In this document: positions 1 through 64,000 of the stretch, in pieces
How positions within the stretch are numbered: position 1 is the first letter of the stretch
Layout: the number at the start of each line of letters is the position of its first letter
Assembly (NCBI GenBank): GCA_044892525.1
Contig: CM097887.1
Coordinates: 115,112,397-115,176,396, forward strand
Source of the DNA: Schmidtea polychroa
Lineage: Eukaryota
Reading direction: 5' to 3'
DNA length: 64,000 nucleotides
Notes under the pieces: generated by a model
The model's input: the letters and a program-made list of their open reading frames with translations, nothing else
Told to the model about the DNA's origin: nothing
The model's database searches: none
Program-made: the position numbers and the translations under genes

Positions 1-498
1 AGTACCCCAAGCCCAAATAAAGCACCGAGTAAATCAAATGAAACCGAGGAGGTTGAAGAGATTATCCTAGAAGATAGTGACGATGAACCAGGAGAAAGAT
101 CGCCACTATTAGTGAGATGGCCAACGGGAGCCGAGATCTGGACAACAAGTAGACCGTCGACGAGTTATCAACAACCGGAGAAACTAAACATCGAGGGAAT
201 CATCGACAATACGACAGAAACAGAAACAGATGAACAATTTAGGAAACAAAGAGAACCAACAAGAATAACTCCGGAAGGGCAAACCGATAAAATAATAGAC
301 GAATGGAATGAATGGCTGAGAAATAATGACAGTTCATTGCCCAGAACAGATAATGAAAGAAACCCGAATCACGAAAATACAAGAGAAGCCGGAACAACAA
401 TGGAAAAACGGACTAAAGGGAGACCCAAGAAACAAGGGGAAAAACCCGAATTTAAAACTAAGGAACAATTAAAGCAAGAACAAGGACAAGTCAGATAA
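1..498 (+). CDS. C-terminal part of an upstream ORF (acidic/basic low-complexity linker), open from base 1; probably the upstream part of the polyprotein
   Basis: Frame 1 has no stop from position 1 (STPSPNKAPSKSNETEEVEEIILEDSDDEPGERSPLL...) to TAA at 496-498; it overlaps the next frame, which is open from 473. Confidence 0.7.
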   Translation, partial: STPSPNKAPSKSNETEEVEEIILEDSDDEPGERSPLLVRWPTGAEIWTTSRPSTSYQQPEKLNIEGIIDNTTETETDEQFRKQREPTRITPEGQTDKIIDEWNEWLRNNDSSLPRTDNERNPNHENTREAGTTMEKRTKGRPKKQGEKPEFKTKEQLKQEQGQVR

Positions 499-529
499 AA
501 TAGTATGGGATCTAAAGGAAGCCCAACCC

Positions 530-945
530 ACGATTGAAAGAGGAGAAAAGTGGATACGGGAATTAATAAAAGATATGTTAATAATAACGAACCCGCAACT
601 CAGACGTCTATGGCAACGAAAAGTAGCAAGCATGGAAGCTAGACAGCTATGGCACATCGTGTCAGGGATAATCCCAAAGTTAATCAAGGAGAAAACAAAA
701 ACCACTAAAACGGATTGGGATGAAACGAGGAGAGTAATCGAACAACTCACAACGAATGCAAACGATGATGAACACCATCTAGTAGTAATAACCTATTTGA
801 TGTATAATTTGATGGGATTAGCTGCAAGAAAAATACCCAATAAACAATTCGCAAACCACGTAGAAATGACAGTAGCAATCATAGAAAATACTATCGAACC
901 ACATATTATCCGTGCCGGAGGATGGAAGAGACTCATCCAAGCGCC
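530..945 (+). other. Bcl-2-like domain within the polyprotein
   Basis: BH2-like HIIRAGGWKRL (GGW at 917-925); BH1-like hydrophobic helix HLVVITYLMYNL; BH4-like WIRELIKDML in the upstream frame extension; all-helical pattern. Recognised by eye only. Confidence 0.5.
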
Positions 946-3900
946 ACGGAAAAACGAACAGGAAAGATCAATGCAAGTCAGATTGAAAAAGTTGCTGAAT
1001 GAACTAGAATGGGAATTACCAATGAAAGATCCAGCTAGCAGAAAAGCGTCAATAAACTCGTTAATGATGACTATGATGATATGGATGTTATGTATCAGCG
1101 GAGCAACAGGCTTCACGATCTATGATTGCGATAATTCCGTAATGAGGGATAGATACTCACTAAGAGACATCGAGGAATGTAGACAAGCTTCACCAAATAA
1201 ATTAGATGTCGTGAACAAAAAAGTCTCATATCATGTGTATCAGGAATCGGATTTCATCAGGACGCTAGCCAAAGAGTGCGTAGTATCAAAGCGTGTGTTG
1301 GCATACTATTGCGGACAATATTCATATTCAACTCTTATACTACCCGGATTGGATAAAGAAATAGTGCCCATACAAAGTGAGGATTGCAAAGAACTGTTTA
1401 GAACCAGAGCGATGAGGATCCGAGACGGAGTAACAATACACGGGCAAAGTGGAATGATCAAAACAGAAAGCATTTACGTAGCCGGACGCGTAAAATCAAC
1501 TGATGGAACATGTAATGGAGGTACGTATACGATCAGAGGAGAGGCGATATCGGGAGTAGTAGTAATCGAGTCATATACAGTTGAGTTAAAAGAATACGAA
1601 GCACAATTTGACGCCAATAATTATCAAATGAAGACCAACCCAGCATGTAGAGCTACGGAAAACGTATGCAAGACGGGGGTTTCGACCATAATATATGAAG
1701 CTAACACCCAAAAATGCCGACTTCAATTGTTGAAAAGTGCTCTGTTCAACGAAGTAAAAGGGGAAATTTATGAGAACGAGGATGATGAGGACGGAAATGG
1801 AAAAGTGAGAATGCGAAATGGAAAACCAGTACTACCATCGCCCAAAGAAAAAAGGCTCACCACACAAAAAACACCAACAGCACTGATCACAGACGATCCG
1901 GACCTAGGCATGAGATTCATCAGAGGGAAGGAGACCACCAAATGCGATAGTATCGTCTACAAGACCAACTACGCAGGTATCTACATGTCACGGCAGATAA
2001 TAGATAGAGCAGTGGGAAAGATAGCCACAGAGGACGTCAAATTGTACCTATATGCTAATAACAAAATGGATTTTTTATTCCATCGTGGACAAACGACACT
2101 GCAAAAAGTATACTACGATCTTATACAAAACGATTGTTCATTAAATAAGGAGATACTGAAAACAAAACTAGCTATAGCGATAACGCACCCTGATAATACG
2201 ATGCCATCACTCCCATTACCGGATGGACATTTTGGTAGGATGGTGGGAGAAGTGATGTATACATATGCATGTACTAAGACGTTTGCACGAATGCCAGAAA
2301 AACCCACGATACCACCAGGGAAATGTGCAAACGAGTTGGAAATTCGTTATAAAGGGCAAAATCGATTCGTCCAACCAGTTACCAGAATTATGAACCCATT
2401 AGGTTTCTACCCAAATCTCTTTAACTGTTCCAATGCGTACGGACCATTATACGAGAGACCCGATGGGAAATGGATAATGTTACCGGTGAGGGCCACAGTG
2501 GAGGAACCCAAGAAGTTTGGATTAATAGAACTCGCTACGGAGCAAGATTTCAAGCCCATAGATGTATCAAACGGAGGCATGTATTCCGCAGCGGATCTAG
2601 AAACAGCACGGCTAAACATACTTTTCCCAGCCAGACGAGAATCAATATTATCAAACATGGTCACAATAACGGGGGGAACGAACTATCAATCAGGTCCAAA
2701 TTATGAACTACTACTATCACCAGAACATTTCCAACACGCAACGTCAAATATGATGAAGGCAATGTGGGGAAGATTCTTAGTATTCGGACAAATGATGGCA
2801 GGAATATTGGGAATCATACTCATAATTCAAATTGTCAGAGTAATATTGACACAAATGTTAGCCTGTTTCGATATATACAAAAGAGAAAAGAAAGTAAATT
2901 GGAAAATGATAGTAGGGTTTCTACCATTTTTAGCAAAAACCATGGTATTACATCGTCACTCAAAAGATATTCATCGAATAAAGCGATTGATCAAAATATT
3001 AACCAAGATTAAAGGAACCGATGAGGAAATAGGTAGACGATTCCGAAAAACCATGTACGACGAAGCAACGAGAAGACAACTGAAAAAGAACAAGCCAAAA
3101 TTCTTAGACCGATTCAGGAGTCAATCATCTAACAGCGATAGTGACGATGACGACGAAGGGAACCACAAATATCCGTATCCCAGCGGACATCCAAAGGAAA
3201 AGCAAATTGAAACCGCACCGTATTGGGAGAAGGATAAGACAAACACCTGGATAGCCAACGGAAGTTATATACCACCGGACATCGTTGGACAACAAGCAGC
3301 CCTGACCATGACACAAAATATGTATCCACAATTACCCAATCAATCCGGAATGAATTATATGCCGACGAGGAGAACCAGAAGTGTAGATCAAGCGGACGAT
3401 GTACGGACAATAGCAGCAATGAGTTTACCTGGAGGTCCGGCAGTAACAGTCATGATCCAAATCAACGGAAAAGAAACAAATGCTATGATCGACACCGGAG
3501 CTAACGTATCAGCAATAGCAATTAATCAAATTCCCAGCAGATATTGGAAAGATATCGAGTCAACAACAATCCACATCATAGCATGCAGTAAAGAAACAGT
3601 AGACGTGGTCGGAAGATGGTGGACCACCTTAAAATACCAAGATAACGAAATTGAAACGTATTTAGCAGTAATACCAAAACTAAGTGTACCATGCATAATC
3701 GGAACAGATCTAATGCCAGAACTACTAAAAGAAGTAGTAATCGATTTAACAACAATGTGCCTAAAGGATAAAACCGGCAGAATATGCACAATGAATGCGA
3801 TAATCAGATGTCCAGAAAAAATAATCGTACCAGCAAAATCACAGATGATCTGTCAAATAAAAGTAGACACGGGAATGGAAGGGGAAGTTATTTTCGAACC

Positions 3901-6871
3901 AAGTAAATCGTTTGAAAAACGACGAGAATTACCGCTAGCAAGAGAAATAATAACAATAAATCAAGAAGGAATGATACCGATCAACATCACGAATTTCGAA
4001 GAGGAAGACAAAATCATCTATGAGAATGAAAAATTGGGAAAATTGACCCCAATGATGGATATAGAACTACCAAAAGTGACCAACGACACAACCAAAAACG
4101 ACGAATTATGGACAATCGACAGTACATTGTTAACAGCTGCCGAAAAGAGAAAATTGCACCGATTGTTAGTGGAATACAAAGATATATTCGCCATCTCAGA
4201 TTTGGATTTGGGTACATGTGATGTCACCCTACATGCAATTCCACTGATAGATGAAACTCCAATCGCATTAAGACCATACAAACTAGCAGAAATGCAAAAA
4301 GAAATAGCTGAAGCAGAAGTGCAAAAGATGCTAGATGCAAAAGTAATCGAACCAAGTTGCTCACCTTGGCAGTTTCCAGTGGTCATGGTGAAAAAGAAAG
4401 ATGGCACGCAAAGATTCTGTATCGATTATCGAAAATTAAATGCAGTAACAAAGAGGGATACCTATCCATTGCCAGACATTAATGAAATGTTACTCATGTT
4501 GCAGGGGGCAGCATATTTTACTTCTTTAGATTTAAAAAGTGGATACTGGCAGATTAAAGTCAAAGATGAGGACAAAGAGAAGACCGCTTTCACTTTGGGG
4601 CGAGATCTATATCAGTTCAGGAAAATGCCATTCGGACTAACTAACGCACCAGCATCATTTCAAAGGTGTATGAACTTTGTCACTCATGGAATAAAACAGT
4701 GTATGGTATATATTGATGATTTACTAATATATTCAGCGACCTTTGAACAACATCTGGAGGATATCCGAAATGTATTTATTCGATTACGACAATGGAAACT
4801 CAAACTCAAACCTTCCAAATGCGATTGGGCAAAGGAAAAGGTTACGTTTTTAGGACACATAGTGTCAGCCAAAGGAAAAGAGCCAGACCCAAGAAACATC
4901 GAAAAAATAAAAACATGTCCAGCACCAAAAACTGTCACCCAAGTTCAGGAATTTCTCGGACTATGTGGATACTACCGTAAATTTATCAAAAATTATGCCG
5001 GAATTGCAAAACCAATCCAAGAACTGGTAAAGAAAGACATCTCATTCAGTTGGGGAAAAGAACAACAGGAGGCATTCGAGACGTTGAGAGATAAATTGAT
5101 TGAAGCACCAATCCTCGTACATCCGGATTTCAAGAAGCCATTTCTATTGGCAACAGACGCAAGCGGATATGCGGCCGGAGCAATTTTAGTCCAACTGGAT
5201 GACGAGGGAAAAGAGAGAGTAATTGGATATTACAGTCGAACATTCAAAAAGCATGAGAAGAACTATTCGGTAACAGAAAGAGAAGCATTAGCTATAATAC
5301 AAGCCATCAAACACTTCCGATATTTACTATGGGGACATGAGATATGCATAACCACAGATCATCAACCATTGGTGTGGTTAGGGCAACATAAAGAAGCGTC
5401 AAGTAGACTAATGAGATGGGCCATGCAATTACAAGAATACTCCCCATTTATAAAATTCAAAGCAGGAAGAGCAAATGCCAACGCCGATTGTATGTCAAGA
5501 TTTATTTTTCCAGATTTGGTGGATTCGGAAATGCAACGCATATGCTTAATAGTAGCGGAAGATTTGGACTTTTGCCAACTGCGAAAGGACCAACAAGAAG
5601 ACGCAGAATTAAAGCAAATTATCGATTATGTAAAAACAGGAAAAACCGAAGTGTATGCGAAAGACCAGAAATTAAAAGAACATATGGATAAACATCGACA
5701 TCGATACATTATAGATAAAGATTGGTTGCTAATAATGGATGGCGAAAAACGATTAATGTGCATACCGGAAAACAGACGAAAAGAGTTACTAACGCAATAT
5801 CACGATGGAAGATTGGGTGGACACATGTCATCAAAAAAGACTTTAGCAAGAATGAAACAGAAATATTTTTGGCCTGCGCTAACCGAAGACGTAACCGAAT
5901 GGGTGAAAAATTGTCTAACTTGTGCAACCAGGAAGAATACTGGATCGAAATGGAAAGCGCCGTTAACGCCAATGCCAGTACCGATAGAACCAATGACAAT
6001 GATATCAATGGACGTAGTCGGTCCATTACCCGAATCGGATAAAGGAAACGTTTATATTTTGGTAATTACGGATTACCTCACGAAATTCCCAGAGGCATTT
6101 GCTATGCCGGATCAAAAAGCTAAAACAATCGCAAATATCTTGGTAGAAGAAATATGTTGCCGATATGGAACGCCGAAGCAAATATTAACAGATCAAGGCA
6201 CAAATTTCATGAGTGAGATCATGAGCGAGGTGACCAACTACTTCAAAATCGCAAAGTTGAGAACATCACCGTATCACCCTCAAACAAACGGGATGACGGA
6301 AAGATTTAACGGAACACTTATCCAAATGTTGTCGAATTACGTCGACCGTCACCAACGAGATTGGGACGAATATATTAACCTATGTCTTATGGCTTATAGA
6401 ATGTCAATTCACGCATCAACAAAAATGAGCCCATTCAAATTAATGTACGGAAGGGAATGTAACATGCCAATGGACCTAGAATATCAACCACCAATATCGC
6501 AATATATGGAGATACACGATTATGTCACAAAATTCAAAGAAAGAATGCAGGAAATTTGGGAAACCGCGGGACTAAACATCAAATTCTACCAGGAAAGTTA
6601 TAAAGATTTACATGATCGAAAGAAAAACGTGAAGCAACATACCTTGCAGATAGGCGATTGGGTAATGATAGAAACACCAGAACTGATTCCGGGAACCACA
6701 AAAAAGTTACAACGAAACGGAAAAGGGCCATATGAGATCTTATTTGTAGGCGAAACTAACGTAAGAGTGAAATTGGTGAATAATCCGTTCACCAGGCCAA
6801 TATACGTAAATGTAGACGATGTAAACCAATCCCAAAAACAGCCATCAGTCAACCAGAAGGCCGTACGTTAA
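575..6871 (+). CDS. pol: Polyprotein: Bcl-2-like domain, internal signal, class III fusion glycoprotein, TM, tail, aspartic protease, RT, RNase H, integrase
   Basis: PR MIDTGANVSAI (~3484); RT PWQFPVVMVKKKDGTQRFCIDYRKLN, LDLKSGYWQI, MPFGLTNAP, YIDDLL (~4709); RH LATDASG, ITTDHQPL; IN H..H..CLTC, MDVVGP, TDQG, ERFN, GPYEI. The frame is open from 473. Confidence 0.95.
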   Translation: MLIITNPQLRRLWQRKVASMEARQLWHIVSGIIPKLIKEKTKTTKTDWDETRRVIEQLTTNANDDEHHLVVITYLMYNLMGLAARKIPNKQFANHVEMTVAIIENTIEPHIIRAGGWKRLIQAPRKNEQERSMQVRLKKLLNELEWELPMKDPASRKASINSLMMTMMIWMLCISGATGFTIYDCDNSVMRDRYSLRDIEECRQASPNKLDVVNKKVSYHVYQESDFIRTLAKECVVSKRVLAYYCGQYSYSTLILPGLDKEIVPIQSEDCKELFRTRAMRIRDGVTIHGQSGMIKTESIYVAGRVKSTDGTCNGGTYTIRGEAISGVVVIESYTVELKEYEAQFDANNYQMKTNPACRATENVCKTGVSTIIYEANTQKCRLQLLKSALFNEVKGEIYENEDDEDGNGKVRMRNGKPVLPSPKEKRLTTQKTPTALITDDPDLGMRFIRGKETTKCDSIVYKTNYAGIYMSRQIIDRAVGKIATEDVKLYLYANNKMDFLFHRGQTTLQKVYYDLIQNDCSLNKEILKTKLAIAITHPDNTMPSLPLPDGHFGRMVGEVMYTYACTKTFARMPEKPTIPPGKCANELEIRYKGQNRFVQPVTRIMNPLGFYPNLFNCSNAYGPLYERPDGKWIMLPVRATVEEPKKFGLIELATEQDFKPIDVSNGGMYSAADLETARLNILFPARRESILSNMVTITGGTNYQSGPNYELLLSPEHFQHATSNMMKAMWGRFLVFGQMMAGILGIILIIQIVRVILTQMLACFDIYKREKKVNWKMIVGFLPFLAKTMVLHRHSKDIHRIKRLIKILTKIKGTDEEIGRRFRKTMYDEATRRQLKKNKPKFLDRFRSQSSNSDSDDDDEGNHKYPYPSGHPKEKQIETAPYWEKDKTNTWIANGSYIPPDIVGQQAALTMTQNMYPQLPNQSGMNYMPTRRTRSVDQADDVRTIAAMSLPGGPAVTVMIQINGKETNAMIDTGANVSAIAINQIPSRYWKDIESTTIHIIACSKETVDVVGRWWTTLKYQDNEIETYLAVIPKLSVPCIIGTDLMPELLKEVVIDLTTMCLKDKTGRICTMNAIIRCPEKIIVPAKSQMICQIKVDTGMEGEVIFEPSKSFEKRRELPLAREIITINQEGMIPINITNFEEEDKIIYENEKLGKLTPMMDIELPKVTNDTTKNDELWTIDSTLLTAAEKRKLHRLLVEYKDIFAISDLDLGTCDVTLHAIPLIDETPIALRPYKLAEMQKEIAEAEVQKMLDAKVIEPSCSPWQFPVVMVKKKDGTQRFCIDYRKLNAVTKRDTYPLPDINEMLLMLQGAAYFTSLDLKSGYWQIKVKDEDKEKTAFTLGRDLYQFRKMPFGLTNAPASFQRCMNFVTHGIKQCMVYIDDLLIYSATFEQHLEDIRNVFIRLRQWKLKLKPSKCDWAKEKVTFLGHIVSAKGKEPDPRNIEKIKTCPAPKTVTQVQEFLGLCGYYRKFIKNYAGIAKPIQELVKKDISFSWGKEQQEAFETLRDKLIEAPILVHPDFKKPFLLATDASGYAAGAILVQLDDEGKERVIGYYSRTFKKHEKNYSVTEREALAIIQAIKHFRYLLWGHEICITTDHQPLVWLGQHKEASSRLMRWAMQLQEYSPFIKFKAGRANANADCMSRFIFPDLVDSEMQRICLIVAEDLDFCQLRKDQQEDAELKQIIDYVKTGKTEVYAKDQKLKEHMDKHRHRYIIDKDWLLIMDGEKRLMCIPENRRKELLTQYHDGRLGGHMSSKKTLARMKQKYFWPALTEDVTEWVKNCLTCATRKNTGSKWKAPLTPMPVPIEPMTMISMDVVGPLPESDKGNVYILVITDYLTKFPEAFAMPDQKAKTIANILVEEICCRYGTPKQILTDQGTNFMSEIMSEVTNYFKIAKLRTSPYHPQTNGMTERFNGTLIQMLSNYVDRHQRDWDEYINLCLMAYRMSIHASTKMSPFKLMYGRECNMPMDLEYQPPISQYMEIHDYVTKFKERMQEIWETAGLNIKFYQESYKDLHDRKKNVKQHTLQIGDWVMIETPELIPGTTKKLQRNGKGPYEILFVGETNVRVKLVNNPFTRPIYVNVDDVNQSQKQPSVNQKAVR
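1052..2950 (+). other. Env-like class III fusion glycoprotein (chuvirus/Monjiviricetes G, gB-like) within the polyprotein
   Basis: Signal-like INSLMMTMMIWMLCISGATG|FTIYDC. Cys pattern ECVV..YYCG, DCKELF, DGTCNGG, central helix NDCSLNKEILKTKLAIA, GEVMYTYAC, CANELEI..FVQPVTRI, CSN..P.Y..GKW, GMYSAADLE. TM FLVFGQMMAGILGIILIIQIVRVIL at 2774-2848. Confidence 0.85.
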
Positions 6872-6894
6872 CCACACGTTCGCAAACTTACCGA

Positions 6895-9438
6895 ATGAAC
6901 ATGATGCAACAGCTCGCAGAACCAACGACTGGACGATTGGGTATCCAACCATCAGAAGCTGAAAAGATTGTAACGGAGGTAAAGATTAAAATACCCGGAT
7001 GGGCAAAAGATAGACTAGACTTCGAAATATTAGGAGGACTATTGACAATGATCGAAAACTATGCAAACAGAGAAAGAACGCATCCGTTGTTACGAGTAGT
7101 CAAAAGCCAATGGCCGATATTATTTACCGTAACAGATCCTTATGGAGACACACCATTACATAAACTTATGAAAGTAGGCAACAACGAACAAATACTAGAG
7201 ACAATAGAAGCATTTCACGACTGCAATAGATCAACAGAACAAGAAAACAACCAGGGTTACACACCATTAATGATAGCAGCAAACAGAGGCAAAACAAAAG
7301 ACATTATAATCGCATTACTCGACACCGGATCAAAGATAACCACACAAGATCGTAATCAGAAGAACGCGCTGCATCATGCAATTGAAGGGAGAAGTTCCGA
7401 AGCATTCACGACGTTGATGGAACTACTAGCATATGAAGATAATCGAGAAGTCGGAAACATGTATGACGGTTTATTAACCGCAATCAAAGAGAAATTGACA
7501 ACAATTACCGGAATATTGATTACATGGAGAAATCCAATCAAAAATGATTACATGATCGACGTAAACGAAGCATTCACGAGAGGAGAGAACACGCTTATGA
7601 GAGAAGCCATGAAAGGACATCATTTATTCGAAATCCCAAATCAATTAATGGAACGAGGAATAAAATTCACAAACCATAAAGACGAACAGCTATTAAAAAA
7701 GCGAACTGACACATTCGAAAAATCCATATTCCAATTCGTTAACCAAGCACGAAATAAACATTGGGAAACAGTAAGTGTGCTATATATGATGGACACAATG
7801 AACAACATTCGCGAGAATTACTTAGATATTATTCAAACACTTACAGCGGAAGAACGAATCAATAATTCAACCAGTAAGAAAACAAAAATAAAGAAAGGAA
7901 CATCAAAAGAACCAAAGTCGCAAACGAATCAAATTGCAGCAAATAATGTCAGCAAAACGAAACCAAGAAATTTAGATCAAGAAACAATAATACGCAAAGC
8001 GAAAGAAGTATTCTTTGAGGAAATGCTAGAGTTATCAGACGAAATGATATTGGCTAAAATAATAAAGACCGTACACACATACGCAAGGGATCAAACAACA
8101 GAGTTGGATATCGGAAAAATCAAAACCTTCATGCCACGAGCATTTACCATGTTAACCAAGGATCAAAGAACGTCGTTACAACAGGCAATACTAGCAGCAA
8201 AGGAAAACCGAGCAATAACGATAATAAGAATCCTCAGAGATTTGGGTAAGGAAACCAACACGAAAAACGAACAACGCGAAACCGCCATGATGTATGCAGC
8301 TATAACAAAAATACACCCAAAAACACTCCATATACTACATCAATCAGGATCAAGACTGGATGAAAAATCAACCGAAGGGAACTCCACAATGGACTGGGCA
8401 ACCATACAGCCGAACCTAGAAATGATCAGGTTCATATGCAAAAATGCGACAAAGGAAGAAGTTGAAAATATTTGCAAAAACACATCTCATTTTCAGTGGA
8501 ATACGGTACGGGAAAATCTAGAAGCCATGAAATTATTATTAACATGGAGAGTGCCGCAAAGTAATAAATACGCGATTAACGTAAACGAATTTTATGAGAA
8601 CGGTGAAAACACAATGGTCAAAAATACATTAACTAAAGGGGGGACACCTAAGATCATACTAATTGTATTGAATAGAGAAGATCTGAGATTCACGAAAAAC
8701 CCAAACGAACATCAACGAATTGGAAAACACCGCCGTATACAACTGAGAGAACTAGTGAAGGAATGGAATCGGAAAAGACACGCAGCAACCGGGAGAAAAG
8801 AGTTCGAATTCGAGGCTAAACTAGCAAGAAACAGAGTACTAACAGCATACCGAAGATTATTAAACGATATAAATGTCGAGGACGACATTTTAAACGACAG
8901 CGGGGGAGATAAATTCGATGATAATGACGGAAAGGGTCGAAAAGAGGATAAAGAGAAAAGAAAACCGGAAGAGGATAACCCGGAAAACAAAGACCCAGGT
9001 ACGGGAAAGGACGGAAACAACCCGGGAAACAAGACGAAAGAGGAGGAAAAACCGAATAATGGAAAACAGAGGGTATGCCTACCTTTCACCAACAAAGAAA
9101 TAGAAACAAATATGATACTAATGATAATTGTCCTAACCATGATAGAATTAGTAACAGCCCATGGAGAGACGAGAACGTTAAAAGAGACCAAAGAAGCAGA
9201 GAACCACGACAACAAAAAGGAGGAGCTGAAGCCAGAAAAGAAAAAACAAGTACAAGAGCAACAATGGGATCTGAAGGAGGAGTGGGATCTAAAGGAAAGA
9301 TGTATACTGGGAAGATGCATGTCTAAAGCATATCGGAGATTAGTGTTAATGAACGAGGACACAGAACCGATAACGGAAGTGGGAATACAAGAAGCATACC
9401 AACACCGGAACGGGAAGAGAATAACGAAAGTTAAATGA
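6895..9438 (+). CDS. Ankyrin-repeat protein with two duplicated ANK modules; probably the continuation of the polyprotein (frame open from 6784)
   Basis: GDTPLHKL, GYTPLMIAA, KNALHHAI, RETAMMYAA, GNSTMDWA. Internal duplication: LITWRNP..IDVNE..GENT..FTNHKDE versus LLTWRVP..INVNE..GENT..FTKNPNE. Confidence 0.9.
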   Translation: MNMMQQLAEPTTGRLGIQPSEAEKIVTEVKIKIPGWAKDRLDFEILGGLLTMIENYANRERTHPLLRVVKSQWPILFTVTDPYGDTPLHKLMKVGNNEQILETIEAFHDCNRSTEQENNQGYTPLMIAANRGKTKDIIIALLDTGSKITTQDRNQKNALHHAIEGRSSEAFTTLMELLAYEDNREVGNMYDGLLTAIKEKLTTITGILITWRNPIKNDYMIDVNEAFTRGENTLMREAMKGHHLFEIPNQLMERGIKFTNHKDEQLLKKRTDTFEKSIFQFVNQARNKHWETVSVLYMMDTMNNIRENYLDIIQTLTAEERINNSTSKKTKIKKGTSKEPKSQTNQIAANNVSKTKPRNLDQETIIRKAKEVFFEEMLELSDEMILAKIIKTVHTYARDQTTELDIGKIKTFMPRAFTMLTKDQRTSLQQAILAAKENRAITIIRILRDLGKETNTKNEQRETAMMYAAITKIHPKTLHILHQSGSRLDEKSTEGNSTMDWATIQPNLEMIRFICKNATKEEVENICKNTSHFQWNTVRENLEAMKLLLTWRVPQSNKYAINVNEFYENGENTMVKNTLTKGGTPKIILIVLNREDLRFTKNPNEHQRIGKHRRIQLRELVKEWNRKRHAATGRKEFEFEAKLARNRVLTAYRRLLNDINVEDDILNDSGGDKFDDNDGKGRKEDKEKRKPEEDNPENKDPGTGKDGNNPGNKTKEEEKPNNGKQRVCLPFTNKEIETNMILMIIVLTMIELVTAHGETRTLKETKEAENHDNKKEELKPEKKKQVQEQQWDLKEEWDLKERCILGRCMSKAYRRLVLMNEDTEPITEVGIQEAYQHRNGKRITKVK

Positions 9439-10113
9439 AAAGAGGTGCACCTAGATAAAGGAGGCGAAGTAGTGATAACACAACTCCAACCAAGGAAAGA
9501 ACACAAAGTATGTATTTCAAGGCTAGGACCAGGCGAAGACTGTTTACAATATGTAACACAGCAACAACAGCCAAAGGAATACACGGTCTGTATCGTGAGA
9601 AAAAGACCAGAAAAGGAATGCCGACGATATCCTGGGAAAAGGGGGAAGAAAAGAAAGATCAATGACGGAGAAGACGAGGAAGGAAAACGCCAGAGGGTCG
9701 ATGAGAAAAACCAAGATAATTACGTATCAGAAGAAGAAATGGAAAAAATACAAAAAATGGCAAAAGAAGGGATCAATGAGGAAATAACAAGAATACGAGG
9801 GTTGAAGAAAGGTAAAAGTCAAACAGAGAAAGAGGGAAATGCAGAAACAGCGAGTACAGTGATAAACAATGGAAACTCAGAGATCATCAGCGTAAAACAG
9901 ATGATATGGATCAGCGGAATAATAATGACCGGAGCGTTCATAACTATTACGGGGGGGACGATAAAAATAATCCGAGATAAACAACAGCGTAATAAACTCG
10001 AAATGATCAGAGCCAGAAACTTTCAACATCAAGTAAAAAGGCCCAGTAAAATGAGTCAGGAACAGTGGATGGAGGCCTGGAAGACGCAGTGCCCTCCAAA
10101 TCCACAAATATAG
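9439..10113 (+). CDS. In-frame continuation of the ANK ORF after a single TGA; Cys-containing segment and C-terminal TM
   Basis: Same frame as 6895, separated only by TGA 9436-9438; no ATG at the annotated start (GTG); TM IWISGIIMTGAFITITGGTI at 9904-9963; homolog at 61216-61860 on the minus strand. Confidence 0.75.
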   Translation, partial: KEVHLDKGGEVVITQLQPRKEHKVCISRLGPGEDCLQYVTQQQQPKEYTVCIVRKRPEKECRRYPGKRGKKRKINDGEDEEGKRQRVDEKNQDNYVSEEEMEKIQKMAKEGINEEITRIRGLKKGKSQTEKEGNAETASTVINNGNSEIISVKQMIWISGIIMTGAFITITGGTIKIIRDKQQRNKLEMIRARNFQHQVKRPSKMSQEQWMEAWKTQCPPNPQI

Positions 10114-10254
10114 AAAGGGTTATAACTGTATATAGTTGTAAAAAGTAAGTATATCTTATGTATATAACAGTATCATATTTTTTATATAAGCGCGGTATTA
10201 ATAGTATATAACGGACGGGAGAAATAAACAATATAAAATTAAATAAGATAAAGA

Positions 10255-10638
10255 TTGAGGATGTATGTAAAATTAAGAATGGAGCAAAGAAATAACGAAA
10301 TAAATCGCAATACAACAACCGAAGATATGTGGAAGCAACAATGTGCTGGACTAGCACAACTAGTGTCAAATTTGCAGGAACAAGGACTTACGATGCAAAG
10401 AAACCTAGTTGATAGCCTAAACAAAGGATTTAGCTATTTAAAAATAATCGAGGAGCAGAGAGCAGTAATAGAACAGATGCAAAGAGAGATAGAGCGGATA
10501 ACAAGATACAGCCAGAGACAGGAAGAAGAATTAGTGAGGATGGCGGAAGAAGCAGAATACGAGGAAATGGAAGATTGGTCAGAATGGTTAATGAGTAGAG
10601 AAGAGGGCGGACAGGAGGCCGACTCTTCTGAACCATAA
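10255..10638 (+). CDS. Small coiled-coil protein with an acidic tail, unknown function
   Basis: 127-aa ORF with heptad pattern; conserved in the second copy (MWKQQCA.LAQL, DWSEWL, EEGGQEADSS). Confidence 0.8.
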   Translation: MRMYVKLRMEQRNNEINRNTTTEDMWKQQCAGLAQLVSNLQEQGLTMQRNLVDSLNKGFSYLKIIEEQRAVIEQMQREIERITRYSQRQEEELVRMAEEAEYEEMEDWSEWLMSREEGGQEADSSEP

Positions 10639-10704
10639 TCAAGGCCTAAAATTAAATGTAAATAACTGTAAATAAATATCGAACCTGTATCGATAAGAAA
10701 TTAT

Positions 10705-12111
10705 ATGTGTATAATTGTAGACATGGATAAACAAAAGAGAGAAGAGTTCAACGAAATCATCGAGTTAGTCAGAGATTCCGCAGCAATCAGAATACACAAA
10801 CATGTCATGTGTGGAATATGTGAAAAATTATTAAAAGAACCCCATCAAACCCAATGCGGATGCAGAGTGTGCAAAGAATGTATAAAAGAAACAATAAAAA
10901 ACCGACCACAGTGGTGCCCGATATGTAAAGAGACACTGATATCAAGTTTAGAAGATACTAATGAAGACAAAGCCGCGGTAAAGGACATGTTGAACACTAA
11001 TCTGGGATGTAAAAATACCCCATGTGAATGGAAAGGATCAATATGGAAAGTGAAACAACATCTGGTGGAATGTATGTACAAAGTCAGCCAGTGTGAACGA
11101 TGCCAGAAATTAATTCAAGCTAACGAAGAAAAGGAACATCAAAGTCAGTGTGAAGAAAGGTTGGAAAGATGCGAATATTGCGGAGAAGTAGACACATGGA
11201 AAAATCTCACCATCAAACATCACAATGTCCAAGAGGAAAAGGTATGTGCAGAATTCTGTGGTGAATGCCCGAACGGATGCAACAAAGGGGGAGTAATAAA
11301 ATTAGCCCAGCATCTAAAAGAATGCGAAAGGAAAAGAATGATATGCGTACTAGGCAAATGGGGGTGTCAGAAATTACTACACCGAGAAGACTTGCCACAC
11401 CACTTAACCGAAAATGTAATAACTCACGCAGAGATGTGGTCAACTGCACTACAAGACAGTGAAGAGAAAGTGCGACAAATGGAGATAGAAATAACCTCAC
11501 TGAAAGCATTAGTAAAAGAACTGCTAGAAGAACGAGAGGCTTTTGAACAAGCTCGAGCAAACATAAAAATGCAAATTAATCGAATGGAAATCAGTAACGA
11601 TCAGGCCAAAGTACTGCATCAGAAAATAAATGAAATCAATCTAAATGAGGTAATACCAACTGCACCGTATATATGGAAAATAACGGGAGTAAAAGAAAGA
11701 GTACGAAAAGCAAAAACCGGAGAAGATACAAGACTAACAAGCCCCGCATTCCATTCCTGGAAAAACGGATACAAAATGAAAATGAAGGTATATCCCAACG
11801 GGAACGGGACCGGATTAGATACGCATTTTTCGATCTTCTTTATGCTCTGCAAAGGGGAGTATGATGAAATATTAGAATGGCCATTCCAGGCAAAAATCGA
11901 TATTACACTAATGAACAACCAAAGTATACACGAGCAAAGCTTCAAAACAACGGGGAATCAAATAGCTTACCAGAGGCCCCTCAACGAAGAAGGAGCAGCA
12001 ACAGGAGCACCGACGTTCATTTTACAACAAAGGGTAGAAGATATGGCGAGAAATGATACCGTATATATCAAGATGACGGTTCGGAGGGAAGGAAAGAGTA
12101 GAACCGAGTAA
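10705..12111 (+). CDS. TRAF: Intronless full-length TRAF-family protein (RING, TRAF zinc fingers, coiled coil, MATH), TRAF2/3/5-like
   Basis: RING CGIC..QCGCRVCKEC..CPIC; zinc fingers CKNTPCEWKG, CERC, CEYC, CPNGC; MATH YIWKI..SPAF..GYKM..YPNGNGTG..THFSIFF..EWPF. Confidence 0.95.
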   Translation: MCIIVDMDKQKREEFNEIIELVRDSAAIRIHKHVMCGICEKLLKEPHQTQCGCRVCKECIKETIKNRPQWCPICKETLISSLEDTNEDKAAVKDMLNTNLGCKNTPCEWKGSIWKVKQHLVECMYKVSQCERCQKLIQANEEKEHQSQCEERLERCEYCGEVDTWKNLTIKHHNVQEEKVCAEFCGECPNGCNKGGVIKLAQHLKECERKRMICVLGKWGCQKLLHREDLPHHLTENVITHAEMWSTALQDSEEKVRQMEIEITSLKALVKELLEEREAFEQARANIKMQINRMEISNDQAKVLHQKINEINLNEVIPTAPYIWKITGVKERVRKAKTGEDTRLTSPAFHSWKNGYKMKMKVYPNGNGTGLDTHFSIFFMLCKGEYDEILEWPFQAKIDITLMNNQSIHEQSFKTTGNQIAYQRPLNEEGAATGAPTFILQQRVEDMARNDTVYIKMTVRREGKSRTE

Positions 12112-12304
12112 CCAGGGTGAATAATGTTGTATATAATAAATTTGTATATATCGGTGTATATAACCTATAAAATAGTATATAATAATAGTATGGGATCCAC
12201 AAACACAACAACCCAAAACTGAAGCGAAAAATCCAGGAAAAACATCAACCGAATAATAAAATCCAATAATGCGATGATATTTAATCAGAATCTATAATTT
12301 AGAA

Positions 12305-13360
12305 ATGACACAAGAGAAAACAACTGAAACTACGATGACCCCAAATGATACCAACAAGACACAAATCCCCAGAGAATATAGTGAGAAATGGAACAAGGTG
12401 ATGTTCCAATTAGCTAACCTCACCCGAAATCACATTGAGGAAGCCAGAGAGTACGAAACCCACAAATACCAATGGCTGGTAGACAATTTAAGAACGGAAG
12501 CGGAAACATGTAAAAGGGCCGCAAAATGGGCTTCGTTAGAAAATACTCGACAAGAATCGCACAGTCACTATCTAAAACAACTACTACAAGAATCGCGGAA
12601 AAGACTGACTGATGAGAATAAAAAACGAGAGACCGAAAAACAGAAAGAGGAGAAAAAGATGCGACATCTATTGGCAGAAGCACGAAAATGGAAACGACAG
12701 AACAGAGAAATGAGAAAGGAAATGAAGGAATTGCCTACGAGATTAGAGTACGAGAGCGAGCAGGGCAAATGGGAAGAGAACTTAGTTATAAAAGAGGAAC
12801 TAAAACGGCTAAGAAAGATCGCGGCTCGGAGCCAAACCTGGCAGACCAAGGCCATGGAGTTTGAAAGACATTTAGCCATGAAACTCTCCATAAGGGAGCA
12901 CGAGAATGCAGCGATGGAAGAATTGATACTCCAGCAGTCGGGGCGAGTCGGGGAATTAATAAATCAAGTCACCGAGCTAAAACGAGATGTCAATGGATAT
13001 CAGGGAGCTCTGGAACAAAGAAACATGGTATTGGTAGGAAAAAATAAAAAGCTAGAAAACGAAAGAAAAATGTATAACGAAAATCTCAAAAATTTGAAGA
13101 TAGAAATCGAGAAATGGAAGGGCGACGAAAAGATAGAAGAGTTTGATAGGCAACTAAAGGTAAAAGATGAGGAGATGAGATACCTCACCTACCTACTCGA
13201 CGAGGAACTGAATATCACAAGAGCCTTACTAGATGAAGTTCAGGAACTGAGGGCTCAAATTCCCCAATATTACATACCATATGACCCTATTGCCGTTCAA
13301 CTACAGGCAGCGGTCGAGAGCGATGAAGGATACGGGGGTCAGGAGGAAACCTTCGTATAG
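12305..13360 (+). CDS. Long coiled-coil protein ending in ETFV, unknown function
   Basis: 351-aa E/K/R-rich heptad ORF; its N-terminus is conserved at 58650-58921 on the minus strand (AEAEACKRAARWASLE). Confidence 0.8.
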   Translation: MTQEKTTETTMTPNDTNKTQIPREYSEKWNKVMFQLANLTRNHIEEAREYETHKYQWLVDNLRTEAETCKRAAKWASLENTRQESHSHYLKQLLQESRKRLTDENKKRETEKQKEEKKMRHLLAEARKWKRQNREMRKEMKELPTRLEYESEQGKWEENLVIKEELKRLRKIAARSQTWQTKAMEFERHLAMKLSIREHENAAMEELILQQSGRVGELINQVTELKRDVNGYQGALEQRNMVLVGKNKKLENERKMYNENLKNLKIEIEKWKGDEKIEEFDRQLKVKDEEMRYLTYLLDEELNITRALLDEVQELRAQIPQYYIPYDPIAVQLQAAVESDEGYGGQEETFV

Positions 13361-13534
13361 GGGCTAATAAAAACTTCAAAAATTCAGAAATTGGGACCTA
13401 TATCCCAAACAAAAAAAAAATTAATAGTATGGTAAAAGTATTTAAGGGACTGTAACCCTGTGTAAATAAAAACGATATAAATGTATAAGTATGAGTCGCA
13501 CTGTAGCGCATGATTAATTGTAAATATTATAGAT

Positions 13535-14239
13535 ATGAAGATTGAAGAGATAGTTGAACCCATGAGTGAAGTAGAAGAAGGAGAGATTATAATGGAAGTC
13601 GCAGAAACACAAATACTAAAGAAAGAATTACGAGAAGAGAAACGAGAAAACGAGAGATTAGTAAACAAATATATAGAAGATCGGAAGATAATTAAAGTAC
13701 TAAAGAAAGAATGCAAAATGCTAGGAGAAGTAAAGAGGGAAGCAGCAGAGAGAAATGAATGGCTGCAGGAACAACAAACACGAGGAAGAAATTGGGAAAG
13801 GATTGCAGAGGAATTATGGCAAGAGAGGGCAAGCTTCAAAGCAGAAGAAGTAATCCAAGACTACTGGAAAACAGAGGCGAGAGAACGCCAAACAACCATA
13901 AATAGATTAAATCGACAATTGGAGGAAAACCAACGAGAAAGTGAAGAAATGAAGAAATGGATTCGCAAATACAAAGAAATTGAGAGACAACAACAACAAC
14001 GAAACCCTCCACAGGAGAACGAACAAGATTTCCTAAAAATCGAGTTAAAAAGAAATCTTGACAAGAAACGAGAAGAAATAAGCAAACTAAAAAGGGAGAT
14101 AAGACACCTAAAACGGGAAGCCCGTGAAAAAGATCGGCAATTAGAGATGATGCCGGAATTAAGACACCGGGTCATTAAAGCGGAGTCTACCCTGATGAGA
14201 AATGCCGAAAATAATCCCAAAGGAGAACCGTCTAACTAA
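13535..14239 (+). CDS. Coiled-coil protein, unknown function
   Basis: 234-aa E/K/R-rich ORF, co-oriented and with the same A-rich codon bias as its neighbours. Confidence 0.75.
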   Translation: MKIEEIVEPMSEVEEGEIIMEVAETQILKKELREEKRENERLVNKYIEDRKIIKVLKKECKMLGEVKREAAERNEWLQEQQTRGRNWERIAEELWQERASFKAEEVIQDYWKTEARERQTTINRLNRQLEENQRESEEMKKWIRKYKEIERQQQQRNPPQENEQDFLKIELKRNLDKKREEISKLKREIRHLKREAREKDRQLEMMPELRHRVIKAESTLMRNAENNPKGEPSN

Positions 14240-14278
14240 AAGCAATTAAAGCCAGTGTAAATAATATAATAATAATAG

Positions 14279-14890
14279 ATGTATATTAGTACAATGCGGT
14301 ATGAAATAGTGATAACAGTAATGGTATTGATAAATCACCTGATGGAGAAACAACCATTAAATGCTCAACTGACAAGCATACGAGATCACCGCAATCGAAA
14401 TCAACAAGCCAAACCAGAACCTTGCCAATGCCAATACCCTAGTACAATAAAAACCAACATCCTCCATATAATCCAGTCAACTCGGTCATATGTTAATAAC
14501 GTCAGAAGTCTGTGCAAAAATCACCCCAGATGCCGAATGATGGACCGAAAAATACTCGAACAAGTCCAACACTTCGATCAGTTGGAACAACAAATACAAC
14601 AAGAAGTGTTCGAAAATCCGGCCGAGACAACAGAAACATCCTCAAATAACAGCGACACCCACTACCTTCTCTACGTAGTGGTCACAGAAACTATCTTGTT
14701 ATGCCTCATAACCTTCCTAAAAATCCTCGAAGTTAAGAAAAAATGTCAGAGCTCGAAATCTAGAGCCACAGTACAAAACCCAGCCGAAATAACCAATGTT
14801 ATCCAAACCACAAGCTCACCCAGATTAAACCATAAAGAATCTCCTCAACCATCGTCCAATCGCCCAGTCTACCCTAACACCAGTTCCTAA
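14279..14890 (+). CDS. Putative type I membrane protein
   Basis: N-terminal hydrophobic stretch (IVITVMVLI), four Cys in the predicted ectodomain, TM YLLYVVVTETILLCLITFL followed by KKK, S/T/P-rich tail. Confidence 0.7.
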   Translation: MYISTMRYEIVITVMVLINHLMEKQPLNAQLTSIRDHRNRNQQAKPEPCQCQYPSTIKTNILHIIQSTRSYVNNVRSLCKNHPRCRMMDRKILEQVQHFDQLEQQIQQEVFENPAETTETSSNNSDTHYLLYVVVTETILLCLITFLKILEVKKKCQSSKSRATVQNPAEITNVIQTTSSPRLNHKESPQPSSNRPVYPNTSS

Positions 14891-15499
14891 TTGTAGCAGC
14901 AAACCCCAACCAGAACCATCAGAGTGACCGAACAATGCCAGAACTGAACTAAAAACATTATGTTGTGAAAAACTTTGTTGTGTATATAAACCATCACCAT
15001 AAGTGATGCCTGCTTGGTCTTGATTTGACCTATATCTTATTAATAAAATTCTATTGATGTTTATAATTTTGTTAATCACTATGTTATCTTTTTATGAATG
15101 TGTTTATCTTTTTATGAGAGAGTAAGAGTAGCTCAAGTATGTAATTGCGGGACGCAATTTTATCGGGTCCCCGAGTGATTTGTTGGGCTGAGTCGAAAGC
15201 ATAATCGTCAAATTTAGGACAGATAAGACGCGAACAAATAAAATAAGACCACAAATTGCTAAAATAAATAAATCAAGAGACAAAAGAAACAATAACGTAA
15301 AATATTAAGATTAAAACAAAAAATAAAAAATAGAAAAATTAAAATAAGGTAATAAGATAAGGAATAAAATGACGAAAAATGCAACAAATAATGAGGAATT
15401 TAAGAAACAAATAAAAAATATATTAAAATAAAGAAAAATAAGGAAAAACAACCAAAGAAATAAGAAAAACAAATTAATTTAAAAGTTAAAGCGGTACTC

Positions 15500-15590
15500 A
15501 ATTTTGATTGGTCCGCATAAACAAAAAATTCCTATATAAGCAAACAGCAAATTCAATATAGTTACTGTTTAACAAACACCATTACAGGTA
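15500..15590 (+). promoter_or_regulatory. Putative Pol II promoter (LTR or internal) with first exon and splice donor
   Basis: ATTGG (reverse CCAAT) at ~15507, TATATAAG at 15533-15540, TAGTT Inr-like site ~28 nt downstream, CAG|GTAAGC donor at 15588. Confidence 0.5.
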
Positions 15591-17680
15591 AGCTCATAAT
15601 TTAAAAACTTACTGTTTAACAAACACCATTACAGATCAACACTCAACCATTACAGACGATCACCGACGTACAACCTAAACGACTATCAGGGACAATTAGA
15701 TTTTTAACTCAGTACAATAACCGAATTCAGCTTTTCGACTCAGCTTTTCGAGATCACAGATCGATAAAGAATAAAGTAAGGATGTATTCTTATTATGAAT
15801 TCGAGTAAATGTTTCTCATGGAAGTTAATAGTAATAATGTTTATTATCACAATTTTAATAAAATTTTAATGTTCTCTCCATTTGGTCTCATATTTTAATA
15901 ATCAAATAGTTTCAGTAATGAAATTTAAAACCTTTTATGATAGATAACTATGCATGATGATTTCGATTTTTATGGAATTTATATGAAAATTATGGTTGAG
16001 TAACGTGGAGTTGAGGAGACCTGTACCATGGTGTGAGGAGCCTTCGGGATCTCAGCCGGTGGGTACAGACTTCTTCAATCACGCAGCTGACGTGGGCCGG
16101 AAAGTGGGGGCTTCCTCACGGGTCCGTCGCTGAGGGAATTAAAATGTTGCAAGAATTAGCTGACAATAACATAGAATACCATTCGGATTGGAAGATGAGG
16201 ACGATCTTAAAATCCATGACTGAGGTGGCTACAAACGTTTATTTTTCAAAACCCATCATTCTTAGCTGTTACATCTTGAATTCTTTACCTAATACCCGTA
16301 ATCAGTCTGAATCGCCTAAGTGTGCCAATCGACATTCCATCTTCTGAGTACCAAACCCATTTCTGTTGAAATGCACGTCAATTTCCGTCTGACCTGTAGA
16401 AACTGAGTACCAACCCATTCGTCGACGCTATACAATCACATGAGAAGTATAGATGAAATTTATTGAACACAATTTTTTATTAAGAAAATGTATTACGAAA
16501 CTGTTTTATTTTTAACCAAATTATTTCGAAGTGTTCTGAAAATTACACTCACAGTAGGATAAACTCCCTTCAGTAAAGGACACCTCCGATTGACCTTGTT
16601 AAATTGCAGATTTTTCGAATAAGTCGAAGGAAATGTCCACGAAATAAAGTTATCCAAGTAGAAAACACAATTAACTGCACATCGCGGGGAACAAATCCAA
16701 CATTAGCGTTTGATGAGAGAGCAACCTAGATGACATATTGATTCCACGAATTGATTCGACCCAGTGGTGTATTGCGATCATCTGCGAACGATAATTCCGA
16801 TAATGAGCAAACATACGAGATAAATCACACGCACTAACACACTAGTACTTACTCACATATGCGACATGCAGTATTTTCCCAGTCAGCTACAAGTATTGAG
16901 AACCGAAATTAAAACACGCACAGACAACAAGGCTGGCTCGGATAGATAGCAGGCCGCCTGTCTCATGCTTCCATTATCTGGCATGACGAACTATTTTTCA
17001 TGAGATTGATCTTATTACAGGTGTTTCCCGACATATAGCTAATTTCATCGTAGATTAAAATTTTAACTTGCAGAATGGTAATTCCGAACATTAATAATAG
17101 ATAACGGCCAGGTGATTGGTGCATATTCCAAATAATTTGGTATTAAACGGGGACCCAGCAGCTATTGAGTGGAGATTAATTTTGCCTGCGCATCCGCTTG
17201 CCGAGGTGGGAATTCTGAGTTATGTCCTGGGGGAATAATGCGTTGGTTAAGGGGGAAATCGGAAGGCGTTAACAATAAAATTTTGTTTTCTGCGTTTGGT
17301 CTATTTCCAAAGATATTATTTGAAGGAATTATTAGTTATCGGCTCAATTTCGTTGTCCATTTTGTGTACAAGGAGGTTGGGCATCCCCGCATCTAATTAA
17401 TTACGAATTTGTTTTTGTTGTTTCTCCATTACACCAAGGGAAAGAGGGTCACGGCTTACAACTCGACCGGTAGATGACATTCGAATTTAATAATAATAAC
17501 TCAGAGATTTTCTTCACCCATTAGCATAAATCCCTTCCTCTTAATATATTAGGACCACATCAAAATTAATGTATAGCTTGTAGGAAAATTCATAGATGAT
17601 TAGGCCACCAGGCTGGTTTAAATAGACATAGCGAATCTTGTATTTTATCCTTATTGTTTCTTTCATTCTAGCCATTGAGA

Positions 17681-18430
17681 ATGTTACCAAGCTCGAAGTC
17701 GTCTCTCAAACCCTGCTTCTCATGCTCAGATAAGAATTCTATAATCAGGGATTTGCAAGCCCAGATCGGTCGATACAAGAAAGCGATCGACCATCTGGAA
17801 GGTACATGGTTCAGCCCAGTACAAATGAAGGAGGTACAAAAGAAATTGTACCGAAGCGAGCACTGTCGCGACGCCTTAATAAGCGAGAGTAGGGCCCAAC
17901 GCAGTCTTATCAAAGAGCAGTCCGAGGCTCTACACAAGGTCTACGTACAAGCGGCAGCAACTAGAAAGATAGTGAGTATACCTATCAATGGAGCGGACGA
18001 CCTTTTCCCCGTCCATCATGAACTTCCTTCCAATTCGTCATCTTCGGCTAAGAAGCCCTGCCGGGAATGCGTGGAAGCCGATCTCTCTCCCAGGTCAACC
18101 ATAGTGTCTCCCATTGGAGCCCAGAAAGGGTTATCATCGACCGCGTCTTCCTCTGTCGTACTATCAAACACCCTGATTGTTCCAAAACCCAAGCGTCGAC
18201 AGTTGTCCAGAGCTGAGCGTAAAAAGCGTCAGCGCGAACGAGCAATCGCCAAACAAAGTGGACTATCTGCCGAGCTCTCCAGTACTTCGAACGATCCCCC
18301 TGTAACGATCGATTTAACCGTAGGGATCCCAGGGCGAATCATCTCCGCCGCTGGTGTAACTTGGGAGGAGAATGCCTCCGAATTCTTCGAGCTGGAGGAG
18401 CTGTTAGCCGACGCAGAATGGGAAAAGTAA
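17681..18430 (+). CDS. Basic/Ser-rich protein with coiled coil, NLS-like cluster and acidic C-terminus; probably a spliced accessory gene
   Basis: ATG at 17681 lies 9 nt after a polypyrimidine-AG acceptor (17641-17671); PKPKRRQLSRAERKKRQR; AATAAA at 18567. Confidence 0.6.
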   Translation: MLPSSKSSLKPCFSCSDKNSIIRDLQAQIGRYKKAIDHLEGTWFSPVQMKEVQKKLYRSEHCRDALISESRAQRSLIKEQSEALHKVYVQAAATRKIVSIPINGADDLFPVHHELPSNSSSSAKKPCRECVEADLSPRSTIVSPIGAQKGLSSTASSSVVLSNTLIVPKPKRRQLSRAERKKRQRERAIAKQSGLSAELSSTSNDPPVTIDLTVGIPGRIISAAGVTWEENASEFFELEELLADAEWEK

Positions 18431-19569
18431 AGATCTCAATCCAATGCAACTACATCGATCATGTTTAGTAAATTGAACGATTCTGACTTATATGTTCTCG
18501 TAAACCGTCTTCCCTTGATTTATATTAGTCCTGTAGTTTTAACTGTATAGCGTACTATGATAGTAGAATAAAGAAATTTTCGTCATTTCTTATTGTCAGT
18601 TTTTGTTTGATTAGCCATTATAAAGGTTCAGAGTAGGTTTTACAACCCAAGCGCAAACTTTAGTTCGAAAAGCATTAGACAATCTGTATATAACTCGGTG
18701 TCAGGTAGGGAAGGAAATGGTGGAGTGATCAGACGTAAGCCCTTCCATCGGCAGTCAGAAAAAGGAAGTCGAGGCCTCAGTAAGGAGTAGTCCTAAGGTA
18801 GGGGCTCACCTGCTTACTGGTGTCTCGCCGGCATAGCACATTTCCAACGTGGAGCAATTCACGGGTGCTATGTTGGAGTACAAGTTGTGCGGGGTCTTGC
18901 TCCGGATTGACGTAAGCACACTTAGCGTAAATGAATGGACACTCATCTCCTAGACAGGTGCGTAAATGAGTTAAGGTCAATCAAGCACTACCCCAGCACA
19001 AACATGATTTAAAAGATTGACACCATCATGGAAAACAAGGGTCAAAGATTACCCAGGTAAAAAGTCCAAAAATTCAAAAGTCTTAGAAATTTTTCTGCAC
19101 ATTTGAACTTTTATTTTTTAAAACTTTTAAAAACTTAAATGAGTTTTTTCACTGTGTTTTAATACATTAATCAATATAAGAAGAGAATGATATATTAATA
19201 ATATATGTATTGTCATTTAAAATAAAAAAAAATATATTCAAACCGTGTAAAGTTATATATAGTTGAAAAGAGCAAACGAATATCTACAGATGACATATTA
19301 TTCAACATATGATCATATAAATTGAACAAGATATTAAAATTAAAATTTTTAAAAATTTCAAAAATAAAGTTTATAAAAAAATAAAGTTTTGATATGTTTT
19401 AGGGTATCACAAAACGAATATTTTTCATTAAGGAACAATATCTTTAAAATGACTTAAAACATGTTTACATGTCTTTGTTAGTCATGTATTAGTTAATCAT
19501 ACATTTAAACGTCTTTATTATTCGTGCACTTCTATTGCACATGTCTTTGTTAATCATACATTGAAACTC

Positions 19570-19571
<2 letters not shown>

Positions 19572-19617
<46 letters not shown>

Positions 19618-19722
19618 ACTATTATTCAAAAATCACTTTAAAAAGGCTGTTCGAAAATACGTGAATATCAAAAAAACATCGATATCTCTACTGATTCATA
19701 GTAAATTTTTTAGTAAATACAA

Positions 19723-19781
<59 letters not shown>

Positions 19782-19900
19782 ACTATTATTCAAAAATCAC
19801 TTTAAAAAGGCTGTTCGAAAATACGTGAATATCAAAAAAACATCGATATCTCTACTGATTCATAGTAAATTTTTTAGTAAATACAATTTTTATTATTAAT
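19572..19900. repeat. (ATT)n microsatellites with a tandemly duplicated ~110-bp unique unit; third degenerate unit near 20210-20300
   Basis: AACTATTATTCAAAAATCAC...TACAATTTTT at 19617-19726 and 19781-19890, each preceded by (ATT)n. Confidence 0.85.
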
Positions 19901-19991
19901 ATTATTATTATTAGAACTTTTATTATTATCATTAGTTTTATTATTATTAATATTATTTAGTATAAAGTGATGATAGCAGCCTTAATTAAAT

Positions 19992-20190
19992 TTTAAAGCA
20001 ATTAAATGATAATTAAAGCCTTTTGCTGTGAATAATATATTTAATACAAATAAAAATATTTTAGACTATAAGATAACCATTTTTTGAAATTGAAAAAGCC
20101 TTACCTTGGTTAATAGTCGAAAATTTTTTTATTTGTATTAAATATATTATTCGCAACAAAAAGCTTAAATCATCATTTAATTGTTTTAAA
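19992..20190. repeat. Imperfect inverted repeat, ~70-bp arms with ~55-bp spacer (fold-back/MITE-like)
   Basis: TTTAAAGCAATTAAATGAT...TACAAATAAAAATATTTT matches the reverse complement of 20118-20190. Confidence 0.75.
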
Positions 20191-20637
20191 ATATTAATAT
20201 TATTATTATTTTTATTATTCAAAAATCACTGTACCGAAAATTAGTGAAAATCAATAAAAACATTGATATCTGTACTGATGCATTGTCAATTTTTATTATT
20301 ATTATTTTTATTCAAAACCCAATCAGATTTATACATTATTTGTATAAATAACGATTTATTATAAAAAAACATGCAATTAAAAATTTATATAATAATAGAA
20401 TTCTTCGCTAAAAATTAATACATTACGTTTTTAAAATGATTTTATGTTCCTGCTTTTAAAGATAATTATTACTCATAATAAATCCTTGTTAGTAGTATCC
20501 CATAGTAGCAGAACATTCTGACAATAGAAACCTTTTAGCAGAACCCAAAGAATAGGACATCGTGAGATGATTTTATCTGGATGAACCAAAGTATACAAAT
20601 ATTTAGAAATTGGCTAAAATTATCATGTTTTTAAAAA

Positions 20638-20770
20638 TATTATCTTTAAATAAAATAATGCGTTTCGATATCAAATCAATAATTTTCACCTATATTTGTA
20701 TTACTAATACAAATATAGGTGAAAATTATAGATTTGCTATCGAAATGCATTATTTTATTTAAAGATAATA
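20638..20770. repeat. Near-perfect 133-bp palindrome
   Basis: 66-bp arms centred on C20704 (...TATTTGTATTA C TAATACAAATA...) with a few mismatches. Confidence 0.85.
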
Positions 20771-21763
20771 CAGTATTACCATTTCATTTGAATATCTATC
20801 ATGTGATGGCGAAAATTACCATATTTAACTAACTTTAACCTCAAATTACATAAAATTTTGTAAAAGTTACCCTAACAGCAATTTATTTATAACAAATTTA
20901 AACAAATTATCTAATATTTTGTTAAATATTTCCTTAAAATGTATTTCTAACTAAATTAATTTTCTGAATGTAATTGCAAATACTAATTGGGTATAAAAAT
21001 GATCATCTTTTTACTAAATTATCTAAGATTTTGCTAAAAATGATTTAAAAAGTCCATTTATGTTCAGATATATGCTTATATTGTCTATAGACTTGCTTAG
21101 ATACAACAAAATGACAAAGATAACCAATATTCATAAAATAGTCAAACGTTTCTCAAAATGTGTATGTTGTACCAAAGAAATTTGATAAAAGTTACTAATA
21201 TATAAAGATTTGTTATCCTATGTGACCATGTATTTCTCACAAAATGTTACATAAATATTTATACCCGACGATTATCTATTTCTCATTAAATTACCTAAGA
21301 AATGTTACTCTATATGACCATTTATTTCGATCTAATATACGTAAGCGCTCGAATTGGTTAGAGGATAGCCAAATAATTGTTTCTATAATAACTAAATAGC
21401 ATGGAATTCTAACAAAAGATATACAATTGACTGAAATTACTCTAAATGATAAAGTATTTCTCCCAAAATTTCCAAGCTAAAATGGATCTGAAAGAATGAA
21501 GATTTAGTAAAATTAATAATTTAACACAAAATGGAAGATAATATGTTATATATATATATATATATATATTGAAATTAATCTAAATTTTTTAATATTGATT
21601 TTAATGGCTATATTTGTCATACAAAAGCTATATAAAATTTAATTTTTATTTATTAAAATTTAATTTGAGTTGATTTCTTAGAATTTTTGGGAATTACTAA
21701 AATGTTATGGAAATTGTTATATAATAATCGTTTGACTTAAACTAGGGTTTAGAGACATTCATC

Positions 21764-22450
21764 ATGAAAATTTTACTTATTATATTTTTCTCATACACTA
21801 GTTTGTTAGACGCGTGTGTGCGTTCAAATATTAGAATTGAACTATCAAAATCCAAAGTTGTGGTTCCTTTGGCATCAATATTCCAATTCAATGCAACATT
21901 TCCATTGGAAGAGTTGACTGACTATAAATTCAACATTTCGTTTACAAAATCCTCAAAAGTAAAAGAACTAGATCGCGTCATCATATTTCTAGCTTTCAAT
22001 AAAGAAGTTAAATCGCTGATATTTCTATCAAAGCTGTCTTACAAGGAAATTAACTATGGCACTCCACAATTGTTTTCCATTTCAAATTATACATTTCAAT
22101 CTAGGTTGGTAAATGGAAAATTGAGATTTCGAGAAATCGCTACCAATAAACAATTCAATGTGATGGCATTTACCTATTCTCATAATGAAATTGATGGTCT
22201 CTACAATCAATTTGATGAAAAATGGGCAAGCTTTAATCAAACTGTAATCTATAGGTCGACCCTGCTAATAAATAAGCAGCCTATTCTCAAATCACTTGTG
22301 GATATTCTAATGGAACATTTATGGATTTTGATTATTATCAGCATTCCAGCAATTATTTTAATTGGAGTTTTTCTCTTTCAATCCGTGGAAATATGTTTAA
22401 AGCGCAAAGAAAAGAAACCACAAGAAAAATTGACTGAGTTCTCCCTTTAA
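21764..22450 (+). CDS. Single-exon type I membrane protein, uncharacterised family (paralog A)
   Basis: Signal-like N-terminus, C-terminal TM LWILIIISIPAIILIGVFLF, basic tail; paralogs at 44295 and 47438. Confidence 0.8.
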   Translation: MKILLIIFFSYTSLLDACVRSNIRIELSKSKVVVPLASIFQFNATFPLEELTDYKFNISFTKSSKVKELDRVIIFLAFNKEVKSLIFLSKLSYKEINYGTPQLFSISNYTFQSRLVNGKLRFREIATNKQFNVMAFTYSHNEIDGLYNQFDEKWASFNQTVIYRSTLLINKQPILKSLVDILMEHLWILIIISIPAIILIGVFLFQSVEICLKRKEKKPQEKLTEFSL

Positions 22451-23376
22451 TATAACTGATAGTTATTTGTAATTTCCAGCTGTCCCGGTTTATTTTACAG
22501 ATGAAATGTAGGCTTTTATCTATTTGTGATTTGGAAATTAGTTTTGTATAAAATATATTTCTATGTTCTGATGAAAAATATTTTTTTAATTATTATGTAT
22601 TAACAATTATTAGAAAGCGCCACTCAAACATCCGTTCGACGATTTATTTCGACAGTCGCAATGTCATCAGCAGGTCAGATAGAATAGAAAAAACTAAATA
22701 TAATAGATTCAAGAATTATTGATTTTTAATGAAATTATAATATGTTTAAATTTTCAAATTTAAATATTTAAAATAATTTTAATATAATTTCAAAAATCTG
22801 TTAAACTGATTAATATAATAATGTAACCATTTCATACATTTGTAAGCGCATATAATACTATTAAGAAATAAGATATCAATGTATTGTATTCTTGTGATTA
22901 AAATTAAAAATAATTTTGATCTAAAAACTTTTGATCAACTTTCAATTTATCTTTTAATTTAGGAAATTGTTTTTTAATGTGTTGTTTAAAATTGTTAAAA
23001 AAAAGTTTGTAATTAGATATCGCGCGTAAGAAATTTTTATATTAAATTATTGCTTATTAAAATCGGAATAACTAATTATATCTATTATTCAAGTCATATA
23101 ATGGTATCAGAAGAAAGATAAATTCGAGGCTTATATTAATATCTAAATATGGAATTGTATAAATTAATTAAACGCTGTGGATTTTATTATGCAATTCAAG
23201 ATATCAGCTACAAATAAGTTAGATTGTGAAAATAAAAGTGATGAAATTCTCTAAACTGCTCATTTTACGTCTAATTCAGAAATTTAATAGCCTCTATAAT
23301 ACACGTTGGGGTGCACACCAGTTGAGGTGACTCGCCATTTATGAGAAAATAAAGTTTATAACTTCATTTATTCAAT

Positions 23377-23863
23377 TTTTAAAAATGGTTTTCAGGTAAG
23401 TTTTTTAATTTTAAATAACTTTTAAGACTTGAATTTTGATTTTATATATTTATGAGATCATTATTCAAGTTCTTAAATATTACTCTTAGTCAGTATTTAT
23501 AATATAAAATATTAATAATTAAATTTCAGGTGTTTTTTTAGGAATTTTATGAAATTAATTGGAATTATTTCGATATGATGTGAGTCAGATATATTTTTAA
23601 CTATAAATAAATAAAGTAATCACCGAAGATATCTATTTTTTTATATTTTCTGATGCTACCTTTGATTTTGCTGAATATTATTTCTTTTGGATTGAGGAAT
23701 GTGTTATATGGTGGTAGATGTTCAATTTAATTATTTGGAGTTATTGCTCCACTATGAATTGAAGCATTGTCATGAATGAGACGGTATCCTGTCCCATGGA
23801 TCAAAATCCAAGCCTTAAAACTTACTTAAAATTAAACATCTTACCTGAAAGCCATTTCTAAAA
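23377..23863. repeat. Segment bounded by ~63-bp imperfect inverted repeats
   Basis: 23377-23439 matches the reverse complement of 23801-23863; no TSD seen. Confidence 0.55.
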
Positions 23864-25129
23864 TGGCTAAAATAAATTAAATTAATTAAACGTTTATTAA
23901 GGATTAATTAATAATAAGAATACTAACAAGTTTGAGCTTGGTGTTTTTGATAATTTCATTTATATTTGGTCGAAAAAATGACGATGCTACTCTCATTGTC
24001 TTCTACATTTAATAATCTTGATTTTTTTAGTTTTATTGTTAGTTAATGCCGAAAATCCGAATTATTTTTGAATAATTTTCATGGTTTTTTGTGATTTTTG
24101 ACATTTTATGAATTTTTTTGGAATTATTTCGATATATTATAAATCTAAAATTTCGCGGCAGTGGTTGAGAATCACTGTTATAGAAGTTATTAAATTTCGG
24201 TATTAGTTGTAGAAATAATTTCAAACTAAAAAATTGCATTTCAATTGACTCAAAATTTTACTGCTAAAATAACAATATCTAAGAATGTTATGATAATAAA
24301 CAATCATTTTAAAACGAACTATTTTCAATAGCTATGGTAGTTGAATTTTTTCTGCTGAGTTACAACATCCAAACACTCTTTTTCATGTGATTCGGTTGCG
24401 CTCAACATTTTCCTTATAAATTTTATTACAAATAACACTAAATAATAATAAAATAAAATAATACTATTGGCCATACCCGTTGAGTGAATGATATTGGTAA
24501 GGTGTCAAATGGGGAATGTTCTCGAAAAGTGAGAGCATCTCAATTCATTATAATCGGCATTATAAACGAAAATTCGTACCCCGCTGTTCCGTCTTTCATG
24601 TCAGGTCTCAATATCTATTAGTTAATTTGAATCAAAAGTCTGATTTCGGTTTTAAATTGCGATGTATTTCGTTATTATAATTTGAGGCCTTTAACTTCAA
24701 TCGACTCCGTCGTTCTGCTGCTTCTAGTTGTTACACTCTACTCGAAATGCCTTTATTTCTCATTGTGTTTCCTAATTAGACATAACAGATCAAAGTTTTC
24801 GGATTGTGCGTTCCACTAGAGAACTCCAACTAGAATACACCAAAAAAATAAATATTAAAATAATCTATTTATTAATCTAACTTACTCATATATGAAACAT
24901 TTTGAAAATGGATGAAATTAGAAGAATACACATATCCCCCGATTTACACGGTACTTTTTTAACACGGTTTCAAAAATTATCAGTTTTTTGGAAATTTAGT
25001 TTCATAAATTTGCTGCATTAAATATTTCTTCATTCCATTTCATTTATTCCACTCCGAAAGAAAAGTCAGAATATTGAGGATTGTGATGATTAAAATTCAG
25101 TAATACACTATGTTTTATAAAATGAATTA

Positions 25130-27480
25130 CCCTAAGTTCTTGTCTATAAGCCGGACTCGTGCATAAACCGGTTTCTCTAAATCACATATATTAAAAAAAT
25201 TTTTTTTTATCTTAGATAAGCCGGACTCATGGATAAGCCGTAAAGTTTTTAAGTAATTTCGCGCATATTTATTGGACCTCAACGTGCGTAATGGCATCCC
25301 GTTGATCTTTTACAGCAAGATAGTCTACAAAACCGCATAATAGGAAATGGCCCTCATATGGTAGCAGACTGGTTTATCCATCCAAAGATTTATTAAACTA
25401 TCCAAAGATTTATTAAAAAAATAAGATGCGTGCATAGTTTTGCATATTTAAAAGAAATGAAATTTTTGAATTTAATTGAAATTAACATTATGAGCTTGAA
25501 GAAAAAAAGAGGAAGGCCTGAAAAAATAAGGAAAAACGTCAGCAATTTGAAAGAATAAAGTTGCCTTTCTTTTTTTATTTTATTTTTTATTTTTTAATAT
25601 TTAATGTTAAATTTTCGTAGTTTTGGTTGTTTTCATGCGTAAGTGTTTTTTATTGATCCACAAGTCAAAAATATTAGGTATTTTAAAATGCAAAGATTTT
25701 TTATTTTTATATTAAGATTTTATTTGTTTTAAAATATATTTCTAAGTTTTTTTTATTTGAAAGGCCATTTTTATTGGATACTTTAGTAATTTATTGGATT
25801 TTTAATAAAATATTGGATAAAAATAATATTGAGCTATAAAAAAATATGCGGGTAAACTCACTTTCGTTTCTATAACCTCGGCATATACGATTTTCGGGTT
25901 TAAAATCTTTTTGTTTTAATTGCCATTTGACACGTGTGTGCAGCAATAAATAAATACCATCTTATCATAAAAATTTCTTTAATCCCTGGTAAAATGCAAA
26001 ATATTTTTGGAAATGCAAAGAAGACTCGAAAATCTTATCCCAATCACCGTAAACTAGAAGCGGTGAAATATTCAGAAGAGTATGGCAATGCGGCAGCAGC
26101 TAAGGAGTTTGGAACAGATGAGTCAAATATCCGGAGGTGGAAAAAACAAAAGCCTGTTATTAAAGCGATGCCTCCGAAGAAGCGTTGCCGTCGTTCTCGA
26201 AAAGAGTTCTGGCCGGAATTAAAGCTGCATTTGAAAGCGTGGATTCTCTCTATACGCAATGAGAATAGACGAGTAACGACCACTGGAATTCGTTTGAAAG
26301 CGAAGGAATTGGCGAAACACTTAAAAATCAACAACTTTAATGGCAGCAAGTGTTGGTGTTTTCTGTTCATGAAACGACATAATTTAACTGTAAGAGCTAC
26401 TACATCTATAGGACAAAAGTTGCCAGTCGATTGGGTAGAAAAAATGGCTGTTTTTGGCGAGTTTGTCAAAAATGCGACCAATGGAGTCAATCACGAACAG
26501 ATCGGTAATATGGACGAAATTTCCATCAGTTTCGATATGCCCAGTGGATATACGGTTGACACAAAGGGATCCACAGATGTTAGAATTACTACAACTGGCA
26601 GTGAAAAGTGTAATTTCACTGTTGTCTTGTGTGTTACAGCTAACGGGGGAAAATGCAAACCTTTAGTGATTTTCAAGCGCAAAACAATACCTAAAGATGT
26701 CTTTCCTAAAGGAGTAATTGTTACTGCAAACGAAAAAGGGTGGGTCGATGGAAGTATTGTTAACTATTGGTTAGAGAATATTTGGTGTAAACGCAAAAAT
26801 TCATTGTTTTGCAATAAATCTGTTTTAATATATGATTCAGCTCGGCCACATATCACGCAAGATGTCAAAGATAATGTGGGAAAATATTCCCAGTTGGTCG
26901 TAATCCCCGGGGGCCTGACATCAAAATTACAACCCCTGGATCTAAGTGTTAATAAATCCTTTAAATCAAAAATACGTGATAAATGGGAGAACTGGATGGT
27001 CAATGGATATCATTCGTTTACTAAGTCGGGACAAATTAAAAAGGCCTCATATTCAGAAGTATGTCGGTGGATCGACGAATGCTGGGATGAAATAACGGTG
27101 GATTGCATTAAAAATGGATTTAAGGCTGCGAATATCTGTGAATATTCAAATGAAGAGGCAATAAGGGTCACTTGTAGCGAAGAAGAATTTGAAGAAGAAT
27201 CCGAGAGCGAAATTGAATCAGAAATTCCAGCATCTTATAATGATATTCTTGAGTTTTTCAATACTGAATCAGGAGAAGAATTTGATGGCTTTGATTAATC
27301 GAGAATTTAAATTAAAATAGAAAATTATTAGTGGGCAAATATTTTTTTAAAAATGCATAACCTTTTCATTTAATATATTTTGTGTATAAGCCGTACTTAT
27401 GTATAAGCCGATACTGTTTTTATGAATGTCGGGTTGATTTTTTTTTAGATAAGCCGCGGCTTATAGACAAGAACTTAGGG
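25130..27480 (+). mobile_element. Complete pogo-type (Tc1/mariner superfamily) DNA transposon
   Basis: Perfect 24-bp TIRs CCCTAAGTTCTTGTCTATAAGCCG (25130-25153 and 27457-27480), TA on both flanks, repeated subterminal ATAAGCCG. Confidence 0.95.
25994..27298 (+). CDS. pogo transposase (Brinker-like HTH, CENP-B HTH, DDE_1; DD34D by hand count)
   Basis: AAAKEFG, FNGSKCWCFLFMKRH, NMDEI, IYDSARPH, LQPLDLSVN; uninterrupted; first ATG at 25994. Confidence 0.92.
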   Translation: MQNIFGNAKKTRKSYPNHRKLEAVKYSEEYGNAAAAKEFGTDESNIRRWKKQKPVIKAMPPKKRCRRSRKEFWPELKLHLKAWILSIRNENRRVTTTGIRLKAKELAKHLKINNFNGSKCWCFLFMKRHNLTVRATTSIGQKLPVDWVEKMAVFGEFVKNATNGVNHEQIGNMDEISISFDMPSGYTVDTKGSTDVRITTTGSEKCNFTVVLCVTANGGKCKPLVIFKRKTIPKDVFPKGVIVTANEKGWVDGSIVNYWLENIWCKRKNSLFCNKSVLIYDSARPHITQDVKDNVGKYSQLVVIPGGLTSKLQPLDLSVNKSFKSKIRDKWENWMVNGYHSFTKSGQIKKASYSEVCRWIDECWDEITVDCIKNGFKAANICEYSNEEAIRVTCSEEEFEEESESEIESEIPASYNDILEFFNTESGEEFDGFD

Positions 27481-29225
27481 TATACTTTTTGATTCTTTTT
27501 AATTTATTATAAACTTTGCATTTTTTTACATTTAAACAGTTTTATATTCAATGTTTCAGTTTCCATTGATTTCTGGGTTCGATTTTCGAGTTTATTACTA
27601 TGTTGGAAGCAATCTCTTACTAATGTGTTATGTCTTTGTCCCTATTTACACGATTTCGATTTACAAAGAATTCTCGGTAACCAATCTAACGTGTAAGTCA
27701 GTGGATAAGTGGATAATACTCCTGTTTTTTTTTTATTAGAAATAATGATCTTTTAAAAGTTGTATTAAAAAACAGGTTGAAAAAGTGTTTAGAGTAATCA
27801 TTAGAATAAATTATTTATTTTATCATGTAAAATGTAGACACAAATTCAACAATTATCAATACTAGAATTAATATTTTAATTTTCCGTCTCTTCTTTTAAG
27901 GGGCCTAACTTTTTATTAATACAATATATTTTTTATTTGTAAATTAGTTATTTAAATATCCCTAACATCTCCCCTGTTTAAAAGGTTTTAGTCATTCAAC
28001 GTTGCGAATTATAATTTTTCCATCTGTCTCGTAATTCATAAATTTTTGCATGGATCTTTCTAACAACGGTAAAAGGTCATGTATATCGGTCTTCTTTTTT
28101 TCTCACATCTACTTAAATTAAAACTTTTTCATTTATATCGAATTCTCGGTGTATCCAGTTCTCATTTTTATAATTTAAATTTCTTTGTTTTGATTGCACT
28201 TTCTCCACTATTTTACTTCTATCGTTGTATATTCTTTTATTATTGTTCCATTCTCTAGATATAGGGAAACCAAATACTGCTTCTGACGGGTTCTTTCCAA
28301 TTGTGCTATGAATAGTAGCATTTAAATTAAACTCAATTTCAGGTAACACTTCAACCCAATTCCTCTTAAGTTTATCTCTTAATGATATATTGATAAAATC
28401 TGGTATTGTTCGAAATTGTCTTTCAATCATACCATTATTATTATGATGATAAGGGCTAGAAAATTGTAGCTGCATATTGTGACTATTTGCCAACTCTTTT
28501 ATCAAATTAGACTCAAATGTTTTTCCATCATCAACATGAATAACTCTCGATGCCCAATATTTTAATATCCAGAATTTCACAATAGTATCCACTGTAGTTT
28601 TTTCGTCTTGCTTTGCTACTACTGTCAACGAAATGTATCGATTACACACACATATATATATATATATTCCCCACAATATATTTCTTTCCATGAACGTTTA
28701 CCTGCAAGGGCCCACAAAAAACTATCGCTATAACATCAAACGGTTATATGCAACTATTTATTTTGTTTTTGTTGTCAAAGTTTTTCGTTGCTGACATATT
28801 TCACAACTTTGTATATATTGAGTCGCGATTGTATTTAATTCCTCCTTATCGTAATTAACTTTTATATAATAGATTACCTTCTTACATCCAGCGTGACACA
28901 GCATTTTGTACATATTATTGATAAATACTATTTTATTTTCTTTTGGAATCCAATTTTTTTCTCTTGATATAATTAAATCTTCGTTGATTTTAAATCTTGT
29001 AGTTTCATTTTTATCAATTGATTTTCTCATATGTTCTATCTCTTCATTACCTTTTTGCCATTGAAATACATGTTTAGTAGCTGTTATTGCCAACAATCTG
29101 GTTTTTATTTTCTGTCTTTGCATCTTCATGTATTTCCATACACTGTGTACATCTCCAAAATCTATCTCTCATTTTTATCATTCAATATTTAATTTTCGAT
29201 ATTTAATGTCCATATCTAAACTACT

Positions 29226-29519
29226 TGTTAGACGCAATTAAATTCAAGTCTTCTTCAAGCATTTATTTTTATAACAACTTCAAAAATTGAGCCGTTTGCT
29301 AGAATATTTAAACACCTAGGCGTGATAATTAATAATATTAATGTAATTACTGGTCATACATTTAATTGATTTAATTTAATATAATTTAATATAATATGGT
29401 ATAATTTAATATAGAATTTAAATATACAAATTTAACAGAAATAATTATTTCTACTAACTGATCTCACTTCTACCATTTAACCATAATAATTTTATATAGA
29501 GATTTACTAACTCCTTACA
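29226..29519 (-). repeat. 3' LTR of the young Gypsy
   Basis: Direct repeat of 33940-34233. Confidence 0.95.
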
Positions 29520-32500
29520 TCCCCCCTTCTTTAAAATGCTTTAACTTTTCTATATTCCTCGTTATTTTTCTCCCATTTTCGTCTGTTAATAAATAACTTC
29601 TTTCATGATTTCGTTTTATTATTGTGTATGGTCCTTCATATCTCTCGTGATCTTTGTTTCTAATTTCTTGTTTCACCAATACTTTGTCCCCAACTTCTAA
29701 GTTCCTAGTTGTGCCAATTTCTTTCGCTTGCTGTCTTTTAGCCTCTAATTTCCGCATGATTTCATTTCTATCCACTTCATTATTACTATGCCATTGCGAT
29801 CTATTAATCTTTCTTCCAAATATAATTTCTGCTGGAATCACTCCAGTAGTTTTTTGAGCTGTCGCATTTAAAACGTATTCTATATCAGGTATTAATTCTG
29901 CCCAGCTTTTTTTAACTCCTTCTCTGAGTGACGCGTTAATATAGTCTCTTATAGTACGAAATTTTCTTTCAATTACACAATTAGTATTATGATGATACGG
30001 ACTCGAAAATATCAACTCCATTCCTGCTGCCTTTTCTAGTTCTTTAATGCTATTTGCTTCGAAATTCTTTCCACAATCAACATGTAGTTCCTTAGGGGCT
30101 CCAAATTTCAATATCCAATTATTTAACAAAACTGCCTTTATTGTATTTTCATCTTGCTTTCTAATAGGAGTTAGAGATATGTATTTACTGTAATGATCGA
30201 TTATTGCACAAATATATTTTTCTCCTCTGAAGGTTTCTCTTAATGGACCGCAAATATCCATGTATATTTTCTCCATAGGTTCTGAAGCTTGAATTACTTG
30301 GGTTTTTTCTTTTGACTTTGTAGTTAAAACTTTGTTTTTCTGGCATGCTTCACATATTGAAATAGTCTCTTTTACTTCATTTAGCAAATCTTCCATATCA
30401 AAATTGTTCCTAATATATTTCATAACTTTTTCTACTCCTGCGTGGCATAATAATAAATGTGTAAATAAATTTCTCGTCTCTTTGTTTCTGGTATCCATAT
30501 TTTGTTTTGATTGGTATAGATAATATTTCCTTTTAACATATATTTATTATTTTTCCTTTCATTTATTTGATCTTTTATATCTTGTATTTCTGCATTATCT
30601 CTTTGCCATTCATTTCCATTATTTTCGGTCATCAATGTTAACAATCTAGTTTTTAATCGCCATGATTTGGGGTTATCATGGTCATTCAAACATTGTACAC
30701 ATTTGCCGCATGTATTTCTAGACAGCATATCTGCATTCGTATGCGCCGTATCTTTTCTGAACTCCATTTTTATGTCTAAACTGCTCAAGTAATTTATCCA
30801 CGTTTGGAACTGTGCTGTTATCGGCTTCTTTGTCGTTAACATAAAAGTTATTGCTTTATGATCAGTGCGCAAAACAAACCGTTTACCGTATAAATAATGG
30901 TTGAAATGGCGACAGAAATAATATATAGCCAAAAGCTTTTTTCGTGTTATACAATATCCTCTTTCATGGCTACTCATTGCATGGGATCCATATGCAATTG
31001 CGTGTTCATGCCCCATTTCATCTCTTTGTGATAATACAGCTCCAATTGTATCAAAGCTTGCGTCTGTATCTAATATGAATTCTTTCTTGAAATCTGGAAA
31101 TACGAGAATTGGCGCTGTAGTCAACGCCATTTTCATTTCTTCGAAAGCTTTCTCACATTCCTCAGACCAGATTATTTTTTCACTATTGCTTCCACATATG
31201 CTTTTTAGCGCTCTTGATTTTGTAGCATATTCCTTAATAAATCTCCGATAATAGTTACATATACCTAAAAAGCTTCTCAAATTCTTTATACACTTAGGCC
31301 TCTGAAATGATTTAATAGCCTCAATTTTACTTTGATCTGTCCGAATCCCCTGACTGTTAATAATGTGCCCTAAAAACTTTACTTCGCTCTTTAATAACTG
31401 ACATTTTTCTGGGTTGATTCTCAATTTAGCTTCCCGTATGTTCTCTAGAACTTTTCCAAACACATTGTAATGTTCTTCAATTGTTCTTGTAAAAATTAAA
31501 ATATCGTCTAAATACACCATAACTCCTTCTTTCCATAGATCTTTCAATATTTTTGTCATTAATTCTTGGAATGTACCCGGTGCCGCCGCAATGCCAAAAG
31601 GCATTCTATTAAAACAAAATTGCCCTTCTTTAGTAGAAAATGCTGTCTTTTCTTGCGATTCTATGTCCAATTTCACCTGATAATAAGCGTTCCCAAGGTC
31701 TATAGAACTAAAGTACTTAGATCCATGTAATGTATCTAGAATTTCTTCTACATTCGGCATAGGAAAAGCTTGTCTTTCAGTAATCTTATTAAGCTGTCTA
31801 AAATCTAAACAAAGTCTGATATCTTTTTTGTCTTTTTTCCACACGCATACTAACGGCGTATTCCAAGGTGAATTACATCTTCTTATGATATCATTATTTT
31901 CTAAATTTTTTATAGCAGCATTTATTTTCTCCTCTAAATTGATGGGTTGTCTTCTGGGTTTTATCATAATTGGCCCTTCTTTTGTGATGATTTTATGTGC
32001 AATTAAATCAGTACATCCGATATCCCAGTTCTTAGCCATAAAAACACTTTTATTGTTTTTAACAATCTCTAACAGTCTTTTATTTTCGTGTAATCTTAGA
32101 ATTTCTATTGCTTTTTGACATCTCTCGTTATCTGTAATCTTTTCCCCAAATCTAGCTTCTATTTCACATACAAATTCATTATATCATTCTTCATTTTGCT
32201 TGATGTAGTTTAATTCAATTCCAAACTCTTTCTGGAATTCCACTCCGCCTATTATATCGAACAATATTTTTAACTATTATAAATGTTATTTTTCTTTCCA
32301 TATTACCAATTCTAACATCAATATATATTTTTCCGATTGTCTCTAATTTACTATCATTTGCACATCTTAACATCTCATCTGTTTTTATGATTTTCACATT
32401 CACTAATTTTTCCACAACTGCTTCTGCCATTACATTTACTCTTGCTCCTGTATCTAGTAAGCATTCCATTCTATAACTCTGAATTTCAAGATTTGTACTC

Positions 32501-32529
32501 GGTCTACCTTGCATTTTGTCATAACTCAA
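29515..32529 (-). pseudogene. pol: Disrupted pol (PR 32215-32529, RT-RH 30432-32039, IN 29515-30498)
   Basis: LLDTGARVN; YLDDILI; LDTDAS; MDICGP, HVDCG, GPYTI; split over several frames. Confidence 0.9.
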
Positions 32530-33142
32530 TTTCGGTCGTTTCCATTCATCTTTAGTGAAAATATTTTGCTCCTCTGATATTTCATTAATCCACCCAATTT
32601 CCTTTCTCTCTAATTTATCTTCTGCCTTCTTAATAAATTTATAAATTTTTTCATTTACTATTTTATTATTATATTCTGCTTCTTTAATTTCATTATACTC
32701 TTCTTGATTCTTAGGATTATTATTATTATTTATTAAAGATCGATCAGCATTAAAATAACTATAACATTTAAAATTATTTAAAGGAAACTTTTTAAAATTA
32801 CAAATATTATTACATAAAGGTTCTACATTATTATATATATAAGGATTATTTACATTATTAAAATTATTATGACCAATATTTACATCAATATCAAAATTAC
32901 CTAGTATATTGCTCCGATCATTGCCTCCCGTGTCGAAGAATGTACTTTTGGGTGCTGAATCTCCTCATATTTGTCTTCTGCATCGTCTGAATACTCCAGT
33001 GGCATCGTCTCATCATTAGGTTCAATTGCTGCAATTGTTCTTCTTGGATTGTTGATCTTTTGTTGATAGCTTGTGGTTCGATGGGCATAATAATTATTGT
33101 TTCTCATGTTTGAATTAGTTTGAAACTTCCTTCTTTCCAAAT

Positions 33143-33939
33143 TTGTATAGCAGTCAATCTCCTTATATCGACGTAAGTGACATCTCTGGCATTGAATCGT
33201 TGAACATTCTCACCGTACGTGGCCTTCAACTCCGCATGCAAAACATGTCATTTTCTTTTTCATTTGGCATTCTCGACTCACATGACCAGTTTTCTTGCAT
33301 GTCCAGAATTCCAATTGTCGGTTACTGACGTTTCGCTGCTTGAAATTATTATTTCCGTTTACCATTCCTCTTTGAGCAACATCTCTGTAGCTTCTGTAGT
33401 TTTGAACAACCGGTGAAGTCTTCACAACATTAATATGGCCCATAATTTTGTTTACCTTTTCTAATTTCTTTATTGTCGCTTTTATTTCTTCTGATGTTTT
33501 CAAATCTTTCATCTCGATCTCTTTTTTAACTTCTCGATCTCTTACACAGTTTGTAAGCAGGCATTTTTCTATTTCTTCTTCATCCCATTTGTGCGCTATT
33601 AATTTCTTTGTCATCTTTTTAATTGTCTCTATAAAAGTTTCGGCTGAATCTGATCCTTGTTCATAACTCAAAGCTTCTTTTAGATCATCCATTAATGATG
33701 TCGATTTTGAAAATGCATATCGAAGTTTATCTTCCATAGTTTTTCCTTCGGCTGCTTCATAATCTTCCATTAGCGATCTGTCAAGTAATGTTGTAGTTAA
33801 TATTACTTGCATCCTAATTGTTGTTTTTGTCGCGCCAAAAACCTTTGACAATCCTTGATAAAATTTTCTAAATCATCGCCTTTGTGAAATTTCTCAGGTA
33901 ATAGTCTGCTTATCAATAAATCCGTGGTCGTGGTCGCCA
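33143..33939 (-). pseudogene. gag: gag of the young Gypsy with two CCHC zinc knuckles, frameshifted
   Basis: CKKTGHVSREC and CFACGVEGHVR; alignable to the gag at 41103-41849. Confidence 0.8.
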
Positions 33940-34233
33940 TGTTAGACACAATTAAATTCAAGTCTTCTTCAAGCATTTATTTTTATAACAACTTCAAAAA
34001 TTGAGCCGTTTACTAGAATATTTAAACACCGAGGCGTGATAATTAATAATATTAATGTAATTACTGGTCATACATTTAATTGATTTAATTTAATATAATT
34101 TAATATAATATGGTATAATTTAATATAGAATTTAAATATACAAATTTAACAGAAATAATTATTTCTACTAACTGATCTCACTTCTACCATTTAACCATAA
34201 TAATTTTATATAGAGATTTACTAACTCCTTACA
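33940..34233 (-). repeat. 5' LTR of the young Gypsy
   Basis: Direct repeat of 29226-29519; PBS adjacent. Confidence 0.95.
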
Positions 34234-35464
34234 CTACTAAAGAAGTTTTTCCATGTCTGAAATTGTGGCGTTATAGGTTTTTTAGTTGTCATCATAAATG
34301 TTATAGTCTTGTGGTCCGTTCTTAGCTGGAATCGCGTGCCGTAAAGATAATGCTTAAAATGCTAATAATAAATTAATAAATTGCTAAAAGTTTTTTTCTC
34401 GTGATACAAAATCCTATTTCATCTTTAGTCATCGTATGTGAACTACTACAAAAACAAATTTTTCTTCTCTATTTCCTATATTTATTCTAAGCTTGAGTCT
34501 TCCCAAAATTTTTAATGGACTACCATTTGCGCACCAAATTTTGTCTCCGTGTTCGTTTAAAACTGGATTTCTGATTTTTTTATAATCGAACTATCAATCA
34601 CATTCATTCTAGCTTCTGTATCCAACAAACAATTCTTAAAGTAATTATTTATGTCTATTATTACACTTGGACGTCCTCCCATTTTATCATAAACAATATT
34701 ATACTGATCCTTCTTCAAATATGTTTCACTTCTATTTTGTATTCTACAGTCACATGTATCAAATATTCTATCCTTTTCATTATGTGCATAAATCATATTT
34801 TCTGCCTTTTTTAATTTTTTTACGTCATCTATCGATAAAATTTGAGTACAATTATTTCCGCATTATTTTTTATTATCGTCATCAATTTTTATTTTTTTAA
34901 AATTGTTTTCATTCGGCTTATTTAAAATCAGTGCTCGAAGTGGAACAAAATATGTGCCGGGATAGGCATGCTGTGGCACCCGGGATTTCAGGCTTTTATG
35001 CAGAAATTTTCATTTGGGGGTGTTGCAAAGCTTTGGGGGGTGTCCAACAAATTTTTTTGGGGGGGGGGGGTGTCCACCCATTTAATCATAAGTTTCAGGG
35101 GGTGTACCTGTTTTAATGTGGGGGGGTGTCAAACAATTTGGGGGGGGGGGGGTAAATCCCTGCGGGATTCTCATTTTTAACCAGGCAAAATGACAGAGAT
35201 TTTTTGCATGTGTAAATTTGTCTGATAAATAATCGGAAATTTTGTTTCAAATATAAAGCGTCAACGTCTTACTCTGATAGTCCTTTTGGTAATAGCCCAT
35301 TTTCTCACATTACCTCAAAAAAACTGCAAATTCACTTAACTTTCTACGTGCTTTTATTCAACATTTAATTACAGTAAAATATATTAAAGAACTGGTAGCA
35401 CTAAATGCTGTCAAACATGTTGAGAACATATCGTCAACAGAGTGGGAATAACACTAACAAACCC

Positions 35465-37815
35465 TCATAACTTGCAGAGAGAGTACATTGATGTTTCGCT
35501 AACGGGATCATCACGGACAATTCGCGATAGGCAGTTCTTTTCGTCTGTATGTCTGTGACCACTGGTTAGCCAACTTTGCACATAAGCAGAGGGCTTCCAT
35601 AATCTTAATGGGGGACCCACAAGGCGAATCATCATTAGTGCAGAAGCACGCGATATGGATAAGCTTGAGCGGCAGTCAGTAACAATTAGATTCATGGCAC
35701 TGAACGTTCACACTCGGCAGTTGATACAGGAATGCATTCTATTGTACGGAGAAGTGGCAGCAGTTGTTGTGAAATGCGCTTGCCACCATTTTCAATAAAT
35801 TCCCGCATCCCCTGGAGAGAGCTAGCAGTGTCGATTTTGAATCGGGTGCAAAGCGCCCGGATACTGTCATCACCGTATAAAATATCCATTGAATCCGGCC
35901 AGAAGGATGGGTATAACACTTTAAGGTGATTGTAAAGCAGCGTGTTCGTAGAATGTGCGGATGTTACGTTGCTGGAATGATGTGTTGGGAGAAGTCGCGA
36001 TTCCAGATTGTCTCGTAAGGCTTGGAAAAACCGATTAGCATAAATGAGTACATCGCATTTGCTGCCCTCGTGCAGGGTAATTCCTTTGAACGCTGGTTTT
36101 TCAGAGATTTCACACAAATGCTTTCCTCTTCCTTTTTTTAGGGACTCTAGGACAAGCAGCTCACGGTTGATGAGTTTGTGTGCCTCTGGAATGCTCATGT
36201 CCCGGCGCTGTAGAGAAAGTGAAAGGTCTGCTAGCTCTTGTAAGCCATCGTACATCACAGCTAAATTGTGCACAAAAGTGAAAGTAGATAACCGTAGAGA
36301 AAGGCCAATGTAGGTAGCCTGCTCTCGTTTATCTCTGGATGGATCTATGGCAGCCTGTTGAAAGTGATAATAGAGAGCTGGATAATTTTCCCATGCTGCT
36401 TTTATTGTCCGCACGCTTGATGCCACCCAACGTGTACTTAATATTCGTCCAATCGAAAGCAGTTGCTGTCCAAGTGAATTTGCTACATCGTGCAATTCCC
36501 GTTGATTTTTAGGTGAGGCATGATACAAACTGTACAGTTTATCCATAAAACAACGGAAATTGTTTACTCCACAAACCTCTTCTACAGTATCTCCTACTCC
36601 CAATTCTAAACGGTGTGCCGCACAGTGCCAGATAACAACGTGGGGGAATTTCCTCACAATAAGTGCACCAACTCCAGCGCGACGTCCCAACATAACTGAA
36701 GCGCCATCACAGCAAAAGCCAATCCAATTTTCAGTGAGATAAGCTTCACCAATACCGTGCTTCTCCAAAGAAACTAGAAGATCTTGAAATATAACTTGGG
36801 ATGTCGTTCCATTCAATTCAATTAAATCCAGGAAGACAGTATTGACCTCATGGTGCAAGACGCAGCGAATGTAAATTATCAACGTAGCTTTTTGGCTAAG
36901 TGAGGTCGATTCATCAATGAGGATAGATATCTTGGCATTCTGACTAATGATTTCCTCCAACATCCTTTTACGCATCTCTTTTGCAATGTGGTCAATTATA
37001 TTGGCGCATGCATGATCGCTGTGGAGAATCCTTCCCATGTCTATTCCATTGAGCCGTTGCAAGTCGATTTCCATCTCCCTGTCCGAAAAAGGCCTGTTTA
37101 ACTTGGCCTGTTTATATGCCGTTCGGAAAACTCTTTCAGTAGATGCCTCATAAGCTTTACAATGAATAGTTGCCAGATTTTCCATAATCGCAGATTTCTG
37201 AGTATTCAATATCATACATGCTGTCTTATGTGCTGAGCTATTCAAGTGATCAAGCATCTTTTTGCGGAGAGACTGTTGCTGCTTTGCAAGAGTGTCACCA
37301 TAGTGTGTAACATTTGCCAACATCCATTCCTCTGACATTTTGACGCCACGACTTTTATGCGGACCAAGCAATTTCACCTTGTGACACGTGGAACATCCTA
37401 AATTCTTAGCAGAAACAATCAGCCAATCATATTTGCTTTTGTATTTCAGCCAGGTTTCTACTGTCCAACAATCAGGTATAGATGGAGAATCACGTTGCAC
37501 TGTCTCAGAGTCATTGGGGATAATGGTGATTGACGATGAGAAACTAGAAGTAGATGGAGAATCACGTTGCACTGTCTCAGAGTCATTGGGGATAATGGTG
37601 ATTGACGATGACACACTAGAAGTAGATGGAGAATCACGTTGCACTGTCTCAGAGTCATTGGGGATAATGGTGATTGACGATGACACACTAGAAGTAGATG
37701 GAGAATCACTTCGTTGCATTTTCAGAGCCTTCGGCTTAAAAAAATCATCAATCCGTTTCACTCGTTTAAGAGACATGAGTAACTCAGACAAAAGGCTCAC
37801 AAGCAATAGTGTCAA
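35465..37815 (-). pseudogene. hAT transposase with a frameshift in the dimerisation domain (~35697)
   Basis: IDESTS, CCDGASVM, WHCAAHRLEL, STRW, STAECER; the C-terminus (AMNLI..) continues in ORF 35465..35695. Confidence 0.88.
37481..37709. repeat. In-frame 72-bp tandem repeat (3 units plus a partial) in the transposase N-terminus
   Basis: GATGGAGAATCAC starts at 37481, 37553, 37625 and 37697; encodes RDSPSTSSVSSSITIIPNDSETVQ. Confidence 0.95.
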
Positions 37816-37886
37816 TAGAGAATGTGAGTGGACAGTCCAAATGTGTGAGATAAGAATAGAGGGATAGAAAGAGCTAGACTATATGT

Positions 37887-39806
37887 TAGGGTGGAGCTTA
37901 TTTTTGAACTTTCAAAATATTACCTTCTTACCCTCCCATTCTGTTCCTATATATGAAAGAAAAATTCAGGCAAAATATGAACACAATTGAACAATATTTA
38001 GGGGTAGCTCAAGGACAGAGAAGTTTCTGATACTCTTAAGCAGCGGCCGCCCATTTATTTACGGTACTTTACTATAGTAACTGAGAACTAAGTAAATTGA
38101 GACTTTCTCAGACTCTGATAATCATACAACATTTCAATCCTATTTTTACAATATATAATTAACACAAATTCTTCATAGTCCAGGCATGATCAGACTTGTT
38201 TAGTATGTTTACTGTGTGGACTGGCTATTGCATGAGTTTGACAAATGTGTTTATAAATTTAAATTGTAAACAGTTGATAACACTACTATTAAAGTGAGCA
38301 TTAAATTGCTGGTAGGCCACTGAAGTGAAGCAAGCCTTCCTGAATCTATAGCTGCTGGTAAGTTAGTTGAATGTTATTTGAATATTGAATATTATTTTAA
38401 ATGTTTAAGTGTGAATAGTAATTAAATGAAGATATAGATTAGTTAGATAAGTAAATGTGAATTTTGTAATACAATTATTCAAATTAACATATCAATCCAT
38501 GATTCCAAAGTCAATGCTATTTTTATAATATTCATTTCAGATTCATTTCTGTAAGAAAATGTCATCAGTTGCAAAAGCAACACGATCTCAAACTGAGTTG
38601 TATCTTCTTGGCGATTCCGTGACTCAGTTACGTGGCAGCAAGCTGCCATCTTTACGTATGGCTCTTGGACTCTTCCTACATCACCATCTGGAACTGAAAG
38701 AGACAATAAGACAATCATCGGCTGTTACCATTACAGAAGTATCGAAGTTTTGGCAGAAAGCGAGGATCCCGATGAGAGATCATCAAAACTGCCAAACCAA
38801 GGTTGAGCATGCATTTGAAGAATGGCGTCTTCTGAAAAAGAACAAGGCACGATTATCAGCAACTCAACTAGCGAGAGAATCAGCTTTTAGTTCCAAGCTC
38901 GAAGATCTCTTTGATCTTGCTCATGCTGATGCACTGACCAGCCCCTCGGTACTACAGGAAGATAAAAATTTCTTGTTAGCCCAGAGAGAAAAAGGAAGAA
39001 GGGGGTCGATGACTGGTGCAGATGAAAAACTTGCTGCTAAGGAGAAAAGATCATTTGAACGAGATGAGCAAATGCTTGCGAGGCGACAGCGAATGGAGCA
39101 AGTGAAGCAGTTAGCAGCTTCTACCGCTGAACTGATATCGTCATCTTCTGAAACCAGCTTAGATGGTGGAAACATGAAAAGTGGAGAAAATCTGAGTGAT
39201 GATGCTGCAGGAGGCAGCACATTTCGGACGCCAAAAAGAAAGAGGGGGCGAAAAACTGTTATTACTCCAGAACTTGCAGTAGCTTTAGATAGAACTAAAG
39301 TGTCAGATCGCAAGGCTGTTTTCGTTATTGCAGAAACTGCTAAAAGCCTGGGACAGAACATCGATGAACTTGCTCTAAACAGAGACTCGATTCGACGACT
39401 TAGGGTAGAACATCGAGTTCAGAGAGCTGCCAACATAAAAGCAAAGTTCCAGGATAATGTACCACTTGTAGTTCATTGGGACGGCAAACTGATTCCTGAT
39501 CTGATTGGAAAGGAGAAGGTTGATCGACTGCCGGTTTTGGTTTCTGAAAAAGGAGTATCTCAGCTACTTACAGTTGCTAAGCTTCCATCTGGAACACTGA
39601 AGTTTGCAAAAAAATAAAATAGAATCAGAATTTGTTGAATTTACAAAAATTTTATCATATTTCAGGCACTTGAGCTACCTCTAAACATAAAAATTTATTG
39701 CTTAAACTTTTTATACAGTGTTTCTATACCATAAGGAACAGATTAGGGGGGTAAGACTTTCAAAAATTATTTTTTTATTTTTTTTTATTTTTTAAGCTCC
39801 ACCCTA
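37887..39806 (+). mobile_element. Internally deleted hATm-type transposon nested in the hAT
   Basis: TIR TAGGGTGGAGCTTA at both ends, 8-bp TSD CTATATGT; truncated transposase 38559..39617 (KLPS..FWQKARIP, VHWDGKL). Confidence 0.9.
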
Positions 39807-41102
39807 CTATATGTGGTCGTGATTATGAGTTGCTATTAATTTAATTGGTCCATTTAATAGACACAAAATAAGTAATAACACACCCTTTGTGTAAGCTACG
39901 CAGTGCCCGTGACAAGAAACTCATGCCTACACTTTCACACACACACCTTTAATACATCAAAACTCATACTATATACAGTGGATAAGAAGTACGATAAAGG
40001 CATTGAAGCGGTCCTATCTCTTACATATTGTGATTGTCAATATGTGCATGTGTATGTATATCTGCGTAGCACATATATGTTTTCTTATCACGTTAATTAT
40101 AACAGCTCTCTGCTTGTGAAATCATGCACACATTATATATAGAGGGAGTCGCAGTATAAATAACTCAACAAACAACTTGCTGGTTTAACTAAAATAAATA
40201 AGAGAATATACCTACCTATCCATTACTGCTGCTTGGGAAATTCTTAATTGAATAGAGAATAGAGAATAAAGAATATATATATATATATATATACATACAT
40301 ATATGGATGTACTATGTGTGACCTTAATTGCAGTATTTGTGTGCCTATAAAATGAAATAAGTACCGGGATAAACCTATAGATTATATGAAATGAAGTGCC
40401 GGGATGCAATTCCGCCTACATAATCAATGCCGGGATAATATCCCGGCTATCCCGCCTCACTTCGAGCACTGTTTAAAATAATTGCATCATGAATATCCGT
40501 AACTTTACTTTTTACTGATTTTAATTTTTACATTTTCCATTATTTCGCATTGATTCGCTCTTTTAAAATTTGTTTCCAGCTCATTATTTTCTTAAACTAT
40601 ATCGATATTTCCTGCAATTCTACTACTACAATTATTTCTAATTATATTATTCTCATTACACATTTTATTATTTACTTTATTTAAATTATCTACGAAATTA
40701 TCTATCATGTTATTATTTCTATTTTCTACTTTATATACATTATTTACAAAAGGAATTATACTACTACTATTTACTACTAATACTATTTATATATTAATAT
40801 CTACTTATACATTTATACTGACATACACAATCGTCATTATTACCCATTAATTCATTGCTCCGATCATCTCGCTTCGATGGAGCTTCTTGGTCTGGGTAGT
40901 ATTAGTCTTGACATGAGATCTTTTCGTCGTTCTAGGCTTGATCAGTCTGAAACGCGGCTACCTGTGTCCGTCTTGGTGGTCCATACTCGTCTGCGTATCT
41001 TCTTCTGTCTGTCTGATTCCAGCATTGAAATCGTAAGTGGCCTCTTCTACCGTATCCTAAGCACGATATTAATTGATATTCTCTTCTGTTGTGTCCAATA
41101 TC

Positions 41103-41849
41103 TTAACACACAAAGCATCTCATCTCTGCATTCTGTGCTCTCTGATTGCACTCTCTGGATTGGTGCCCTTCTTTTCCACATTGGAAGCATCTCTGAACCC
41201 TTGGTTTCCGACACTCCTGACAATTCCAACATGTAATAACTCTTCTGTTTCTAACCGGCATTCCTCTTTGTTGGAATTTGTTCTGGAAATTATCGGCATT
41301 CACTTTCGGTGTTAAATCATATCTTTGTTCACTCCGATGTGAATTTGTAAAATTTCTGCTTTGGTTCTGTCTATCGGCAAATCCTTGTATTGTCTTGACA
41401 ATACTCGCAAGCGTTTCCTTCCTTCTATTTAGAACTGAGATTCCGGATACCTCAATGTTTATATCATCGACATTCTTTATCACTCCTTTTATTTCGTCGA
41501 CGCTCATCGCATTTATCATCTTTATTTCTTTCTGTGTATCATTGTCTTTGATACACTGAACCAAAAAATATGACATTAATTCTTTCTTGTCCCATTTGTG
41601 CTTCAGAACTTGGTCAACCATCTTTTCTATTTCTTCGAAATATACTGTGGCAGTATCCTCGTTCTTTCCATAGTTGCAGAGGGTTAGAAGATCCCCTATC
41701 AACGTCGTTGGTTTCTTGTAAGCGTTTTTCAATCTGTCTTCAAAACAAGTCAGAGTAACCAACGGTCGACTTTTTTGTATCATAAAACCCAACAAGATTA
41801 TAAATCTCAATATGAGAAAGGGGATTTCAATAAAGTTTAATGTTTTCAT
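41103..41849 (-). pseudogene. gag: gag of the old Gypsy with zinc knuckles
   Basis: CFQCGKEGHQSREC; HKWDKKEL homologous to HKWDEEEI of the young element. Confidence 0.8.
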
Positions 41850-41899
41850 GAGTTAGTAAATTTGTTAGGACAGGCAAAATGTATAAAATTTAAAAAATG

Positions 41900-43200
41900 A
41901 AAATTACAAATTATCAAAATAAATTAAAAATTAAATTCGTAAAAAGTAAAAATCGAGAGCAAATAGTTAGATTTGTTAGTTTGTCGATTAACGTAAAAAG
42001 AAATAATAATAGCAAAGCCAAGGAGCAGTCAGAGAAACAAAGTCAAATGAATTAAATTAGATTGTGTTTTGATCTTTGAACCGAGTGTGATATTCATCGA
42101 ATTTATAAATTGTGAGATTAGGTGTATTTAGTTTTGTTTGAAATAAAGTTATTTTGTTGGAATTCGAATTTTATTTGCTTTGTCTTTATTTTCATTTGTC
42201 GTTTTTATTCGTAACGTAATAATGATAACCAGCAACACTTTAATTGTGGAAAAAGATTATCTATTAAAATCTAGATTGTTATCAACGTCTTCATCGCTGC
42301 AAAGAAATAAAGCATATTTAAATGGTCAAGTACTATGTTACTTGTGTAAATGTTATGGAGACGTGGCAAGGTTATGTCCAAGGGATGGAGAAAAGACTAT
42401 TCGATTTCAAGGTGATAGTTCCTTATCGACCAATATGACCTTTGAGTTTGAAAGACGAAAAATAAACTGAGAGAAATGAAACGAAAGTTAAATTCATCAA
42501 TGTCAAAATTTGAATATGATGAGTTTTCATTCTCTACTTGATAGTGACACCAGTTATAGTCAAATAAAAAATTAGGAAGAAAAGTTATCGAATACTGGAA
42601 TACTTTAGAAATCGAATTAATGACTTATCAACAATTATTTGGTGGGAAACAATAAGATAAGGACCGACCACAAACTGTTAATTGATTAAAAGATTCGATT
42701 ACATTTCAGTAATTTACATGGATCAGAAATCTAAGATTTCAAGATTGTACATAGATCTGAATAGCTGCAAGAGAATTCGGATTTTTTTATTATACCAAAT
42801 ACTAAGCAGTGTGAAATATATCATGAAACACCTTTAAAATCAATCGGAATAATAGAAGATTTACCAACAATAGAAAAGTTTAAAATATTAAAACTTTATT
42901 ATAAAAACCAACCAGGAGTCAAAAAACAATAGAGCTCGTTGACTATTTCAATGGGAATATATAAAAAAGTTAAAATTATAAGGTATTCTGTCGAGATAAG
43001 ATTCAAGACATCATTTCCTAAACATAAAATGATGAAAACACAATGATGTTATAATTCAGGGTGACACAAGCAATATCACAGACATATCACCCATAATTTA
43101 CTACAAAAAAATCAGCATGAGTGTACAAAATTAAAGGGGTACAAAAATACCATTTATGGCAACTGAAGATTCAATTATAACTCAAAAGAAAATTTTGAGA
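41900..43200 (+). pseudogene. Highly decayed retroelement fragments
   Basis: Degenerate knuckle CYLCKCYGDVARLCP (ORF 42180) and an RTDHK-like trace near 42660. Confidence 0.35.
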
Positions 43201-44294
43201 TAAAAATAATTATATTTAATTATTAATTAATTTAATTTGTGTTCGAATTAATAAACATTATAGAATTATGAAATATTAAAATCTGATTTTATTAAAGTTT
43301 CCAAAAATTATATTTTTTTGGAAAATTATCTTATCTTTAATTTGAAATCTTTCGAAAATTCAATAATTTTTATCAAATACAAAATATTTAATTATTATTT
43401 CATATTTTCTACATGCTTGAAATTAATATAAAATCAGTGATTTGCAAATGTTGGTTTTTCAATATTACAGTCGCACCCCTGTTAATGTTGCGAAATTTTC
43501 TCTTAATTATAGCGAATTCCCGTCGCTTCAAAATTGGTATATCAGTAATTTTTAATACTAAATAATTTGATTGGCTCGTATAACGTTGTTTCGGTGAACG
43601 TCGCATTTTTCTGGAACCATTTAACAACATTAGGCTGAGTATTTGAAAAATGAAAATAAACTTTGCAAATTGATTTGAATTATTTGAGTTTTTATCTCTA
43701 ATATTTCGATCACTGGCTACTGCACATATTTTTTATATACATTGTCAATTATGAAAGAAAATTTTAAAGTGGTTACATCTAAAATGAAACTGTTTTCAGT
43801 TCATCCCTCCGGCTGTTAATGTCAATCCTAAGAGGGCCTAAAATAATCTATTATTGATTATTTAAATGTGTTAATTGAAAGTGAACTGGACAAAAAAATT
43901 TTCATAATCTTTTTAAGAATTCCAGAATAACTGGCTCCAGTTGTAAACATTCTTCATTGAAAGAGACTATAAAAATATAATAAGAAAGTTTCGTAATTTT
44001 TAATAAATATATTAATCCAAAAACATTTTACAAGGAACATTTCAAAAATCTATTTTATATAAAATTGTTTTTCATTTCGTTTAGATTATAAATCAATATT
44101 TGTAATAATTATAAATTAATACTTATGGTAACTATAAATATTGATGGATAATCAAATAAGAAATGGAAAACAATATCAGTGATGAGAAAAATATAAAAAA
44201 ACAGCTAATTTCAAAATCATAAATAGATAAAAGCTTACATTTCATTTTAAAAATAACCGGGACAGCTGGACATTACAAATAATTTAAAGTTATA

Positions 44295-44987
44295 TTAAAA
44301 GAAAAACTCAGTCAATATTTCCCGTGGTTTCTTTTCTTTGCGCTTTAAACATATTTCCACGGATTGAAAGAGAAAAACTCCAATTAAAATAATTGCTGCC
44401 AAACTGAAAATGATCATAATCCACAAATGTTCCATTAAAATATCCAAAAATGATTTGAGAATAGGCTGCTTATTTATTAGCAGGGTCGACCTATAGATTA
44501 CAGTTTGATTTAAACTTGCCCATTTTTCATCAAATTGATTGTAGAGACCATCAATTTCATTATGAGAATAGGTAAATGCCATCACATTGAATTGTTTATT
44601 GGTAGCGATTTCTCGAAATCTCAATTTTCCATTTATCGACATAGATTGAAATGTATAATTTGAAATGGAAAACAATTGTGGAGTGCCATAGTTAATTTCC
44701 TTGTAAGACAGCTTTGATAGAAATATCAGCGATTTAACTTCTTTATTGAAAGCTAGAAATATGATGACGCGATCTAGTTCTTTTACTTTTGAGGATTTTG
44801 TAAACGAAATGTTGAATTTATAGTCAGTCAACTCTTCCAATGGAAATGTCGCATTGAATTGGAATCTTGGTGCCAAAGGAAGGGGTACAACTGGATCGTA
44901 CTTGGAGTATTTGAATTTAAAATTCGTTCTCTGACAAGCATTTAATAGTGCAAAAAGTGATAATAATATCAATAATTCAATTTTCAT
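44295..44987 (-). CDS. Type I membrane protein paralog B (inverted duplicate of 21764..22450)
   Basis: Core nearly identical to paralog A; ATG of MKIELL at 44987; ~100 bp of 3' flank also shared. Confidence 0.8.
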   Translation of the reverse strand: MKIELLILLSLFALLNACQRTNFKFKYSKYDPVVPLPLAPRFQFNATFPLEELTDYKFNISFTKSSKVKELDRVIIFLAFNKEVKSLIFLSKLSYKEINYGTPQLFSISNYTFQSMSINGKLRFREIATNKQFNVMAFTYSHNEIDGLYNQFDEKWASLNQTVIYRSTLLINKQPILKSFLDILMEHLWIMIIFSLAAIILIGVFLFQSVEICLKRKEKKPREILTEFFF

Positions 44988-47437
44988 GCTGATTATCGCT
45001 AAACTCAAATTTAAATAAAACAATTTTAATCAATTTTAAAACCTAATTTTGATAATTTAAGTTTAAAATATATATTAAAACTAAATAAATTTAAATGATG
45101 CTGAAAATTTAAATATCTAAAATATATGGTTAAAATTTCTTTGAAAATAAAATTTTCTATTCCAAACACTAACTTAAAAATGATTTATAAAATGACCAAA
45201 TTTATATGAAATAAAATTATTAATTTTAAGTGTTTATATCAATTTTTATCTAATGCATTTGGTAACATATTACCCAATGAAATTTCAGCAATTATTTGAA
45301 TTTTTTGAGTCGATTTTAGTCAGAGGATTGAAAACAAAACACGAAGCAATTATAAATATAAAATGAATTTTATTTATTATTTCAAAAATTAAATAATTTA
45401 TTTATTAGATTATTTACTAGTAGTAAAAACAAATAATTGAGGTCCGCTTTGTGAAAATTTCACGTAGTTTTCTTTTTGCAAATTTTAGGTCAACTTATTT
45501 ATTTTCGGTTTGCAACGCAATTTCCACTAATAGTTATGGAATTTTGAAGCTATTTCACTAGAAGTTATATTAGAATAATTAGCAACTGAGTTTAATAAAA
45601 GGAATCCATACTTAGTTAATTCCAAATTAGTTATCCCAGGGCAATCTTAGTAAATAATGCTTCAAATATACACTTCTCTAATAGAAAAATCCCAGCTCAT
45701 ACTCATTGGAGCGTACTTCTCTTTTCCATAATTGGTTACTTTTCGTATTATCTCGTAATTTTGATTCTAATAGCTAGAGTTATAACTTTACTCTTTTTAA
45801 TTGATATCACTAAAGGAATCAAACTTATTTTTATCAGACTTCAACAGATTGACAAGCTACTTTTTAATTGTGTCTGTCAAACTCAGTTATTAAGATTTCC
45901 AACCGGAAGTTGAGTAAAAATTAGTATTCGATATGAAGTATATTATGATTCAGTTCCTTATCTTTTCAATCGAAATAAGAAATTCAACACATCAAGTTTT
46001 ATTTTACTACAAAACCACAATTGTTTCAATTTTCACTAACAAACAAACGACATATCTCTAAAATATACATCTGGGTGTTGGTTCTTTAATTTTAGATTTT
46101 CGTTCTTGCTTGTACTCTTTCCTTTCTTCGACTTTTATAGAAATTCGACTATATTTTTCGCTCCTTTTATTTATCGTTCTCTTCTTCACTCATTTGCAAA
46201 TTAAATGACGAGTACACCAGCAGACGAAAAATGTCAATAAAATAATATTTTATTTTAGGTTGACAGTCAGCCATCACTCAAATGTTTTAATTAAATTAAT
46301 TAATTGATTTTGTATTTCTTAAATATCATTACTTGGTGTATCAATTGATTTTAAATTATTATATTAATATTCAGCTTTTCCTTTGCCCATAATTCCCAAC
46401 CCCCTCAAATATTTAAAAGTTTATATTTTATCAATTTCAAATTAACGGTTTGTGGGTGTTCACTTTTCAAGTGGGTTAGAGACAAATAGGGTCTTTTTAA
46501 AACCCTCACAACTTCCTTAAAATTTATAAAAGAAAATGATTGTTTTACTGTATTATCTGCTTTGAAAAAACATTCGACTACATCTTTGAAATCAAGTTAT
46601 CAGCAGAAAGGGTAAGATTGTTGTTTTATCTAATATAAATGGAAGTACATTTATTGAATATTACAGTTAAACATAATCTAAACAGTGTATTTATTATAAA
46701 ATGTTAGAGGAATTCATTGAAAAATTTTATTTTGTCATACAGTAAACCATTTATGGTCTTCTAAGTGGGATATATACTATAGTCTCTTATTGTGAATGAA
46801 ATAGTTCCTTCTTCATTTATTACTTTTACACTATCATTTTTGACAGAATCCTATTGTATTATTCAATAAATAAAATAATAAATGAATAAATAAATAAAAT
46901 TACTTGGGGGAAAATCGTCATGAAACTCGGAAAAGAAAAGGTGAGTAAAAATAAAGGAAAATGAGAAAGAGGAATGAAACAAAAGAAATCAGACCGAATC
47001 CGCAAAAGGGAAAAACTAGAAAGTAAAAGCTAATCTCATCAAAGTGATAAATGAGATTCCTAACAATCCATTATGTTGGAACCAAATTAAGGACGATTGA
47101 TAAATTTTGTAAATTATGGTAGAGTAGGAGTAACAGAAAAGGCAGTGTATATTTTAAAGTTGAAGTTATAATAATTTGTAATTTTCAAATGTTCTTTATT
47201 TGAAATTTGTTTAAAATTACTGAAATGCCAGTTAAATTGATATTAAATAAATCTGTAATTATTTAACATTTTAAATAACTTAATATTTATTTAAAATAAT
47301 GCTAAAAGTGTTCATTTAAAGATTGATCATAATGTTTATTCATATATAATAATAAATATTATTTTACTTTTAAATTATATTTTGTTTTAATATGTTTTAT
47401 TTTATGTTATAAAACATCAATACTTTTAAATTAAATA

Positions 47438-48064
47438 ATGAATGTCTTTTTTAATGTTTTATGTATTATTAGCGGCATATGTGTAGAGAATCAAGGGAAA
47501 CAGAAAAATCACAACCTAACATCGTTTCATATATCGTTCCCAAACACCAAATTCAATGATTATTCCAATACCATTTTTAAGATTTCTCTAAATTCGGACT
47601 TAATGCCATATTTTGATAAATTAGTTATTATTTTTCTAATTCATGATTCATGGAAAGTATATAAATCTAGCATAATTTATTCACAGAAGAAAGTGAATAG
47701 ATATATTAATGATTATTTTACCTTGGAAGATCTTCAAACTAATAATCAAAGTTTATATGGAATTTTGCGTTTTAAAGAATTATCAAATGAAACTGATTTC
47801 ACAGTATTGTCAATTCCTCATTTTAAATATACAAATGAAAGTATTTTCATTAAAAATTGGAAAACTTTCAATAATTGGATAGTTTATGAGAAGCATTTAA
47901 TTCTTGACCCATTGACTTTGGCAGATAAATTTTTGTATATTTCTAAAGTATCTATAACTTTTCAGATCATTTTTTGTATTTTGATCGCTGGAATTTTGTC
48001 AATTGTAACAGTTAAATTATTAGATGTTTTCTTTATTATTTTGAAATTTATAAGTAAATTATGA
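47438..48064 (+). CDS. Distant paralog C of the same membrane-protein family
   Basis: FHISFP..DY..FKISL..DKLVIIFL versus FNATFP..DY..FNISF..DRVIIFL; GILRFKEL versus GKLRFREI; WKTFN..VY versus WASFN..IY; C-terminal TM. Confidence 0.7.
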   Translation: MNVFFNVLCIISGICVENQGKQKNHNLTSFHISFPNTKFNDYSNTIFKISLNSDLMPYFDKLVIIFLIHDSWKVYKSSIIYSQKKVNRYINDYFTLEDLQTNNQSLYGILRFKELSNETDFTVLSIPHFKYTNESIFIKNWKTFNNWIVYEKHLILDPLTLADKFLYISKVSITFQIIFCILIAGILSIVTVKLLDVFFIILKFISKL

Positions 48065-48569
48065 AATGTTTGTCATATAATATATCTTAAAAATTGCTTA
48101 TTTATGTAATTTATGTTATTATTTCATTTGATTGAATCTTTTACATTGTATTTTATTAATTTGACTCATTATTTTTTGAGAGGTACACTAATTAGGATTT
48201 TGTATTTTTATCGCAATTAGAATTTTTAAATTTTCATGTACAGTAAACACTTGACATGATGTTAAAGGTAGACCAACGACTTACCTGAATAAGCGTGTAA
48301 TGTTGAAGATATATCCAAGCGTTAGAATTGTTTTTAGAATTTATCTCAGTATTCCATCGAAAAAAACCATCTAAAATGCTGCATTGGACAAATTATTTAT
48401 CACTTCAGACGTGTGATAAACCTTTGCAAATAATTGCCGATTCTCTATGTCCCACATTGTCGATGAAATAAAAAGCTCAGAAAATTGTTGAACAAAAAAT
48501 GATTTTAGTCGATAAAAATAAACAGAAAGTTTTGACTAGAATGCATTAGTCATGCAAATGTAGTCTTAA

Positions 48570-48839
48570 ATTGATTTTAAATCCAAACACGTAAAGAGGA
48601 GTAAATATAAGAAGATCCAAGTGCGTGCTCTGGAGAAACAACTCATCCAGCGGGTCATCGACACGGTGCTGACTGAACGGATCCGATTTTTGCAACCCGA
48701 ACTGGCTGAAATCTACTCACCGATTCTGGCTAGTAAACCCAAGCGCAAACGAAAGGGGCGCGATACACGGGGGAAGTTAAAGAAACTCCGACTAACCGAA
48801 AAAAAACGGCTGATTGATCAAGAATCAACCCAAGTGTGA
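48570..48839 (+). CDS. Small basic ORF, possibly an accessory gene remnant of a related element
   Basis: Locally GC-richer, open from 48570 with no ATG; KPKRKRKG cluster; TGTAAATA (48847) and AATAAA (48864) right after the stop. Confidence 0.35.
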   Translation: MDFKSKHVKRSKYKKIQVRALEKQLIQRVIDTVLTERIRFLQPELAEIYSPILASKPKRKRKGRDTRGKLKKLRLTEKKRLIDQESTQV

Positions 48840-49238
48840 CGTGACTTGTAAATACGTGTATGAAATAAAGATTTTGATGCAATTGTGTAAAATTTCCGGG
48901 TATGTTTGATGTCTGGTTGAAGAGATAACGAAAGAGTTGTTTTGGAAAACAGTCAAGTTAAGGGACCAGAGCTAATCGGACGCATATCTTCTCTCCATAG
49001 TCCGTAAACCCAAAGAGTGAGCTCACTTTTTGCGAGAGCTCAACCCTTTGATACATTAGCCAAACATATAATATTGGTTAATTTAACTGGAAACTTCTTA
49101 ATCAACTTCCTGATGTCAAGTAGTTGTTCGTCACTTTTCTTGCCTAGTTTTATTCAGTATCATTCAGCAGTGAAGCACATCGAAAAAAGGTTTTCGGGCC
49201 GACTTAGGCGCGTCCGCCAAACAAACTAGAGGAACACC

Positions 49239-49531
49239 TGTTACGAATCTGACGTCCCAAATACCAAAACAAGAGACACGAGATAAGTTAGAGATCCGCT
49301 CACTCAAATTTATGATTCTGTGACTTGAAGCGACGGGTCATCAAAGATCAAGCAACCTATATATCACCAGCAAAATGTTGTCGGTCAGCATCTGGAATTT
49401 TTTACGACGAATCGAATAAACCACAGAAGGAGAATCTCAACGAATCAATGCAAGCCAGGGAAGAAGGATAGAGCCCGACAGAAGAAGGCCCAAGTTACGG
49501 GTCATGCTCGCGAAGCCTCAAACAAATAACA
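49239..49531 (+). repeat. LTR-like segment
   Basis: TGTTA...TAACA ends, TATA-like CCTATATAT (~49357), AATAAA (~49414), purine-rich GAGGAACACC upstream; no TSD and no TGG PBS. Confidence 0.3.
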
Positions 49532-49719
49532 ATGCCAGGTGAGTGGACTTAGAGCAATTAACGACATCAAATTCAAATAAAATTCACGGATTCGAAAAAT
49601 TTTCTTTGTATTGTGTTGTTAAAAATTTGATTGTAGAGAATTAGGAACCGAAACATAAGTCGAACAAATACCTTATTAAGTAAACCCAAAACCCATTTGA
49701 ATGCTTGATGAGTATAGTG

Positions 49720-49935
49720 CACACGATTCAAGATTAAAGTCCCGTAGAAGATAAAATAAAAAATTACAAAAGATTGCCCAATTTATAGGAGCCGAGATTT
49801 CAGCTGACTTAATTGGTTCTATTGTTAATAAAATTTGTTTAATTAAGTTCCTTTCTATTTTATCTGTTAATAATCGTATTACTCTCACGCATTCACCCCA
49901 ACTGTCCCGAGACAGTTTATTTTTTACAGGAGACT
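49720..49935 (+). repeat. Dispersed repeat homologous to ~57430-57670
   Basis: TTGCCCAATTTATAGGAGCCGAGATTTCAG versus TTGTCCAATTTCTATGAGCCGAGGTTTCAG; ACCCC..TGTCCCG..GGAGACTC shared. Confidence 0.65.
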
Positions 49936-50495
49936 CAGCTGGGTTAACAATAACAAGCAATAAAAACACTTTTATATTTGTATGTTTATATATCTGTGTA
50001 ACGGCTTTCTTATTGAATCATCTTATAAAAAAAATTAATTGAGGTTTTTAATGATATTTATCTTAAATGCAAATTTAAAGATAAAATGTCATTTTTTTCG
50101 CAGAACACGGGTTGAGAACCACTAACTTAATGACATAAATGACAATAAAGGTTTTTTAATGACAGTCTTATTTGAAAAGAATCAATACAGCAGTAAATCT
50201 TTATAAACTATTGAATGCAAAATTGTGAACCCATTCGTTACTAGGATTGTACGTATACGTATGCAGATTGTAAATATAATATACGTAAAAAGATTGTATA
50301 TTTTTGGGAAATTAAAATTTTTAATTCGTTTAACTGGAAATTACTTTGCCTGACTATAGTCAGAACCCCTTAACTAATGTTTGCAAATAAACCGCCTTTT
50401 TACAAACCGCAGTTTCCGGTTTTCAATTTTCAATTTGATCAAATATACACAATGATTTATACTAATAACAAGAAAATTATTTCATTTTTGTAATA

Positions 50496-50551
<56 letters not shown>

Positions 50552-50619
50552 AAACAAAAACATTACAAAATTCAAAAGGAATAAAAAATTAAAGTCAAAA
50601 ATTCATACGTTTAGAAATT

Positions 50620-52544
50620 ATTTATTCTAAAATATTTAAAAAAAATTAGAGAATTCAATGAGTAATCGCTAAGGCGAGATCTTAATTTCCGGCTGAAATT
50701 AGCTGAAACTGAAAATACTCTTTCAGATTCGGTGGATGTTGGGCGTATCGTTAAAATTGCGTCATACAATTGTTGAAGAATTATAGTTCTCTTACCGGTT
50801 TTCTTATAAATTGAAAATTCATCTCTTAGAGAACTAAATTATTTTTCTACTCCCTCTTTGGCAGCCTTATTTATTGCAGCATTGATTTCATCTTGCAGAG
50901 AAGCAATGTCGCCATCAATGCTCACATCATCTAAGCTTTCTCCATAATTTTCATCTGCTGATGTCGCTATATGAAGGTATAATCTACTTAGAAAACTTGA
51001 ACCAAAATTTAAAATTTCTTTTGTTGGTACTTTTTGTTGAAGAAGGCAGGATAACAAAGAGTTTAACTCAATATTCTCACGTGAACACAATCTTGCTTTG
51101 ATATTATCTTTAAGTTCATCAATTTTGGAAAAACTTGTTACTTCATTGTCATCTAGCTTCTTCAATAAGAAATTAATTGCACCTTTGGCAGTTATTAAAT
51201 TCGCATCCTTTCTACCCAACGCAAGAACAGTCAGTAATAATGGTTCCATAATGGCGCACAACTGTTTAAGCACTTCAAAATCGATTCCTCGAATTAAATT
51301 ACAAACATTTAATTCTTTTAATACTTCTTCGATGGGTTTACTACATTTTAAAAATGTCTTTACCATAGGATGAATTGAATTCCATCTATGTTTCACATCA
51401 AGTTTTAGATGTAGTTCATGACCAAGTTCGATACAAATTTTTTGTTGCAAAATGTCATTACGAACTGTTGAGTTTTTGAAAAATTTCACTATAGCACAAA
51501 CTTTATTTAATATCTCGGCTAGATTGATTTCTTCGGAAACTTCGGATTCGGTATCATCATTGTCAAACAAAGACCCTTCGTCATCTCTATCAAATTCATC
51601 ATCTTCATTATTATCGCTGTCGTCTTCAGCTTCATTATCGAAATTATCGCTATGATTTTTTGATTTTTTGCAATAAAATGTATTAGAAACAGCAAGGTAA
51701 AGACCATGATTTAAACATAATTGGACTTCAGCTGGACATTCTCTACCGTATTTAACCATAACACTAGCCCCATCGTTGGTGGTAGCTACAATGTCTTTTT
51801 CGAAGGACAGATGGGAAATTTTAAGATGGTTAGCCACGGTCAGGTGAATCTTTGCCGAGATGCATGATCCAATAATTCTTACCAATCCTAGGTTCAATAC
51901 TTTACCTGTCTTATCATGTACATTTATGTTCATATAACGGCGTTGTCGAGAACTTACCCATTCGTTCAAAGTTATACTAAATTTATCACCTATTTTTTGG
52001 CCTCATCAAAAAAACTTACATGAAGTTTTTTCTTTTTTTCATATTCGGCGCGAATAAGTGCCATTGTTCCACTTTCACTTTTAGGTAATTTATAGCCCTT
52101 TTCAGAAATTGCATGTCGAATAAAATTTGACCTTGTAATGACTCTAATTGAAAAGCCGTCTTTTGTAGCCAACTCGCCAACAATTTCTCCAAGACTTGCT
52201 TTTTTCATAAAATCAACTATTGACGTTTTTTGTTGTAATTTTGAGTTCCCATTTCCACTTGTTGAAGCAACGTTTGTTAGGGAATCATCGTGCGATCTTT
52301 TACAAGAAATCTTATGAATATTTCGCATGTGATTGATCATTGCAGGCGTAGAACCCTTAGAATTGTTCACTTCTGTTCCACATTTTTTACATTTAGCTTT
52401 CAACATTTTAAACTTTTTTTCAACATAATTATATTTTGAAAACCGTAAACTGCGGTTTTGCGACGAGGTTTACGGTTTCGGTTTTTGAGGTTGAAAACCG
52501 CGGTTTCGGTTTCCGGTTAACCGAACCGTGCAAACCGTACCCTA
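50620..52544 (-). mobile_element. Decayed ZBED-type hAT transposon; transposase in three frames
   Basis: BED finger CKKC..HMRNIH (51990..52406); core 50839..51969 (NDGASVM, CLNHGL, DVKHRWNS); PTSTESERVFS at ~50700; 5' end TAGGGTACGG at 52544 with AACCG subterminal repeats; other TIR not found. Confidence 0.85.
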
Positions 52545-53211
52545 AACCACCGTGTTTTTAACTAAAGGAAAATGGTGATATTGATTTTGAAGATAGACTT
52601 AATATTTAAATTTTCCCAAGGGGTGATGCGTGATAATTCATACTGATTTAAAATGCTCATATCTTGTTATTAAAAGTACATAAAATTTTATATTTATTTA
52701 AAAATATTGTTAAAATATATTTTAATTTTCGGCTATTTTAAGGGGCCTAACGTTTTATTCTGCACATAGAATCTCAAACGAATTGAATCTGCTTCTGTCA
52801 AAATGAATCCAACAAAATTGAAACTTCCTTTACAACACAAATTTACAAAGAATTCGAAACAAATTTATCGCACAAAATACAAAATCATCTATGACAGTTA
52901 TTATTCAAGCATACGAATCTAAAATATAACCGATATTTTAATAAGTTTTGTTAAATCATTTTTTGTATTCGATTTGTATTAGCAATAATGACTAAGTGGT
53001 TCTAATATTAATTAAGGGATAATTTAATTTAATAAATAATTTAATTGTTATTATTATCTTTGAATTTAGTTATATTTTGCAAGATCTAACATTTTTATTT
53101 TTATTTACTTGCACATTCCTTACTAGCTTTCTTTGACTATTTCAACCGACACTTAATATTGCTAATCAGTCATATATACTTTTAACTTCTTTCTCCTATT
53201 ACTTTCCCGAA

Positions 53212-54592
53212 TTCTTATCAAGGTCAAATATTTTAAGGTAAAGGTCAACTTTTTTTTTAAATTTGAAATTCGAGAGTTCCCGCCAAGGGATATTATTATT
53301 TGATAACTCGTTTTAAATGTCATTGAAAGGGTTATAACCAGTGGTGAGCTATGCATGTCCCGCGGGTGCTCAGGAGAGCCCCTTGTTGTTCTTTCCACTG
53401 TGATTTTGCTCTTCACTTCAAATTAAAATTTCTATTGTTTTGGTAGTAAACATTTTAAAACAATTTAACCGCATTTGTATATCAAAAAAATTTTCTGGCC
53501 ACTTTTATATTTTACTAAAAAAGCAAATTCGGAAAAAAGCATTTTTTCTGCACGAAAAACATCTAAATTTTTTTTGCGAGCCCTTTGTTGTTTTTTCACA
53601 GCTCACCANNNNNNNNNNNNNNNNNNNNNNNNNNNNNNNNNNNNNNNNNNNNNNNNNNNNNNNNNNNNNNNNNNNNNNNNNNNNNNNNNNNNNNNNNNNN
53701 NNNNNNNNNNNNNNNNNNNNNNNNNNNNNNNNNNNNNNNNNNNNNNNNNNNNAGACGTAAGGGTACTGATATCTCTTAACATGTCGCAAGGGTATATAAA
53801 TCTAATTATTATTTCATTATTATTATTAATATTTTTATTTTATTATTATTGTTGAGGATACCTAAATAACAATTTATTAATAAATAAATAAAATTACCTG
53901 GGGAAGATCGTCATGACAAACGGGACGATCTATGGGAACTCAGAAAAGAAAGCGGAAGCATAAAGAAATGAGAAAGAGGAAGGAAACAAAAGTAATCAAA
54001 CATGAAAATGAAAAATCAAGGTCTGTACTAATTAATTTTGAAATCAGGAAAAAAGGAAAACAACAATCTCGACAGCCAGCCAGTGATAATGTAATTGCTG
54101 GAAGGTGGTCAAACAAAAAAGGGAAAGTATCTCGACATCTGTCAGAGATAAGGCTGACATAGCGGGGAACACAGAAGAAAATGGAAATGGGATAACAAAA
54201 TCTGTCGCCAGTGCCATAAACAAAATAACTATATAATGGAAAACTGGTGGACACGAAATCAGAACAAAATTGGGAAAAGTGGGAACAAATTTGAGACAAT
54301 TTGGGAGGTAATTTGGAAGACAATTATAGAGACGAATTTGGGAATTAAAATGATTGGAGAAAAATTAGACGTCGTACGAAACGTTGGAGAAACGATTATG
54401 AAGAATAATTGTTGGAGAAGATTTGAATACAGGAATTAATTGAAAATTTAAAGGACTGTGCATTATAGCCCTTCCAATGACCTTTAAAACGAGTTATCAA
54501 ATAATAATAATTTCCCTTGGCGGGAACTCTCGAATTTCAAATTAAACAAAAGTTGACCTTTACCTTAAAATATTTGACCTCGAAAAGAATTT
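53212..54592. repeat. ~125-bp inverted repeat pair (53212-53337 and 54464-54592) spanning an assembly gap
   Basis: AGGTCAAATATTTTAAGGTAAAGGTCAAC...GAGAGTTCCCGCCAAGGG...GGG(T/C)TATAA present in opposite orientations. Confidence 0.75.
53609..53752. other. Assembly gap (N run)
   Basis: Ns in the sequence. Confidence 1.
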
Positions 54593-57500
54593 AAAAAAAT
54601 TTCCCCTGAAGTGGGGTTTGTGATCTAGCAGTGCCCTATCTATCTGCTGTTTCTCAAACTTCATTTTTTCAAAGTATATTTGAATAATGTGGATCTTTTA
54701 AAACGGAAATGCAAAAACAAATTCAAAAGAAAAGGAATTACAAAACAGATTATTTCAACATTGTAGACTATTTCCGAATTTGATTGTTTCAGTGTTCAAA
54801 TATTATCAACCAAACCCTCCCCTCTAATATTTGTTTTTGATATTAATAAAATTTATTTACAAATTATGTCAATCCAATAAATATCATAAAAGCTTTTAAT
54901 TCTAATATATAAACATATACTACTAAAAGAATATTAGTAAACCGACATGTACATTGCGCTAAAAAATTATTTGAGAGATTCAACATTTATATTGAGTGAA
55001 ATTTACAATAAGTCAAATTATCTAATATTAAACCTCGTAAATCGGAAATTTTGCACGTTGAGGATCTAGACAATCAATCAAAAAATGTAGTGTTCCGGCA
55101 AGACCTAAAATTAAATAGTTTTATTATTAAAATGTAGTCTCTTGTCAGTTATTTTACAAATAAATTCAGCATAAACTAACAATTCAAAATTTAGTAACAC
55201 AAGTAAAAGCAATAAATAACTATAATAAGTCAAAGCTACTCGTAAGGTTAGATATTTTTATTATGAGACTTGTTTTTCAAGTATAACTTTTTTTTCACTT
55301 ACGTTAGGCTAACATAAACACAATTTATACTAAAGATTTGGGTGGTGATATTTCACAATTGGATATTAAACGTTTTCAAAAAAAAATCGGAGTTCAATTA
55401 TAACTGCAAGTTTTATATAAAATGTCACTTAAATATATAAATAAAATAAGAATTCATGAAATATTTGAATAAAAAACTATATATATGCATCAATAATATA
55501 CACGTGGTGGACTAGAGCCGAAAAATCGAGAGTTTGTTTAAATGAGTCGGAAATACATATCATAGAAATCGCACGAAGTCGAATCAAAATCTAATTATAA
55601 ATTAAATAATACAAAGTAAAGAACACAACTCCGTGTGGATAAATAAACACGTATAGTATAAAATGATAAACAGAAGAATTCCCAAAATAGTTAAGATAGA
55701 AACAACACATTCGGAAAATCTGCAAGGTTGAAAAGAAAAAAAGATCAAATATTATTTACATACTAAGGATCTATGAAATATGCAGAATTTAAGACAAATA
55801 AAGTCCCCGTGAAAATCGCTAAATAATTAAATAAAAAAATCAATATAAGTTGACACAAAGTTGACGAAAACTTAAGACACCAATCGAACATTTATTTATA
55901 AAGAATAGATACAAAAAATAAGATTAGAATAATAACAAAACCAAAAAATGTTTATCATGAAATTAAAATGTCTACTAAGATATAAAACGCATTTTAAATG
56001 AATTATAATAAAAAATAATAAAAAAAACGAATCAAATTATGAAATCAATCGCTTAGTAGATGAATTAGCCATCGTTGTATCAACCTCATTCACCTGCTGA
56101 AAATACCCTAAAATTCTTAGTATTTTATGCAGGTCAACTATATTTTATGAGTTTTTTGTAGGTCAAATCGAATTTACAAACAGGCCAACACTGGATCAAA
56201 TACAAACACTATATAGTTTTAATATTGTTGGGTTTTATTAATTCAAGTCGGTTACCTCTGACTCCACGTGTCACTTTAATTGAAAATCACCACCAACAAA
56301 CTACCCAACGTATATTTGAATCACAAAAATGTATTTCTCTCGACACAAAATAATCAATAACCAAATTTTTATGAGTTTAACCGATCCACCACTTAGTGTT
56401 GATGCCTTGACACAAGATAATATTCACCCTTACTCCCTACCTTCTTTTGACCAACTATTTGCCTAAACTTCCTAATTTGTCCTTCCCTTTTCATACTCTC
56501 GATTTCTTCGAACTCCTAGCTGAGGCTAAATACCGATTATTTTGAATTTCGACTTTGCATTTAGACTAAAATAATCACTTTGATTAATTGATCTTTGACC
56601 GGATTGCTTTTATCTGACAATGGTTTAACAACTGGTTCCTCGAACGTTGTTTGAACCATATTGCGATTAATTACCTTCCTTTGCTAATCCTTCGTAGTAG
56701 CAGTAGAGTAATGCGTGGACCCGGGAACAAAGGAAATTAAGTCATACCCCCTACCTCTCGGGGAGGAGGTAAAGATTAAAAAAAAATTTTAAGGTCACGG
56801 TAAGGTTAACCTAAGATCAAAGTCATTTTTAGGACAGTTTGAGGTCAAAGTCAATTTTTAGGGTCAAAGACGATTTTAAGATCAAATCCTTAGGTTAAAG
56901 TTGATTTTAAGGTCAAATTTTAAACAAAGACATATTACATAACAAAGACATATGACTCATCAATGTAAACAAAGACATTTAAGGAACAAATAACTATTAC
57001 GCAACAAAGACATATGACTCATCATTTTAAACAAAGAAATATGAGTCATTATATTTTTAATTTTCAAAGGTCAGAGTTTCAAGAGGGGGTATTGTAGTAG
57101 AATTTTACATTTTTTAAATATAATTACGAACCAAAACAGAACCTCAATTAGGTTTTATTTTTACTTCTGTTTTGGCGTTCTCGACTTCCTGAAACTAAAA
57201 TTATTAAAAAAACTACTATAGTAAATTATCGCTATAGTAAAAATTGACAAAAATAAAAAAATCGAATTAGAAATTTGGATAACCAAGAAAACAGAAAGTT
57301 ATATAGAAGATTAATCTTAAGATACTCAAGAATAAAGTTCCGAAAAAGATAAAAAAGAAAATTATAAAACCTAAACAATTCAAGATCAAAGTTCTGAAAA
57401 ATATTAAAAGGAATATTATCAAACATTAACAATTCAAGAATAAAATCCCGAAAAAGATAAAAAAGAAAATTATAAAGACTTGTCCAATTTCTATGAGCCG

Positions 57501-57777
57501 AGGTTTCAGGTCGATTATTATATATATATTATTTCTTTAATAAAAGTTGTTATCGTTTATAACTGTTATTGTTAATTTTATTATACATTTTATTTGGGGT
57601 GTCATAAGCACGCAGATATACACGCACCCCGATTGTCCCGCCACAAGTTTTAACGGAGACTCTTTCGGGCTCATCAAATTTCTTAAATAATCTATACAAA
57701 TTAGACACAAGCTAAGAGTAAACATTCAATCTAACAGGTATCATTCGAAAGGTCTATCCTCTATCAATTATTATTAT

Positions 57778-58041
57778 CAGCACCGGCGCTAAAGTTTCAG
57801 ATGATGTGTGAAAATTGCATATTACCGCCTTCGCATTCCATAATAAGAGTAAAAAAACGATAAATGCATACATAACAAAACAATATAACTTTATTACTTT
57901 TAATTTAATTCATATTTATTATAAAAACATAAAAATCTTATGAAAATAACAAATTTCTGTACAATTTTGCCGCCTTTTGTATTTTTCCGCCGTGGCACCT
58001 GCGTGAAAATCACGCATCGTACCCGCCTCACGTCGGGCCTG
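57778..58041. mobile_element. Putative hAT MITE
   Basis: Imperfect TIRs CAGCACCGGCG / CAGGCCCGACG; 8-bp flanking repeat ATTATTAT, which is low complexity. Confidence 0.5.
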
Positions 58042-58419
58042 ATTATTATTACGCGCGGAAAATATTATTATTATATATAATCAGAGTTTATCCGATAAGA
58101 TATTCTGTCCCCCTATGGATACTGTTCACATGGGTAATGGTGACAAGAGTACTACTCACATTCAACATGCCTCAAATGGCATATTATAATTATTATTTAA
58201 AATTATTATTAAATTTTGACCAACTTAAATCAATGAAGGGGTAGGATAAAAATATATTACGTTGCAGCATTTTAAAATTTAAATATATTTTAAAAACTTA
58301 TTTTGACGCTAAAGTTAACTTATTTTACTTATTATTAACTTATTATTATTTTTTTTTGAATTTTCAATATTCTTTCAAAGTATTATTTTAACACGCGCGG
58401 GAGTTATTATTAATGAAAA

Positions 58420-58630
58420 ACCTAAAATATTGTTTACACACATACAAAACCCATTAACAATTATTATTATTATCAATATTAGTGAAAAACCTAAAATATT
58501 TATTTTATACACACATACACAACCCATTAACCATTATTATTATTTATTATCATTATTATTATCAATATTAGTGAAAACCTAAAATATTTTTTACACACAT
58601 ACACAACCCATTAAACTTTATTATTATTAT
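58420..58630. repeat. Three imperfect ~70-80-bp tandem units with (ATT)n
   Basis: AAAACCTAAAATAT...ACACATACA.AACCCATTAA repeated three times. Confidence 0.75.
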
Positions 58631-59128
58631 TATTATTAAAATATTAGTTCTCTTTTCCTTTCATCAAGTATTGGCTATGCATTTCCTGTCTAGTGACTTC
58701 TAACGATGCCCACCGAGCTGCTCTTTACAGGCTTCTGCTTCCGCGCGTAAATTTTGGATCAGCCATTGCGACTGGTAACAATCCCATTCCTTGCTTCTTC
58801 GATATATGTGCGGGTTTATTCGTTAGCTGGTACATTTCCTTGGTCCATTGAGTCTTGACTGCGTTGTTTGCTAGAGTTATTGGTGAGGGGGACTGTTAGC
58901 AACGATATTTTCTTGTGTCATATCTCTAGAATTTATATACAATTAATTTTCTTTCCAATTTCTTTACTTTTCCGTTATTTCATTATACGAAATCTCATTC
59001 AATTTTCGCTTGAATTTATTACATTTACGGTGCCTTGGGTGCCCCATACTATTATTATATACAACATTATTTGGTTATATATTCCGATATTTATAATTTA
59101 CAATATTTACAATTATGTCGATAACCGT

Positions 59129-60492
59129 TTACTCGGTTCTCCCTACGCCCTCTCTCTTGAATGATACCTTTATGTACAGTGTATCATCCTTCACCAATTT
59201 TTCGAATTCTTCTTCAATGATGAAGTTCAGCGCTCCTGTTCCTGGACCTTCCTGACATGTAGGTCTTTGGTAACATAGCTTTAAAACAATCCTCCTTGAT
59301 GGTTTTGTCGTTCAAAATAGCTAGGTTGACTTTTGCTCTGAATGGCCATTCCAAGATTTCGTCATTTTCACTTTTACATAGTAGAAAAAATATTGATGCA
59401 TGGGTTCCTCTTCCCGTACCGTCTCCGTCTAGGTATATCCGTATCTTCATTTTGTACCCATTTTTCCAAGACAGGAATGCTGGGCTTGATATTGCTCGCA
59501 CCTTGTCGTCCTTTGCCTCTTGGGTTTTTACTTTTATCCCTTACAATTTACATATGTATGGAGCTACTGCTCATTCCACTGCTTCCATTATTTGTTGACG
59601 TCTGTTTTCTATTTCCAAACTGTAATTGCTTGGATGTCATTACTCTCTCCATCATCTGTTCTCTGGCGTCCTCGAATGCTACTCGGTTCGCTAGTAGCTC
59701 TCGGGTTAGCACTTTTATTGAGGCTATTTCTAATTCCATCTGTTGCACTTTCTTTTCGTTTTCATGAGTTGCCTTAGCTCACATTTCCGTATGCGTGACT
59801 ATATTTTCGACCAAATGTTGTGGCAATTAATCTCTTTTTAGTTTTGTCCAGCAACTACATTTTTCCATAATACAAACTGTTGTACCCGGTTTTCCCACAT
59901 TTTCTAGATACAAAGCTATTTTTACTTTCCCTTTTACTTCACATTCGTTTGGACATATTTCCATATATTCTAGGCACACTTTCTCTTCCTACAAATTTTT
60001 GTGTTCGTTTTATATTTTCCTCCATAGGTCTACTTTTCCACAATGTTCACATCTCTCTTGTCTTTCTTCGCATTCTTCTTCGTGTTCTGTTACTTCAGTT
60101 AGTTTTACCACTTGTTGGCAAAGTTTGCATTTATTGACTTTATATCGACATTCTTCCACGTGTTGCTTTACTTTCCATATTGTTCCTACCCATAAGCAAG
60201 ACGTGTTTTTACATCCTATCTTTGTTTTCAATATATCTTTGATTGCTGCTCTATCTTCATGGGTATCTTTTACTGTTTCTATCGAAGCTTCTCCGCAAAT
60301 TTTATACAAATTTTTATACAATTTTTACACATTCTGCATCCACATTCCGTCTGGTGCGGTTCTTGTAGTAAATTTAAACACATTCCGCATGATACATTCT
60401 TGTGCATTCTGATCGTTGTGGTCTGGCGCAGGAATTCTATGATTTCTCTAGTCTGTTTTATGTTGATTATTCATTTCTATAATTATATACAT
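59129..60492 (-). pseudogene. TRAF: Frameshifted TRAF pseudogene
   Basis: CGMC..EPHQTECGCRMCKNC; GCKNTSCLWVG; SPAFLSWKNGYKMKIRIYLDGDGTGRGTHASIFF..EWPF; split across several ORFs. Confidence 0.92.
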
Positions 60493-60983
60493 GTTTATTT
60501 CTCATCTCGTATCACTCTATATCAATATTTACACATTATTTACATATTTTGAGTTTTATTTATAGGCTAGAAGAGTCGGCTTCCTGTCCACCCTCTTCTT
60601 TGCTTATTAGCCACTCTGACCAATCTTCTATCTCTACTTGTTCCATTTCTTCTGCTAACCTTATCAATTCGTCTTCTTGTAGTTGGCTATATCGCCTTAG
60701 CCGTTCTATTTCCAGGTCATTTTCGTTCTTTGGTCTTCTATTATCATTAAGTAATCGAACCCTTTGTTCAAGCTTTCAATAAGATGTCTTTGCGTCATCA
60801 TTCCTTCTTCTTGCATTTCTGAGATTAGCTGTGCTAGCATTGCACATTGTTGTTTCCACATTTCAATCGTCGTCGTGTTGTGGTTTATTTCTGTAGTGAT
60901 CTGCTCCATCGTTCTTAACTATATACACATATAAGCTTTCATCTTCGTTCTATTTTATCTCATTTTATTCCTCATCGTTATAT

Positions 60984-61153
60984 NNNNNNNNNNNNNNNNN
61001 NNNNNNNNNNNNNNNNNNNNNNNNNNNNNNNNNNNNNNNNNNNNNNNNNNNNNNNNNNNNNNNNNNNNNNNNNNNNNNNNNNNNNNNNNNNNNNNNNNNN
61101 NNNNNNNNNNNNNNNNNNNNNNNNNNNNNNNNNNNNNNNNNNNNNNNNNNNNN
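60984..61153. other. Assembly gap (N run)
   Basis: Ns in the sequence. Confidence 1.
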
Positions 61154-62741
61154 AGTTTATACATACATCATTTACATTATATACAGTTATATCCCTTTCT
61201 ATTTACTCAGGTGGTTTAGTTTTGTTGTTGGTCTATTTCGTTTACCATAGCTTCTATTCGCCTTGATTGGAGTAATTTCCCTTCCTTCCTTTGTCTCCGG
61301 TTCTTTCTTATTTCTATTATTCCACCGGTAAATAATGCTGCTATTACACACATGGCTACGCTTCCCAGCCATATCACCCTCATTGTTGTGGAAATTTCTA
61401 TTTTCTCGTTATTTTTCTTTTGCGGTGTCTTCACTGGTTCCTCCCTTGCTGGTTCCGTCTCTGGATCCCCTTTTGTTTCGTCTTCTAATTTGTCATTTAA
61501 CTTTTCATCTATCTTTCTCCTCATCGTGTTCATAATTCTTTCCAACTCTTCCTCGGTTATATACTTGGTCTCGTTTGATTCTGCTTTTCCCGTTATCGTC
61601 CTATCCTCGTACTTTCTTCGTTTCTTCTTTAGGCTTTCGCTTGTTTCATCTGTTCGTTGATGTTTCTTTCTTCCTTCTGTCTGAGGATATCTTTGACATT
61701 ATGGTCTTGGTCCCTTTTTCCATATTCACACCGTATATTCTGTTTTTGGTATTATATATCCAATGATTTTTTCGTCGCCTTGCTTCTTCCATTCTTCAGT
61801 GCATTTGGTTGCTCCGTATTCCTTAATTAGTCCTTGAGTCTTTTGCATACATATTTTCTTTAGCGGTGTTTTTTTATATTTATACTCTAGTTTATTTTAT
61901 TCTTTAATCTACACAAAAAAATTTTTAAAAAAACAAAAATTTTTAATCGACACAAAAATTTACTCGACAGATTTACCAACAATTTTAATAGTAGAAATGA
62001 CCCGATAATCTTTACAGGAGGGATAATAATGTAATAATCCCAGTAACTGTAGTAACTAACCGACATTCAGATGAGGGAGAGAGTGATAGCGTTGCTGCTT
62101 AAGGTTAAAGAGCAATCCCAGGACACATGAATGACAAGATAATATATGTAGTTACATACTGTAATATGGATTTCGATAGCAAGTATTAAATAATAAACAG
62201 GAAAGTAGCTTAACAATGAGTTTAATAGTACGAATATAGAAATGAAAATTTTCAATAACAAGAGTAAAACAAGAGTAATTAATAATAATTTTAATATTAA
62301 GGATATAGGGATGATAATTTCAATAACAAGTATATAGTAATAATAAATTTAATAGCAAGAATATTTAAATAATGATTTTACCAGCAAGAATAGTCCAATA
62401 GGAATTAGGGCAGTGAGAGTGTCTGAATAATAGTCTACATAGCGAGCATAGGTTAACCACGGGTGCGACAGTAATAATAATATAATAATAATTATAAAAG
62501 TAAGAATAAGATAATAATTATATCAGAAAGAATAACATGATGATTCTAATAGTGCGAATGACGTAATAGTAGTTGACATAGTAAGCAATGTAATAGTAAT
62601 GATTATAATGGTAATCGGAATATAATAATAATTTTTAATAGAATTAACAATATAATATTAATTTTGGCAATAATAATAATAATAATAGTTTTCAGGATCG
62701 TAACCCTAGTGAATTTAGGAACAGCAAAACATTGTGTAAAT

Positions 62742-63790
62742 CAGAGCTCCGCAACCGGTGTGCCGCGAGGTGATGCTAGGTGTACCGCGGCGCAATGCCT
62801 ACCCGAGAAAAAATATAGGGTTTATGACGGACACGTGCGTTATGCTTATATCTATCTTGTTTACAAATAATTGCGTTGTTGACAAAATATTCGGTCAATA
62901 AACATGGTTTAAAAAAATTACATTTCAGGTTGTTCACATTTAAATTTATTGTCTTATATCAGTGGTACGCAAACTTTTTACCTCCCGGCACAAAATAGAA
63001 AAAAAAAGTCAAGGCACAAATAGAAAGAATGTATCTTTTATATAGAATTTTTTTAATAAAATGAAATTACATGTATATATTTTATTTAATGGGATGAGTG
63101 CGCTTGTTTTTTGTCGCAAATAAATTTTATACGTGGTTCGATTTTTGTTAAAACTAAAAAAAATATTTTCGTACTAAATATTTTCGCATTATCGGCACAT
63201 TTTAAATTCTTTTACGGCACACTAATATGCCGCGGCACATAGTTTGCGTATCACTGTCTTATATTATGCTACCAAGTTTTATAGCCTGAACAATAAATAC
63301 AAGAAATTTTAGAGAAATTTATTTTTAAGAACAATAAATTTTTATGATGTAAATATAAATACATCATAAAAATTTGTTTTCGTTGACTTCGAACAAGTGA
63401 TCCATTATTTTATTGAATCAGATGATGATTTTAAATTTTCATTCGTAAGTTAGCTTTTATAGTGTACTCATCTCTCTGTGATTTTGTGAATTTAGAAGAT
63501 AAAAATTAGTGTAAGTATTCAAATAATTATTTTTCTAACTAACTTGACTAGCGCTCAATTCTAAATATTGAATTTGAATAATTTTTAATATATAAATATT
63601 ACAATTAAATATTCATATTTATTCATATTTATTTTATATAATTTTAAATATGGACAAGTTTTTGCATAAAGAATGTTCAACTTTATCGACAAATGATGAT
63701 GAACCCAGCACGAGCAATGATGTAAAAAGACCGAAGATAGTGAAAAGGCAATACAATGCAGAATATATTCAATACGGATTTTCGGTTCGG
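62742..63790 (+). mobile_element. 5' part of a Buster/Charlie-type hAT with a truncated transposase start (63650)
   Basis: End CAGAGCTCCGCAACCGGTGTGCCGCG; N-terminus ..KRQYNAEYIQYGF, after which homology stops. Confidence 0.6.
62960..63256. mobile_element. hAT MITE nested in the Buster element
   Basis: TIRs CAGTG(G/A)TACGCAAACT, 8-bp TSD TCTTATAT on both sides. Confidence 0.9.
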
Positions 63791-64000
63791 AATCCACGGA
63801 CTTCAAATGCTGTAATTAATGGAAATTTTCTTGTTGCAACTTCAAATTTGACACAAAGTGAGGTTAACAGAAATATGTATTTTAATAATTGTTGTTTATA
63901 GACAAAATTTAATTCACAAATCTCCTCACCAGTGACCAAGACATTTATTAAATTGTTCAACAGTAATTTTCAAGTGTTTTTTTCTTTTGAAGAGACACTC

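Follow-up and report, generated by a model that had tools for sequence, protein, structure and literature searches.

Private breaks in the giant polyprotein frame of a probable Burro-type retroelement copy in Schmidtea polychroa

Results

The window analyzed in this study is a 64,000-nucleotide stretch of Schmidtea polychroa DNA (GCA_044892525.1, contig CM097887.1, positions 115,112,397 to 115,176,396), and the features placed in it below lie on the forward strand (+). Positions 1-18998 are the 3' portion of a 29.6-kb Ty3/gypsy LTR element. The 3' LTR (15181..18998; 3,818 nt, TG...CA) contains a 252-codon ORF at 17672-18430 and pairs with a 5' LTR of 3,819 nt upstream of the window (L003:9416-L004:3234). 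The two are 99.8% identical, with 6 mismatches and 1 gap in 3,819 nt, and the TG/CA termini and a 4-bp target duplication are those of an LTR retroelement. Measured from the LTR ends the element totals 29,583 bp, in agreement with the ~30 kb of Burro-type elements, and the order of protease (PR), reverse transcriptase (RT), RNase H and integrase (IN) found in the window with Pfam is that of Ty3/gypsy. By eye, the sequence after the 5' LTR resembles what we take to be a tRNA-Pro primer site, and no purine run was seen by eye directly ahead of the 3' LTR.

Frame 1 is open at 1-498, a second frame is open at 473-6871 (2,132 codons), and frame 1 reopens at 6784-9438 with an ATG at 6895; a lone TGA at 9436-9438 is followed by 9439-10113 in the same frame. 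A preliminary description made from the letters of the window had placed the frames, the ATG and the TGA at these coordinates, which were confirmed, and had read them as one polyprotein of more than 3,370 aa (10113/3 = 3,371 codons) hidden by three small lesions. Two frames overlap at break 1 (473..498) and again at break 2 (6784..6871), break 3 is the TGA at 9436..9438, and the natural stop of the polyprotein is at 10111..10113. The piece at 1..498 follows the ubiquitin-like domain as an acidic linker of low complexity. It continues the frame of L004:9665-10000, which lies upstream of the window, and has no Pfam family above cut-off.

The N-terminal Gag (PF03732, E 3e-10; PF00098, E 4e-10) was found in L004:5940-9779, with the retrotrans_gag domain and CCHC knuckles of Burro-type elements. 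A ubiquitin/SUMO-like domain (PF00240, E 8e-4; PF11976, E 0.026) precedes a Bcl-2-like stretch at 722..925 (PF00452, E 0.007, and E 0.03-0.055 on smaller pieces). This is the order of Burro, though it is read from weak matches below the Pfam cut-offs. The Bcl-2-like stretch has a dN/dS of 0.01-0.07, and against PDB sequences it gave no match beyond one chance match at E 1.3. A moderately hydrophobic segment at 1064..1120 (KD19 1.54), a putative internal signal sequence, is weakly hydrophobic elsewhere (KD19 0.94-1.27 in 23 copies). It is followed by Env, a viral fusion glycoprotein at 1112..2881 (PF24664 Monjiviricetes_fusion, E 4.5e-71, best stretch 1862-2881), whose transmembrane helix at 2792-2848 has a KD19 of 2.53 here and 2.46-2.67 in 27 copies. 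Env is in the frame of PR and lies between gag and pol, the place of the mononegavirus-related Env of Burro-type elements between BCL2 and PR. The frame from 473 had been called pol; it does carry pol, and also contains the weak Bcl-2-like stretch and this glycoprotein before the protease. The pol domains are a retroviral aspartyl protease at 3449..3724 (PF00077, E 9e-11), reverse transcriptase and RNase H at 4388..5440 (PF00078, PF17917, PF17919), and an integrase at 5762..6770 with zinc-binding and core domains (PF17921, PF00665) and a weak SH3-like C-terminal domain (PF24626, E 0.008, below cut-off). For a dUTPase-like domain between PR and RT, which was assigned by HHpred in the published work, 3773-4072 gave no Pfam match up to E 1, and no BIR domain was matched by Pfam in the scanned element ORFs, of which those under 90-150 codons were scanned in part.

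Ankyrin repeats, another mark of Burro-type elements, follow the integrase in two modules. Module 1 (7009..7656; PF12796, E 1e-19 for the ORF) and module 2 (8047..8775; PF12796, E 1.4e-6 at 8191-8448), an internal repeat of the first, align to the same stretch, residues 1501-1721, of the database protein P0011. The preliminary description had ankyrin modules and one membrane segment fused after the integrase; the fusion was borne out, and the hydrophobic segments number two. The first, h1 (9100..9156; KD19 1.86), is a putative signal-like or membrane-spanning segment that is hydrophobic in all 27 measurable copies (KD19 1.78-1.93), and the second, h2 (9901..9957; KD19 1.58), is hydrophobic in 23 of 23 (KD19 1.72-2.07) and is followed by a tail of ~50 residues. 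Between them lies a charged, cysteine-bearing module of ~245 residues (9157..9900; dN/dS 0.04-0.33) with no Pfam match below E 0.4 and 0 matches among 1.84 billion representatives. Motifs around break 3 suggested that this module might have a fibronectin-type-III-like fold, an idea without Pfam support that is neither supported nor excluded. When the corresponding 120 residues of copy L005 were modelled from a single sequence, the pLDDT was 35.

Downstream of the polyprotein are an accessory ORF of 128 codons (10252..10638), an ORF for a TRAF-like protein with a RING finger and MATH/TRAF (10672..12111; PF21355, E 1e-26; PF22486; weak PF00097), and three more ORFs of 360, 241 and 203 codons (12278..14890); neither the first nor the last three have a family above cut-off. 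A separate RING ORF lies upstream at L004:3427-4017. Burro-type elements carry MATH/TRAF in ORF1 or in an accessory ORF, and it is present in this element at a position unlike both described layouts.

The breaks were compared with other copies of the family, mainly 36 copies fetched of 39 other matches (best 40 of 312 candidates, genome G000). At break 1, 22 of the 23 covering copies are 14 nt longer than this copy and 21 of 23 are open, and in a search seeded on the break all 39 other scored matches (best 40 of 297 candidates; lengths counted by hand from coordinates) are likewise 14 nt longer. The +1 shift proposed to join the frames here is thus right as a net frame offset, and its cause is a private 14-nt deletion and not a one-base shift. 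A 1-nt loss near the integrase end had also been proposed, and at break 2 this copy is indeed 1 nt shorter than all 36 copies, 34 of which are open while 2 carry their own in-frame stop in the interval. Break 2 was considered as a recombination point and rejected as such, the switch from L005-like to L010-like sequence lying at 6933-6954, ~120 nt past the break. The TGA of break 3, taken as a lesion between the ankyrin ORF and an ORF noted at 9445, is premature and private, with a sense codon at the homologous position in 29 of 29 covering copies and the interval open in 27 of 28. To these three lesions a fourth must be added just upstream of the window, where this copy is 4 nt shorter than 19 of 20 copies and 17 of 20 are open; the gag frame of this copy ends already upstream of the window. 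This comparison had been set beforehand as the refuting test of the single-polyprotein claim, and no copy examined keeps these stops or shifts or shares any of the four breaks.

The continuity of the frame goes beyond chance. The three junction intervals are open in 82 of 87 covering cases, and for six control intervals within open frames the count is 163 of 174. One frame runs over the full window-equivalent span in 6 of the 36 fetched copies; the 30 others lack it partly from incomplete coverage, and five of the six open copies are 95-99% identical to one another, so they are not independent. Where both halves were fetched, 4 of 20 copies have a single frame of 4,730-4,732 codons. In a search with the last ORF (best 150 of 408), 43 of 149 other matches belong to frames 4,700 codons long or longer, up to 4,817, and just 3 to frames of 230 codons or fewer. 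The family polyprotein is ~4,730 codons from stop to stop, or ~4,615 residues when counted from the first ATG. The earlier size was an underestimate of what is indeed a single frame. The ancestral ORF had been proposed to run from upstream of base 1 to 10113, and it does: it begins at gag, ~4 kb upstream, and its stop at 10111-10113 is a stop in 29 of 29 covering copies. Most copies are broken somewhere, and other copies have their own scattered breaks. A genome-wide tally of breaks per copy from DNA alignments was rejected because it overcounts, compensating gap pairs near 9510 and 9810-9930 being present even in open copies; outside those bins no 30-nt bin is common to more than 2 copies.

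In three pairs of copies, all 10 segments that lie downstream of the integrase have a dN/dS of 0.01-0.33, with dS up to 1.4 in some segments, where the ratios are rough. At the sequence level, purifying selection is shown along the whole length of the polyprotein. Sites private to this copy have a pN/pS of 0.60 (13 non-synonymous, 6 synonymous). From the LTR divergence, ~0.6 new stops and 1.9 indels (95% range 0.05-10, a figure that depends on one LTR indel) are expected in the 14.2-kb ORF, and 1 and 3 were seen. The longest single-base run near the three window breaks is 3-4 nt. Among Logan contigs of four of 17 public runs, compared at 98% likeness, the longer form was found at break 1 in one run and at break 2 in one run. 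No listed contig piece from the four runs bridges a break in the form of the window, which is uninformative on mutation versus error since contigs drop rare variants.

Discussion

The data presented in this study are best explained if this copy is a 29.6-kb Burro-type giant Ty3/gypsy LTR retroelement that inserted recently and is now defective, and we give this explanation as a whole a probability of about 0.93. The sister-copy frame and the domain order establish that the family, as encoded, has a single polyprotein of ~4,600-4,700 residues from Gag through a C-terminal module with two hydrophobic segments. In one ORF, gag is followed by ubiquitin-like and Bcl-2-like parts (both from weak matches), the fusion glycoprotein, PR, RT, RNase H, IN and ankyrin, an order that matches the published planarian Burro (PMC6431247, section 7). 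The preliminary description had not recognized the element as a published type; the assignment was made through this described architecture and not through sequence identity to Burro1-4. The one ORF of ~4,900-5,100 aa, from Gag to past the integrase, that marks Burro-type elements has its counterpart in the family and is broken in this copy.

The most serious alternative is that the polyprotein holds and at least one break is an assembly or polishing error, in which case the assembly overstates the damage to the animal's own copy. Polishing is difficult in high-copy repeats, every break is unique to this copy as errors would be, and contigs of the public runs have the longer sequence at break 1 and at break 2. 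However, the single-base runs near the breaks are short, losses of 14 nt and 4 nt are atypical of long-read errors, the number of breaks fits the LTR divergence, and other copies have scattered breaks of their own. A chimera of two loci is argued against by the matching target duplication and the near-identical LTRs. Real mutation is more likely than error as the origin of the breaks, and an error at one or more of them is improbable, at odds of roughly one in eight. It is very unlikely that this copy has split the ankyrin ORF and the last ORF off the polyprotein as accessory genes of their own, such as the TRAF-like ORF is, with expression from the ATG at 6895. That ATG is in frame, and accessory ORFs of Burro may be free or subdomains of the polyprotein (PMC6431247), but only this copy, whose gag is broken as well, shows the split, and other copies have no spacer or common stop between the pieces and share the true end. 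Programmed recoding, by frameshifts and stop readthrough that would control the relative amounts of the Gag, Env-Pol, ankyrin and membrane products, is common at gag-pol in LTR elements and would suit the position of breaks 2 and 3 near domain borders, but at the family level it is refuted by the copies compared, since the length at break 1 recurs in 0 of 23, that at break 2 in 0 of 36 and the stop of break 3 in 0 of 29, and since long uninterrupted frames are frequent in the last-ORF search.

A recent insertion that is now defective is the preferred reading of this copy, and the intact family can be compared with known systems. Burro1 is likewise ~30 kb, present in many copies and built on one huge ORF, of 4,873 aa there and ~4,730 codons here, and it shares with the window family Gag with CCHC knuckles, Ubi/SUMO-like and BCL2-like domains (here from weak matches), an in-frame Env, PR-RT-RH-IN, ankyrin repeats and a MATH/TRAF in the element (PMC6431247). 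In Burro1, however, MATH/TRAF is a domain of ORF1, whereas here it is in the separate RING-bearing ORF downstream, and the excerpted Burro text makes no mention of hydrophobic segments past the ankyrin repeats (PMC6431247). A Burro-like element of Dugesia tigrina has a single ORF with the same core and, as here, MATH/TRAF in an accessory ORF, but its main ORF is 5,140 aa and its MATH/TRAF ORF lies upstream (PMC6431247). P0011 (2,387 aa), an unrelated database protein that counts in favor of the polyprotein reading, also has RT, RNase H and integrase followed by a homologous ankyrin module in one chain. It is 46% identical over 1,027 pol residues and has one ankyrin module, which matches both window modules; it differs in further aspartyl-protease-like domains after the integrase, and its record lacks the N-terminal part. 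In the search that gave P0011, 13 of 14 matches were to generic ankyrin proteins and spanned 9-14% of the query. Elements of the Drosophila gypsy type have the same PR-RT-RH-IN order, but their Env is a separate ORF, a frameshift usually links their gag to pol, and they are not known to carry ankyrin, Bcl-2-like or TRAF cargo. Env-bearing Ty3/gypsy elements such as Drosophila gypsy captured a viral fusion protein, as is stated in part in the Burro work (PMC6431247).

The expression of such a polyprotein can be outlined as a model. Gag, Env, Pol and ankyrin cargo would be produced one-to-one, without frameshift or readthrough. The internal signal sequence and the transmembrane helix of Env would thread the chain through the ER membrane, and host signal peptidase would then free Env. 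Aspartyl proteases of LTR retroelements cleave their polyproteins, and that of the element would separate the cytosolic parts. The ankyrin, Bcl-2-like and TRAF-like products probably target host apoptosis and ubiquitin signalling, a role put forward as a hypothesis for such products (PMC6431247). De-repression of Burro elements is reported to follow smedwi-2 RNAi (PMC8532177). In this copy, the four breaks are presumably random mutations at or after the last transposition, and the protein is therefore probably no longer made.

A more tentative extension, which we consider possible and rather doubtful, is that the polyprotein spans the ER membrane in four passes, in the style of RNA-virus polyproteins, and that in addition to Env it releases from its C-terminus a second membrane-anchored protein made of h1, the module, h2 and the tail. 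The topology is drawn from hydropathy, and the kept hydropathy of h1 and h2, purifying selection on the module and a consistent alternating topology are in its favor. Against it, the module is very charged and includes a basic run of a kind seen more often in cytosolic or nuclear proteins, and the fold model had the low pLDDT given above. Such a C-terminal product was not found in the literature searched, a search outside which the primary Burro paper and its supplements lay. If this reading is true, the product might serve as a second protein of the particle or of the cell surface, and it would keep Pol and the ankyrin modules attached to membranes until they are released by the protease.

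For Burro, one giant polyprotein that includes Env in frame and ankyrin repeats has already been published (PMC6431247), and what this study adds is modest: many copies still have an uninterrupted frame, purifying selection extends to the last codons, the downstream accessory ORF is a third arrangement of MATH/TRAF, and the end module bounded by membrane segments is uncharacterized. The private stops and frameshifts of this copy call for no special gene reading and would be the ordinary decay of one copy of a high-copy retroelement. These observations are relevant to two questions about Burro elements, namely whether they produce infectious particles and whether they interfere with apoptosis and ubiquitin signalling of the host.

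Frame structure of the copy in the window

The copy of the element in the window has open frames at 1-498, 473-6871, 6784-9438 and 9439-10113, as the preliminary description had it. The third frame contains an in-frame ATG at 6895, and one TGA (9436-9438) parts it from the fourth. Frame 473-6871 encodes a weak Bcl-2-like stretch (Pfam E 0.007, below the cut-off), a viral fusion glycoprotein (Env; PF24664, E 4.5e-71), and an aspartyl protease, reverse transcriptase, RNase H and integrase identified by Pfam. Frame 6784-9438 carries ankyrin repeats (Pfam) in two modules, both of which align to one and the same stretch of P0011, an unnamed database protein of 2,387 aa, and a Pfam scan of frame 9439-10113 gave no family. 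A separate ORF at 10672-12111 has RING and MATH/TRAF domains (Pfam). Hydropathy marks four segments: a weak signal-like one (1064-1120), the Env anchor (2792-2848) and two near the C-terminus (9100-9156 and 9901-9957). The proposed fusion of ankyrin repeats and a membrane segment C-terminal to integrase is supported, except that two hydrophobic segments are present there rather than one. The 245-residue C-terminal module that they bound matched no family in a Pfam scan, a search of 1.84 billion representatives turned up no homologue, and single-sequence fold prediction gave no usable structure.

The breaks compared with other copies

The genome was searched with window 6600-7100 (best 40 of 312 candidates scored), 36 of the 39 other matches were fetched, and it was asked copy by copy whether the upstream frame enters the downstream frame without a stop or shift. 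Of the 23 copies that cover break 1 (473-498), 21 are open there, one has a stop and one a shift (13 copies do not cover it). Break 2 (frame overlap 6784-6871) is open in 34 of 36, and the remaining two have their own in-frame stop. Break 3 (the TGA) is open in 27 of 28 covering copies, with one shift (8 not covering). Taken together, the junctions were open at the same rate (82/87) as six control intervals within open frames (163/174). At break 2 all 36 copies are 1 nt longer than this one, which bears out the proposed 1-nt loss, and the position of the TGA is a sense codon in all 29 covering copies. The frame offset at break 1 agrees with the preliminary description, but it comes from a deletion and not from the simple +1 shift suggested: 22 of the 23 copies have 14 nt more than this one, and the other has 13 nt more. 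In a second search seeded with break 1 (best 40 of 297 candidates scored), in which any copy with the same loss should come out on top, all 39 other scored matches were 14 nt longer, as counted from coordinates. Unlike the breaks, the stop at 10111-10113 is common to 29 of 29 covering copies. The upstream 7 kb was also fetched for 20 of the 36 copies. All three lesions are present in this copy, but the count was incomplete, as a fourth break lies upstream of the window; it is open in 17 of 20 copies (two stops, one shift), and 19 of the 20 are longer there than this copy, by 4 nt.

A single frame runs over the whole fetched span in 6 of 36 copies. Five of these are 95-99% identical to one another and 86% identical to the sixth, and they therefore represent two lineages, not six. 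A single frame of 4,730-4,732 codons (4,615-4,617 residues from the first ATG) was found in 4 of 20 copies. These open sister copies uphold one ancestral ORF, while its size of more than 3,370 aa is corrected to about 4,730 codons. When an independent protein search was made with the last ORF (best 150 of 408 candidates scored), 43 of the 149 other matches lay in frames of 4,700 codons or more, 49 in frames of 3,370 or more, 96 in frames of 1,110 or more, which reach back into integrase, and 3 in frames of at most 230 codons. In the family a single frame thus extends from Gag through the C-terminal module, and no stop or shift within it is conserved. The original observation is confirmed with these corrections, and its interpretation is supported. 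Some scored matches have open frames of 4,808-4,817 rather than about 4,732 codons, which suggests a subfamily with some 80 extra codons.

The whole element and its surroundings

Gag with CCHC knuckles is encoded in a 1,280-codon frame starting about 4 kb upstream of the window (L004:5940-9782; L003 and L004 are the upstream stretches), and a weak ubiquitin/SUMO-like stretch lies upstream in the frame that enters window base 1. Over 3,819 nt, only 6 mismatches and one gap separate the 5' LTR (L003:9416 to L004:3234) from window 15181-18998, both LTRs start with TG and end with CA, and a 4-bp target duplication surrounds the whole, which together indicate a young element of 29,583 bp. Between the 5' LTR and gag, an accessory ORF of 196 codons (L004:3427-4017) has a C3HC4 RING finger (PF13920, E 1e-10) and no BIR match. 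The stretch past the 5' LTR (L004:3235-3260) resembles a tRNA-Pro primer site placed a few bases away from the LTR, and no purine-rich tract lies directly 5' of the 3' LTR (15155-15180). Each LTR holds the same 252-codon ORF (17672-18430 and L004:1908-2666), which has no Pfam family.

Several other features lie nearby. A decayed remnant of a related element, 65% identical to the accessory-ORF block at 10261-12194 (TRAF-like ORF included), is at 59043-60930, minus strand. A second, small Ty3/gypsy element (29226-34233, minus; 294-nt terminal repeats, 99% identical) has gag, protease, reverse transcriptase, RNase H and integrase over several frames, with a further integrase fragment at 28113-29168. 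A DDE_1 transposase ORF at 25931-27298 includes Brinker and Tc5 DNA-binding domains. Two inverted copies of a 634-nt repeat (21864-22497 and 44248-44881), 95% alike, lie at a distance of 21.7 kb, and terminal inverted repeats bound a 1.4-kb element at 53210-54591. Two minus-strand ORFs are possibly host exons: L003:3929-7498, of 1,190 codons, which contains DUF4550 and lies about 1.9 kb ahead of the 5' LTR, and 35692-37878, of 728 codons with 72-nt tandem repeats and no Pfam match.

Relationship to Burro elements

The element in the window belongs to a type of giant retroelement that is already in the literature, and this copy of it is an unremarkable, decayed one. Its architecture by itself points to a planarian as the probable host. 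PMC6431247 describes planarian Burro/GYPSM1 elements as more than 30 kb long, with an ORF1 of 4,873 aa comprising Gag, MATH/TRAF, Ubi/SUMO-like and BCL2-like domains and an in-frame Env related to mononegavirus glycoproteins, then PR, dUTPase-like, RT, RNase H, IN, BIR and ankyrin motifs; accessory ORFs may be free or fused. Compared by description, the present element shares the length, single ORF, Gag, Env, ankyrin and MATH/TRAF features. Its ubiquitin-like and Bcl-2-like matches are weak, Pfam found neither a dUTPase-like nor a BIR domain in it, and the downstream position of its MATH/TRAF ORF differs from the two arrangements given in that text. Burro elements are transcribed once PIWI silencing is removed (PMC8532177) and are also mentioned in PMC13238120 and PMC11410931. 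No other description was found in the literature, though the original Burro paper and its extended data may already show the layout and C-terminal segments.

Origin of the breaks

One explanation of the breaks is that at least one is an assembly error, which we consider improbable. From the divergence of the LTRs, the 14.2-kb frame is expected to have gained about 11 substitutions, 0.6 new stops and 1.9 indels since insertion (the indel figure, based on one LTR indel, has a 95% range of 0.05-10); it shows 1 stop and 3 indels. In a comparison with 12 of the 36 copies, 19 sites are peculiar to this one (13 non-synonymous, 6 synonymous), and their pN/pS of 0.60 is well over the between-copy ratios. 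Single-base runs at the breaks are short (3-4 nt). Because of these counts, the private-site ratio and the lack of long runs, the sequence data favour real decay, probably at or after the last transposition. This copy is also a mosaic at 122 informative sites, resembling one family copy (L005) from about 5000 to 6933, another (L010) from 6954 to about 8480, and then L005 again, which points to template switching among co-packaged family genomes.

Selection and the putative processing of the polyprotein

Among three copy pairs, the seven segments that span the Bcl-2-like stretch through integrase gave dN/dS of 0.00-0.09, and the ten segments past integrase gave 0.01-0.33, values that are rough since dS reaches 1.4. 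P0011, an unrelated database protein, has 46% identity over 1,027 pol residues and likewise bears its ankyrin repeats C-terminal to integrase within a single chain. The purifying selection and this shared order indicate that the integrase-ankyrin fusion is old and maintained. P0011 also has extra aspartyl-protease-like domains after integrase, flanking its ankyrin module on both sides, an arrangement not observed in the window's element.

Since the Gag frame of this copy already stops before the window begins, the chain cannot be produced from it. LTR elements free cytosolic parts with their own protease, and the protease of this family would release the cytosolic parts of the polyprotein. From hydropathy, the signal-like segment and anchor would place Env in the ER lumen and leave Gag, Pol and the ankyrin modules on the cytosolic side; the C-terminal module, between its two hydrophobic segments, is possibly lumenal. 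We tentatively propose, with a probability of about 0.3 for this putative topology and role, that the C-terminal module may be released from the polyprotein as a second membrane-anchored protein.

What the first reader, a model, noticed from the sequence alone, without database searches (positions are those of the whole stretch)
1..18980. Giant enveloped-virus-like Ty3/Gypsy element carrying a cell-death/NF-kB modulation kit
Seen: one co-oriented unit combining Gypsy pol with a class III fusion glycoprotein, a Bcl-2-like domain, ankyrin modules, a full TRAF, three coiled-coil proteins, membrane proteins and a basic protein. It covers ~19 kb without gag or the 5' LTR. Known: vBcl-2 (herpesviruses, poxviruses) and ANK proteins (poxviruses) are accessory genes of large DNA viruses, and TRAFs are host TNFR/TLR adaptors. 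Giant (>30 kb) 'Burro' Metaviridae with extra domains are described from Schmidtea mediterranea, so this may be a relative. I cannot confirm whether the env plus Bcl-2 plus ANK plus TRAF architecture has been reported. Inference: a complex, possibly once-infectious endogenous retrovirus-like lineage, separate from Retroviridae and errantiviruses, that manipulates host survival and innate signalling.
Basis: partly seen in the sequence, partly recalled or inferred. Interest (0 to 1): 0.95.

Follow-up and report, generated by a model that had tools for sequence, protein, structure and literature searches.

The report
Burro-type giant planarian Gypsy retroelement
This is the 3' two-thirds of a giant Gypsy-type endogenous retrovirus-like element carrying a viral fusion glycoprotein, a TRAF, an ankyrin protein and a possible Bcl-2-like domain; the anatomy is real, but the same architecture was already published for the 'Burro' elements of planarian flatworms.

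Summary
Window 1-14,890 (+) is one dense, co-oriented, stop-free coding block. It has its own composition (A 0.39-0.47, GC ~0.40) against 70-80% A+T flanks.

What it encodes:
- A 2,098-aa ORF holds a weak Bcl-2-like N-terminus, a near full-length Monjiviricetes-type fusion glycoprotein (Pfam E=4e-71) with its own signal-like segment and membrane anchor, then PR-RT-RNaseH-IN (best solved relative: Ty3, E=3e-121).
- Downstream lie an ankyrin protein with a C-terminal anchor, a basic membrane protein, a complete TRAF (RING, zinc fingers, coiled coil, MATH), three coiled-coil proteins and a small membrane protein.
- About 4 kb of non-coding, LTR-like sequence follows, ending near 19,000.
- The window cuts the element 5'. 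A relative's protein (P0001) shows gag with CCHC knuckles upstream.
- A decayed collinear copy of four accessory genes lies at 58,665-61,740 (-), so these genes travel with the element.

Arkhipova & Yushenova 2019 (PMC6431247), citing Jurka 2007 and Grohme 2018, describe Burro/GYPSM1 elements of Schmidtea. They report in-frame env between BCL2-like and PR, MATH/TRAF, ankyrin and BIR, and the same idea of tampering with apoptosis and ubiquitination.

The Bcl-2 call stays inconclusive in my tests. Function and infectivity are untested.

The parts
1..495 (+). 3' end of an upstream ORF that runs off the window (165 aa, acidic, then basic at its end). It is part of the Gag-side polyprotein region.
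   Evidence: Open from base 1. 33% identical to residues 1232-1391 of P0001, a 1,497-aa relative with Retrotrans_gag and two CCHC knuckles. In P0001 this part and the next ORF's start lie in one frame. Here one change of frame separates them.
575..6871 (+). 2,098-aa ORF: Bcl-2-like / glycoprotein / PR / RT / RNase H / IN polyprotein, with no internal stop.
575..1045 (+). Helical N-terminal domain, possibly Bcl-2-like (residues 1-157).
   Evidence: Pfam Bcl-2 E=0.0064-0.056, below cut-off. Relative P0003 hits the same part of the profile at E=7.7e-5. AF2 model is all-helical with pLDDT 55. Foldseek gives no significant hit; Bcl-xL prob 0.84 and adintovirus Bcl2 prob 0.66.
1058..2881 (+). Viral fusion glycoprotein (env-like), residues 162-769. 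It includes a signal-like hydrophobic segment (158-183), an ectodomain with 14 Cys, and a membrane anchor (732-767).
   Evidence: PF24664 Monjiviricetes_fusion E=4.3e-71, profile 3-208 and 260-579 of 653. Hydropathy.
3449..3724 (+). Retroviral-type aspartyl protease.
   Evidence: RVP E=8.8e-11, profile 7-96/101
4388..5440 (+). Reverse transcriptase and RNase H.
   Evidence: RVT_1 1-205/205 E=7.9e-36. RT_RNaseH 1-105/105 E=1.9e-39. Ty3 Gag-Pol 7q5b_A E=3.1e-121.
5762..6331 (+). Integrase (zinc-binding domain and catalytic core).
   Evidence: Integrase_H2C2 E=1.6e-20, rve E=8.1e-13. Foamy-virus integrase chains E~1e-24.
6895..9438 (+). 847-aa ankyrin-repeat protein with two repeat blocks and a C-terminal hydrophobic anchor (residues 734-758).
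   Evidence: Ank_2 E=9.1e-20, second block E=3.4e-6. Hydropathy. Its frame is already open from 6784, so it overlaps the end of the previous ORF.
9445..10113 (+). 222-aa basic protein (pI 9.5) with one hydrophobic segment (145-176). No known family.
   Evidence: A homologue is present in the decayed second copy.
10255..10638 (+). 127-aa acidic coiled-coil protein.
   Evidence: 64-75% identical to the second copy.
10705..12111 (+). 468-aa complete TRAF: RING, TRAF zinc fingers, coiled coil (236-297) and MATH/TRAF-C (322-459).
   Evidence: Pfam. PDB hits TRAF3, TRAF1 and TRAF2 at E~1e-28 to 1e-26 and TRAF6 RING-ZF at 3.2e-15. Nearest database protein is only 28% identical.
12305..13360 (+). 351-aa coiled-coil protein.
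   Evidence: No Pfam family.
13535..14239 (+). 234-aa coiled-coil protein.
   Evidence: Only a weak Fib_alpha coiled-coil hit.
14279..14890 (+). 203-aa small membrane protein (hydrophobic 1-22 and 127-155), basic.
   Evidence: No Pfam family.
14891..19000 (+). 3' non-coding part, probably an A-rich tract followed by the 3' LTR. Its composition differs from the coding block. The 3' edge is approximate.
   Evidence: Composition. No partner repeat in the window. Contains an unexplained 251-aa ORF at 17675-18430.
58665..61740 (-). Decayed, divergent second copy of the accessory block (basic protein, small coiled coil, TRAF, large coiled coil) in the same order. It contains an assembly gap, left as it is.
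   Evidence: 65% nt identity over about 1.9 kb and 29-75% aa identity. Breaks counted: basic-protein homologue 2 stops. Small coiled coil 1 frame change and 1 stop. TRAF 3 frame changes and 5 stops. Large coiled coil 1 stop.

Best explanation
Identity. The region is the 3' part of a Burro-type giant Ty3/Gypsy (Metaviridae) endogenous retrovirus-like element of a planarian flatworm. It runs from inside the Gag-side polyprotein to the 3' LTR and is cut 5' by the window edge. This copy looks young, because nine consecutive ORFs over 14.9 kb have no stops.

How it most likely works. The anatomy below is shown; the dynamics are inferred.
- A full-length RNA made from the missing 5' LTR is translated into a very long polyprotein.
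- The glycoprotein sits in frame between a cytosolic helical (Bcl-2-like) domain and Pol.
- The glycoprotein's own signal-like segment (residues 158-183, aligned to the start of the viral glycoprotein profile) would thread the ectodomain into the ER lumen.
- The anchor at 732-767 would return the chain to the cytosol. PR-RT-RH-IN then stay on the cytosolic side and are released by the element's protease.
- This gives a Gag-Env-Pol element that can coat its particles with a fusion protein of negative-strand-RNA-virus type and pass between cells.

Accessory cassette. The genes downstream of pol are a membrane-anchored ankyrin protein, a TRAF with an apparently complete RING, coiled-coil proteins and small membrane proteins. 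They are element-borne copies of host signalling modules. Most plausibly they bias cell-death and TRAF/ubiquitin signalling in the expressing cell in the element's favour. That last step is inference only.
For: - One unit: dense co-oriented ORFs with short gaps and a shared composition (A 0.39-0.47, GC 0.38-0.42, AT skew 0.29-0.56), unlike the flanks.
- Domain calls.
- Gag upstream in relatives, in one frame with the homologues of both the 5'-cut ORF and the big ORF's start: P0001 and P0005.
- A second relative, P0003, also joins the Bcl-2-like part to the start of the glycoprotein.
- Accessory genes are repeated as a collinear block elsewhere in the window.
- Published Burro/GYPSM1 description (PMC6431247): gag with CCHC, MATH_TRAF_C, BCL2-like, env in frame between BCL2 and PR with hits to mononegavirus fusion glycoproteins, PR-RT-RH-IN, ankyrin, BIR and Smc-like coiled coils.
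- BURRO1 is transcribed, enriched in intestine and under piRNA control (PMC8532177).
- Host hints: 70-80% A+T flanks (planarian genomes exceed 70% A/T, PMC11410931) and a mir-753 hairpin at 23418-23479.
Against: - No Burro reference sequence could be compared, so family membership rests on architecture and on the literature, not on identity.
- The arrangement differs from published Burro1. There, MATH_TRAF_C lies upstream of BCL2 inside a 4,873-aa ORF1. Here a whole TRAF is a separate ORF downstream of pol.
- No BIR was found in the part within the window, and no dUTPase between PR and RT.
- The Bcl-2-like call is not significant in any single test.
- Neither LTR could be delimited.
- The host species was not identified. 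Two exact look-ups of neighbouring ORFs found nothing.
- Large protein databases hold almost no relatives, so conservation could not be measured.
- Nothing here bears on expression, particle formation or any effect on host signalling.
Confidence: 0.85

Rival explanations
1. An independent, non-Burro lineage of env-carrying Gypsy elements. It could come from another flatworm or another phylum and have assembled a similar accessory set by convergence or by exchange of cassettes.
For: - Gene order differs from published Burro1 (TRAF downstream as its own ORF), and no BIR or dUTPase was detected.
- The nearest database relative is only 33-63% identical.
- GAG-ENV-POL Gypsy elements occur in several phyla and are not monophyletic (PMC13524379).
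Against: - The very specific junction of Bcl-2-like, in-frame mononegavirus-type glycoprotein and PR matches Burro and is otherwise described as unique (PMC6431247).
- Accessory modules are reported to shift between separate ORF and polyprotein within the Burro group itself. In the Dugesia tigrina element, MATH_TRAF_C is a separate ORF.
- The A+T-rich flanks and mir-753 fit a planarian.
Confidence: 0.09
2. The element is real but not infectious. The glycoprotein and accessory ORFs would be carried passively or used only inside the cell, for example for cell-cell fusion or membrane targeting. The accessory genes would have no effect on host death or immune signalling.
For: - No evidence of any kind for particles or transmission.
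- Only one N-glycosylation sequon in a 554-aa ectodomain.
- RNAi against BURRO1 or RT inhibitors did not change the smedwi-2 phenotype (PMC8532177).
Against: - A near full-length glycoprotein with signal, 14 cysteines and an anchor is kept open in frame.
- All accessory ORFs are intact in this copy.
- The accessory block is old enough to have diverged to about 50% amino-acid identity between families while keeping its order.
Confidence: 0.3
3. A chance juxtaposition or assembly chimera, in which an ordinary Gypsy element lies next to host TRAF, ankyrin and coiled-coil genes.
For: TRAF and ankyrin modules are ordinary host domains, and the window is a mosaic of transposons.
Against: - The ORFs are intronless, tightly packed and co-oriented, with the same unusual A-rich composition as pol.
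- There is no assembly gap in 1-19,000.
- The block recurs in the same order at 58,665-61,740.
- The TRAF is only 28% identical to the nearest database TRAF.
- The same combination is published for Burro.
Confidence: 0.03

Closest known systems
[quoted passage not shown] 2018; Arkhipova & Yushenova 2019, PMC6431247)
   Same: - Gypsy PR-RT-RH-IN.
- Env-like fusion glycoprotein in frame between a BCL2-like motif and PR, with hits to mononegavirus glycoproteins.
- MATH/TRAF, RING, ankyrin and coiled-coil (Smc-like) modules.
- Gag with CCHC upstream (seen here only through relative P0001).
- Very large size and an A+T-rich host genome.
   Different: - Here a complete TRAF is a separate ORF downstream of pol, not a MATH domain upstream of BCL2 in the polyprotein.
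- The coding part is split into at least nine ORFs rather than one 4,873-aa ORF1 plus accessories.
- BIR and the dUTPase-like region were not detected in the part within the window.
- Sequence identity to the references could not be measured.
Burro-like element of Dugesia (Girardia) tigrina (PMC6431247)
   Same: The MATH/TRAF module is encoded by a separate accessory ORF rather than inside the polyprotein. The overall Gag-Env-Pol layout is the same.
   Different: There the accessory ORF is upstream; here it is downstream of pol. A midasin-like region is reported there and was not seen here.
GAG-ENV-POL 'errantiviruses' of Platyhelminthes, Nematoda and Bryozoa (Chary & Hayashi, PMC13524379)
   Same: Ty3/Gypsy elements with env placed between gag and pol, and an env of a class III-type fusogen.
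   Different: - Those env genes are described as herpesvirus gB-type and as separate ORFs.
- Here Pfam assigns the protein to the Monjiviricetes fusion-glycoprotein family, and it is in frame with pol.
- No accessory cassette is described there.
Mosquito BEL/Pao element 'Anakin' with a captured chuvirus glycoprotein (Dezordi et al. 2020, PMC7642597; PMC10084718)
   Same: An LTR retroelement that carries a glycoprotein from negative-strand RNA viruses of the same class (Monjiviricetes).
   Different: - Different superfamily (BEL/Pao) and a different host phylum.
- Ordinary size.
- Env is a separate gene.
- No host-signalling accessory genes.
Complex retroviruses and foamy-like fish endogenous retroviruses with accessory ORFs (cited in PMC6431247)
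   Same: Reverse-transcribing elements with env and several accessory ORFs downstream of pol.
   Different: They belong to Retroviridae, reach at most about 17 kb, and have env after pol. Their accessory genes are not TRAF, ankyrin or Bcl-2 homologues.

Membership tests
Ty3/Gypsy (Metaviridae) LTR retroelements | Pol domain order PR-RT-RNase H-IN | tested here: met
   Pfam domains lie in that order within one ORF.
Ty3/Gypsy (Metaviridae) LTR retroelements | RT-RH-IN most similar to Ty3-type enzymes | tested here: met
   Best solved relative is the Ty3 Gag-Pol polyprotein 7q5b_A, E=3.1e-121 over 736 residues. Retroviral enzymes score far lower.
Ty3/Gypsy (Metaviridae) LTR retroelements | Two long terminal repeats with a target-site duplication, a primer-binding site and a polypurine tract | tested here: inconclusive
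   Only the 3' side is in the window. No partner repeat was found, and there is no tRNA gene or PBS to test. An A/G-rich tract near 15.2-15.5 kb and a compositional edge near 19,000 are compatible with a 3' LTR.
Ty3/Gypsy (Metaviridae) LTR retroelements | Gag with zinc knuckles upstream of pol | tested here: inconclusive
   Gag lies outside the window. Relative P0001 carries Retrotrans_gag and two CCHC knuckles upstream of the parts homologous to window 1-495 and 575-799.
Burro / GYPSM1 giant Gypsy elements of dugesiid planarians | Env-like fusion glycoprotein in frame between a BCL2-like region and PR | tested here: met
   PF24664 spans residues 162-769 of the ORF that continues into PR at 959.
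Burro / GYPSM1 giant Gypsy elements of dugesiid planarians | BCL2-like motif | tested here: inconclusive
   Pfam Bcl-2 is below cut-off in the window (17.5 bits against 31.4) and in relative P0003 (23.6 bits), at the same profile positions. Profile against PDB gives Bcl-xL at E~1.4. Fold searches were not significant.
Burro / GYPSM1 giant Gypsy elements of dugesiid planarians | MATH/TRAF and RING modules | tested here: met
   A complete TRAF at 10705-12111. Its position differs from published Burro1.
Burro / GYPSM1 giant Gypsy elements of dugesiid planarians | Ankyrin repeats | tested here: met
   Ank_2 E=9.1e-20.
Burro / GYPSM1 giant Gypsy elements of dugesiid planarians | BIR domain, and a dUTPase-like region between PR and RT | tested here: not met
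   No BIR hit in any ORF of the window part. No dUTPase hit in the 226-aa PR-RT linker, even at E<=0.5. BIR could lie upstream of the window. The published dUTPase call came from HHpred, a more sensitive method.
Burro / GYPSM1 giant Gypsy elements of dugesiid planarians | Total length over 30 kb with multi-kb LTRs | not testable with these tools
   At least 19 kb lies in the window and the 5' part is missing. I left out extending the element (see referred steps).
Burro / GYPSM1 giant Gypsy elements of dugesiid planarians | Host is a dugesiid planarian | tested here: inconclusive
   The flanks are 70-80% A+T, and there is a full-length mir-753 hairpin. That mir-753 is a planarian family is my recollection, not verified (searches found no paper). 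Exact look-ups of two neighbouring ORFs found nothing.
Burro / GYPSM1 giant Gypsy elements of dugesiid planarians | Sequence similarity to the reference Burro-1 to -4 sequences, and placement in their RT clade | not testable with these tools
   No reference sequence is reachable, and Grohme et al. 2018 is not held.
Class III viral fusion glycoproteins | Membership of a glycoprotein family with that fold, and the fold itself | tested here: inconclusive
   Family membership is strong (PF24664, E=4.3e-71). The fold was not verified. There is no sequence hit in the PDB, and the single-sequence model has pLDDT 29.6, so it was not searched. Class III status of chuvirus-like and rhabdovirus G proteins is taken from PMC13524379.
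TRAF proteins | RING, TRAF zinc fingers, coiled coil and C-terminal MATH (TRAF-C) | tested here: met
   Pfam RING 36-74 and MATH 322-459. TRAF6 RING-ZF chains align to 34-168, and TRAF3, TRAF1 and TRAF2 to 252-460. Coiled coil at 236-297.

The most novel reading that the evidence does not exclude
This could be an undescribed subfamily of Burro-like endogenous retroviruses that is still intact. In it the host-derived genes (membrane-anchored ankyrin protein, full TRAF, coiled-coil and small membrane proteins) form a separate cassette downstream of pol. A single hydrophobic segment would serve both as the tail of a Bcl-2-like domain and as the signal of an in-frame glycoprotein. That would solve the membrane topology of a Gag-Env-Pol polyprotein in a way not yet described for retroelements.
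Probability: 0.25. Interest if true: 0.5.

Novelty: already known. Interest (0 to 1): 0.3.

Why it matters
Burro-type elements are among the largest retroelements known. They combine a glycoprotein from negative-strand RNA viruses with host cell-death and ubiquitin-signalling modules, in an animal whose only dividing cells are piRNA-guarded stem cells. They are therefore a natural system for asking how a retroelement reaches a heritable cell lineage, and what accessory genes add to that.

This copy contributes detail rather than a discovery:
- an apparently intact example with a full TRAF as a separate gene;
- a readable membrane topology for the in-frame glycoprotein;
- a second, decayed family member that keeps the order of the accessory genes.

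The functional questions raised in 2019 remain open.

Tried and rejected
Searches that came back nearly empty:
- Word-indexed protein searches with the first 900 residues of the big ORF, with the TRAF ORF and with the glycoprotein alone gave 1, 1 and 0 hits. The full HMMER scan with the N-terminal 200 residues gave one hit. No conservation analysis or deep alignment was therefore possible.
- PDB sequence searches with the N-terminal domain and the glycoprotein found nothing.
- A two-sequence profile of the N-terminal domain put Bcl-xL only among non-significant hits.
- NCBIfam added nothing.
- Exact look-ups of two non-element ORFs to name the host found nothing.
- Grohme et al. 2018 could not be read.
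- Literature searches for mir-753 in planarians returned nothing.

Structure work:
- The AF2 model of the N-terminal domain was low-confidence (pLDDT 55). Both fold searches were non-significant.
- The AF2 model of the glycoprotein ectodomain failed (pLDDT 29.6), so I did not search with it.

Other negatives:
- Looking for the LTR partner, inner repeats or a PBS in the window gave nothing usable.
- I considered and rejected the host-gene juxtaposition and assembly-chimera readings (see rivals).

Full report
**What is there**

The + strand of window 1-14,890 is an almost gap-free run of open reading frames in one direction: 1-495 (open at the window edge), 575-6871, 6895-9438, 9445-10113, 10255-10638, 10705-12111, 12305-13360, 13535-14239 and 14279-14890. 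The gaps between them are 6 to 193 nt, and none has an internal stop.

All nine ORFs share an unusual composition: A 0.39-0.47, GC 0.38-0.42, AT skew 0.29-0.56. The sequence beyond about 19,000 is 70-80% A+T with no skew. There is no assembly gap inside 1-19,000. A 2,098-codon ORF in such sequence cannot arise by chance.

**The large ORF**

Pfam finds the following, in order:
- a weak Bcl-2 match (residues 51-117, E=0.0064, 17.5 bits against a cut-off of 31.4);
- a strong match to the fusion glycoprotein family of Monjiviricetes (PF24664, E=4.3e-71; residues 162-366 and 446-769 on profile positions 3-208 and 260-579 of 653);
- a retroviral protease (959-1050), reverse transcriptase (1272-1430, full profile), RNase H (1493-1622), and the integrase zinc domain and core (1730-1902).

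The best solved relative of the pol part is the Ty3 Gag-Pol polyprotein, at E=3.1e-121 over 736 residues. Caulimovirus and retroviral enzymes score far behind. The pol is therefore Ty3/Gypsy.

The glycoprotein is nearly full length. Hydropathy shows a segment at 158-183 that aligns with the very start of the viral profile, that is, with the glycoprotein's own signal. It also shows a strong anchor at 732-767. The 554 residues between them contain 14 cysteines.

**The accessory genes**

- The 847-aa ORF has two blocks of ankyrin repeats and a C-terminal hydrophobic anchor.
- The 468-aa ORF is a complete TRAF. Its RING and zinc fingers align with TRAF6 chains (E=3.2e-15). Its coiled coil plus TRAF-C aligns with TRAF3, TRAF1 and TRAF2 (E about 1e-28 to 1e-26). 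The closest protein in the large database is only 28% identical.
- The ORFs at 10255, 12305 and 13535 are rich in heptad-patterned charged helices, well above shuffled controls.
- The ORF at 9445 is basic with one hydrophobic segment. The ORF at 14279 has two hydrophobic segments.
- None of these last five matches a Pfam family.

**The ends**

The first ORF runs off the window. The only long relative found, P0001 (1,497 aa, a UniParc entry), carries Retrotrans_gag and two CCHC knuckles. Its residues 1232-1391 match window 1-495 (33% identity), and its last 75 residues match the first 75 of the large ORF (63%).

So gag lies upstream of the window. In that relative, gag, the linker and the start of the Bcl-2-like part are in one frame. 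In the window one change of frame separates the 5'-cut ORF from the large ORF. I cannot tell whether that is a programmed shift or the single break of this copy.

Downstream of 14,890 the composition changes. There is an A-rich tract, then about 3.5 kb of GC 0.35-0.5 without skew, and the GC content drops sharply near 19,000. This is compatible with a 3' LTR. With no partner in the window, its limits cannot be fixed.

**Are the accessory genes part of the element?**

Besides composition and packing, the window holds a second, decayed copy on the minus strand at 58,665-61,740. Homologues of the basic protein, the small coiled-coil protein, the TRAF and the large coiled-coil protein follow each other there in the same order. 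Identity is 65% at the nucleotide level and 29-75% at the amino-acid level.

That copy is broken:
- the basic-protein homologue has 2 stops;
- the small coiled-coil gene has 1 frame change and 1 stop;
- the TRAF has 3 frame changes and 5 stops;
- the large coiled-coil gene has 1 stop.

It also holds an assembly gap, which I left as it is. A repeated, collinear, diverged block is what a family of elements leaves behind, not what single-copy host genes would.

**The Bcl-2-like call**

- One short relative, P0003 (205 aa, from a 1.2-kb environmental contig), is 30% identical. It hits the same part of the Bcl-2 profile at E=7.7e-5 and then continues into the start of the glycoprotein profile.
- A two-sequence profile places Bcl-xL only among non-significant PDB hits (E about 1.4).
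- The AlphaFold model is an all-helical bundle of low confidence (pLDDT 55, pTM 0.51).
- Foldseek finds nothing significant. Bcl-xL appears at probability 0.84 and an adintovirus Bcl2 at 0.66.

The signals all point the same way, but none is significant. I rate the call as inconclusive, perhaps 70% likely.

**What is known**

Arkhipova and Yushenova (2019, PMC6431247) review the Burro elements of Schmidtea mediterranea (Grohme et al. 2018), first described as GYPSM1 by Jurka (2007). These are Gypsy-like, with an internal region of up to 25 kb and a total length over 30 kb, in thousands of copies. The published features are:
- PR-RT-RH-IN;
- a RING zinc finger, Smc-like regions, MATH_TRAF_C, BIR and ankyrin repeats;
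- a BCL2-like motif;
- gag with CCHC knuckles;
- a dUTPase-like region between PR and RT;
- an env region in frame between BCL2 and PR that hits fusion glycoproteins of mononegaviruses.

They state that accessory ORFs may alternatively exist as subdomains of the polyprotein. In the Dugesia tigrina element, MATH_TRAF_C is a separate ORF. They propose that Burro elements are integrated proviruses that interfere with apoptosis and ubiquitination. BURRO1 is transcribed, enriched in the intestine and held down by the piRNA pathway (PMC8532177).

Gypsy elements with env between gag and pol are also reported from flatworms, nematodes and bryozoans, there with gB-type env (PMC13524379). A chuvirus glycoprotein captured by a BEL/Pao element is known from mosquitoes (PMC7642597, PMC10084718).

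**Comparison**

The window's element matches Burro in its most specific feature, the Bcl-2-like / in-frame glycoprotein / PR junction, and in its set of modules.

It differs from published Burro1 in three ways:
- It has a whole TRAF as its own gene downstream of pol.
- Its coding part is split into many ORFs.
- Within the window it lacks a detectable BIR or dUTPase.

I could not compare it with the reference sequences or build a tree, and I could not name the host. The A+T-rich flanks (PMC11410931) and a full-length mir-753 hairpin at 23,418-23,479 fit a planarian. That mir-753 is a planarian family is my recollection only.

**Mechanism**

Shown:
- the domain order;
- the signal-like and anchor segments;
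- intact reading frames;
- linkage of the accessory block.

Inferred:
- The signal-like segment threads the ectodomain into the ER, and the anchor returns the chain to the cytosol. Gag, the helical domain and Pol would then be cytosolic and the fusion protein luminal, all from one polyprotein cut by signal peptidase and the element's protease.
- Particles would acquire the glycoprotein and pass between cells. In an animal whose stem cells are guarded by PIWI proteins, this could serve to reach heritable cells from differentiated tissue, as gypsy does in flies.
- The Bcl-2-like domain, the TRAF and the ankyrin protein would bias cell-death and TRAF/ubiquitin signalling in the expressing cell.

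I give the identity about 0.85. I give the membrane topology about 0.6, and a real effect on host signalling about 0.4.

I did not extend the element upstream, and I did not fetch DNA of other copies by look-up (see referred steps).

Two slips:
- Searches printed the bounds of separate alignment pieces for the decayed copy.
- I recalled a few short textbook motifs in my reasoning.

**Verdict**

The function is untested, and the architecture is already in the literature.

Noticed in passing
window 23418-23479 (+): Full-length match to the Rfam family mir-753 (63.2 bits, gathering score 62), in an A+T-rich stretch 4.4 kb downstream of the element. It is a possible host marker. I recall the family as planarian but found no paper to confirm that.
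   Followed up: partly
window 17675-18430 (+): A 251-aa ORF with GC 0.51 and no Pfam family, inside the putative 3' LTR. Its composition is unlike the element's coding block. It could be a chance ORF or an LTR-borne gene.
   Followed up: partly
window 19534-19944: A 164-nt tandem repeat (2.3 copies) containing (ATT)n runs, starting about 500 nt after the compositional 3' edge of the element.
   Followed up: no
window 25934-27298 (+): ORF of a pogo/Tc5-type DDE transposase (DDE_1 E=5.8e-26, HTH_Tnp_Tc5 E=6.5e-12).
   Followed up: partly
window about 28100-34233 (-): An ordinary-sized Gypsy element on the minus strand. Its RT-RH is 36% identical to the giant element. It has a 294-nt direct repeat pair at 29226-29519 and 33940-34233 (99%). 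A second integrase-like match at 28245-29036 lies outside that pair, so two elements may abut here.
   Followed up: partly
window 21864-22497 and 44248-44881: A 634-nt inverted pair, 95% complementary, each arm overlapping an ORF of about 230-240 aa with no Pfam family. These are two copies of an unclassified repeat.
   Followed up: no
window 37479-37709: Three copies of a 72-nt tandem repeat (98% identical) inside a 707-aa minus-strand ORF (35692-37815) with no Pfam family.
   Followed up: no
window 41103-41849 (-) and 51990-52406 (-): Small ORFs with a CCHC zinc knuckle and a BED zinc finger respectively, probably remains of other transposons.
   Followed up: no
window 53609-53752 and 60984-61153: Two runs of N. 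The second lies inside the decayed second copy of the accessory block. Both were left as they are.
   Followed up: no
window 6784-6871: The frame of the ankyrin ORF is already open 88 nt before the stop of the pol ORF. The two frames overlap, as do the frames of the 5'-cut ORF and the large ORF at 473-495. This may reflect frameshift-type expression or simply separate initiation.
   Followed up: no

Follow-up and report, generated by a model that had tools for sequence, protein, structure and literature searches.

Burro/GYPSM1 elements of planarians are giant gypsy-like LTR retrotransposons (Jurka, 2007; Grohme et al., 2018; PMC6431247, available text). The available text of PMC6431247 credits Grohme et al. 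(2018) with noting a BCL2-like motif in Burro-2, -3 and -4, places the Burro env in frame after BCL2 and ahead of PR, and reads the apoptosis-related cargo as suggesting interference with host systems. The earlier note on this DNA had presented an anti-apoptotic gene in an LTR retroelement as highly unusual, but the domain and its adjoining env are already in print in that text. The terms 'signal peptide' and 'anchor' do not occur in the part of PMC6431247 that was available. Our literature search found no paper on a shared anchor/signal helix; Grohme et al. (2018) is known to us second-hand and may bear on novelty. Live differentiated cells in which PIWI silencing fails express Burro elements (PMC8532177, available part), so that how such cells survive is a testable question. 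Among viruses, a helix with the double role of anchor and signal has a precedent in flavivirus anchor C (PMC7601889, section 2.2.1, available part), and the viral Bcl-2s treated in the available part of PMC11209288 come from DNA viruses.

The window, the whole stretch of 64,000 nucleotides that was analysed, contains part of an LTR element of Burro type, 29.6 kb long and present in many copies. A genome search gave 985 candidate copies, 150 of them scored, all 93-100% identical to the query, and many genome copies have a frame of 4,732 codons. The order in the intact copy is Gag, long coiled and acidic stretches, a ubiquitin-like domain, the Bcl-2-like domain, a hydrophobic helix, Env, Pol, ankyrin repeats and a tail. 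The Bcl-2-like domain is thus the middle of a polyprotein of about 4,700 residues and no stand-alone gene. The parts of the element that flank the domain and its helix are as follows.

1..498, + strand: end of the upstream polyprotein, an acidic linker and then a short AT-hook-like basic motif (approximately 410-435).
1112..2848, + strand: Env, a Monjiviricetes-type fusion glycoprotein (Pfam PF24664, E 6e-72), with an ectodomain and then a transmembrane helix (2765-2848).
3401..6871, + strand: protease, reverse transcriptase, RNase H and integrase, in the same frame as the domain.
6784..10113, + strand: remainder of the polyprotein, in two frames in the window copy, with ankyrin repeats, a second signal-like helix and a final transmembrane helix.
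10672..12111, + strand: TRAF-like ORF (RING, zinc fingers, MATH) of the same element, also present in two other copies.
15181..18998, + strand: 3' LTR of 3,819 bp, 99.8% identical to the 5' LTR, which lies upstream of the window.

This anatomy fits that of the planarian Burro elements, which are about 30 kb long with long LTRs and a single ORF of about 4,800 residues. The likeness runs through Gag, ubiquitin-like, BCL2-like, in-frame mononegaviral-type env, PR, dUTPase-like, RT, RH, IN, ankyrin and MATH/TRAF parts (PMC6431247, available text), and the position of env between BCL2 and PR within one ORF was confirmed here. Unlike in that description, MATH/TRAF is here a separate downstream ORF. 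In the window copy a copy-specific stop at 496-498 breaks the frame shortly before the domain, and there are two further breaks downstream. Of the 30 copies fetched, 27 have an open frame for 43 codons or more upstream, and 19 over the whole 499-codon flank.

Eight lineages share the domain, linker, hydrophobic helix and Env, with Gag always ahead of the domain and Env after it in the same frame. The window belongs to family A; B, C, D, L144 and L148 were found in the genome with Bcl-2 and Env families and two outside proteins, and P0002 and L141 are records from outside this genome. The frames of B and C have 3,053 and 3,334 codons. The domains of the other lineages are 15-28% identical to that of the window. 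A metagenome scan by alignment gave three loci for 181 pattern matches; L143 was too short to cover the region.

The domain was read from the following features, all of which lie in one frame of 2,132 codons (473-6871).

527..949, + strand: Bcl-2-fold domain, from a predicted model of 521-967 with a structure match over model residues 3-143.
557-580, + strand: motif at the BH4 position.
755..826, + strand: turn at the BH1 position and central hydrophobic helix; no residue of NWGR survives in family A.
905..925, + strand: BH2-like motif ending in GGW, without the first Trp that most other lineages keep.

A BH4-like motif, a BH1-position helix and a BH2-like IIRAGGW, followed about 45 residues on by a hydrophobic helix, had been picked out in the earlier note from the letters alone, and each was located in this frame. 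By itself the window sequence is a weak match to the Pfam Bcl-2 model (PF00452; 14.5 bits, E 0.052), and does not reach the gathering cut-off of 31.4 bits. Six other members score 15.5-30.1 bits, also below the gathering score, and three family-B copies from the genome search exceed it (32.2-33.3 bits). At E 0.1 the Pfam model is matched by 21 of the 24 members. Searched alone, the window sequence gave no PDB match by phmmer, no usable ESM Atlas match and a single match in each of two large protein searches. A Pfam match to Ribosomal_L17 (E 0.011-0.017, two of the 24 members) was rejected as chance.

A profile built from four lineages, with family A excluded, recovers the window domain at E 3.8e-11 and finds nothing else below E 1 in the window. 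Against the PDB, a retroelement-only profile places Bcl-xL first (E 1.6e-4) and all 60 matches listed are Bcl-2 family members; with a second such profile Bcl-xL is again first (E 9.2e-5) and 58 of the 60 matches listed belong to the family. Two designed proteins are present among the 60 listed for this second profile. Family A and B/C/D/L141 are homologous (hhalign, 96.1%) and the combined retroelement profile matches the host-type Bcl-2 genes of the genome at 94.0%, while family A by itself reaches only 16.6% against host Bcl-2 profiles. These comparisons of sequence indicate that the resemblance of the window domain exceeds chance once its relatives are included, and point to homology with the Bcl-2 family across BH1-BH2.

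The structure of the core was modelled from the residues encoded by 521-967 with an alignment of 24 retroelement sequences and no host sequence (pLDDT 76.9, pTM 0.76). Helices are predicted at approximately 545-589, 599-613, 632-691, 716-754, 767-826, 839-913 and 920-940. Compared with 48,161 chains, the best match of the core model is Bfl-1 over 138 aligned residues (rmsd 2.9 A), with a Z of 14.0, which is close to the tool's warning level for helical bundles. Among the best 50 rows of this search the top 36 are all Bcl-2-fold chains (Z 14.0 down to 5.9), counting poxviral rows, which we take to have the Bcl-2 fold, and the first unrelated row has a Z of 5.8. Foldseek gives TM 0.64-0.68 to Bcl-xL (best E 3.4e-3, prob 1.00), and every match listed is a Bcl-2 family member. 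A first model, of domain, linker and helix together, reached a pLDDT of only 50, with a Foldseek E of 0.3 and rmsd of 10 A, and no Bcl-2 row was listed for it in the wide fold search. We put this absence down to the poor model, which the core model supersedes. AlphaFold may know the Bcl-2 family from training; even so, the models make it almost certain that the domain has the Bcl-2 fold, as the earlier note had proposed.

The same note had suggested looking at the conservation of GGW, and the motif is kept in all 62 copies checked (30/30, 12/12, 10/10 and 10/10 in four sets, the 22 copies of the second and third sets having been chosen with queries that exclude GGW) as well as across the eight diverged lineages. 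Both checks by which the note could have been refuted, on the fold and on GGW, thus came out in its favour. Between two family-A subfamilies the domain protein is 93% identical and 66 of 93 synonymous sites differ (dN/dS approximately 0.02); the flanking linkers are 84-85% identical and likewise constrained. In family B the dN/dS of the domain is 0.10, and that of the linker between domain and helix is 0.4, compared with 0.02 in family A. The polyprotein as a whole is under similar purifying selection (dN/dS 0.01-0.07), so a low dN/dS does not mark out the domain.

Downstream of BH2 there are a linker and a hydrophobic helix, with these parts.

926..1039, + strand: linker of about 38 residues whose length depends on lineage; the low-confidence model makes part of it helical.
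1040..1111, + strand: predicted internal signal peptide of Env and candidate C-terminal anchor of the Bcl-2-bearing piece.
1040-1051, + strand: basic part of the signal peptide.
1052-1099, + strand: hydrophobic part.
1100-1111, + strand: small residues.

The conserved start of Env is at 1112, and the helix aligns with positions 4-21 of the glycoprotein model PF24664. Signal peptidase follows a -1/-3 rule, with small residues before the cut. When the cut is placed by alignment and by this rule, three residues before a conserved YDC, the -1 residue is small in all seven lineages tabulated and the -3 residue small or neutral in six of them; two to five basic residues precede the helix in six of the seven. 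By alignment, then, the glycoprotein begins with the basic, hydrophobic and small-residue regions of a signal peptide, and very probably the helix is the signal peptide of Env. A search for free-standing Env relatives found none.

The spacing between BH2 and the helix differs among lineages. From GGW to the best hydrophobic window of 13 residues there are 44 residues in A (the start in the window copy), 52 in B, 24 in C, 38 in D, 40 in P0002 and 26 in L141, these being the six lineages measured and L141 being read with X at a stop. A Maverick-borne Bcl-2 gene in the same genome has a hydrophobic tail approximately 26 residues after GGW and a stop 43 after it, so that C and L141 have the native spacing. 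In A and B the linker (44-52 residues) is longer than in this single native anchor measured. The family-A helix is the weakest, with a mean hydropathy of 1.66 over 17 residues in the window copy and below 1.5 in the intact copy, and is short and Met-rich with polar residues; the helices of B, C and D are long and strongly hydrophobic (2.4-2.8). The geometry supports the view that this signal-like helix of Env is the domain's only possible membrane anchor. There is a second signal-like helix after the integrase, and no Bcl-2 domain lies ahead of it, so that the upstream piece may be anchored simply as a consequence of how the polyprotein is laid out.

L142 bears on the origin of the helix. It has Gag, the same helix, Env and Pol in one frame, and neither Pfam nor the retroelement profiles detect a Bcl-2 domain in it. 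Because this element without Bcl-2 has the same helix, the helix is most likely Env's own and borrowed by the domain. The earlier idea of a tail anchor that doubles as Env signal peptide therefore stands as far as geometry goes, but the helix looks to have been Env's from the start. In a reverse transcriptase tree (six rows, rooted on one outgroup) L142 falls outside the Bcl-2-bearing families with support of 85/87, and in a tree of 17 domains the ten retroelement domains lie on one side with support of 86/92; both values are below the starred level and neither tree is firm. The Env tree, with long branches, is unresolved. The simplest reading of these sequences is that a host-type Bcl-2 would have been gained once, ahead of a pre-existing signal peptide.

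Taken together, the data suggest an ER-tethered modulator with a Bcl-2 fold that would damp host death or stress signalling in a non-classical way, a reading to which we give about an even chance. Gag, the ubiquitin-like domain, the Bcl-2-like domain, the hydrophobic helix, Env and PR-RT-RH-IN are in a single frame, in which the domain is predicted to fold as a Bcl-2 bundle. Env needs the lumen, so the helix would most likely insert into the ER membrane, leaving the Gag side cytosolic while Env enters the lumen. Signal peptidase would then cut at the site before YDC and leave a cytosolic piece ending in the helix, which is the topology of a tail anchor. The last upstream protease-like motif, defined after inspection of the sites, is at residue 1,164 of 4,732; in family A there is no strict motif of this kind between BH2 and the helix, and a loose pattern has a single match, inside the helix. 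This predicts that trimming by the element's protease would give an anchored piece larger than the domain alone, of about 570 residues, with the ubiquitin-like domain, an acidic stretch and Bcl-2. We consider it somewhat more likely than not that the domain stays membrane-anchored, and put a role in host signalling at a similar level. The least sure step is that the domain, with the TRAF-like cargo, would keep expressing cells alive or quiet, and not mainly through BH1-BH3 contact.

This last point sets our reading against that of a classical, viral-type pro-survival Bcl-2, in which the anchored domain would capture the BH3 helices of host Bak/Bax-like or BH3-only proteins and so block apoptosis. 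The strongest structural matches are indeed pro-survival proteins, often in BH3-bound forms (Bfl-1, A179L and Bcl-xL), with Bax and Bok within about 2 Z units of the top. In no lineage does helix 2 show the Gly-Asp core of the BH3 consensus, so that a Bax-like killer is disfavoured. Against BH3 capture, both the Trp and the Gly of BH1 are missing in all eight lineages. The BH1 Arg position holds Arg or Lys in five of the eight, and A, C and D are also without this basic residue. Loss of the Gly is no proof of a closed groove, since the host-type Bcl-2 genes of the same genome vary at that position too. Pro-survival proteins use the BH1 Arg to pair with the Asp of BH3 (PMC7719400, available part). 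Certain proteins of poxviruses bind BH3 although they have no recognisable BH motifs or use a substitute Arg (PMC11209288 and PMC7719400, available parts). The earlier note had likened the lack of a canonical NWGR to that of viral Bcl-2s; the motif is absent, but in the viral cases described in the available part of PMC7719400 the Gly and Arg of BH1 are retained (orf virus) or other Arg residues substitute (tanapox and sheeppox). Family A has lost all of NWGR, so classic BH3 capture is doubtful there. Additionally, co-translational insertion at the ER would keep the domain off mitochondria. We therefore regard classical BH3 capture as unlikely. The proposal that the domain is anchored in the manner of a viral Bcl-2, by analogy with the flavivirus capsid anchor, survives for its topology; the membrane would be that of the ER and not the mitochondrion, and the stub might be clipped.

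A structural role is less probable still. Here the Bcl-2 fold would be a matrix-like adaptor, with the helix tying the Gag-side precursor to the Env membrane during assembly. Consistent with this, Gag and Env invariably flank the domain in a common frame, everything on the Gag side would be held by the helix up to the point of protease cleavage, the domain has lost the BH1 signature and flavivirus anchor C has a role in assembly (PMC7601889, available part). L142, however, has the same Gag-signal-Env layout without the domain, so that assembly does not need the domain in that element. The element also carries other signalling cargo, namely the TRAF-like ORF and, in the available text of PMC6431247, a BIR, which fits less well with a purely structural part.

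Finally, a transient anchor, in which signal peptide peptidase would cut the short polar stub and release a soluble or nuclear domain, much as HCV core is freed (PMC7601889, available part), accords with the character of the family-A helix and with a basic AT-hook-like motif 30-60 residues upstream in A, B, P0001 and L141, but we think it improbable given the long, strongly hydrophobic helices of B, C and D, the lack of a strict protease-like motif from BH2 to the helix in family A and the fact that C, D, L144 and L148 show no such basic motif upstream.

The ER-tethered modulator is thus the reading that we retain. Its fullest form is more tentative: the clade would have captured Bcl-2 once, dropped its own tail and joined it to the Env signal peptide, so that each Env translocation plants a Bcl-2-fold protein in the ER, where it blocks death or ER-stress signalling off the BH1 groove. 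Such elements would be the first retroelements with an ER survival switch made one to one with envelope synthesis, and this whole account, capture included, we hold to be possible but rather unlikely. If the shared helix works as we suppose, a captured host gene would be wired into the polyprotein at no cost and a death-regulator fold tied to envelope synthesis at the ER. It would also allow the published guess of Burro interference with host apoptosis (PMC6431247, available text) to be tested directly.

Comparison with known systems places the element as follows. The Bcl-2 domain of Burro-type elements was previously known as a label only. Beyond the available text of PMC6431247, the present analysis adds a test of the fold and an arrangement common to families of 3,000-3,300 residues and to two outside records; its other additions are the predicted fold itself, the occurrence of the domain in eight lineages, the missing BH1 signature and a signal helix that appears to be borrowed.

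With Bcl-2 proteins the domain shares a predicted helical bundle (Z 11.8-14.0 for four of them), the GGW of BH2 and a hydrophobic helix C-terminal to BH2. In contrast with them it sits in a polyprotein, its anchor would arise by signal-peptidase cleavage at the ER, and it is without the BH1 Trp and Gly and without a visible Gly-Asp BH3 core. The poxviral proteins A46, A52, B14 and N1 are Bcl-2-fold inhibitors of signalling. They resemble the domain in having the fold without the BH1 signature, and suggest possible non-apoptotic targets, but they score lower against the model (Z 6.3-8.8) and the retroelement domain retains BH2. With flavivirus anchor C and the HCV core-E1 signal peptide the likeness is that the internal signal of a glycoprotein serves, or here would serve, as the C-terminal anchor of the cytosolic protein upstream (PMC7601889, available part). 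There, the upstream protein is a capsid whose anchor is removed by a viral protease or by signal peptide peptidase; here, it would be a Bcl-2 fold, the stub of which may, by analogy with HCV core, be clipped by signal peptide peptidase.

The order of features past the integrase is the same in every family examined (the window's family, B, C and L142, a relative that lacks the Bcl-2 domain): a second signal-like helix is followed by a putative ectodomain and then by the last transmembrane helix. In the window these lie within the following stretch.

6784-10113: second signal-like helix, putative ectodomain and final transmembrane helix

With these helices the polyprotein would span the membrane four or more times, and the region would encode a second, putative surface protein, for which Pfam scans gave no match over the cut-off.

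In the intact family-A copy (G000:C1:39.17-39.19 Mb), the domain borders of the polyprotein carry a recurring Met-rich four-residue motif, whose last occurrence ahead of that Bcl-2 domain falls at residue 1,164. There are six matches in this copy in comparison with 0.3 in shuffles, with a pattern that was picked post hoc, after the sites had been inspected. These border motifs are likely to be protease sites.

A basic motif is found shortly upstream of the Bcl-2 domain.

about 410-435: AT-hook-like basic motif

This motif is common to the linkers of A, B, P0001 and L141, which are otherwise unalignable, and none was seen upstream of the domain in the lineages C, D, L144 and L148. Additionally, in a single family-B deletion copy (L082:2799-7817) that bypasses Env and Pol, the reading frame runs from the Bcl-2 linker straight into the final transmembrane segment of the element.

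Bcl-2-like genes are also present elsewhere in the same genome. Maverick/Polinton elements house multi-copy examples (L070, L093-L095, L101-L102 and L105-L106), one type of which has a short intron-like interruption and, at its end, a hydrophobic tail of its own. A cluster at G000:C4:89.9-90.8 Mb (L041-L047) contains seven near-identical genes, apparently single-exon, in which the BH1 signature is intact.

The window contains further features.

59200-61700, minus strand: degraded fragment of a more distant Burro-like relative
21746-22450, 44295-45029 and 47435-48064: three ORFs of 209-244 codons

The degraded fragment retains remnants of TRAF-like sequence together with the final transmembrane segment. 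All three ORFs have a hydrophobic stretch at the N-terminus and a transmembrane-like helix at the C-terminus, and the first two are near copies of each other.

Finally, the stretch that separates the 5' LTR from gag holds an ORF.

L031-L032, some 6.0-6.6 kb upstream of the window: 196-codon ORF

Its C-terminal end has a Cys/His pattern resembling an IAP-type RING. This putative RING would fit with the BIR cargo already described for Burro elements (PMC6431247).

What the first reader, a model, noticed from the sequence alone, without database searches (positions are those of the whole stretch)
10114..18700. Every accessory-gene spacer carries sense-strand TGTAWATA, the Pumilio response element consensus
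Seen: TGTA(T/A)ATA at 10127, 10159, 10657, 10667, 12128, 12143, 12155, 13461, 13519, 14256, 14981 and 18685, at least one after each ORF. Eleven fall in roughly 0.8 kb of spacer, where a rough hand estimate of chance is below one. I noticed none in the ~10 kb coding region, though the scan was not exhaustive. The diverged copy keeps the motif on its own sense strand (forward TATWTACA at 58934, 59056, 59104, 60484, 60526, 60537, 60920, 61178). Most spacers also have AATAAA. Known: UGUAHAUA is the Pumilio/PUF element, and Pumilio acts in germline and stem cells, including planarian neoblasts. Inference: the accessory mRNAs are individually terminated and post-transcriptionally controlled by PUF/Nanos. 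Alternatives are CFIm UGUA polyadenylation enhancers or forkhead/TATA-type promoter boxes, since some sites sit just before the next ATG.
Basis: partly seen in the sequence, partly recalled or inferred. Interest (0 to 1): 0.75.

Follow-up and report, generated by a model that had tools for sequence, protein, structure and literature searches.

The report
Pumilio-type sites between retrotransposon cargo genes
A giant jumping gene carries five extra genes in a row, and each short gap between them holds the exact eight-letter word that Pumilio repressor proteins bind, together with likely signals for cutting one long RNA into separate messages, an arrangement still to be shown in RNA.

Summary
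The motif is real. TGTAWATA occurs 11 times in six spacers (0.44 expected, 0 of 2000 shuffles) and 8 times in a 65%-identical copy, all on the sense strand. Across 19 sites only position 5 varies (A 8, T 11), the profile of the Pumilio element UGUAHAUA; other TGTA words, TATA and Nanos-type flanks are not enriched. The carrier is a Burro-like giant Ty3/gypsy element (fusion glycoprotein, Pol, ankyrin, TRAF), probably planarian. Best reading: operon-like junctions (stop, Pumilio sites, poly(A) signal, splice acceptor, ATG) giving separate mRNAs under host PUF control. This is inferred from sequence; the laid contigs cannot show RNA ends. Site 18685 lies beyond the LTR and is probably chance; Nanos is unsupported. 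Ten paper searches listed no such description; the scan had noted a Burro element elsewhere in this genome, but not this motif.

The parts
575..6871 (+). Polyprotein frame: weak Bcl-2-like stretch, Monjiviricetes-type fusion glycoprotein, protease, RT, RNase H, integrase. The element continues upstream of the window; this copy has frame breaks.
   Evidence: Pfam, (Bcl-2 only E 0.038, below cut-off); frames
6895..9438 (+). Ankyrin-repeat frame
   Evidence: Pfam Ank_2 E 9e-20
9739..10113 (+). Last frame before the cassette; probably the tail of the giant polyprotein (inference); no acceptor-like box before its ATG
   Evidence: homologue in copy 2 at 61243-61413
10114..10278 (+). Junction 1: TGTATATA at 10127 and 10159; AATAAA 10223; AAG 1 nt before ATG 10279
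10279..10638 (+). Accessory ORF A1, no family; an in-frame ATG also at 10261
   Evidence: one outside homologue P0008, E 6e-7
10639..10722 (+). Junction 2: TGTAAATA at 10657 and 10667; AATAAA 10671; TTGTAG 2 nt before ATG 10723
10723..12111 (+). TRAF-like ORF (RING, zinc fingers, MATH); an in-frame ATG also at 10705
   Evidence: Pfam; homologue P0001 begins at the position of 10723
12112..12304 (+). Junction 3: TGTATATA at 12128, 12143, 12155; AATAAA 12255; TTTAG 2 nt before ATG 12305; a 20-nt block at 12175-12194 identical in both copies
12305..13360 (+). Accessory ORF A3, no family at cut-off
13361..13534 (+). Junction 4: TGTAAATA at 13461 (overlapping AATAAA 13465) and 13519 (abutting TTATAG, 2 nt before ATG 13535)
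13535..14239 (+). Accessory ORF A4, no family at cut-off
14240..14293 (+). Junction 5: ATTAAA 14245, TGTAAATA 14256; TAG 0 nt before ATG 14279 and 4 nt before ATG 14294 (start uncertain)
14294..14890 (+). Accessory ORF A5, no family; hydrophobic N-terminus and one internal hydrophobic stretch by eye
14891..15139 (+). 3' region: TGTATATA 14981, AATAAA 15042 with T-rich sequence behind it (T 0.57), purine tract near 15115-15132
15140..15820 (+). Probable 3' LTR (end uncertain): GATTGG 15506, TATATAA 15533, donor-like CAG|GTAAGC 15588, TTACAG 15629 and 15650, AATAAA 15770, GTAAGG 15776; no ATG in 15560-15775; no TGTAWATA
   Evidence: loose ends at 15135-15143 and raised contig depth
58665..61660 (-). 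Decayed second copy (65% nucleotide identity over 1967 columns) with 8 sense sites (61185, 60927, 60544, 60533, 60491, 59111, 59063, 58941) and AG 2-4 nt before its three ATGs; N gap at 60984-61153
18685..18692 (+). Single TGTATATA outside the cassette, probably chance

Best explanation
The spacers are operon-like RNA-processing junctions of a Burro-like giant Ty3/gypsy element. Each reads: stop codon, one to three Pumilio response elements, a poly(A) hexamer about 50 nt before the next ATG, a weak splice acceptor, ATG. Part of the long LTR-driven transcript is cleaved and polyadenylated in the spacer, and the next gene gets a 5' end by splicing at the acceptor, either to the host spliced leader (trans) or to the ATG-free LTR leader (cis); I put these two about even. 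Each cargo mRNA then has a short 3' UTR with UGUAWAUA sites that a host PUF protein binds, most likely recruiting CCR4-NOT to damp the cargo (TRAF-like and four unknown proteins) in Pumilio-rich stem or germ cells. Signals must be leaky so that some full-length RNA survives. Shown: enrichment, strand, positional profile, acceptor-like boxes, hexamer spacing in copy 1. Inferred: binding, cleavage, splicing, repression, host taxon. Separate odds: the 8-mer is a PUF site about 0.6-0.65; the spacers are processing junctions about 0.55.
For: Enrichment 11 vs 0.44 and 8 vs 0.45, 0 of 2000 shuffles each. Substitution table: 19 sites against at most 3 for any one-base variant at positions 1-4 and 6-8; position 5 A 8, T 11; consensus UGUAHAUA as given in PMC12687793 (passage). 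One aligned site switches T to A at position 5 between copies (12128 vs 59111), while third codon positions are only 47% identical. TGTA not followed by WATA is not enriched (11 vs 9.7; 5 vs 5.2), nor TATAWAWR (3 vs 4.3). AG ends 0-4 nt before the ATG in 5 of 5 copy-1 junctions (7 of 3000 shuffles), YAG in 4 of 5 (2 of 3000); TTNYAG occurs 5 times in all spacers, 4 of them 2-4 nt before an ATG; 0 of 11 other ORF starts have TTNYAG and 1 of 11 has YAG. UUNYAG is the spliced-leader acceptor motif of parasitic flatworms, whose operons have gaps of 300 nt or less (PMC12582326); planarians trans-splice (PMC10899757). AATAAA/ATTAAA starts 49-56 nt before the ATG in 4 of 5 junctions (7 of 1500, scan-corrected), 49-70 nt in 5 of 5 (6 of 1500). 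Nine of 11 sites start upstream of that hexamer, one 11 nt after it, one in the acceptor box. A site follows the last ORF, 61 nt before AATAAA 15042 with T-rich sequence behind it.
Against: No RNA end, splice joint or binding is shown. Hexamer spacing is weak in copy 2: 1 of 3 strict (719 of 2000), 2 of 3 if AGTAAA is allowed after the fact (135 of 2000); the A5 start that fits was my choice of two. Internal hexamers lack the T-rich downstream stretch seen at 15042 (T 0.20-0.35 vs 0.57), although planarian cleavage sites are U-rich (PMC5068929). Four of 19 exact sites sit in the acceptor box, which this model would discard from the mRNA. A1 has AAG, a poor acceptor. A1, TRAF and A5 have in-frame upstream ATGs, so the box could be coding there. 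The gap from AG to ATG is 1, 2 or 4 nt in 8 of 8 starts, so the AUG that ends flatworm leaders would be out of frame: against trans-splicing, neutral for cis. No C at position 5 (0 of 19). Predicted accessibility equals spacer background (0.17 vs 0.18). Motif columns are only slightly more conserved than other spacer columns in a MAFFT alignment (26 of 40 vs 177 of 316). Conserved, PUM2-bound elements in SARS-CoV-2 had negligible effect on progeny (PMC12441121 abstract). Only two copies could be read.
Confidence: 0.45

Rival explanations
1. The 8-mer is part of the 3'-end machinery's signal (CFIm-type UGUA upstream element, or a GU-rich downstream element next to the acceptor), not a PUF site. 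The operon-like processing would stand, the Pumilio control would not.
For: Sites come in pairs upstream of poly(A) hexamers, two overlap AATAAA, and the pre-ATG copies are more degenerate and GU-rich. CFIm prefers UGUA followed by A or U (recalled, no call).
Against: TGTA outside the 8-mer is not enriched; positions 6-8 are fixed. S. mediterranea 3P-seq found no UGUA upstream of the signal, no enriched octamers and no CFIm59/68 homologue (PMC5068929 passages). No exact site in 400 nt behind three host-like genes of the window, two of them paralogues.
Confidence: 0.2
2. Each spacer is an internal Pol II promoter. TGTATATAA and TGTAAATAA, or the A-rich hexamer 50 nt before the ATG, act as TATA-like boxes and the pre-ATG box is an initiator.
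For: Strand-specific; A follows the 8-mer in 13 of 19 sites, giving TATATAA in many; one copy-2 box (ATATAGTTA) resembles the sequence about 28 nt after the LTR's TATA box; fixed distance of the hexamer from the ATG. Internal promoters in foamy viruses and Oikopleura Tor elements are a precedent (recalled, no call).
Against: TATAWAWR is not enriched (3 vs 4.3; 2 vs 2.5) and the forkhead word RTAAAYA only mildly (7 vs 3.9; 6 vs 2.2), and neither covers both A and T forms. G at position 2 is fixed (19 vs 1 for A), whereas the LTR uses an ordinary TATATAA. A site follows the last ORF. The conserved AG is not explained.
Confidence: 0.15
3. The sites are PUF elements, but on long RNAs that are not cut in the spacers: the genomic RNA or a nested set ending at 15042 or in the LTR. 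They would then tune decay or localisation of the long RNA, shield it from nonsense-mediated decay, or titrate host Pumilio as NORAD and herpesvirus HSURs do.
For: Only the hexamer at 15042 has a T-rich downstream stretch. Eleven sites in 5 kb approach the about 18 of NORAD (PMC12687793). First sites lie 13-18 nt after the stop in 4 of 6 spacers and 15-17 nt in 2 of 3 in copy 2. Two unrelated small gypsy elements have two sites each within 110 nt of the gag stop (4 vs 0.70, 6 of 2000).
Against: Stop-proximity is not significant (P 0.06). The small-element sites lie in an Asn/Val-rich stretch of the pol frame; codon shuffling weakens them (P 0.02 jointly, 0.055 and 0.175 singly). Does not explain the hexamer spacing in copy 1. 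PUF shielding from NMD has no source here.
Confidence: 0.15
4. By-product of AT-rich, slippage-prone spacers with no function.
For: Some sites are short tandem duplications (10657/10667; 12128/12143/12155); spacers are 68-79% AT.
Against: 6 of 6 and 4 of 4 spacer segments carry a site (0 of 2000 shuffles), AT-rich control DNA has a 46- to 72-fold lower density, the A-rich LTR has none, one-base variants are rare.
Confidence: 0.03

Closest known systems
Burro / GYPSM1 giant Ty3/gypsy LTR retrotransposons of planarians (PMC6431247, section 7 read)
   Same: Order Bcl-2-like, Env-like fusion protein in frame ahead of protease-RT-RNase H-integrase, ankyrin repeats; MATH/TRAF cargo that can be a separate accessory ORF.
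   Different: Here TRAF and four unknown ORFs lie downstream of Pol, before the 3' LTR; the review places MATH/TRAF inside ORF1 (S. mediterranea) or in an upstream ORF (D. tigrina). It says nothing on spacer motifs or on how accessory ORFs are expressed. No BIR domain found in the part inside the window.
Pumilio response element UGUAHAUA in 3' UTRs; NORAD and herpesvirus saimiri HSUR1/2 as PUM decoys (PMC12687793 passages); PREs of SARS-CoV-2 (PMC12441121 abstract)
   Same: Exact 8-mer, degenerate fifth base, sense strand, untranslated sequence, several copies.
   Different: Placed in every intergenic gap of a retrotransposon cassette; binding and effect untested; no C at position 5.
Spliced-leader operons of flatworms (PMC12582326 passages and section 14; PMC8629364 passages)
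   Same: Same-strand genes 54-193 nt apart, UUNYAG-type acceptor just before the ATG, poly(A) hexamer upstream of it.
   Different: Those are host genes; here the cluster is inside an LTR element that must also make uncut RNA. No leader-bearing read seen. The leader's AUG would be out of frame at all 8 starts.
LTR-leader cis-splicing to downstream acceptors: Echinococcus ta-TRIM LTR spliced to an ancestral trans-splice acceptor (PMC4558846 passages); complex retroviruses and the adenovirus major late unit (recalled)
   Same: LTR with donor-like sites behind its TATA box and an ATG-free leader; acceptors before each downstream ORF.
   Different: No joint shown; retroviral subgenomic RNAs share one 3' end (recalled), whereas here each gap may have its own poly(A) signal.

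Membership tests
Pumilio response element | Sequence UGUAHAUA with fixed positions 1-4, 6-8 and degenerate position 5 | tested here: met
   19 sites, A 8 / T 11 at position 5, at most 3 for any other one-base variant
Pumilio response element | On the sense strand of untranslated RNA, above background | tested here: met
   19 sense, 0 antisense in copy-1 spacers; 0 of 2000 shuffles. That the spacers are in mature RNA is not shown.
Pumilio response element | Single-stranded context | tested here: inconclusive
   Predicted unpaired probability 0.17 vs 0.18 background
Pumilio response element | Bound by a PUF protein, with an effect on stability or translation | not testable with these tools
   Needs CLIP, gel shift, RNAi or reporters
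Nanos-Pumilio element | U-rich extension 5' of the UGUA (recalled) | tested here: not met
   T at -1 in 6 of 19, -2 in 7 of 19, -3 in 4 of 19, against 30% T in spacers
CFIm UGUA upstream element | UGUA enriched upstream of poly(A) signals whatever follows it | tested here: not met
   TGTA not followed by WATA: 11 vs 9.7 and 5 vs 5.2
TATA or forkhead promoter box | TATAWAWR or RTAAAYA enriched and covering the sites | tested here: not met
   3 vs 4.3 and 7 vs 3.9 in copy 1; neither covers both forms
Spliced-leader operon | Short same-strand gaps with a UUNYAG-type acceptor before the downstream ATG | tested here: met
   Gaps 54-193 nt; AG at 8 of 8 starts, YAG 6 of 8, TTNYAG 4 of 8
Spliced-leader operon | Poly(A) site of the upstream gene inside the gap | tested here: inconclusive
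   Hexamer spacing 4 of 5 in copy 1 (7 of 1500), weak in copy 2; no T-rich downstream element
Spliced-leader operon | Leader sequence joined at the acceptor in RNA | not testable with these tools
   Only contigs were available; no holder on record as RNA
Burro-type Ty3/gypsy | Env-like fusion protein in frame ahead of PR-RT-RH-IN | tested here: met
   Pfam PF24664 E 4e-71 at aa 430-769, then RVP, RVT_1, RNase H, rve
Burro-type Ty3/gypsy | Bcl-2, ankyrin and MATH/TRAF cargo | tested here: met
   Ankyrin and MATH above cut-off; Bcl-2 only E 0.038 but in the expected place
Burro-type Ty3/gypsy | N-terminal Gag, paired LTRs, about 30 kb, phylogenetic grouping with Burro1-4 | not testable with these tools
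   5' part is outside the window, no genome held, no Burro reference sequence fetched

The most novel reading that the evidence does not exclude
A giant env-bearing retrotransposon expresses a five-gene cargo cluster as a true operon, resolved by the host's spliced-leader or LTR-leader splicing, and has wired every cistron to the host stem-cell repressor Pumilio. The element would thus keep its TRAF-like and other cargo low in stem cells and release it on differentiation or stress, and its uncut RNA, with 11 sites in 5 kb, could double as a NORAD-like Pumilio decoy. Sites behind the gag stop of two unrelated gypsy elements would make PUF recruitment a shared strategy of this genome's LTR elements.
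Probability: 0.3. Interest if true: 0.8.

Novelty: new variant of a known kind. Interest (0 to 1): 0.58.

Why it matters
How Burro-type elements express their accessory ORFs is not addressed in the review I read, and Burro1 cargo is reported to protect planarian stem cells (second-hand, PMC13465017). If the reading holds, it gives base-level predictions for where cargo mRNAs start and end and names a host stem-cell regulator (DjPum is essential for neoblast maintenance; title in a reference list) as a control on transposon cargo, beside the piRNA pathway. It can be tested with existing planarian RNA data and RNAi.

Tried and rejected
No whole genome is held, so only the two copies in the window could be read. 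No outside loci: TRAF and the A1 alignment in metagenome contigs (35 and 371 candidate stretches, none confirmed), Env and Pol regions and a 20-nt spacer block in viral contigs. Env region found no full-length relative among 4349 candidates. Sequencing runs: no RNA holder listed. Four of the 12 listed runs were laid (X1, X2, X3, X5); all are contigs, X1 and X2 are only guessed to be RNA, and only 24 of 1018 loose ends, 40 of 1000 variants and 32 of 8289 pieces were shown. Among those shown, no leader or poly(A) tail appears at a spacer; three X1 contigs (12205-12715, 13421-13654, 13486-13803) run across predicted acceptors, which DNA or uncut RNA would also do. An X1 joint 15329 to 10226 joins two A-rich stretches and was not trusted. 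The T-run loose end at 15135 in X2 may be genomic. Rfam: 0 matches in 9400-19400. Rejected: coding depletion of the motif; Musashi-type words (6 vs 6.4); micro-introns at the pre-ATG boxes (GT..AG only 12-15 nt, too short by my recall); read-through linkers (all three frames have stops in each of the five junctions); stop-proximal placement (P 0.06). The Atlas search with a host-like ORF gave no hit at 0.9 or above and did not identify the host. The 2026 Burro1 paper (PMC13047482) and Grohme 2018 could not be read; they or their supplements may describe these transcripts. No supplements were opened.


Full report
Observation. In the six spacers from 10114 to 15100 (829 nt) there are 11 sense sites against 0.44 expected from per-spacer dinucleotide shuffles (0 of 2000 reach 11) and none antisense. 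With spacers drawn to the second ATG the figures are 11 vs 0.66, 6 of 6 spacers; the second copy has 8 vs 0.45 in 428 nt, 4 of 4 segments; AT-rich control DNA of the window has 0.26 sites per kb per strand against 12.0 and 18.7. The absence from 13.4 kb of coding sequence is real but uninformative, since 0.56-0.60 are expected. AATAAA is present in 5 of 6 spacers but not enriched (7 vs 5.6). The gaps after the Pol and ankyrin frames have no site.

The carrier. Pfam gives a Monjiviricetes-type fusion glycoprotein followed in frame by protease, RT, RNase H and integrase, then an ankyrin frame, and a RING/MATH (TRAF-like) ORF at 10705-12111; a Bcl-2 hit ahead of the glycoprotein is below cut-off (E 0.038). 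This is the domain order of planarian Burro elements in PMC6431247 (section 7 read), except that TRAF here lies downstream of Pol. A1, A3, A4 and A5 have no family at cut-off; A1 and TRAF each have a distant outside homologue. A probable LTR begins at 15140: contigs have loose ends at 15135-15143 and higher depth over 15078-15745, and the stretch has a CCAAT box, TATATAA, donor- and acceptor-like sites and AATAAA. ORF 17681 lies beyond it, has a weaker A-skew and its own AATAAA with T-rich sequence behind; site 18685 is 118 nt past that signal and is probably chance. The host is probably a triclad flatworm; this is inference from the architecture and agrees with two unchecked notes on the same genome. 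No genome is held and no outside locus was found, so all counts rest on two copies, 65% identical.

What the 8-mer is. Counting every one-base variant in the spacers of both copies gives 19 for the motif and at most 3 for any variant at positions 1-4 and 6-8; position 5 is A in 8 and T in 11; flanks vary. That is the profile of the Pumilio element UGUAHAUA (PMC12687793, passage). TGTA not followed by WATA is at chance level (11 vs 9.7; 5 vs 5.2), which argues against a plain CFIm element; TATAWAWR is at chance level; RTAAAYA is mildly raised but covers only the A form. In S. mediterranea, 3P-seq found no UGUA upstream of poly(A) signals and no enriched octamers (PMC5068929, passages), and three host-like genes of the window have no exact site in 400 nt behind their stops, so it is not a general 3'-end signal. 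In a global pairwise alignment three sites are identical between copies and one switches T to A at position 5; in a MAFFT alignment motif columns are 26 of 40 identical, other spacer columns 177 of 316 and third codon positions 278 of 591, so the motif persists partly by turnover and column-wise conservation is weak. There is no U-rich 5' flank for Nanos, and predicted accessibility equals background (0.17 vs 0.18).

A second layer. Right-aligned on the ATG, the accessory starts share a box of the form TRTAW-TT-N-TAG followed by 1-4 nt and ATG. AG ends 0-4 nt before the ATG in 5 of 5 copy-1 junctions (7 of 3000 shuffles) and 3 of 3 in copy 2 (191 of 3000); YAG in 4 of 5 (2 of 3000) and 2 of 3 (197 of 3000); TTNYAG occurs five times in all spacers, four times 2-4 nt before an ATG (5 of 3000 and 0 of 3000). 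Of 11 other ORF starts in the window none has TTNYAG and one has YAG. UUNYAG is the acceptor motif at spliced-leader sites of parasitic flatworms (PMC12582326), where operon gaps are 300 nt or less; planarians and Macrostomum trans-splice (PMC10899757, PMC8629364; passages). Four exact 8-mers (13519; 60927, 60491, 58941) sit in this box, and near-matches fill it at other starts. A1, TRAF and A5 have in-frame upstream ATGs, so the box could be coding there; against that, A3 and A4 have the box without such an ATG, the TRAF homologue begins at the second ATG, and the A1 homologue's first residues resemble those at 10279 by eye, though the aligner placed them otherwise. AATAAA or ATTAAA starts 56, 52, 50, 70 and 49 nt before the ATG in copy 1: four share an 8-nt window (7 of 1500 shuffles, window position scanned) and all five a 22-nt window (6 of 1500); with AATAAA alone the result is weaker (64 and 39 of 1500); in copy 2 it is 1 of 3 (719 of 2000), or 2 of 3 with AGTAAA (135 of 2000). 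The 49 depends on taking 14294 as the A5 start. Only the hexamer at 15042 has T-rich sequence behind it.

Mechanism. The simplest joint reading is an operon-like junction: stop, PUF sites, poly(A) signal, acceptor, ATG. Nine of the 11 sites start upstream of the junction hexamer, one just after it and one in the acceptor box, so most would fall in short 3' UTRs. The 5' end could come from the host spliced leader or from the LTR, whose 15560-15775 stretch has donor-like sites and no ATG (P 0.06); an LTR donor using a trans-splice acceptor in cis is on record in Echinococcus (PMC4558846). The AG-to-ATG gap is never a multiple of three at the eight preferred starts, so the AUG that ends flatworm leaders would be out of frame, which tilts against trans-splicing. 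PUF proteins repress through CCR4-NOT (PMC3868585, passage), hence repression in stem or germ cells is the default guess. None of these steps is shown in RNA: no holder is on record as RNA and the four runs laid are contigs. I give 0.45 to the joint model, 0.2 to a 3'-end-factor site, 0.15 to internal promoters, 0.15 to PUF sites on uncut RNA (decay, NMD shield or decoy), 0.03 to chance.

Beyond the coordinates. Two small gypsy elements (gag frames at 33812 and 41849, minus strand) each have two sites shortly after the gag stop (4 vs 0.70; 6 of 2000). There the sites lie in an Asn/Val-rich stretch of the pol frame, and a codon shuffle weakens the result (P 0.02 jointly). It is a lead only.

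Comparison and novelty. The element works like, and meets the tested features of, a Burro-type Ty3/gypsy; Gag, size and tree position were not testable. The motif meets the sequence definition of a Pumilio element; binding is untested. Ten searches of the paper library listed no paper on PUF elements or operon-type processing in such elements, judged from listings and the passages cited; the 2026 Burro1 paper is known to me only through PMC13465017, and Grohme 2018 was not read, so prior description cannot be excluded. Viral RNAs with PUM sites are known, with a decoy effect in one case and a negligible one in another (PMC12441121, abstract). Verdict: a real, selected, sense-strand motif in a new variant of a known element, with a testable but unproven mechanism; interest 0.58.

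Noticed in passing
window 15140-15820 (+): LTR with a 26-nt direct repeat around a donor-like CAG|GTAAGC (15588) and acceptor-like TTACAG (15629), which would make a 47-nt intron; a second donor-like GTAAGG directly follows AATAAA 15770.
   Followed up: partly
window 12175-12203 (+) and 59063-58960 (-): A 20-nt block identical in both copies, ending in TAG-T-ATG, opens a 10-codon mini-frame in copy 1 and a 27-codon one in copy 2; may be a further acceptor box or a decayed small gene. Similar TAG-T-ATG and AAG-T-ATG words open mini-frames in 13361-13534.
   Followed up: partly
window 32701-32900 (-) and 40645-40844 (-): Two small gypsy elements share a gag end (MIGA) and carry two TGTAWATA each after the gag stop, inside an Asn-rich pol-frame linker; the first has a CCCAAAA slippery-type heptamer before the stop and 294-nt LTRs 99% identical.
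   Followed up: partly
window 13361-13435 (+): Other copies show a 3-nt length variant in the A-run at 13411, so the family's true end of ORF A3, and the distance of site 13461 from it, is uncertain.
   Followed up: no
window 21764-22450 (+), 44295-44987 (-), 47438-48064 (+): Three intronless paralogous ORFs of 208-230 aa with hydrophobic ends and no Pfam family; the first two are 87% identical, the third about 27%.
   Followed up: partly
window 17681-18430 (+): 249-aa ORF without a family, in a separate repeat beyond the LTR (raised contig depth 17750-18417), with its own poly(A) signal at 18567.
   Followed up: partly
window 19985-20198, 20638-20770, 44064-44174: Near-perfect palindromes of 110-215 nt in AT-rich DNA (self-BLAST), possibly MITEs.
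   Followed up: no

Follow-up and report, generated by a model that had tools for sequence, protein, structure and literature searches.

Giant Gypsy elements of the Burro type carry MATH_TRAF_C, BIR, ankyrin and BCL2-like cargo and have env between gag and pol, and an element of Dugesia tigrina bears MATH_TRAF_C on an accessory ORF (PMC6431247). Planarian TRAF sequences have been counted in transcripts, with 99 transcripts harboring 121 MATH domains in Swapna et al. (PMC6109357) and 150-212 contigs per human TRAF in Ziman et al. The available parts of these two papers do not link the sequences to Burro, and the meaning of the TRAF expansion is called unresolved in the available text of PMC8807557 and PMC7586133, which also gives RNAi evidence that Smed-TRAF-2A/B is needed for survival and homeostasis.

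MATH/TRAF-type cargo in Burro is already published (PMC6431247), and the locus described here adds a fuller description, that of a whole, conserved TRAF. It lies in a stretch of 64,000 nucleotides of the Schmidtea polychroa genome, hereafter the window. A sequence-only reading of the window had taken it for an intronless retrocopy of a host TRAF with a family-specific RING, and for a possible source of the TRAF expansion of the lineage. A literature search found no paper on a full-length RING-bearing TRAF in Burro, nor any that reports C4C4 RINGs for planarian TRAFs; its scope did not include Grohme 2018 and Jurka 2007, which may already show this.

A whole TRAF on a Burro-type element

With 30 kb of DNA added upstream of the window, the element that carries the TRAF was delimited at about 29.6 kb, with LTRs 99.8% identical over 3819 bp, TG...CA ends and a 4-bp target duplication, CAAA (Table 1). 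Its order is IAP-type RING ORF, gag, a weak Bcl-2-like region, fusion glycoprotein, PR-RT-RH-IN, ankyrin ORF, two ORFs, the TRAF and three ORFs. Gag (Retrotrans_gag, CCHC knuckles) is encoded in other frames in the DNA that precedes the window, the polyprotein of this copy being spread over three overlapping frames. The fusion glycoprotein (PF24664, E 4.5e-71, aa 464-803 of the polyprotein) is placed between the Bcl-2-like region, a weak match under the cut-off (E 0.007), and the protease (aa 993-1084). The size of about 30 kb with LTRs, the CCHC gag, the Bcl-2-like region, a fusion glycoprotein between gag and pol, the Gypsy order PR-RT-RH-IN and the ankyrin and MATH_TRAF_C cargo are all shared with Burro/GYPSM1, and the element is a young Burro-type giant Gypsy, assigned by features as described in PMC6431247.

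Some differences are nevertheless present. That description names only a MATH_TRAF_C domain, whereas here the element bears an entire TRAF, RING and zinc fingers included; its place is 3' of pol, the MATH_TRAF_C ORF of D. tigrina being described as upstream; and, unlike in Burro1/GYPSM1, there is no MATH in the scanned gag part and no BIR adjoining the TRAF. No BIR domain was found in the scanned ORFs of the element, which has only the IAP-type RING ORF, and because this cargo is absent we regard the element as Burro-type and not as Burro1 itself. A BIR is present in a related subfamily with 80% pol identity. The first ORF after the 5' LTR (196 aa between stops, some 6.0-6.6 kb before the window begins) codes for an IAP/MDM2-type RING (PF13920, E 1e-10) without BIR and is 26% identical to the ORF at the equivalent place in a Burro1-type element.

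Table 1. Features of the window and their coordinates
Feature	Position	Strand	Remarks
Burro polyprotein, distal part	473..6871	+	weak Bcl-2-like, Monjiviricetes-type fusion glycoprotein, protease, RT, RNase H, integrase
Ankyrin-repeat accessory ORF, 884 aa stop to stop	6784..9438	+	
Two accessory ORFs, 224 aa and 128 aa	9439..10638	+	no Pfam match
Element-borne full-length TRAF ORF, 468 aa	10705..12111	+	single open frame, Pfam, structure matches, fold model
RING with eight Cys ligands, aa 36-74	10810..10926	+	sequence
Three accessory ORFs 3' of the TRAF, 360, 241 and 203 aa	12278..14890	+	first two coiled-coil-looking by eye
3' LTR, TG...CA	15181..18998	+	pairs with the 5' LTR 6.8-10.6 kb upstream of the window start
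Open frame inside the 3' LTR, 252 aa	17672..18430	+	in both LTRs; no Pfam match
DDE_1/Tc5-type transposase frame, 455 aa	25931..27298	+	
Second, ordinary Gypsy element	28113..34233	-	gag knuckle, protease, RT, RNase H, integrase; flanking coordinates 29226-29519 and 33940-34233 hold 294-bp direct repeats that are 99% identical
Inverted repeat, about 830 bp, 89% identical	21726..22541 and 44205..45025		21.7 kb apart; open frame of about 240 aa in each
Second, diverged TRAF copy	59132..60494	-	46-63% identity in four pieces; frame changes and stops

Other arrangements of the cargo were seen elsewhere in the genome. A Burro1-type element at C1:21533001-21563000 (L096-L098) has two TRAF-type cargos, a MATH within a polyprotein frame of 4791 aa and, further downstream, a complete TRAF with a BIR-RING IAP ORF after it. 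Copies of the polyprotein MATH number at least 39, as counted with a pattern for one codon variant. At C1:210025268-210029548 (L110) one frame of 1789 aa runs from the ankyrin ORF through the ORF after it into the TRAF, and the 128-aa ORF is missing, which is probably a deletion. Moreover, an old LTR fragment at a distance of about 6.5-7 kb from a host TRAF gene (L058) contains a diverged homolog of the LTR frame. No tRNA gene was found in the window.

The TRAF frame proved to be complete, as had been read from the sequence: a RING, zinc fingers, a coiled coil (helix 238-309) and a C-terminal MATH (322-459) follow each other in one open frame. Pfam recovers the MATH with an E-value of 4e-26 and, weakly, a C3HC4-type RING at 36-74. 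The predicted resemblance of the MATH to TRAF2/3 is also borne out, the best matches to solved structures being TRAF3, TRAF1 and TRAF2 (E about 1e-28 to 1e-26), while the RING-zinc finger part matches TRAF6/5/2. A monomer fold model built from an 86-row alignment has a mean pLDDT of 91, with a 72-residue helix preceding the MATH and TRAF3/2/1 as top Foldseek matches. The true start may be Met7 (10723), since the matches of related copies open at residue 6-7. The A-rich codon bias attributed to the element is likewise found in the TRAF, where third positions (A3 0.46, T3 0.16) are close to those of pol (0.44 and 0.18) and unlike those of eight host TRAF ORFs (A3 0.30-0.38, T3 0.30-0.44).

The RING ligands are C36, C39, C51, C53, C56, C59, C71 and C74 (C4C4), with Cys53 at the place of the His that is the fourth ligand in TRAF2. 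The same change had been noted in the second TRAF copy of the window and is confirmed there (ECGCRMC); homologs of the same accessory ORFs flank this copy, which is thus a decayed Burro fragment. Ile38, Pro72 and Lys75 are retained, at what we take to be the usual E2-contact and linchpin places. Vertebrate TRAF2/3/5 share with the window protein the MATH fold and motifs, the coiled coil and the zinc fingers, but the vertebrate TRAF2 rows have His at the fourth ligand place and, judging by length, more zinc fingers, and the SSS stretch of TRAF2/3/5, presumably a receptor contact, reads QIA in the window protein. The unrelated CNOT4 and TMEM129 also have eight Cys ligands, whereas the window RING keeps TRAF spacing; in the available text of PMC4024746 the C4C4 RINGs of these two proteins are active ligases.

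Parts of the element are found in contigs from three runs guessed to be RNA and from an unlabelled one, which cannot serve as evidence of transcription, and no RNA dataset was listed as containing the TRAF stretch. Element RNA can be made, since Burro1 RNA is reported to rise in differentiated cells after smedwi-2 RNAi (PMC8532177, available part).

Host TRAF2-like genes and the origin of the cargo

The RING with eight cysteines had been taken for a trait of the element family, and this does not hold. Across the genome the pattern CGCRxCxxC occurs at 844 sites, many of them off Burro, and CGHRxCxxC at 2. A Pfam MATH search, in which the best 150 of 1551 candidates were scored, ranked host genes first. 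Host TRAFs at L056-L059, L061, L063, L100 and in a cluster on C4 (L099 twice, L107) have a CGC RING and host composition and are not set in Burro gene order, their surroundings holding scattered unrelated gag/pol fragments and, near L058, the one old LTR fragment. RING through MATH lie in one frame of 330-487 aa in all of these genes. Among 151 outside proteins, obtained with a HMMER search of representatives (a word-indexed protein search gave 1 match among 7997 scored), 98 have a readable motif, with His in 83 and Cys in 15; the latter include Dendrocoelum TRAF-2, -4 and -5 and TRAF3-like proteins of the echinoderms Antedon, Anneissia and Asterias. His is therefore not obligatory in the TRAF family, since Cys stands in 15 of these 98 homologs and in the sampled host TRAF2-like genes.

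The host genes include one that is 71% identical to Dugesia japonica TRAF2-like A, and L056 has one mismatch to a forward primer of Smed-TRAF-2A/B and 4 and 5 mismatches to two further primers. Planarian TRAF2-like proteins of the host (Smed-TRAF-2A/B, D. japonica TRAF2-like A, Dendrocoelum lacteum TRAF-2/-4/-5) share with the window protein the four-part architecture, a length of about 450-490 aa, the CGC RING and, where the gene is visible, a single coding exon, but they are only about 28-31% identical to it, have host composition and lack the Burro gene order. Two host TRAFs retain His (CGH; L101/L035 and L102/L060). They are paired in the MATH trees, and in both a few kb separate the MATH frame from the RING frame upstream of it, which is presumably an exon of its own; we take them to be TRAF4-like.

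The absence of introns, read earlier as a sign of retro-capture, is not diagnostic, because the coding region of the host TRAF2-like genes is single-exon too. Coding introns are absent from the host genes that come nearest in the trees and in the searches, and no intron-bearing parent was found. The expected tie between intronless CGC-type TRAFs and the element held by half only, many such TRAFs lying off it. Both the C8 RING and the single-exon state appear from the sequences to derive from the host lineage, which removes the C8 RING as a novelty of the element.

Phylogeny, proposed in the sequence-only reading as a means of settling the origin, places the element TRAFs among planarian TRAFs. 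In the main tree (29 full-length rows out of the 67 of a quick tree, which agrees with it) element and planarian host TRAFs form one clade (97/93) and the element TRAFs group together (99/95), as sister to the C4 host cluster and Dendrocoelum TRAF-2/5 at only 88/86. With the RING removed (21 rows) the planarian clade has 94/94 and the element TRAFs 99/97, the inner order being open, and a constrained tree of the same 21 rows, in which the host planarian TRAFs group to the exclusion of the element, was not rejected (p 0.196). Branches are long for the element rows, whose letter composition is unusual. As the trees place it among planarian TRAFs, the element TRAF was likely captured from a flatworm TRAF2-like host gene. 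Of the claimed retro-capture of a host TRAF mRNA, the host origin is thus favored by the trees, but nothing shows a loss of introns. Capture through RNA is the usual route for LTR elements.

The best candidate for the donor lineage is the cluster of single-exon host TRAFs at C4:28.37-28.40 Mb (L099, L106-L108; four matches, three of them read). The RING of this cluster ends in C-x2-C as in the element TRAF, and one of its types shares the stretch QTQCGCR. Dendrocoelum TRAF-2 was considered as a possible Burro passenger, an idea that gained no support, its best matches being the C4 host genes (35-39%, against at most 34% for element copies, as judged without its own genomic DNA). The capture seems to be an early one, as three subfamilies of the element, with about 85, 70 and 30% TRAF identity, hold the TRAF at the same place.

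Copies, selection and the planarian TRAF expansion

In a protein search the best 91 of 2112 candidates were all 83-100% identical to the window TRAF, 88 of them without internal stop. All 30 closest copies have the same flanking ORFs in Burro gene order and the CGC motif, with the 128-aa ORF directly upstream and the 360-aa ORF following. A DNA pattern for the element-type RING hits 573 sites in the genome (control 0), a few host genes fitting it as well. We sampled every fifth of the first 100 such sites listed on C1 (n=20, one chromosome): all 20 lie in Burro gene order, which upholds the TRAF as cargo of the element, and 15 have an unbroken frame of at least 415 aa from RING to stop. By TRAF identity these copies fall into three subfamilies, with 7 near 85%, 5 near 70% and 8 near 30%. 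In the last, a BIR-RING IAP directly follows the TRAF in 8/8 sampled copies, which is not so in the subfamily of the window, and the RING is deviant, with its first Cys pair four residues apart and Gly at the linchpin place.

The comparison of dN/dS between copies, also proposed beforehand, points to purifying selection, with pairwise values of 0.075-0.168 against the window copy in 17/17 comparisons. In these pairs dN/dS is low across RING, zinc fingers, coiled coil and MATH alike. For the RING it is 0.04-0.09 in most pairs within the subfamily (0.36 in one) and 0.11-0.23 against the 70% subfamily; pol has 0.01 in 4/4 usable comparisons. In the 70% subfamily TRAF dS is similar to that of pol, both figures being read from dS near saturation. 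The TRAF is thus kept by purifying selection on the element, as stable cargo.

A second set of TRAF-like genes lies in host arrays. Their RING pattern hits 188 clustered sites, none of the 20 sampled being in Burro gene order. The clusters are found on C1 at 2-17 Mb and 257-263 Mb and on C2 near 3-5 Mb and 110-124 Mb, where the genes, 10-20 kb apart among transposon fragments, have RING parts that stay constant and MATH loops that vary greatly. Three short GT..AG introns were read by eye in one array gene and split frames seen in others, so that the introns are putative. In two MATH trees the arrays form their own clade, with 98/90 in the first and 95/87 in the second (13 of 47 rows dropped, one added), apart from the element TRAFs; an AU test with the second set did not reject a tree joining the two (p 0.063). 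We conclude that these approximately 190 clustered, apparently intron-bearing host TRAFs are a separate expansion and not Burro passengers, and they alone reach the published scale. A mobile vehicle other than Burro may have spread them.

Sorting the TRAFs by introns, RING type and proximity to Gypsy, as the earlier reading had suggested, therefore gives a divided picture, with the sampled element-type sites on Burro and the sampled array sites off it. In DNA the element-type matches outnumber those of the arrays by about 3:1 (573 vs 188, about three quarters of the two classes), the three RING patterns used not being strict subsets of one another and mutated copies escaping them. The element raises the genomic TRAF copy number and supplies the majority of RING-TRAF loci, but as source of the host family expansion it is only partly supported, given the arrays off Burro in a clade of their own. 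In transcript assemblies its near-identical copies would likely collapse. Smed-TRAF-1/2 was also considered as the MATH of the Burro polyprotein, again without support, its primers having no match under 4 mismatches in the sampled loci, which may be of another species.

Possible roles of the element TRAF

We lean towards regarding the TRAF as an accessory gene of Burro, likely taken whole from the single-exon, all-Cys-RING TRAF2-like genes of the host, and likely an active pro-survival adaptor and ubiquitin ligase. The protein would trimerize through coiled coil and MATH and bind the tails of receptors or adaptors, which its RING would ubiquitinate; working beside the Bcl-2-like and IAP-like cargo, it would damp cell death or stress signaling and so favor survival of the cell that expresses the element. 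Trimer formation, tail binding and a survival-favoring ubiquitination seem, from the sequence, slightly on the probable side. An active role is consistent with the ability of C4C4 RINGs to be ligases, with the retention of the eight ligands and of Ile38, Pro72 and Lys75, and with the constraint on all four parts. Against it, the fact that all domains are conserved also agrees with a dominant-negative competitor, and no BIR adjoins the window TRAF. In the available part of PMC8532177, knock-down of BURRO1 by RNAi brought no improvement of the smedwi-2 phenotype, and nothing there speaks for a strong effect of the cargo.

Such a competitor would be a decoy that occupies receptor tails or enters host TRAF trimers but passes no signal on and so blunts the immune or stress pathway that removes element-expressing cells. 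We consider this possible, though not probable: the constraint on MATH and coiled coil is as strong as that on the RING, and the deviant RING of the 30% subfamily, with an IAP alongside, would fit an adaptor without ligase activity of its own; however, the RING is constrained in the subfamily of the window, with its ligands and usual E2-contact residues kept, and a protein acting only as a decoy could dispense with it, as does the MATH-only domain of the Burro1-type polyprotein. The matter is more open for the subfamily with the deviant RING, where a decoy is more plausible than in that of the window. A role in the life cycle of the element, in which ubiquitination would serve particle assembly, budding or polyprotein turnover and not host signaling, could be imagined from the fact that selection acts on the element and from its fusion glycoprotein and several ubiquitin-system domains (PMC6431247), but it is highly improbable, as the cargo set (TRAF, IAP, Bcl-2-like, ankyrin) fits one host pathway, death-receptor/survival signaling, and no element substrate is indicated. 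The sequence-only reading in its full form, with a retrocopy of an intron-bearing host TRAF mRNA, a C8 RING gained on the element and most planarian paralogs as passengers, is very unlikely. The excess of element-type matches, the element-like base composition and the joint clade that the AU test leaves standing agree with it, but its RING and intron arguments are refuted by host TRAF2-like genes that are themselves C8 and single-exon, C8 occurs in the Dendrocoelum and echinoderm proteins, the sampled arrays lie off Burro in their own clade, and TRAF-2A/B, whose function has been studied, maps to a host gene.

The TRAF set of this genome splits into three countable classes, about 570 copies carried by Burro, about 190 host genes in clusters and, among the loci examined, roughly a dozen TRAF2-like genes with a single coding exon, and short RING motifs separate the Burro passengers from the host arrays, so that transcript sets and RNAi reagents can be sorted. 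Taking up the pro-survival adaptor again, we suggest, as a tentative idea, that Burro carries a complete captured death-receptor survival circuit, in the manner of a virus, and that the element TRAF, with roughly 400 intact frames against about 200 host genes, is perhaps part of planarian TRAF signaling when PIWI silencing slips. If this were true, part of the reported TRAF expansion and of the TRAF expression signals would be element activity.
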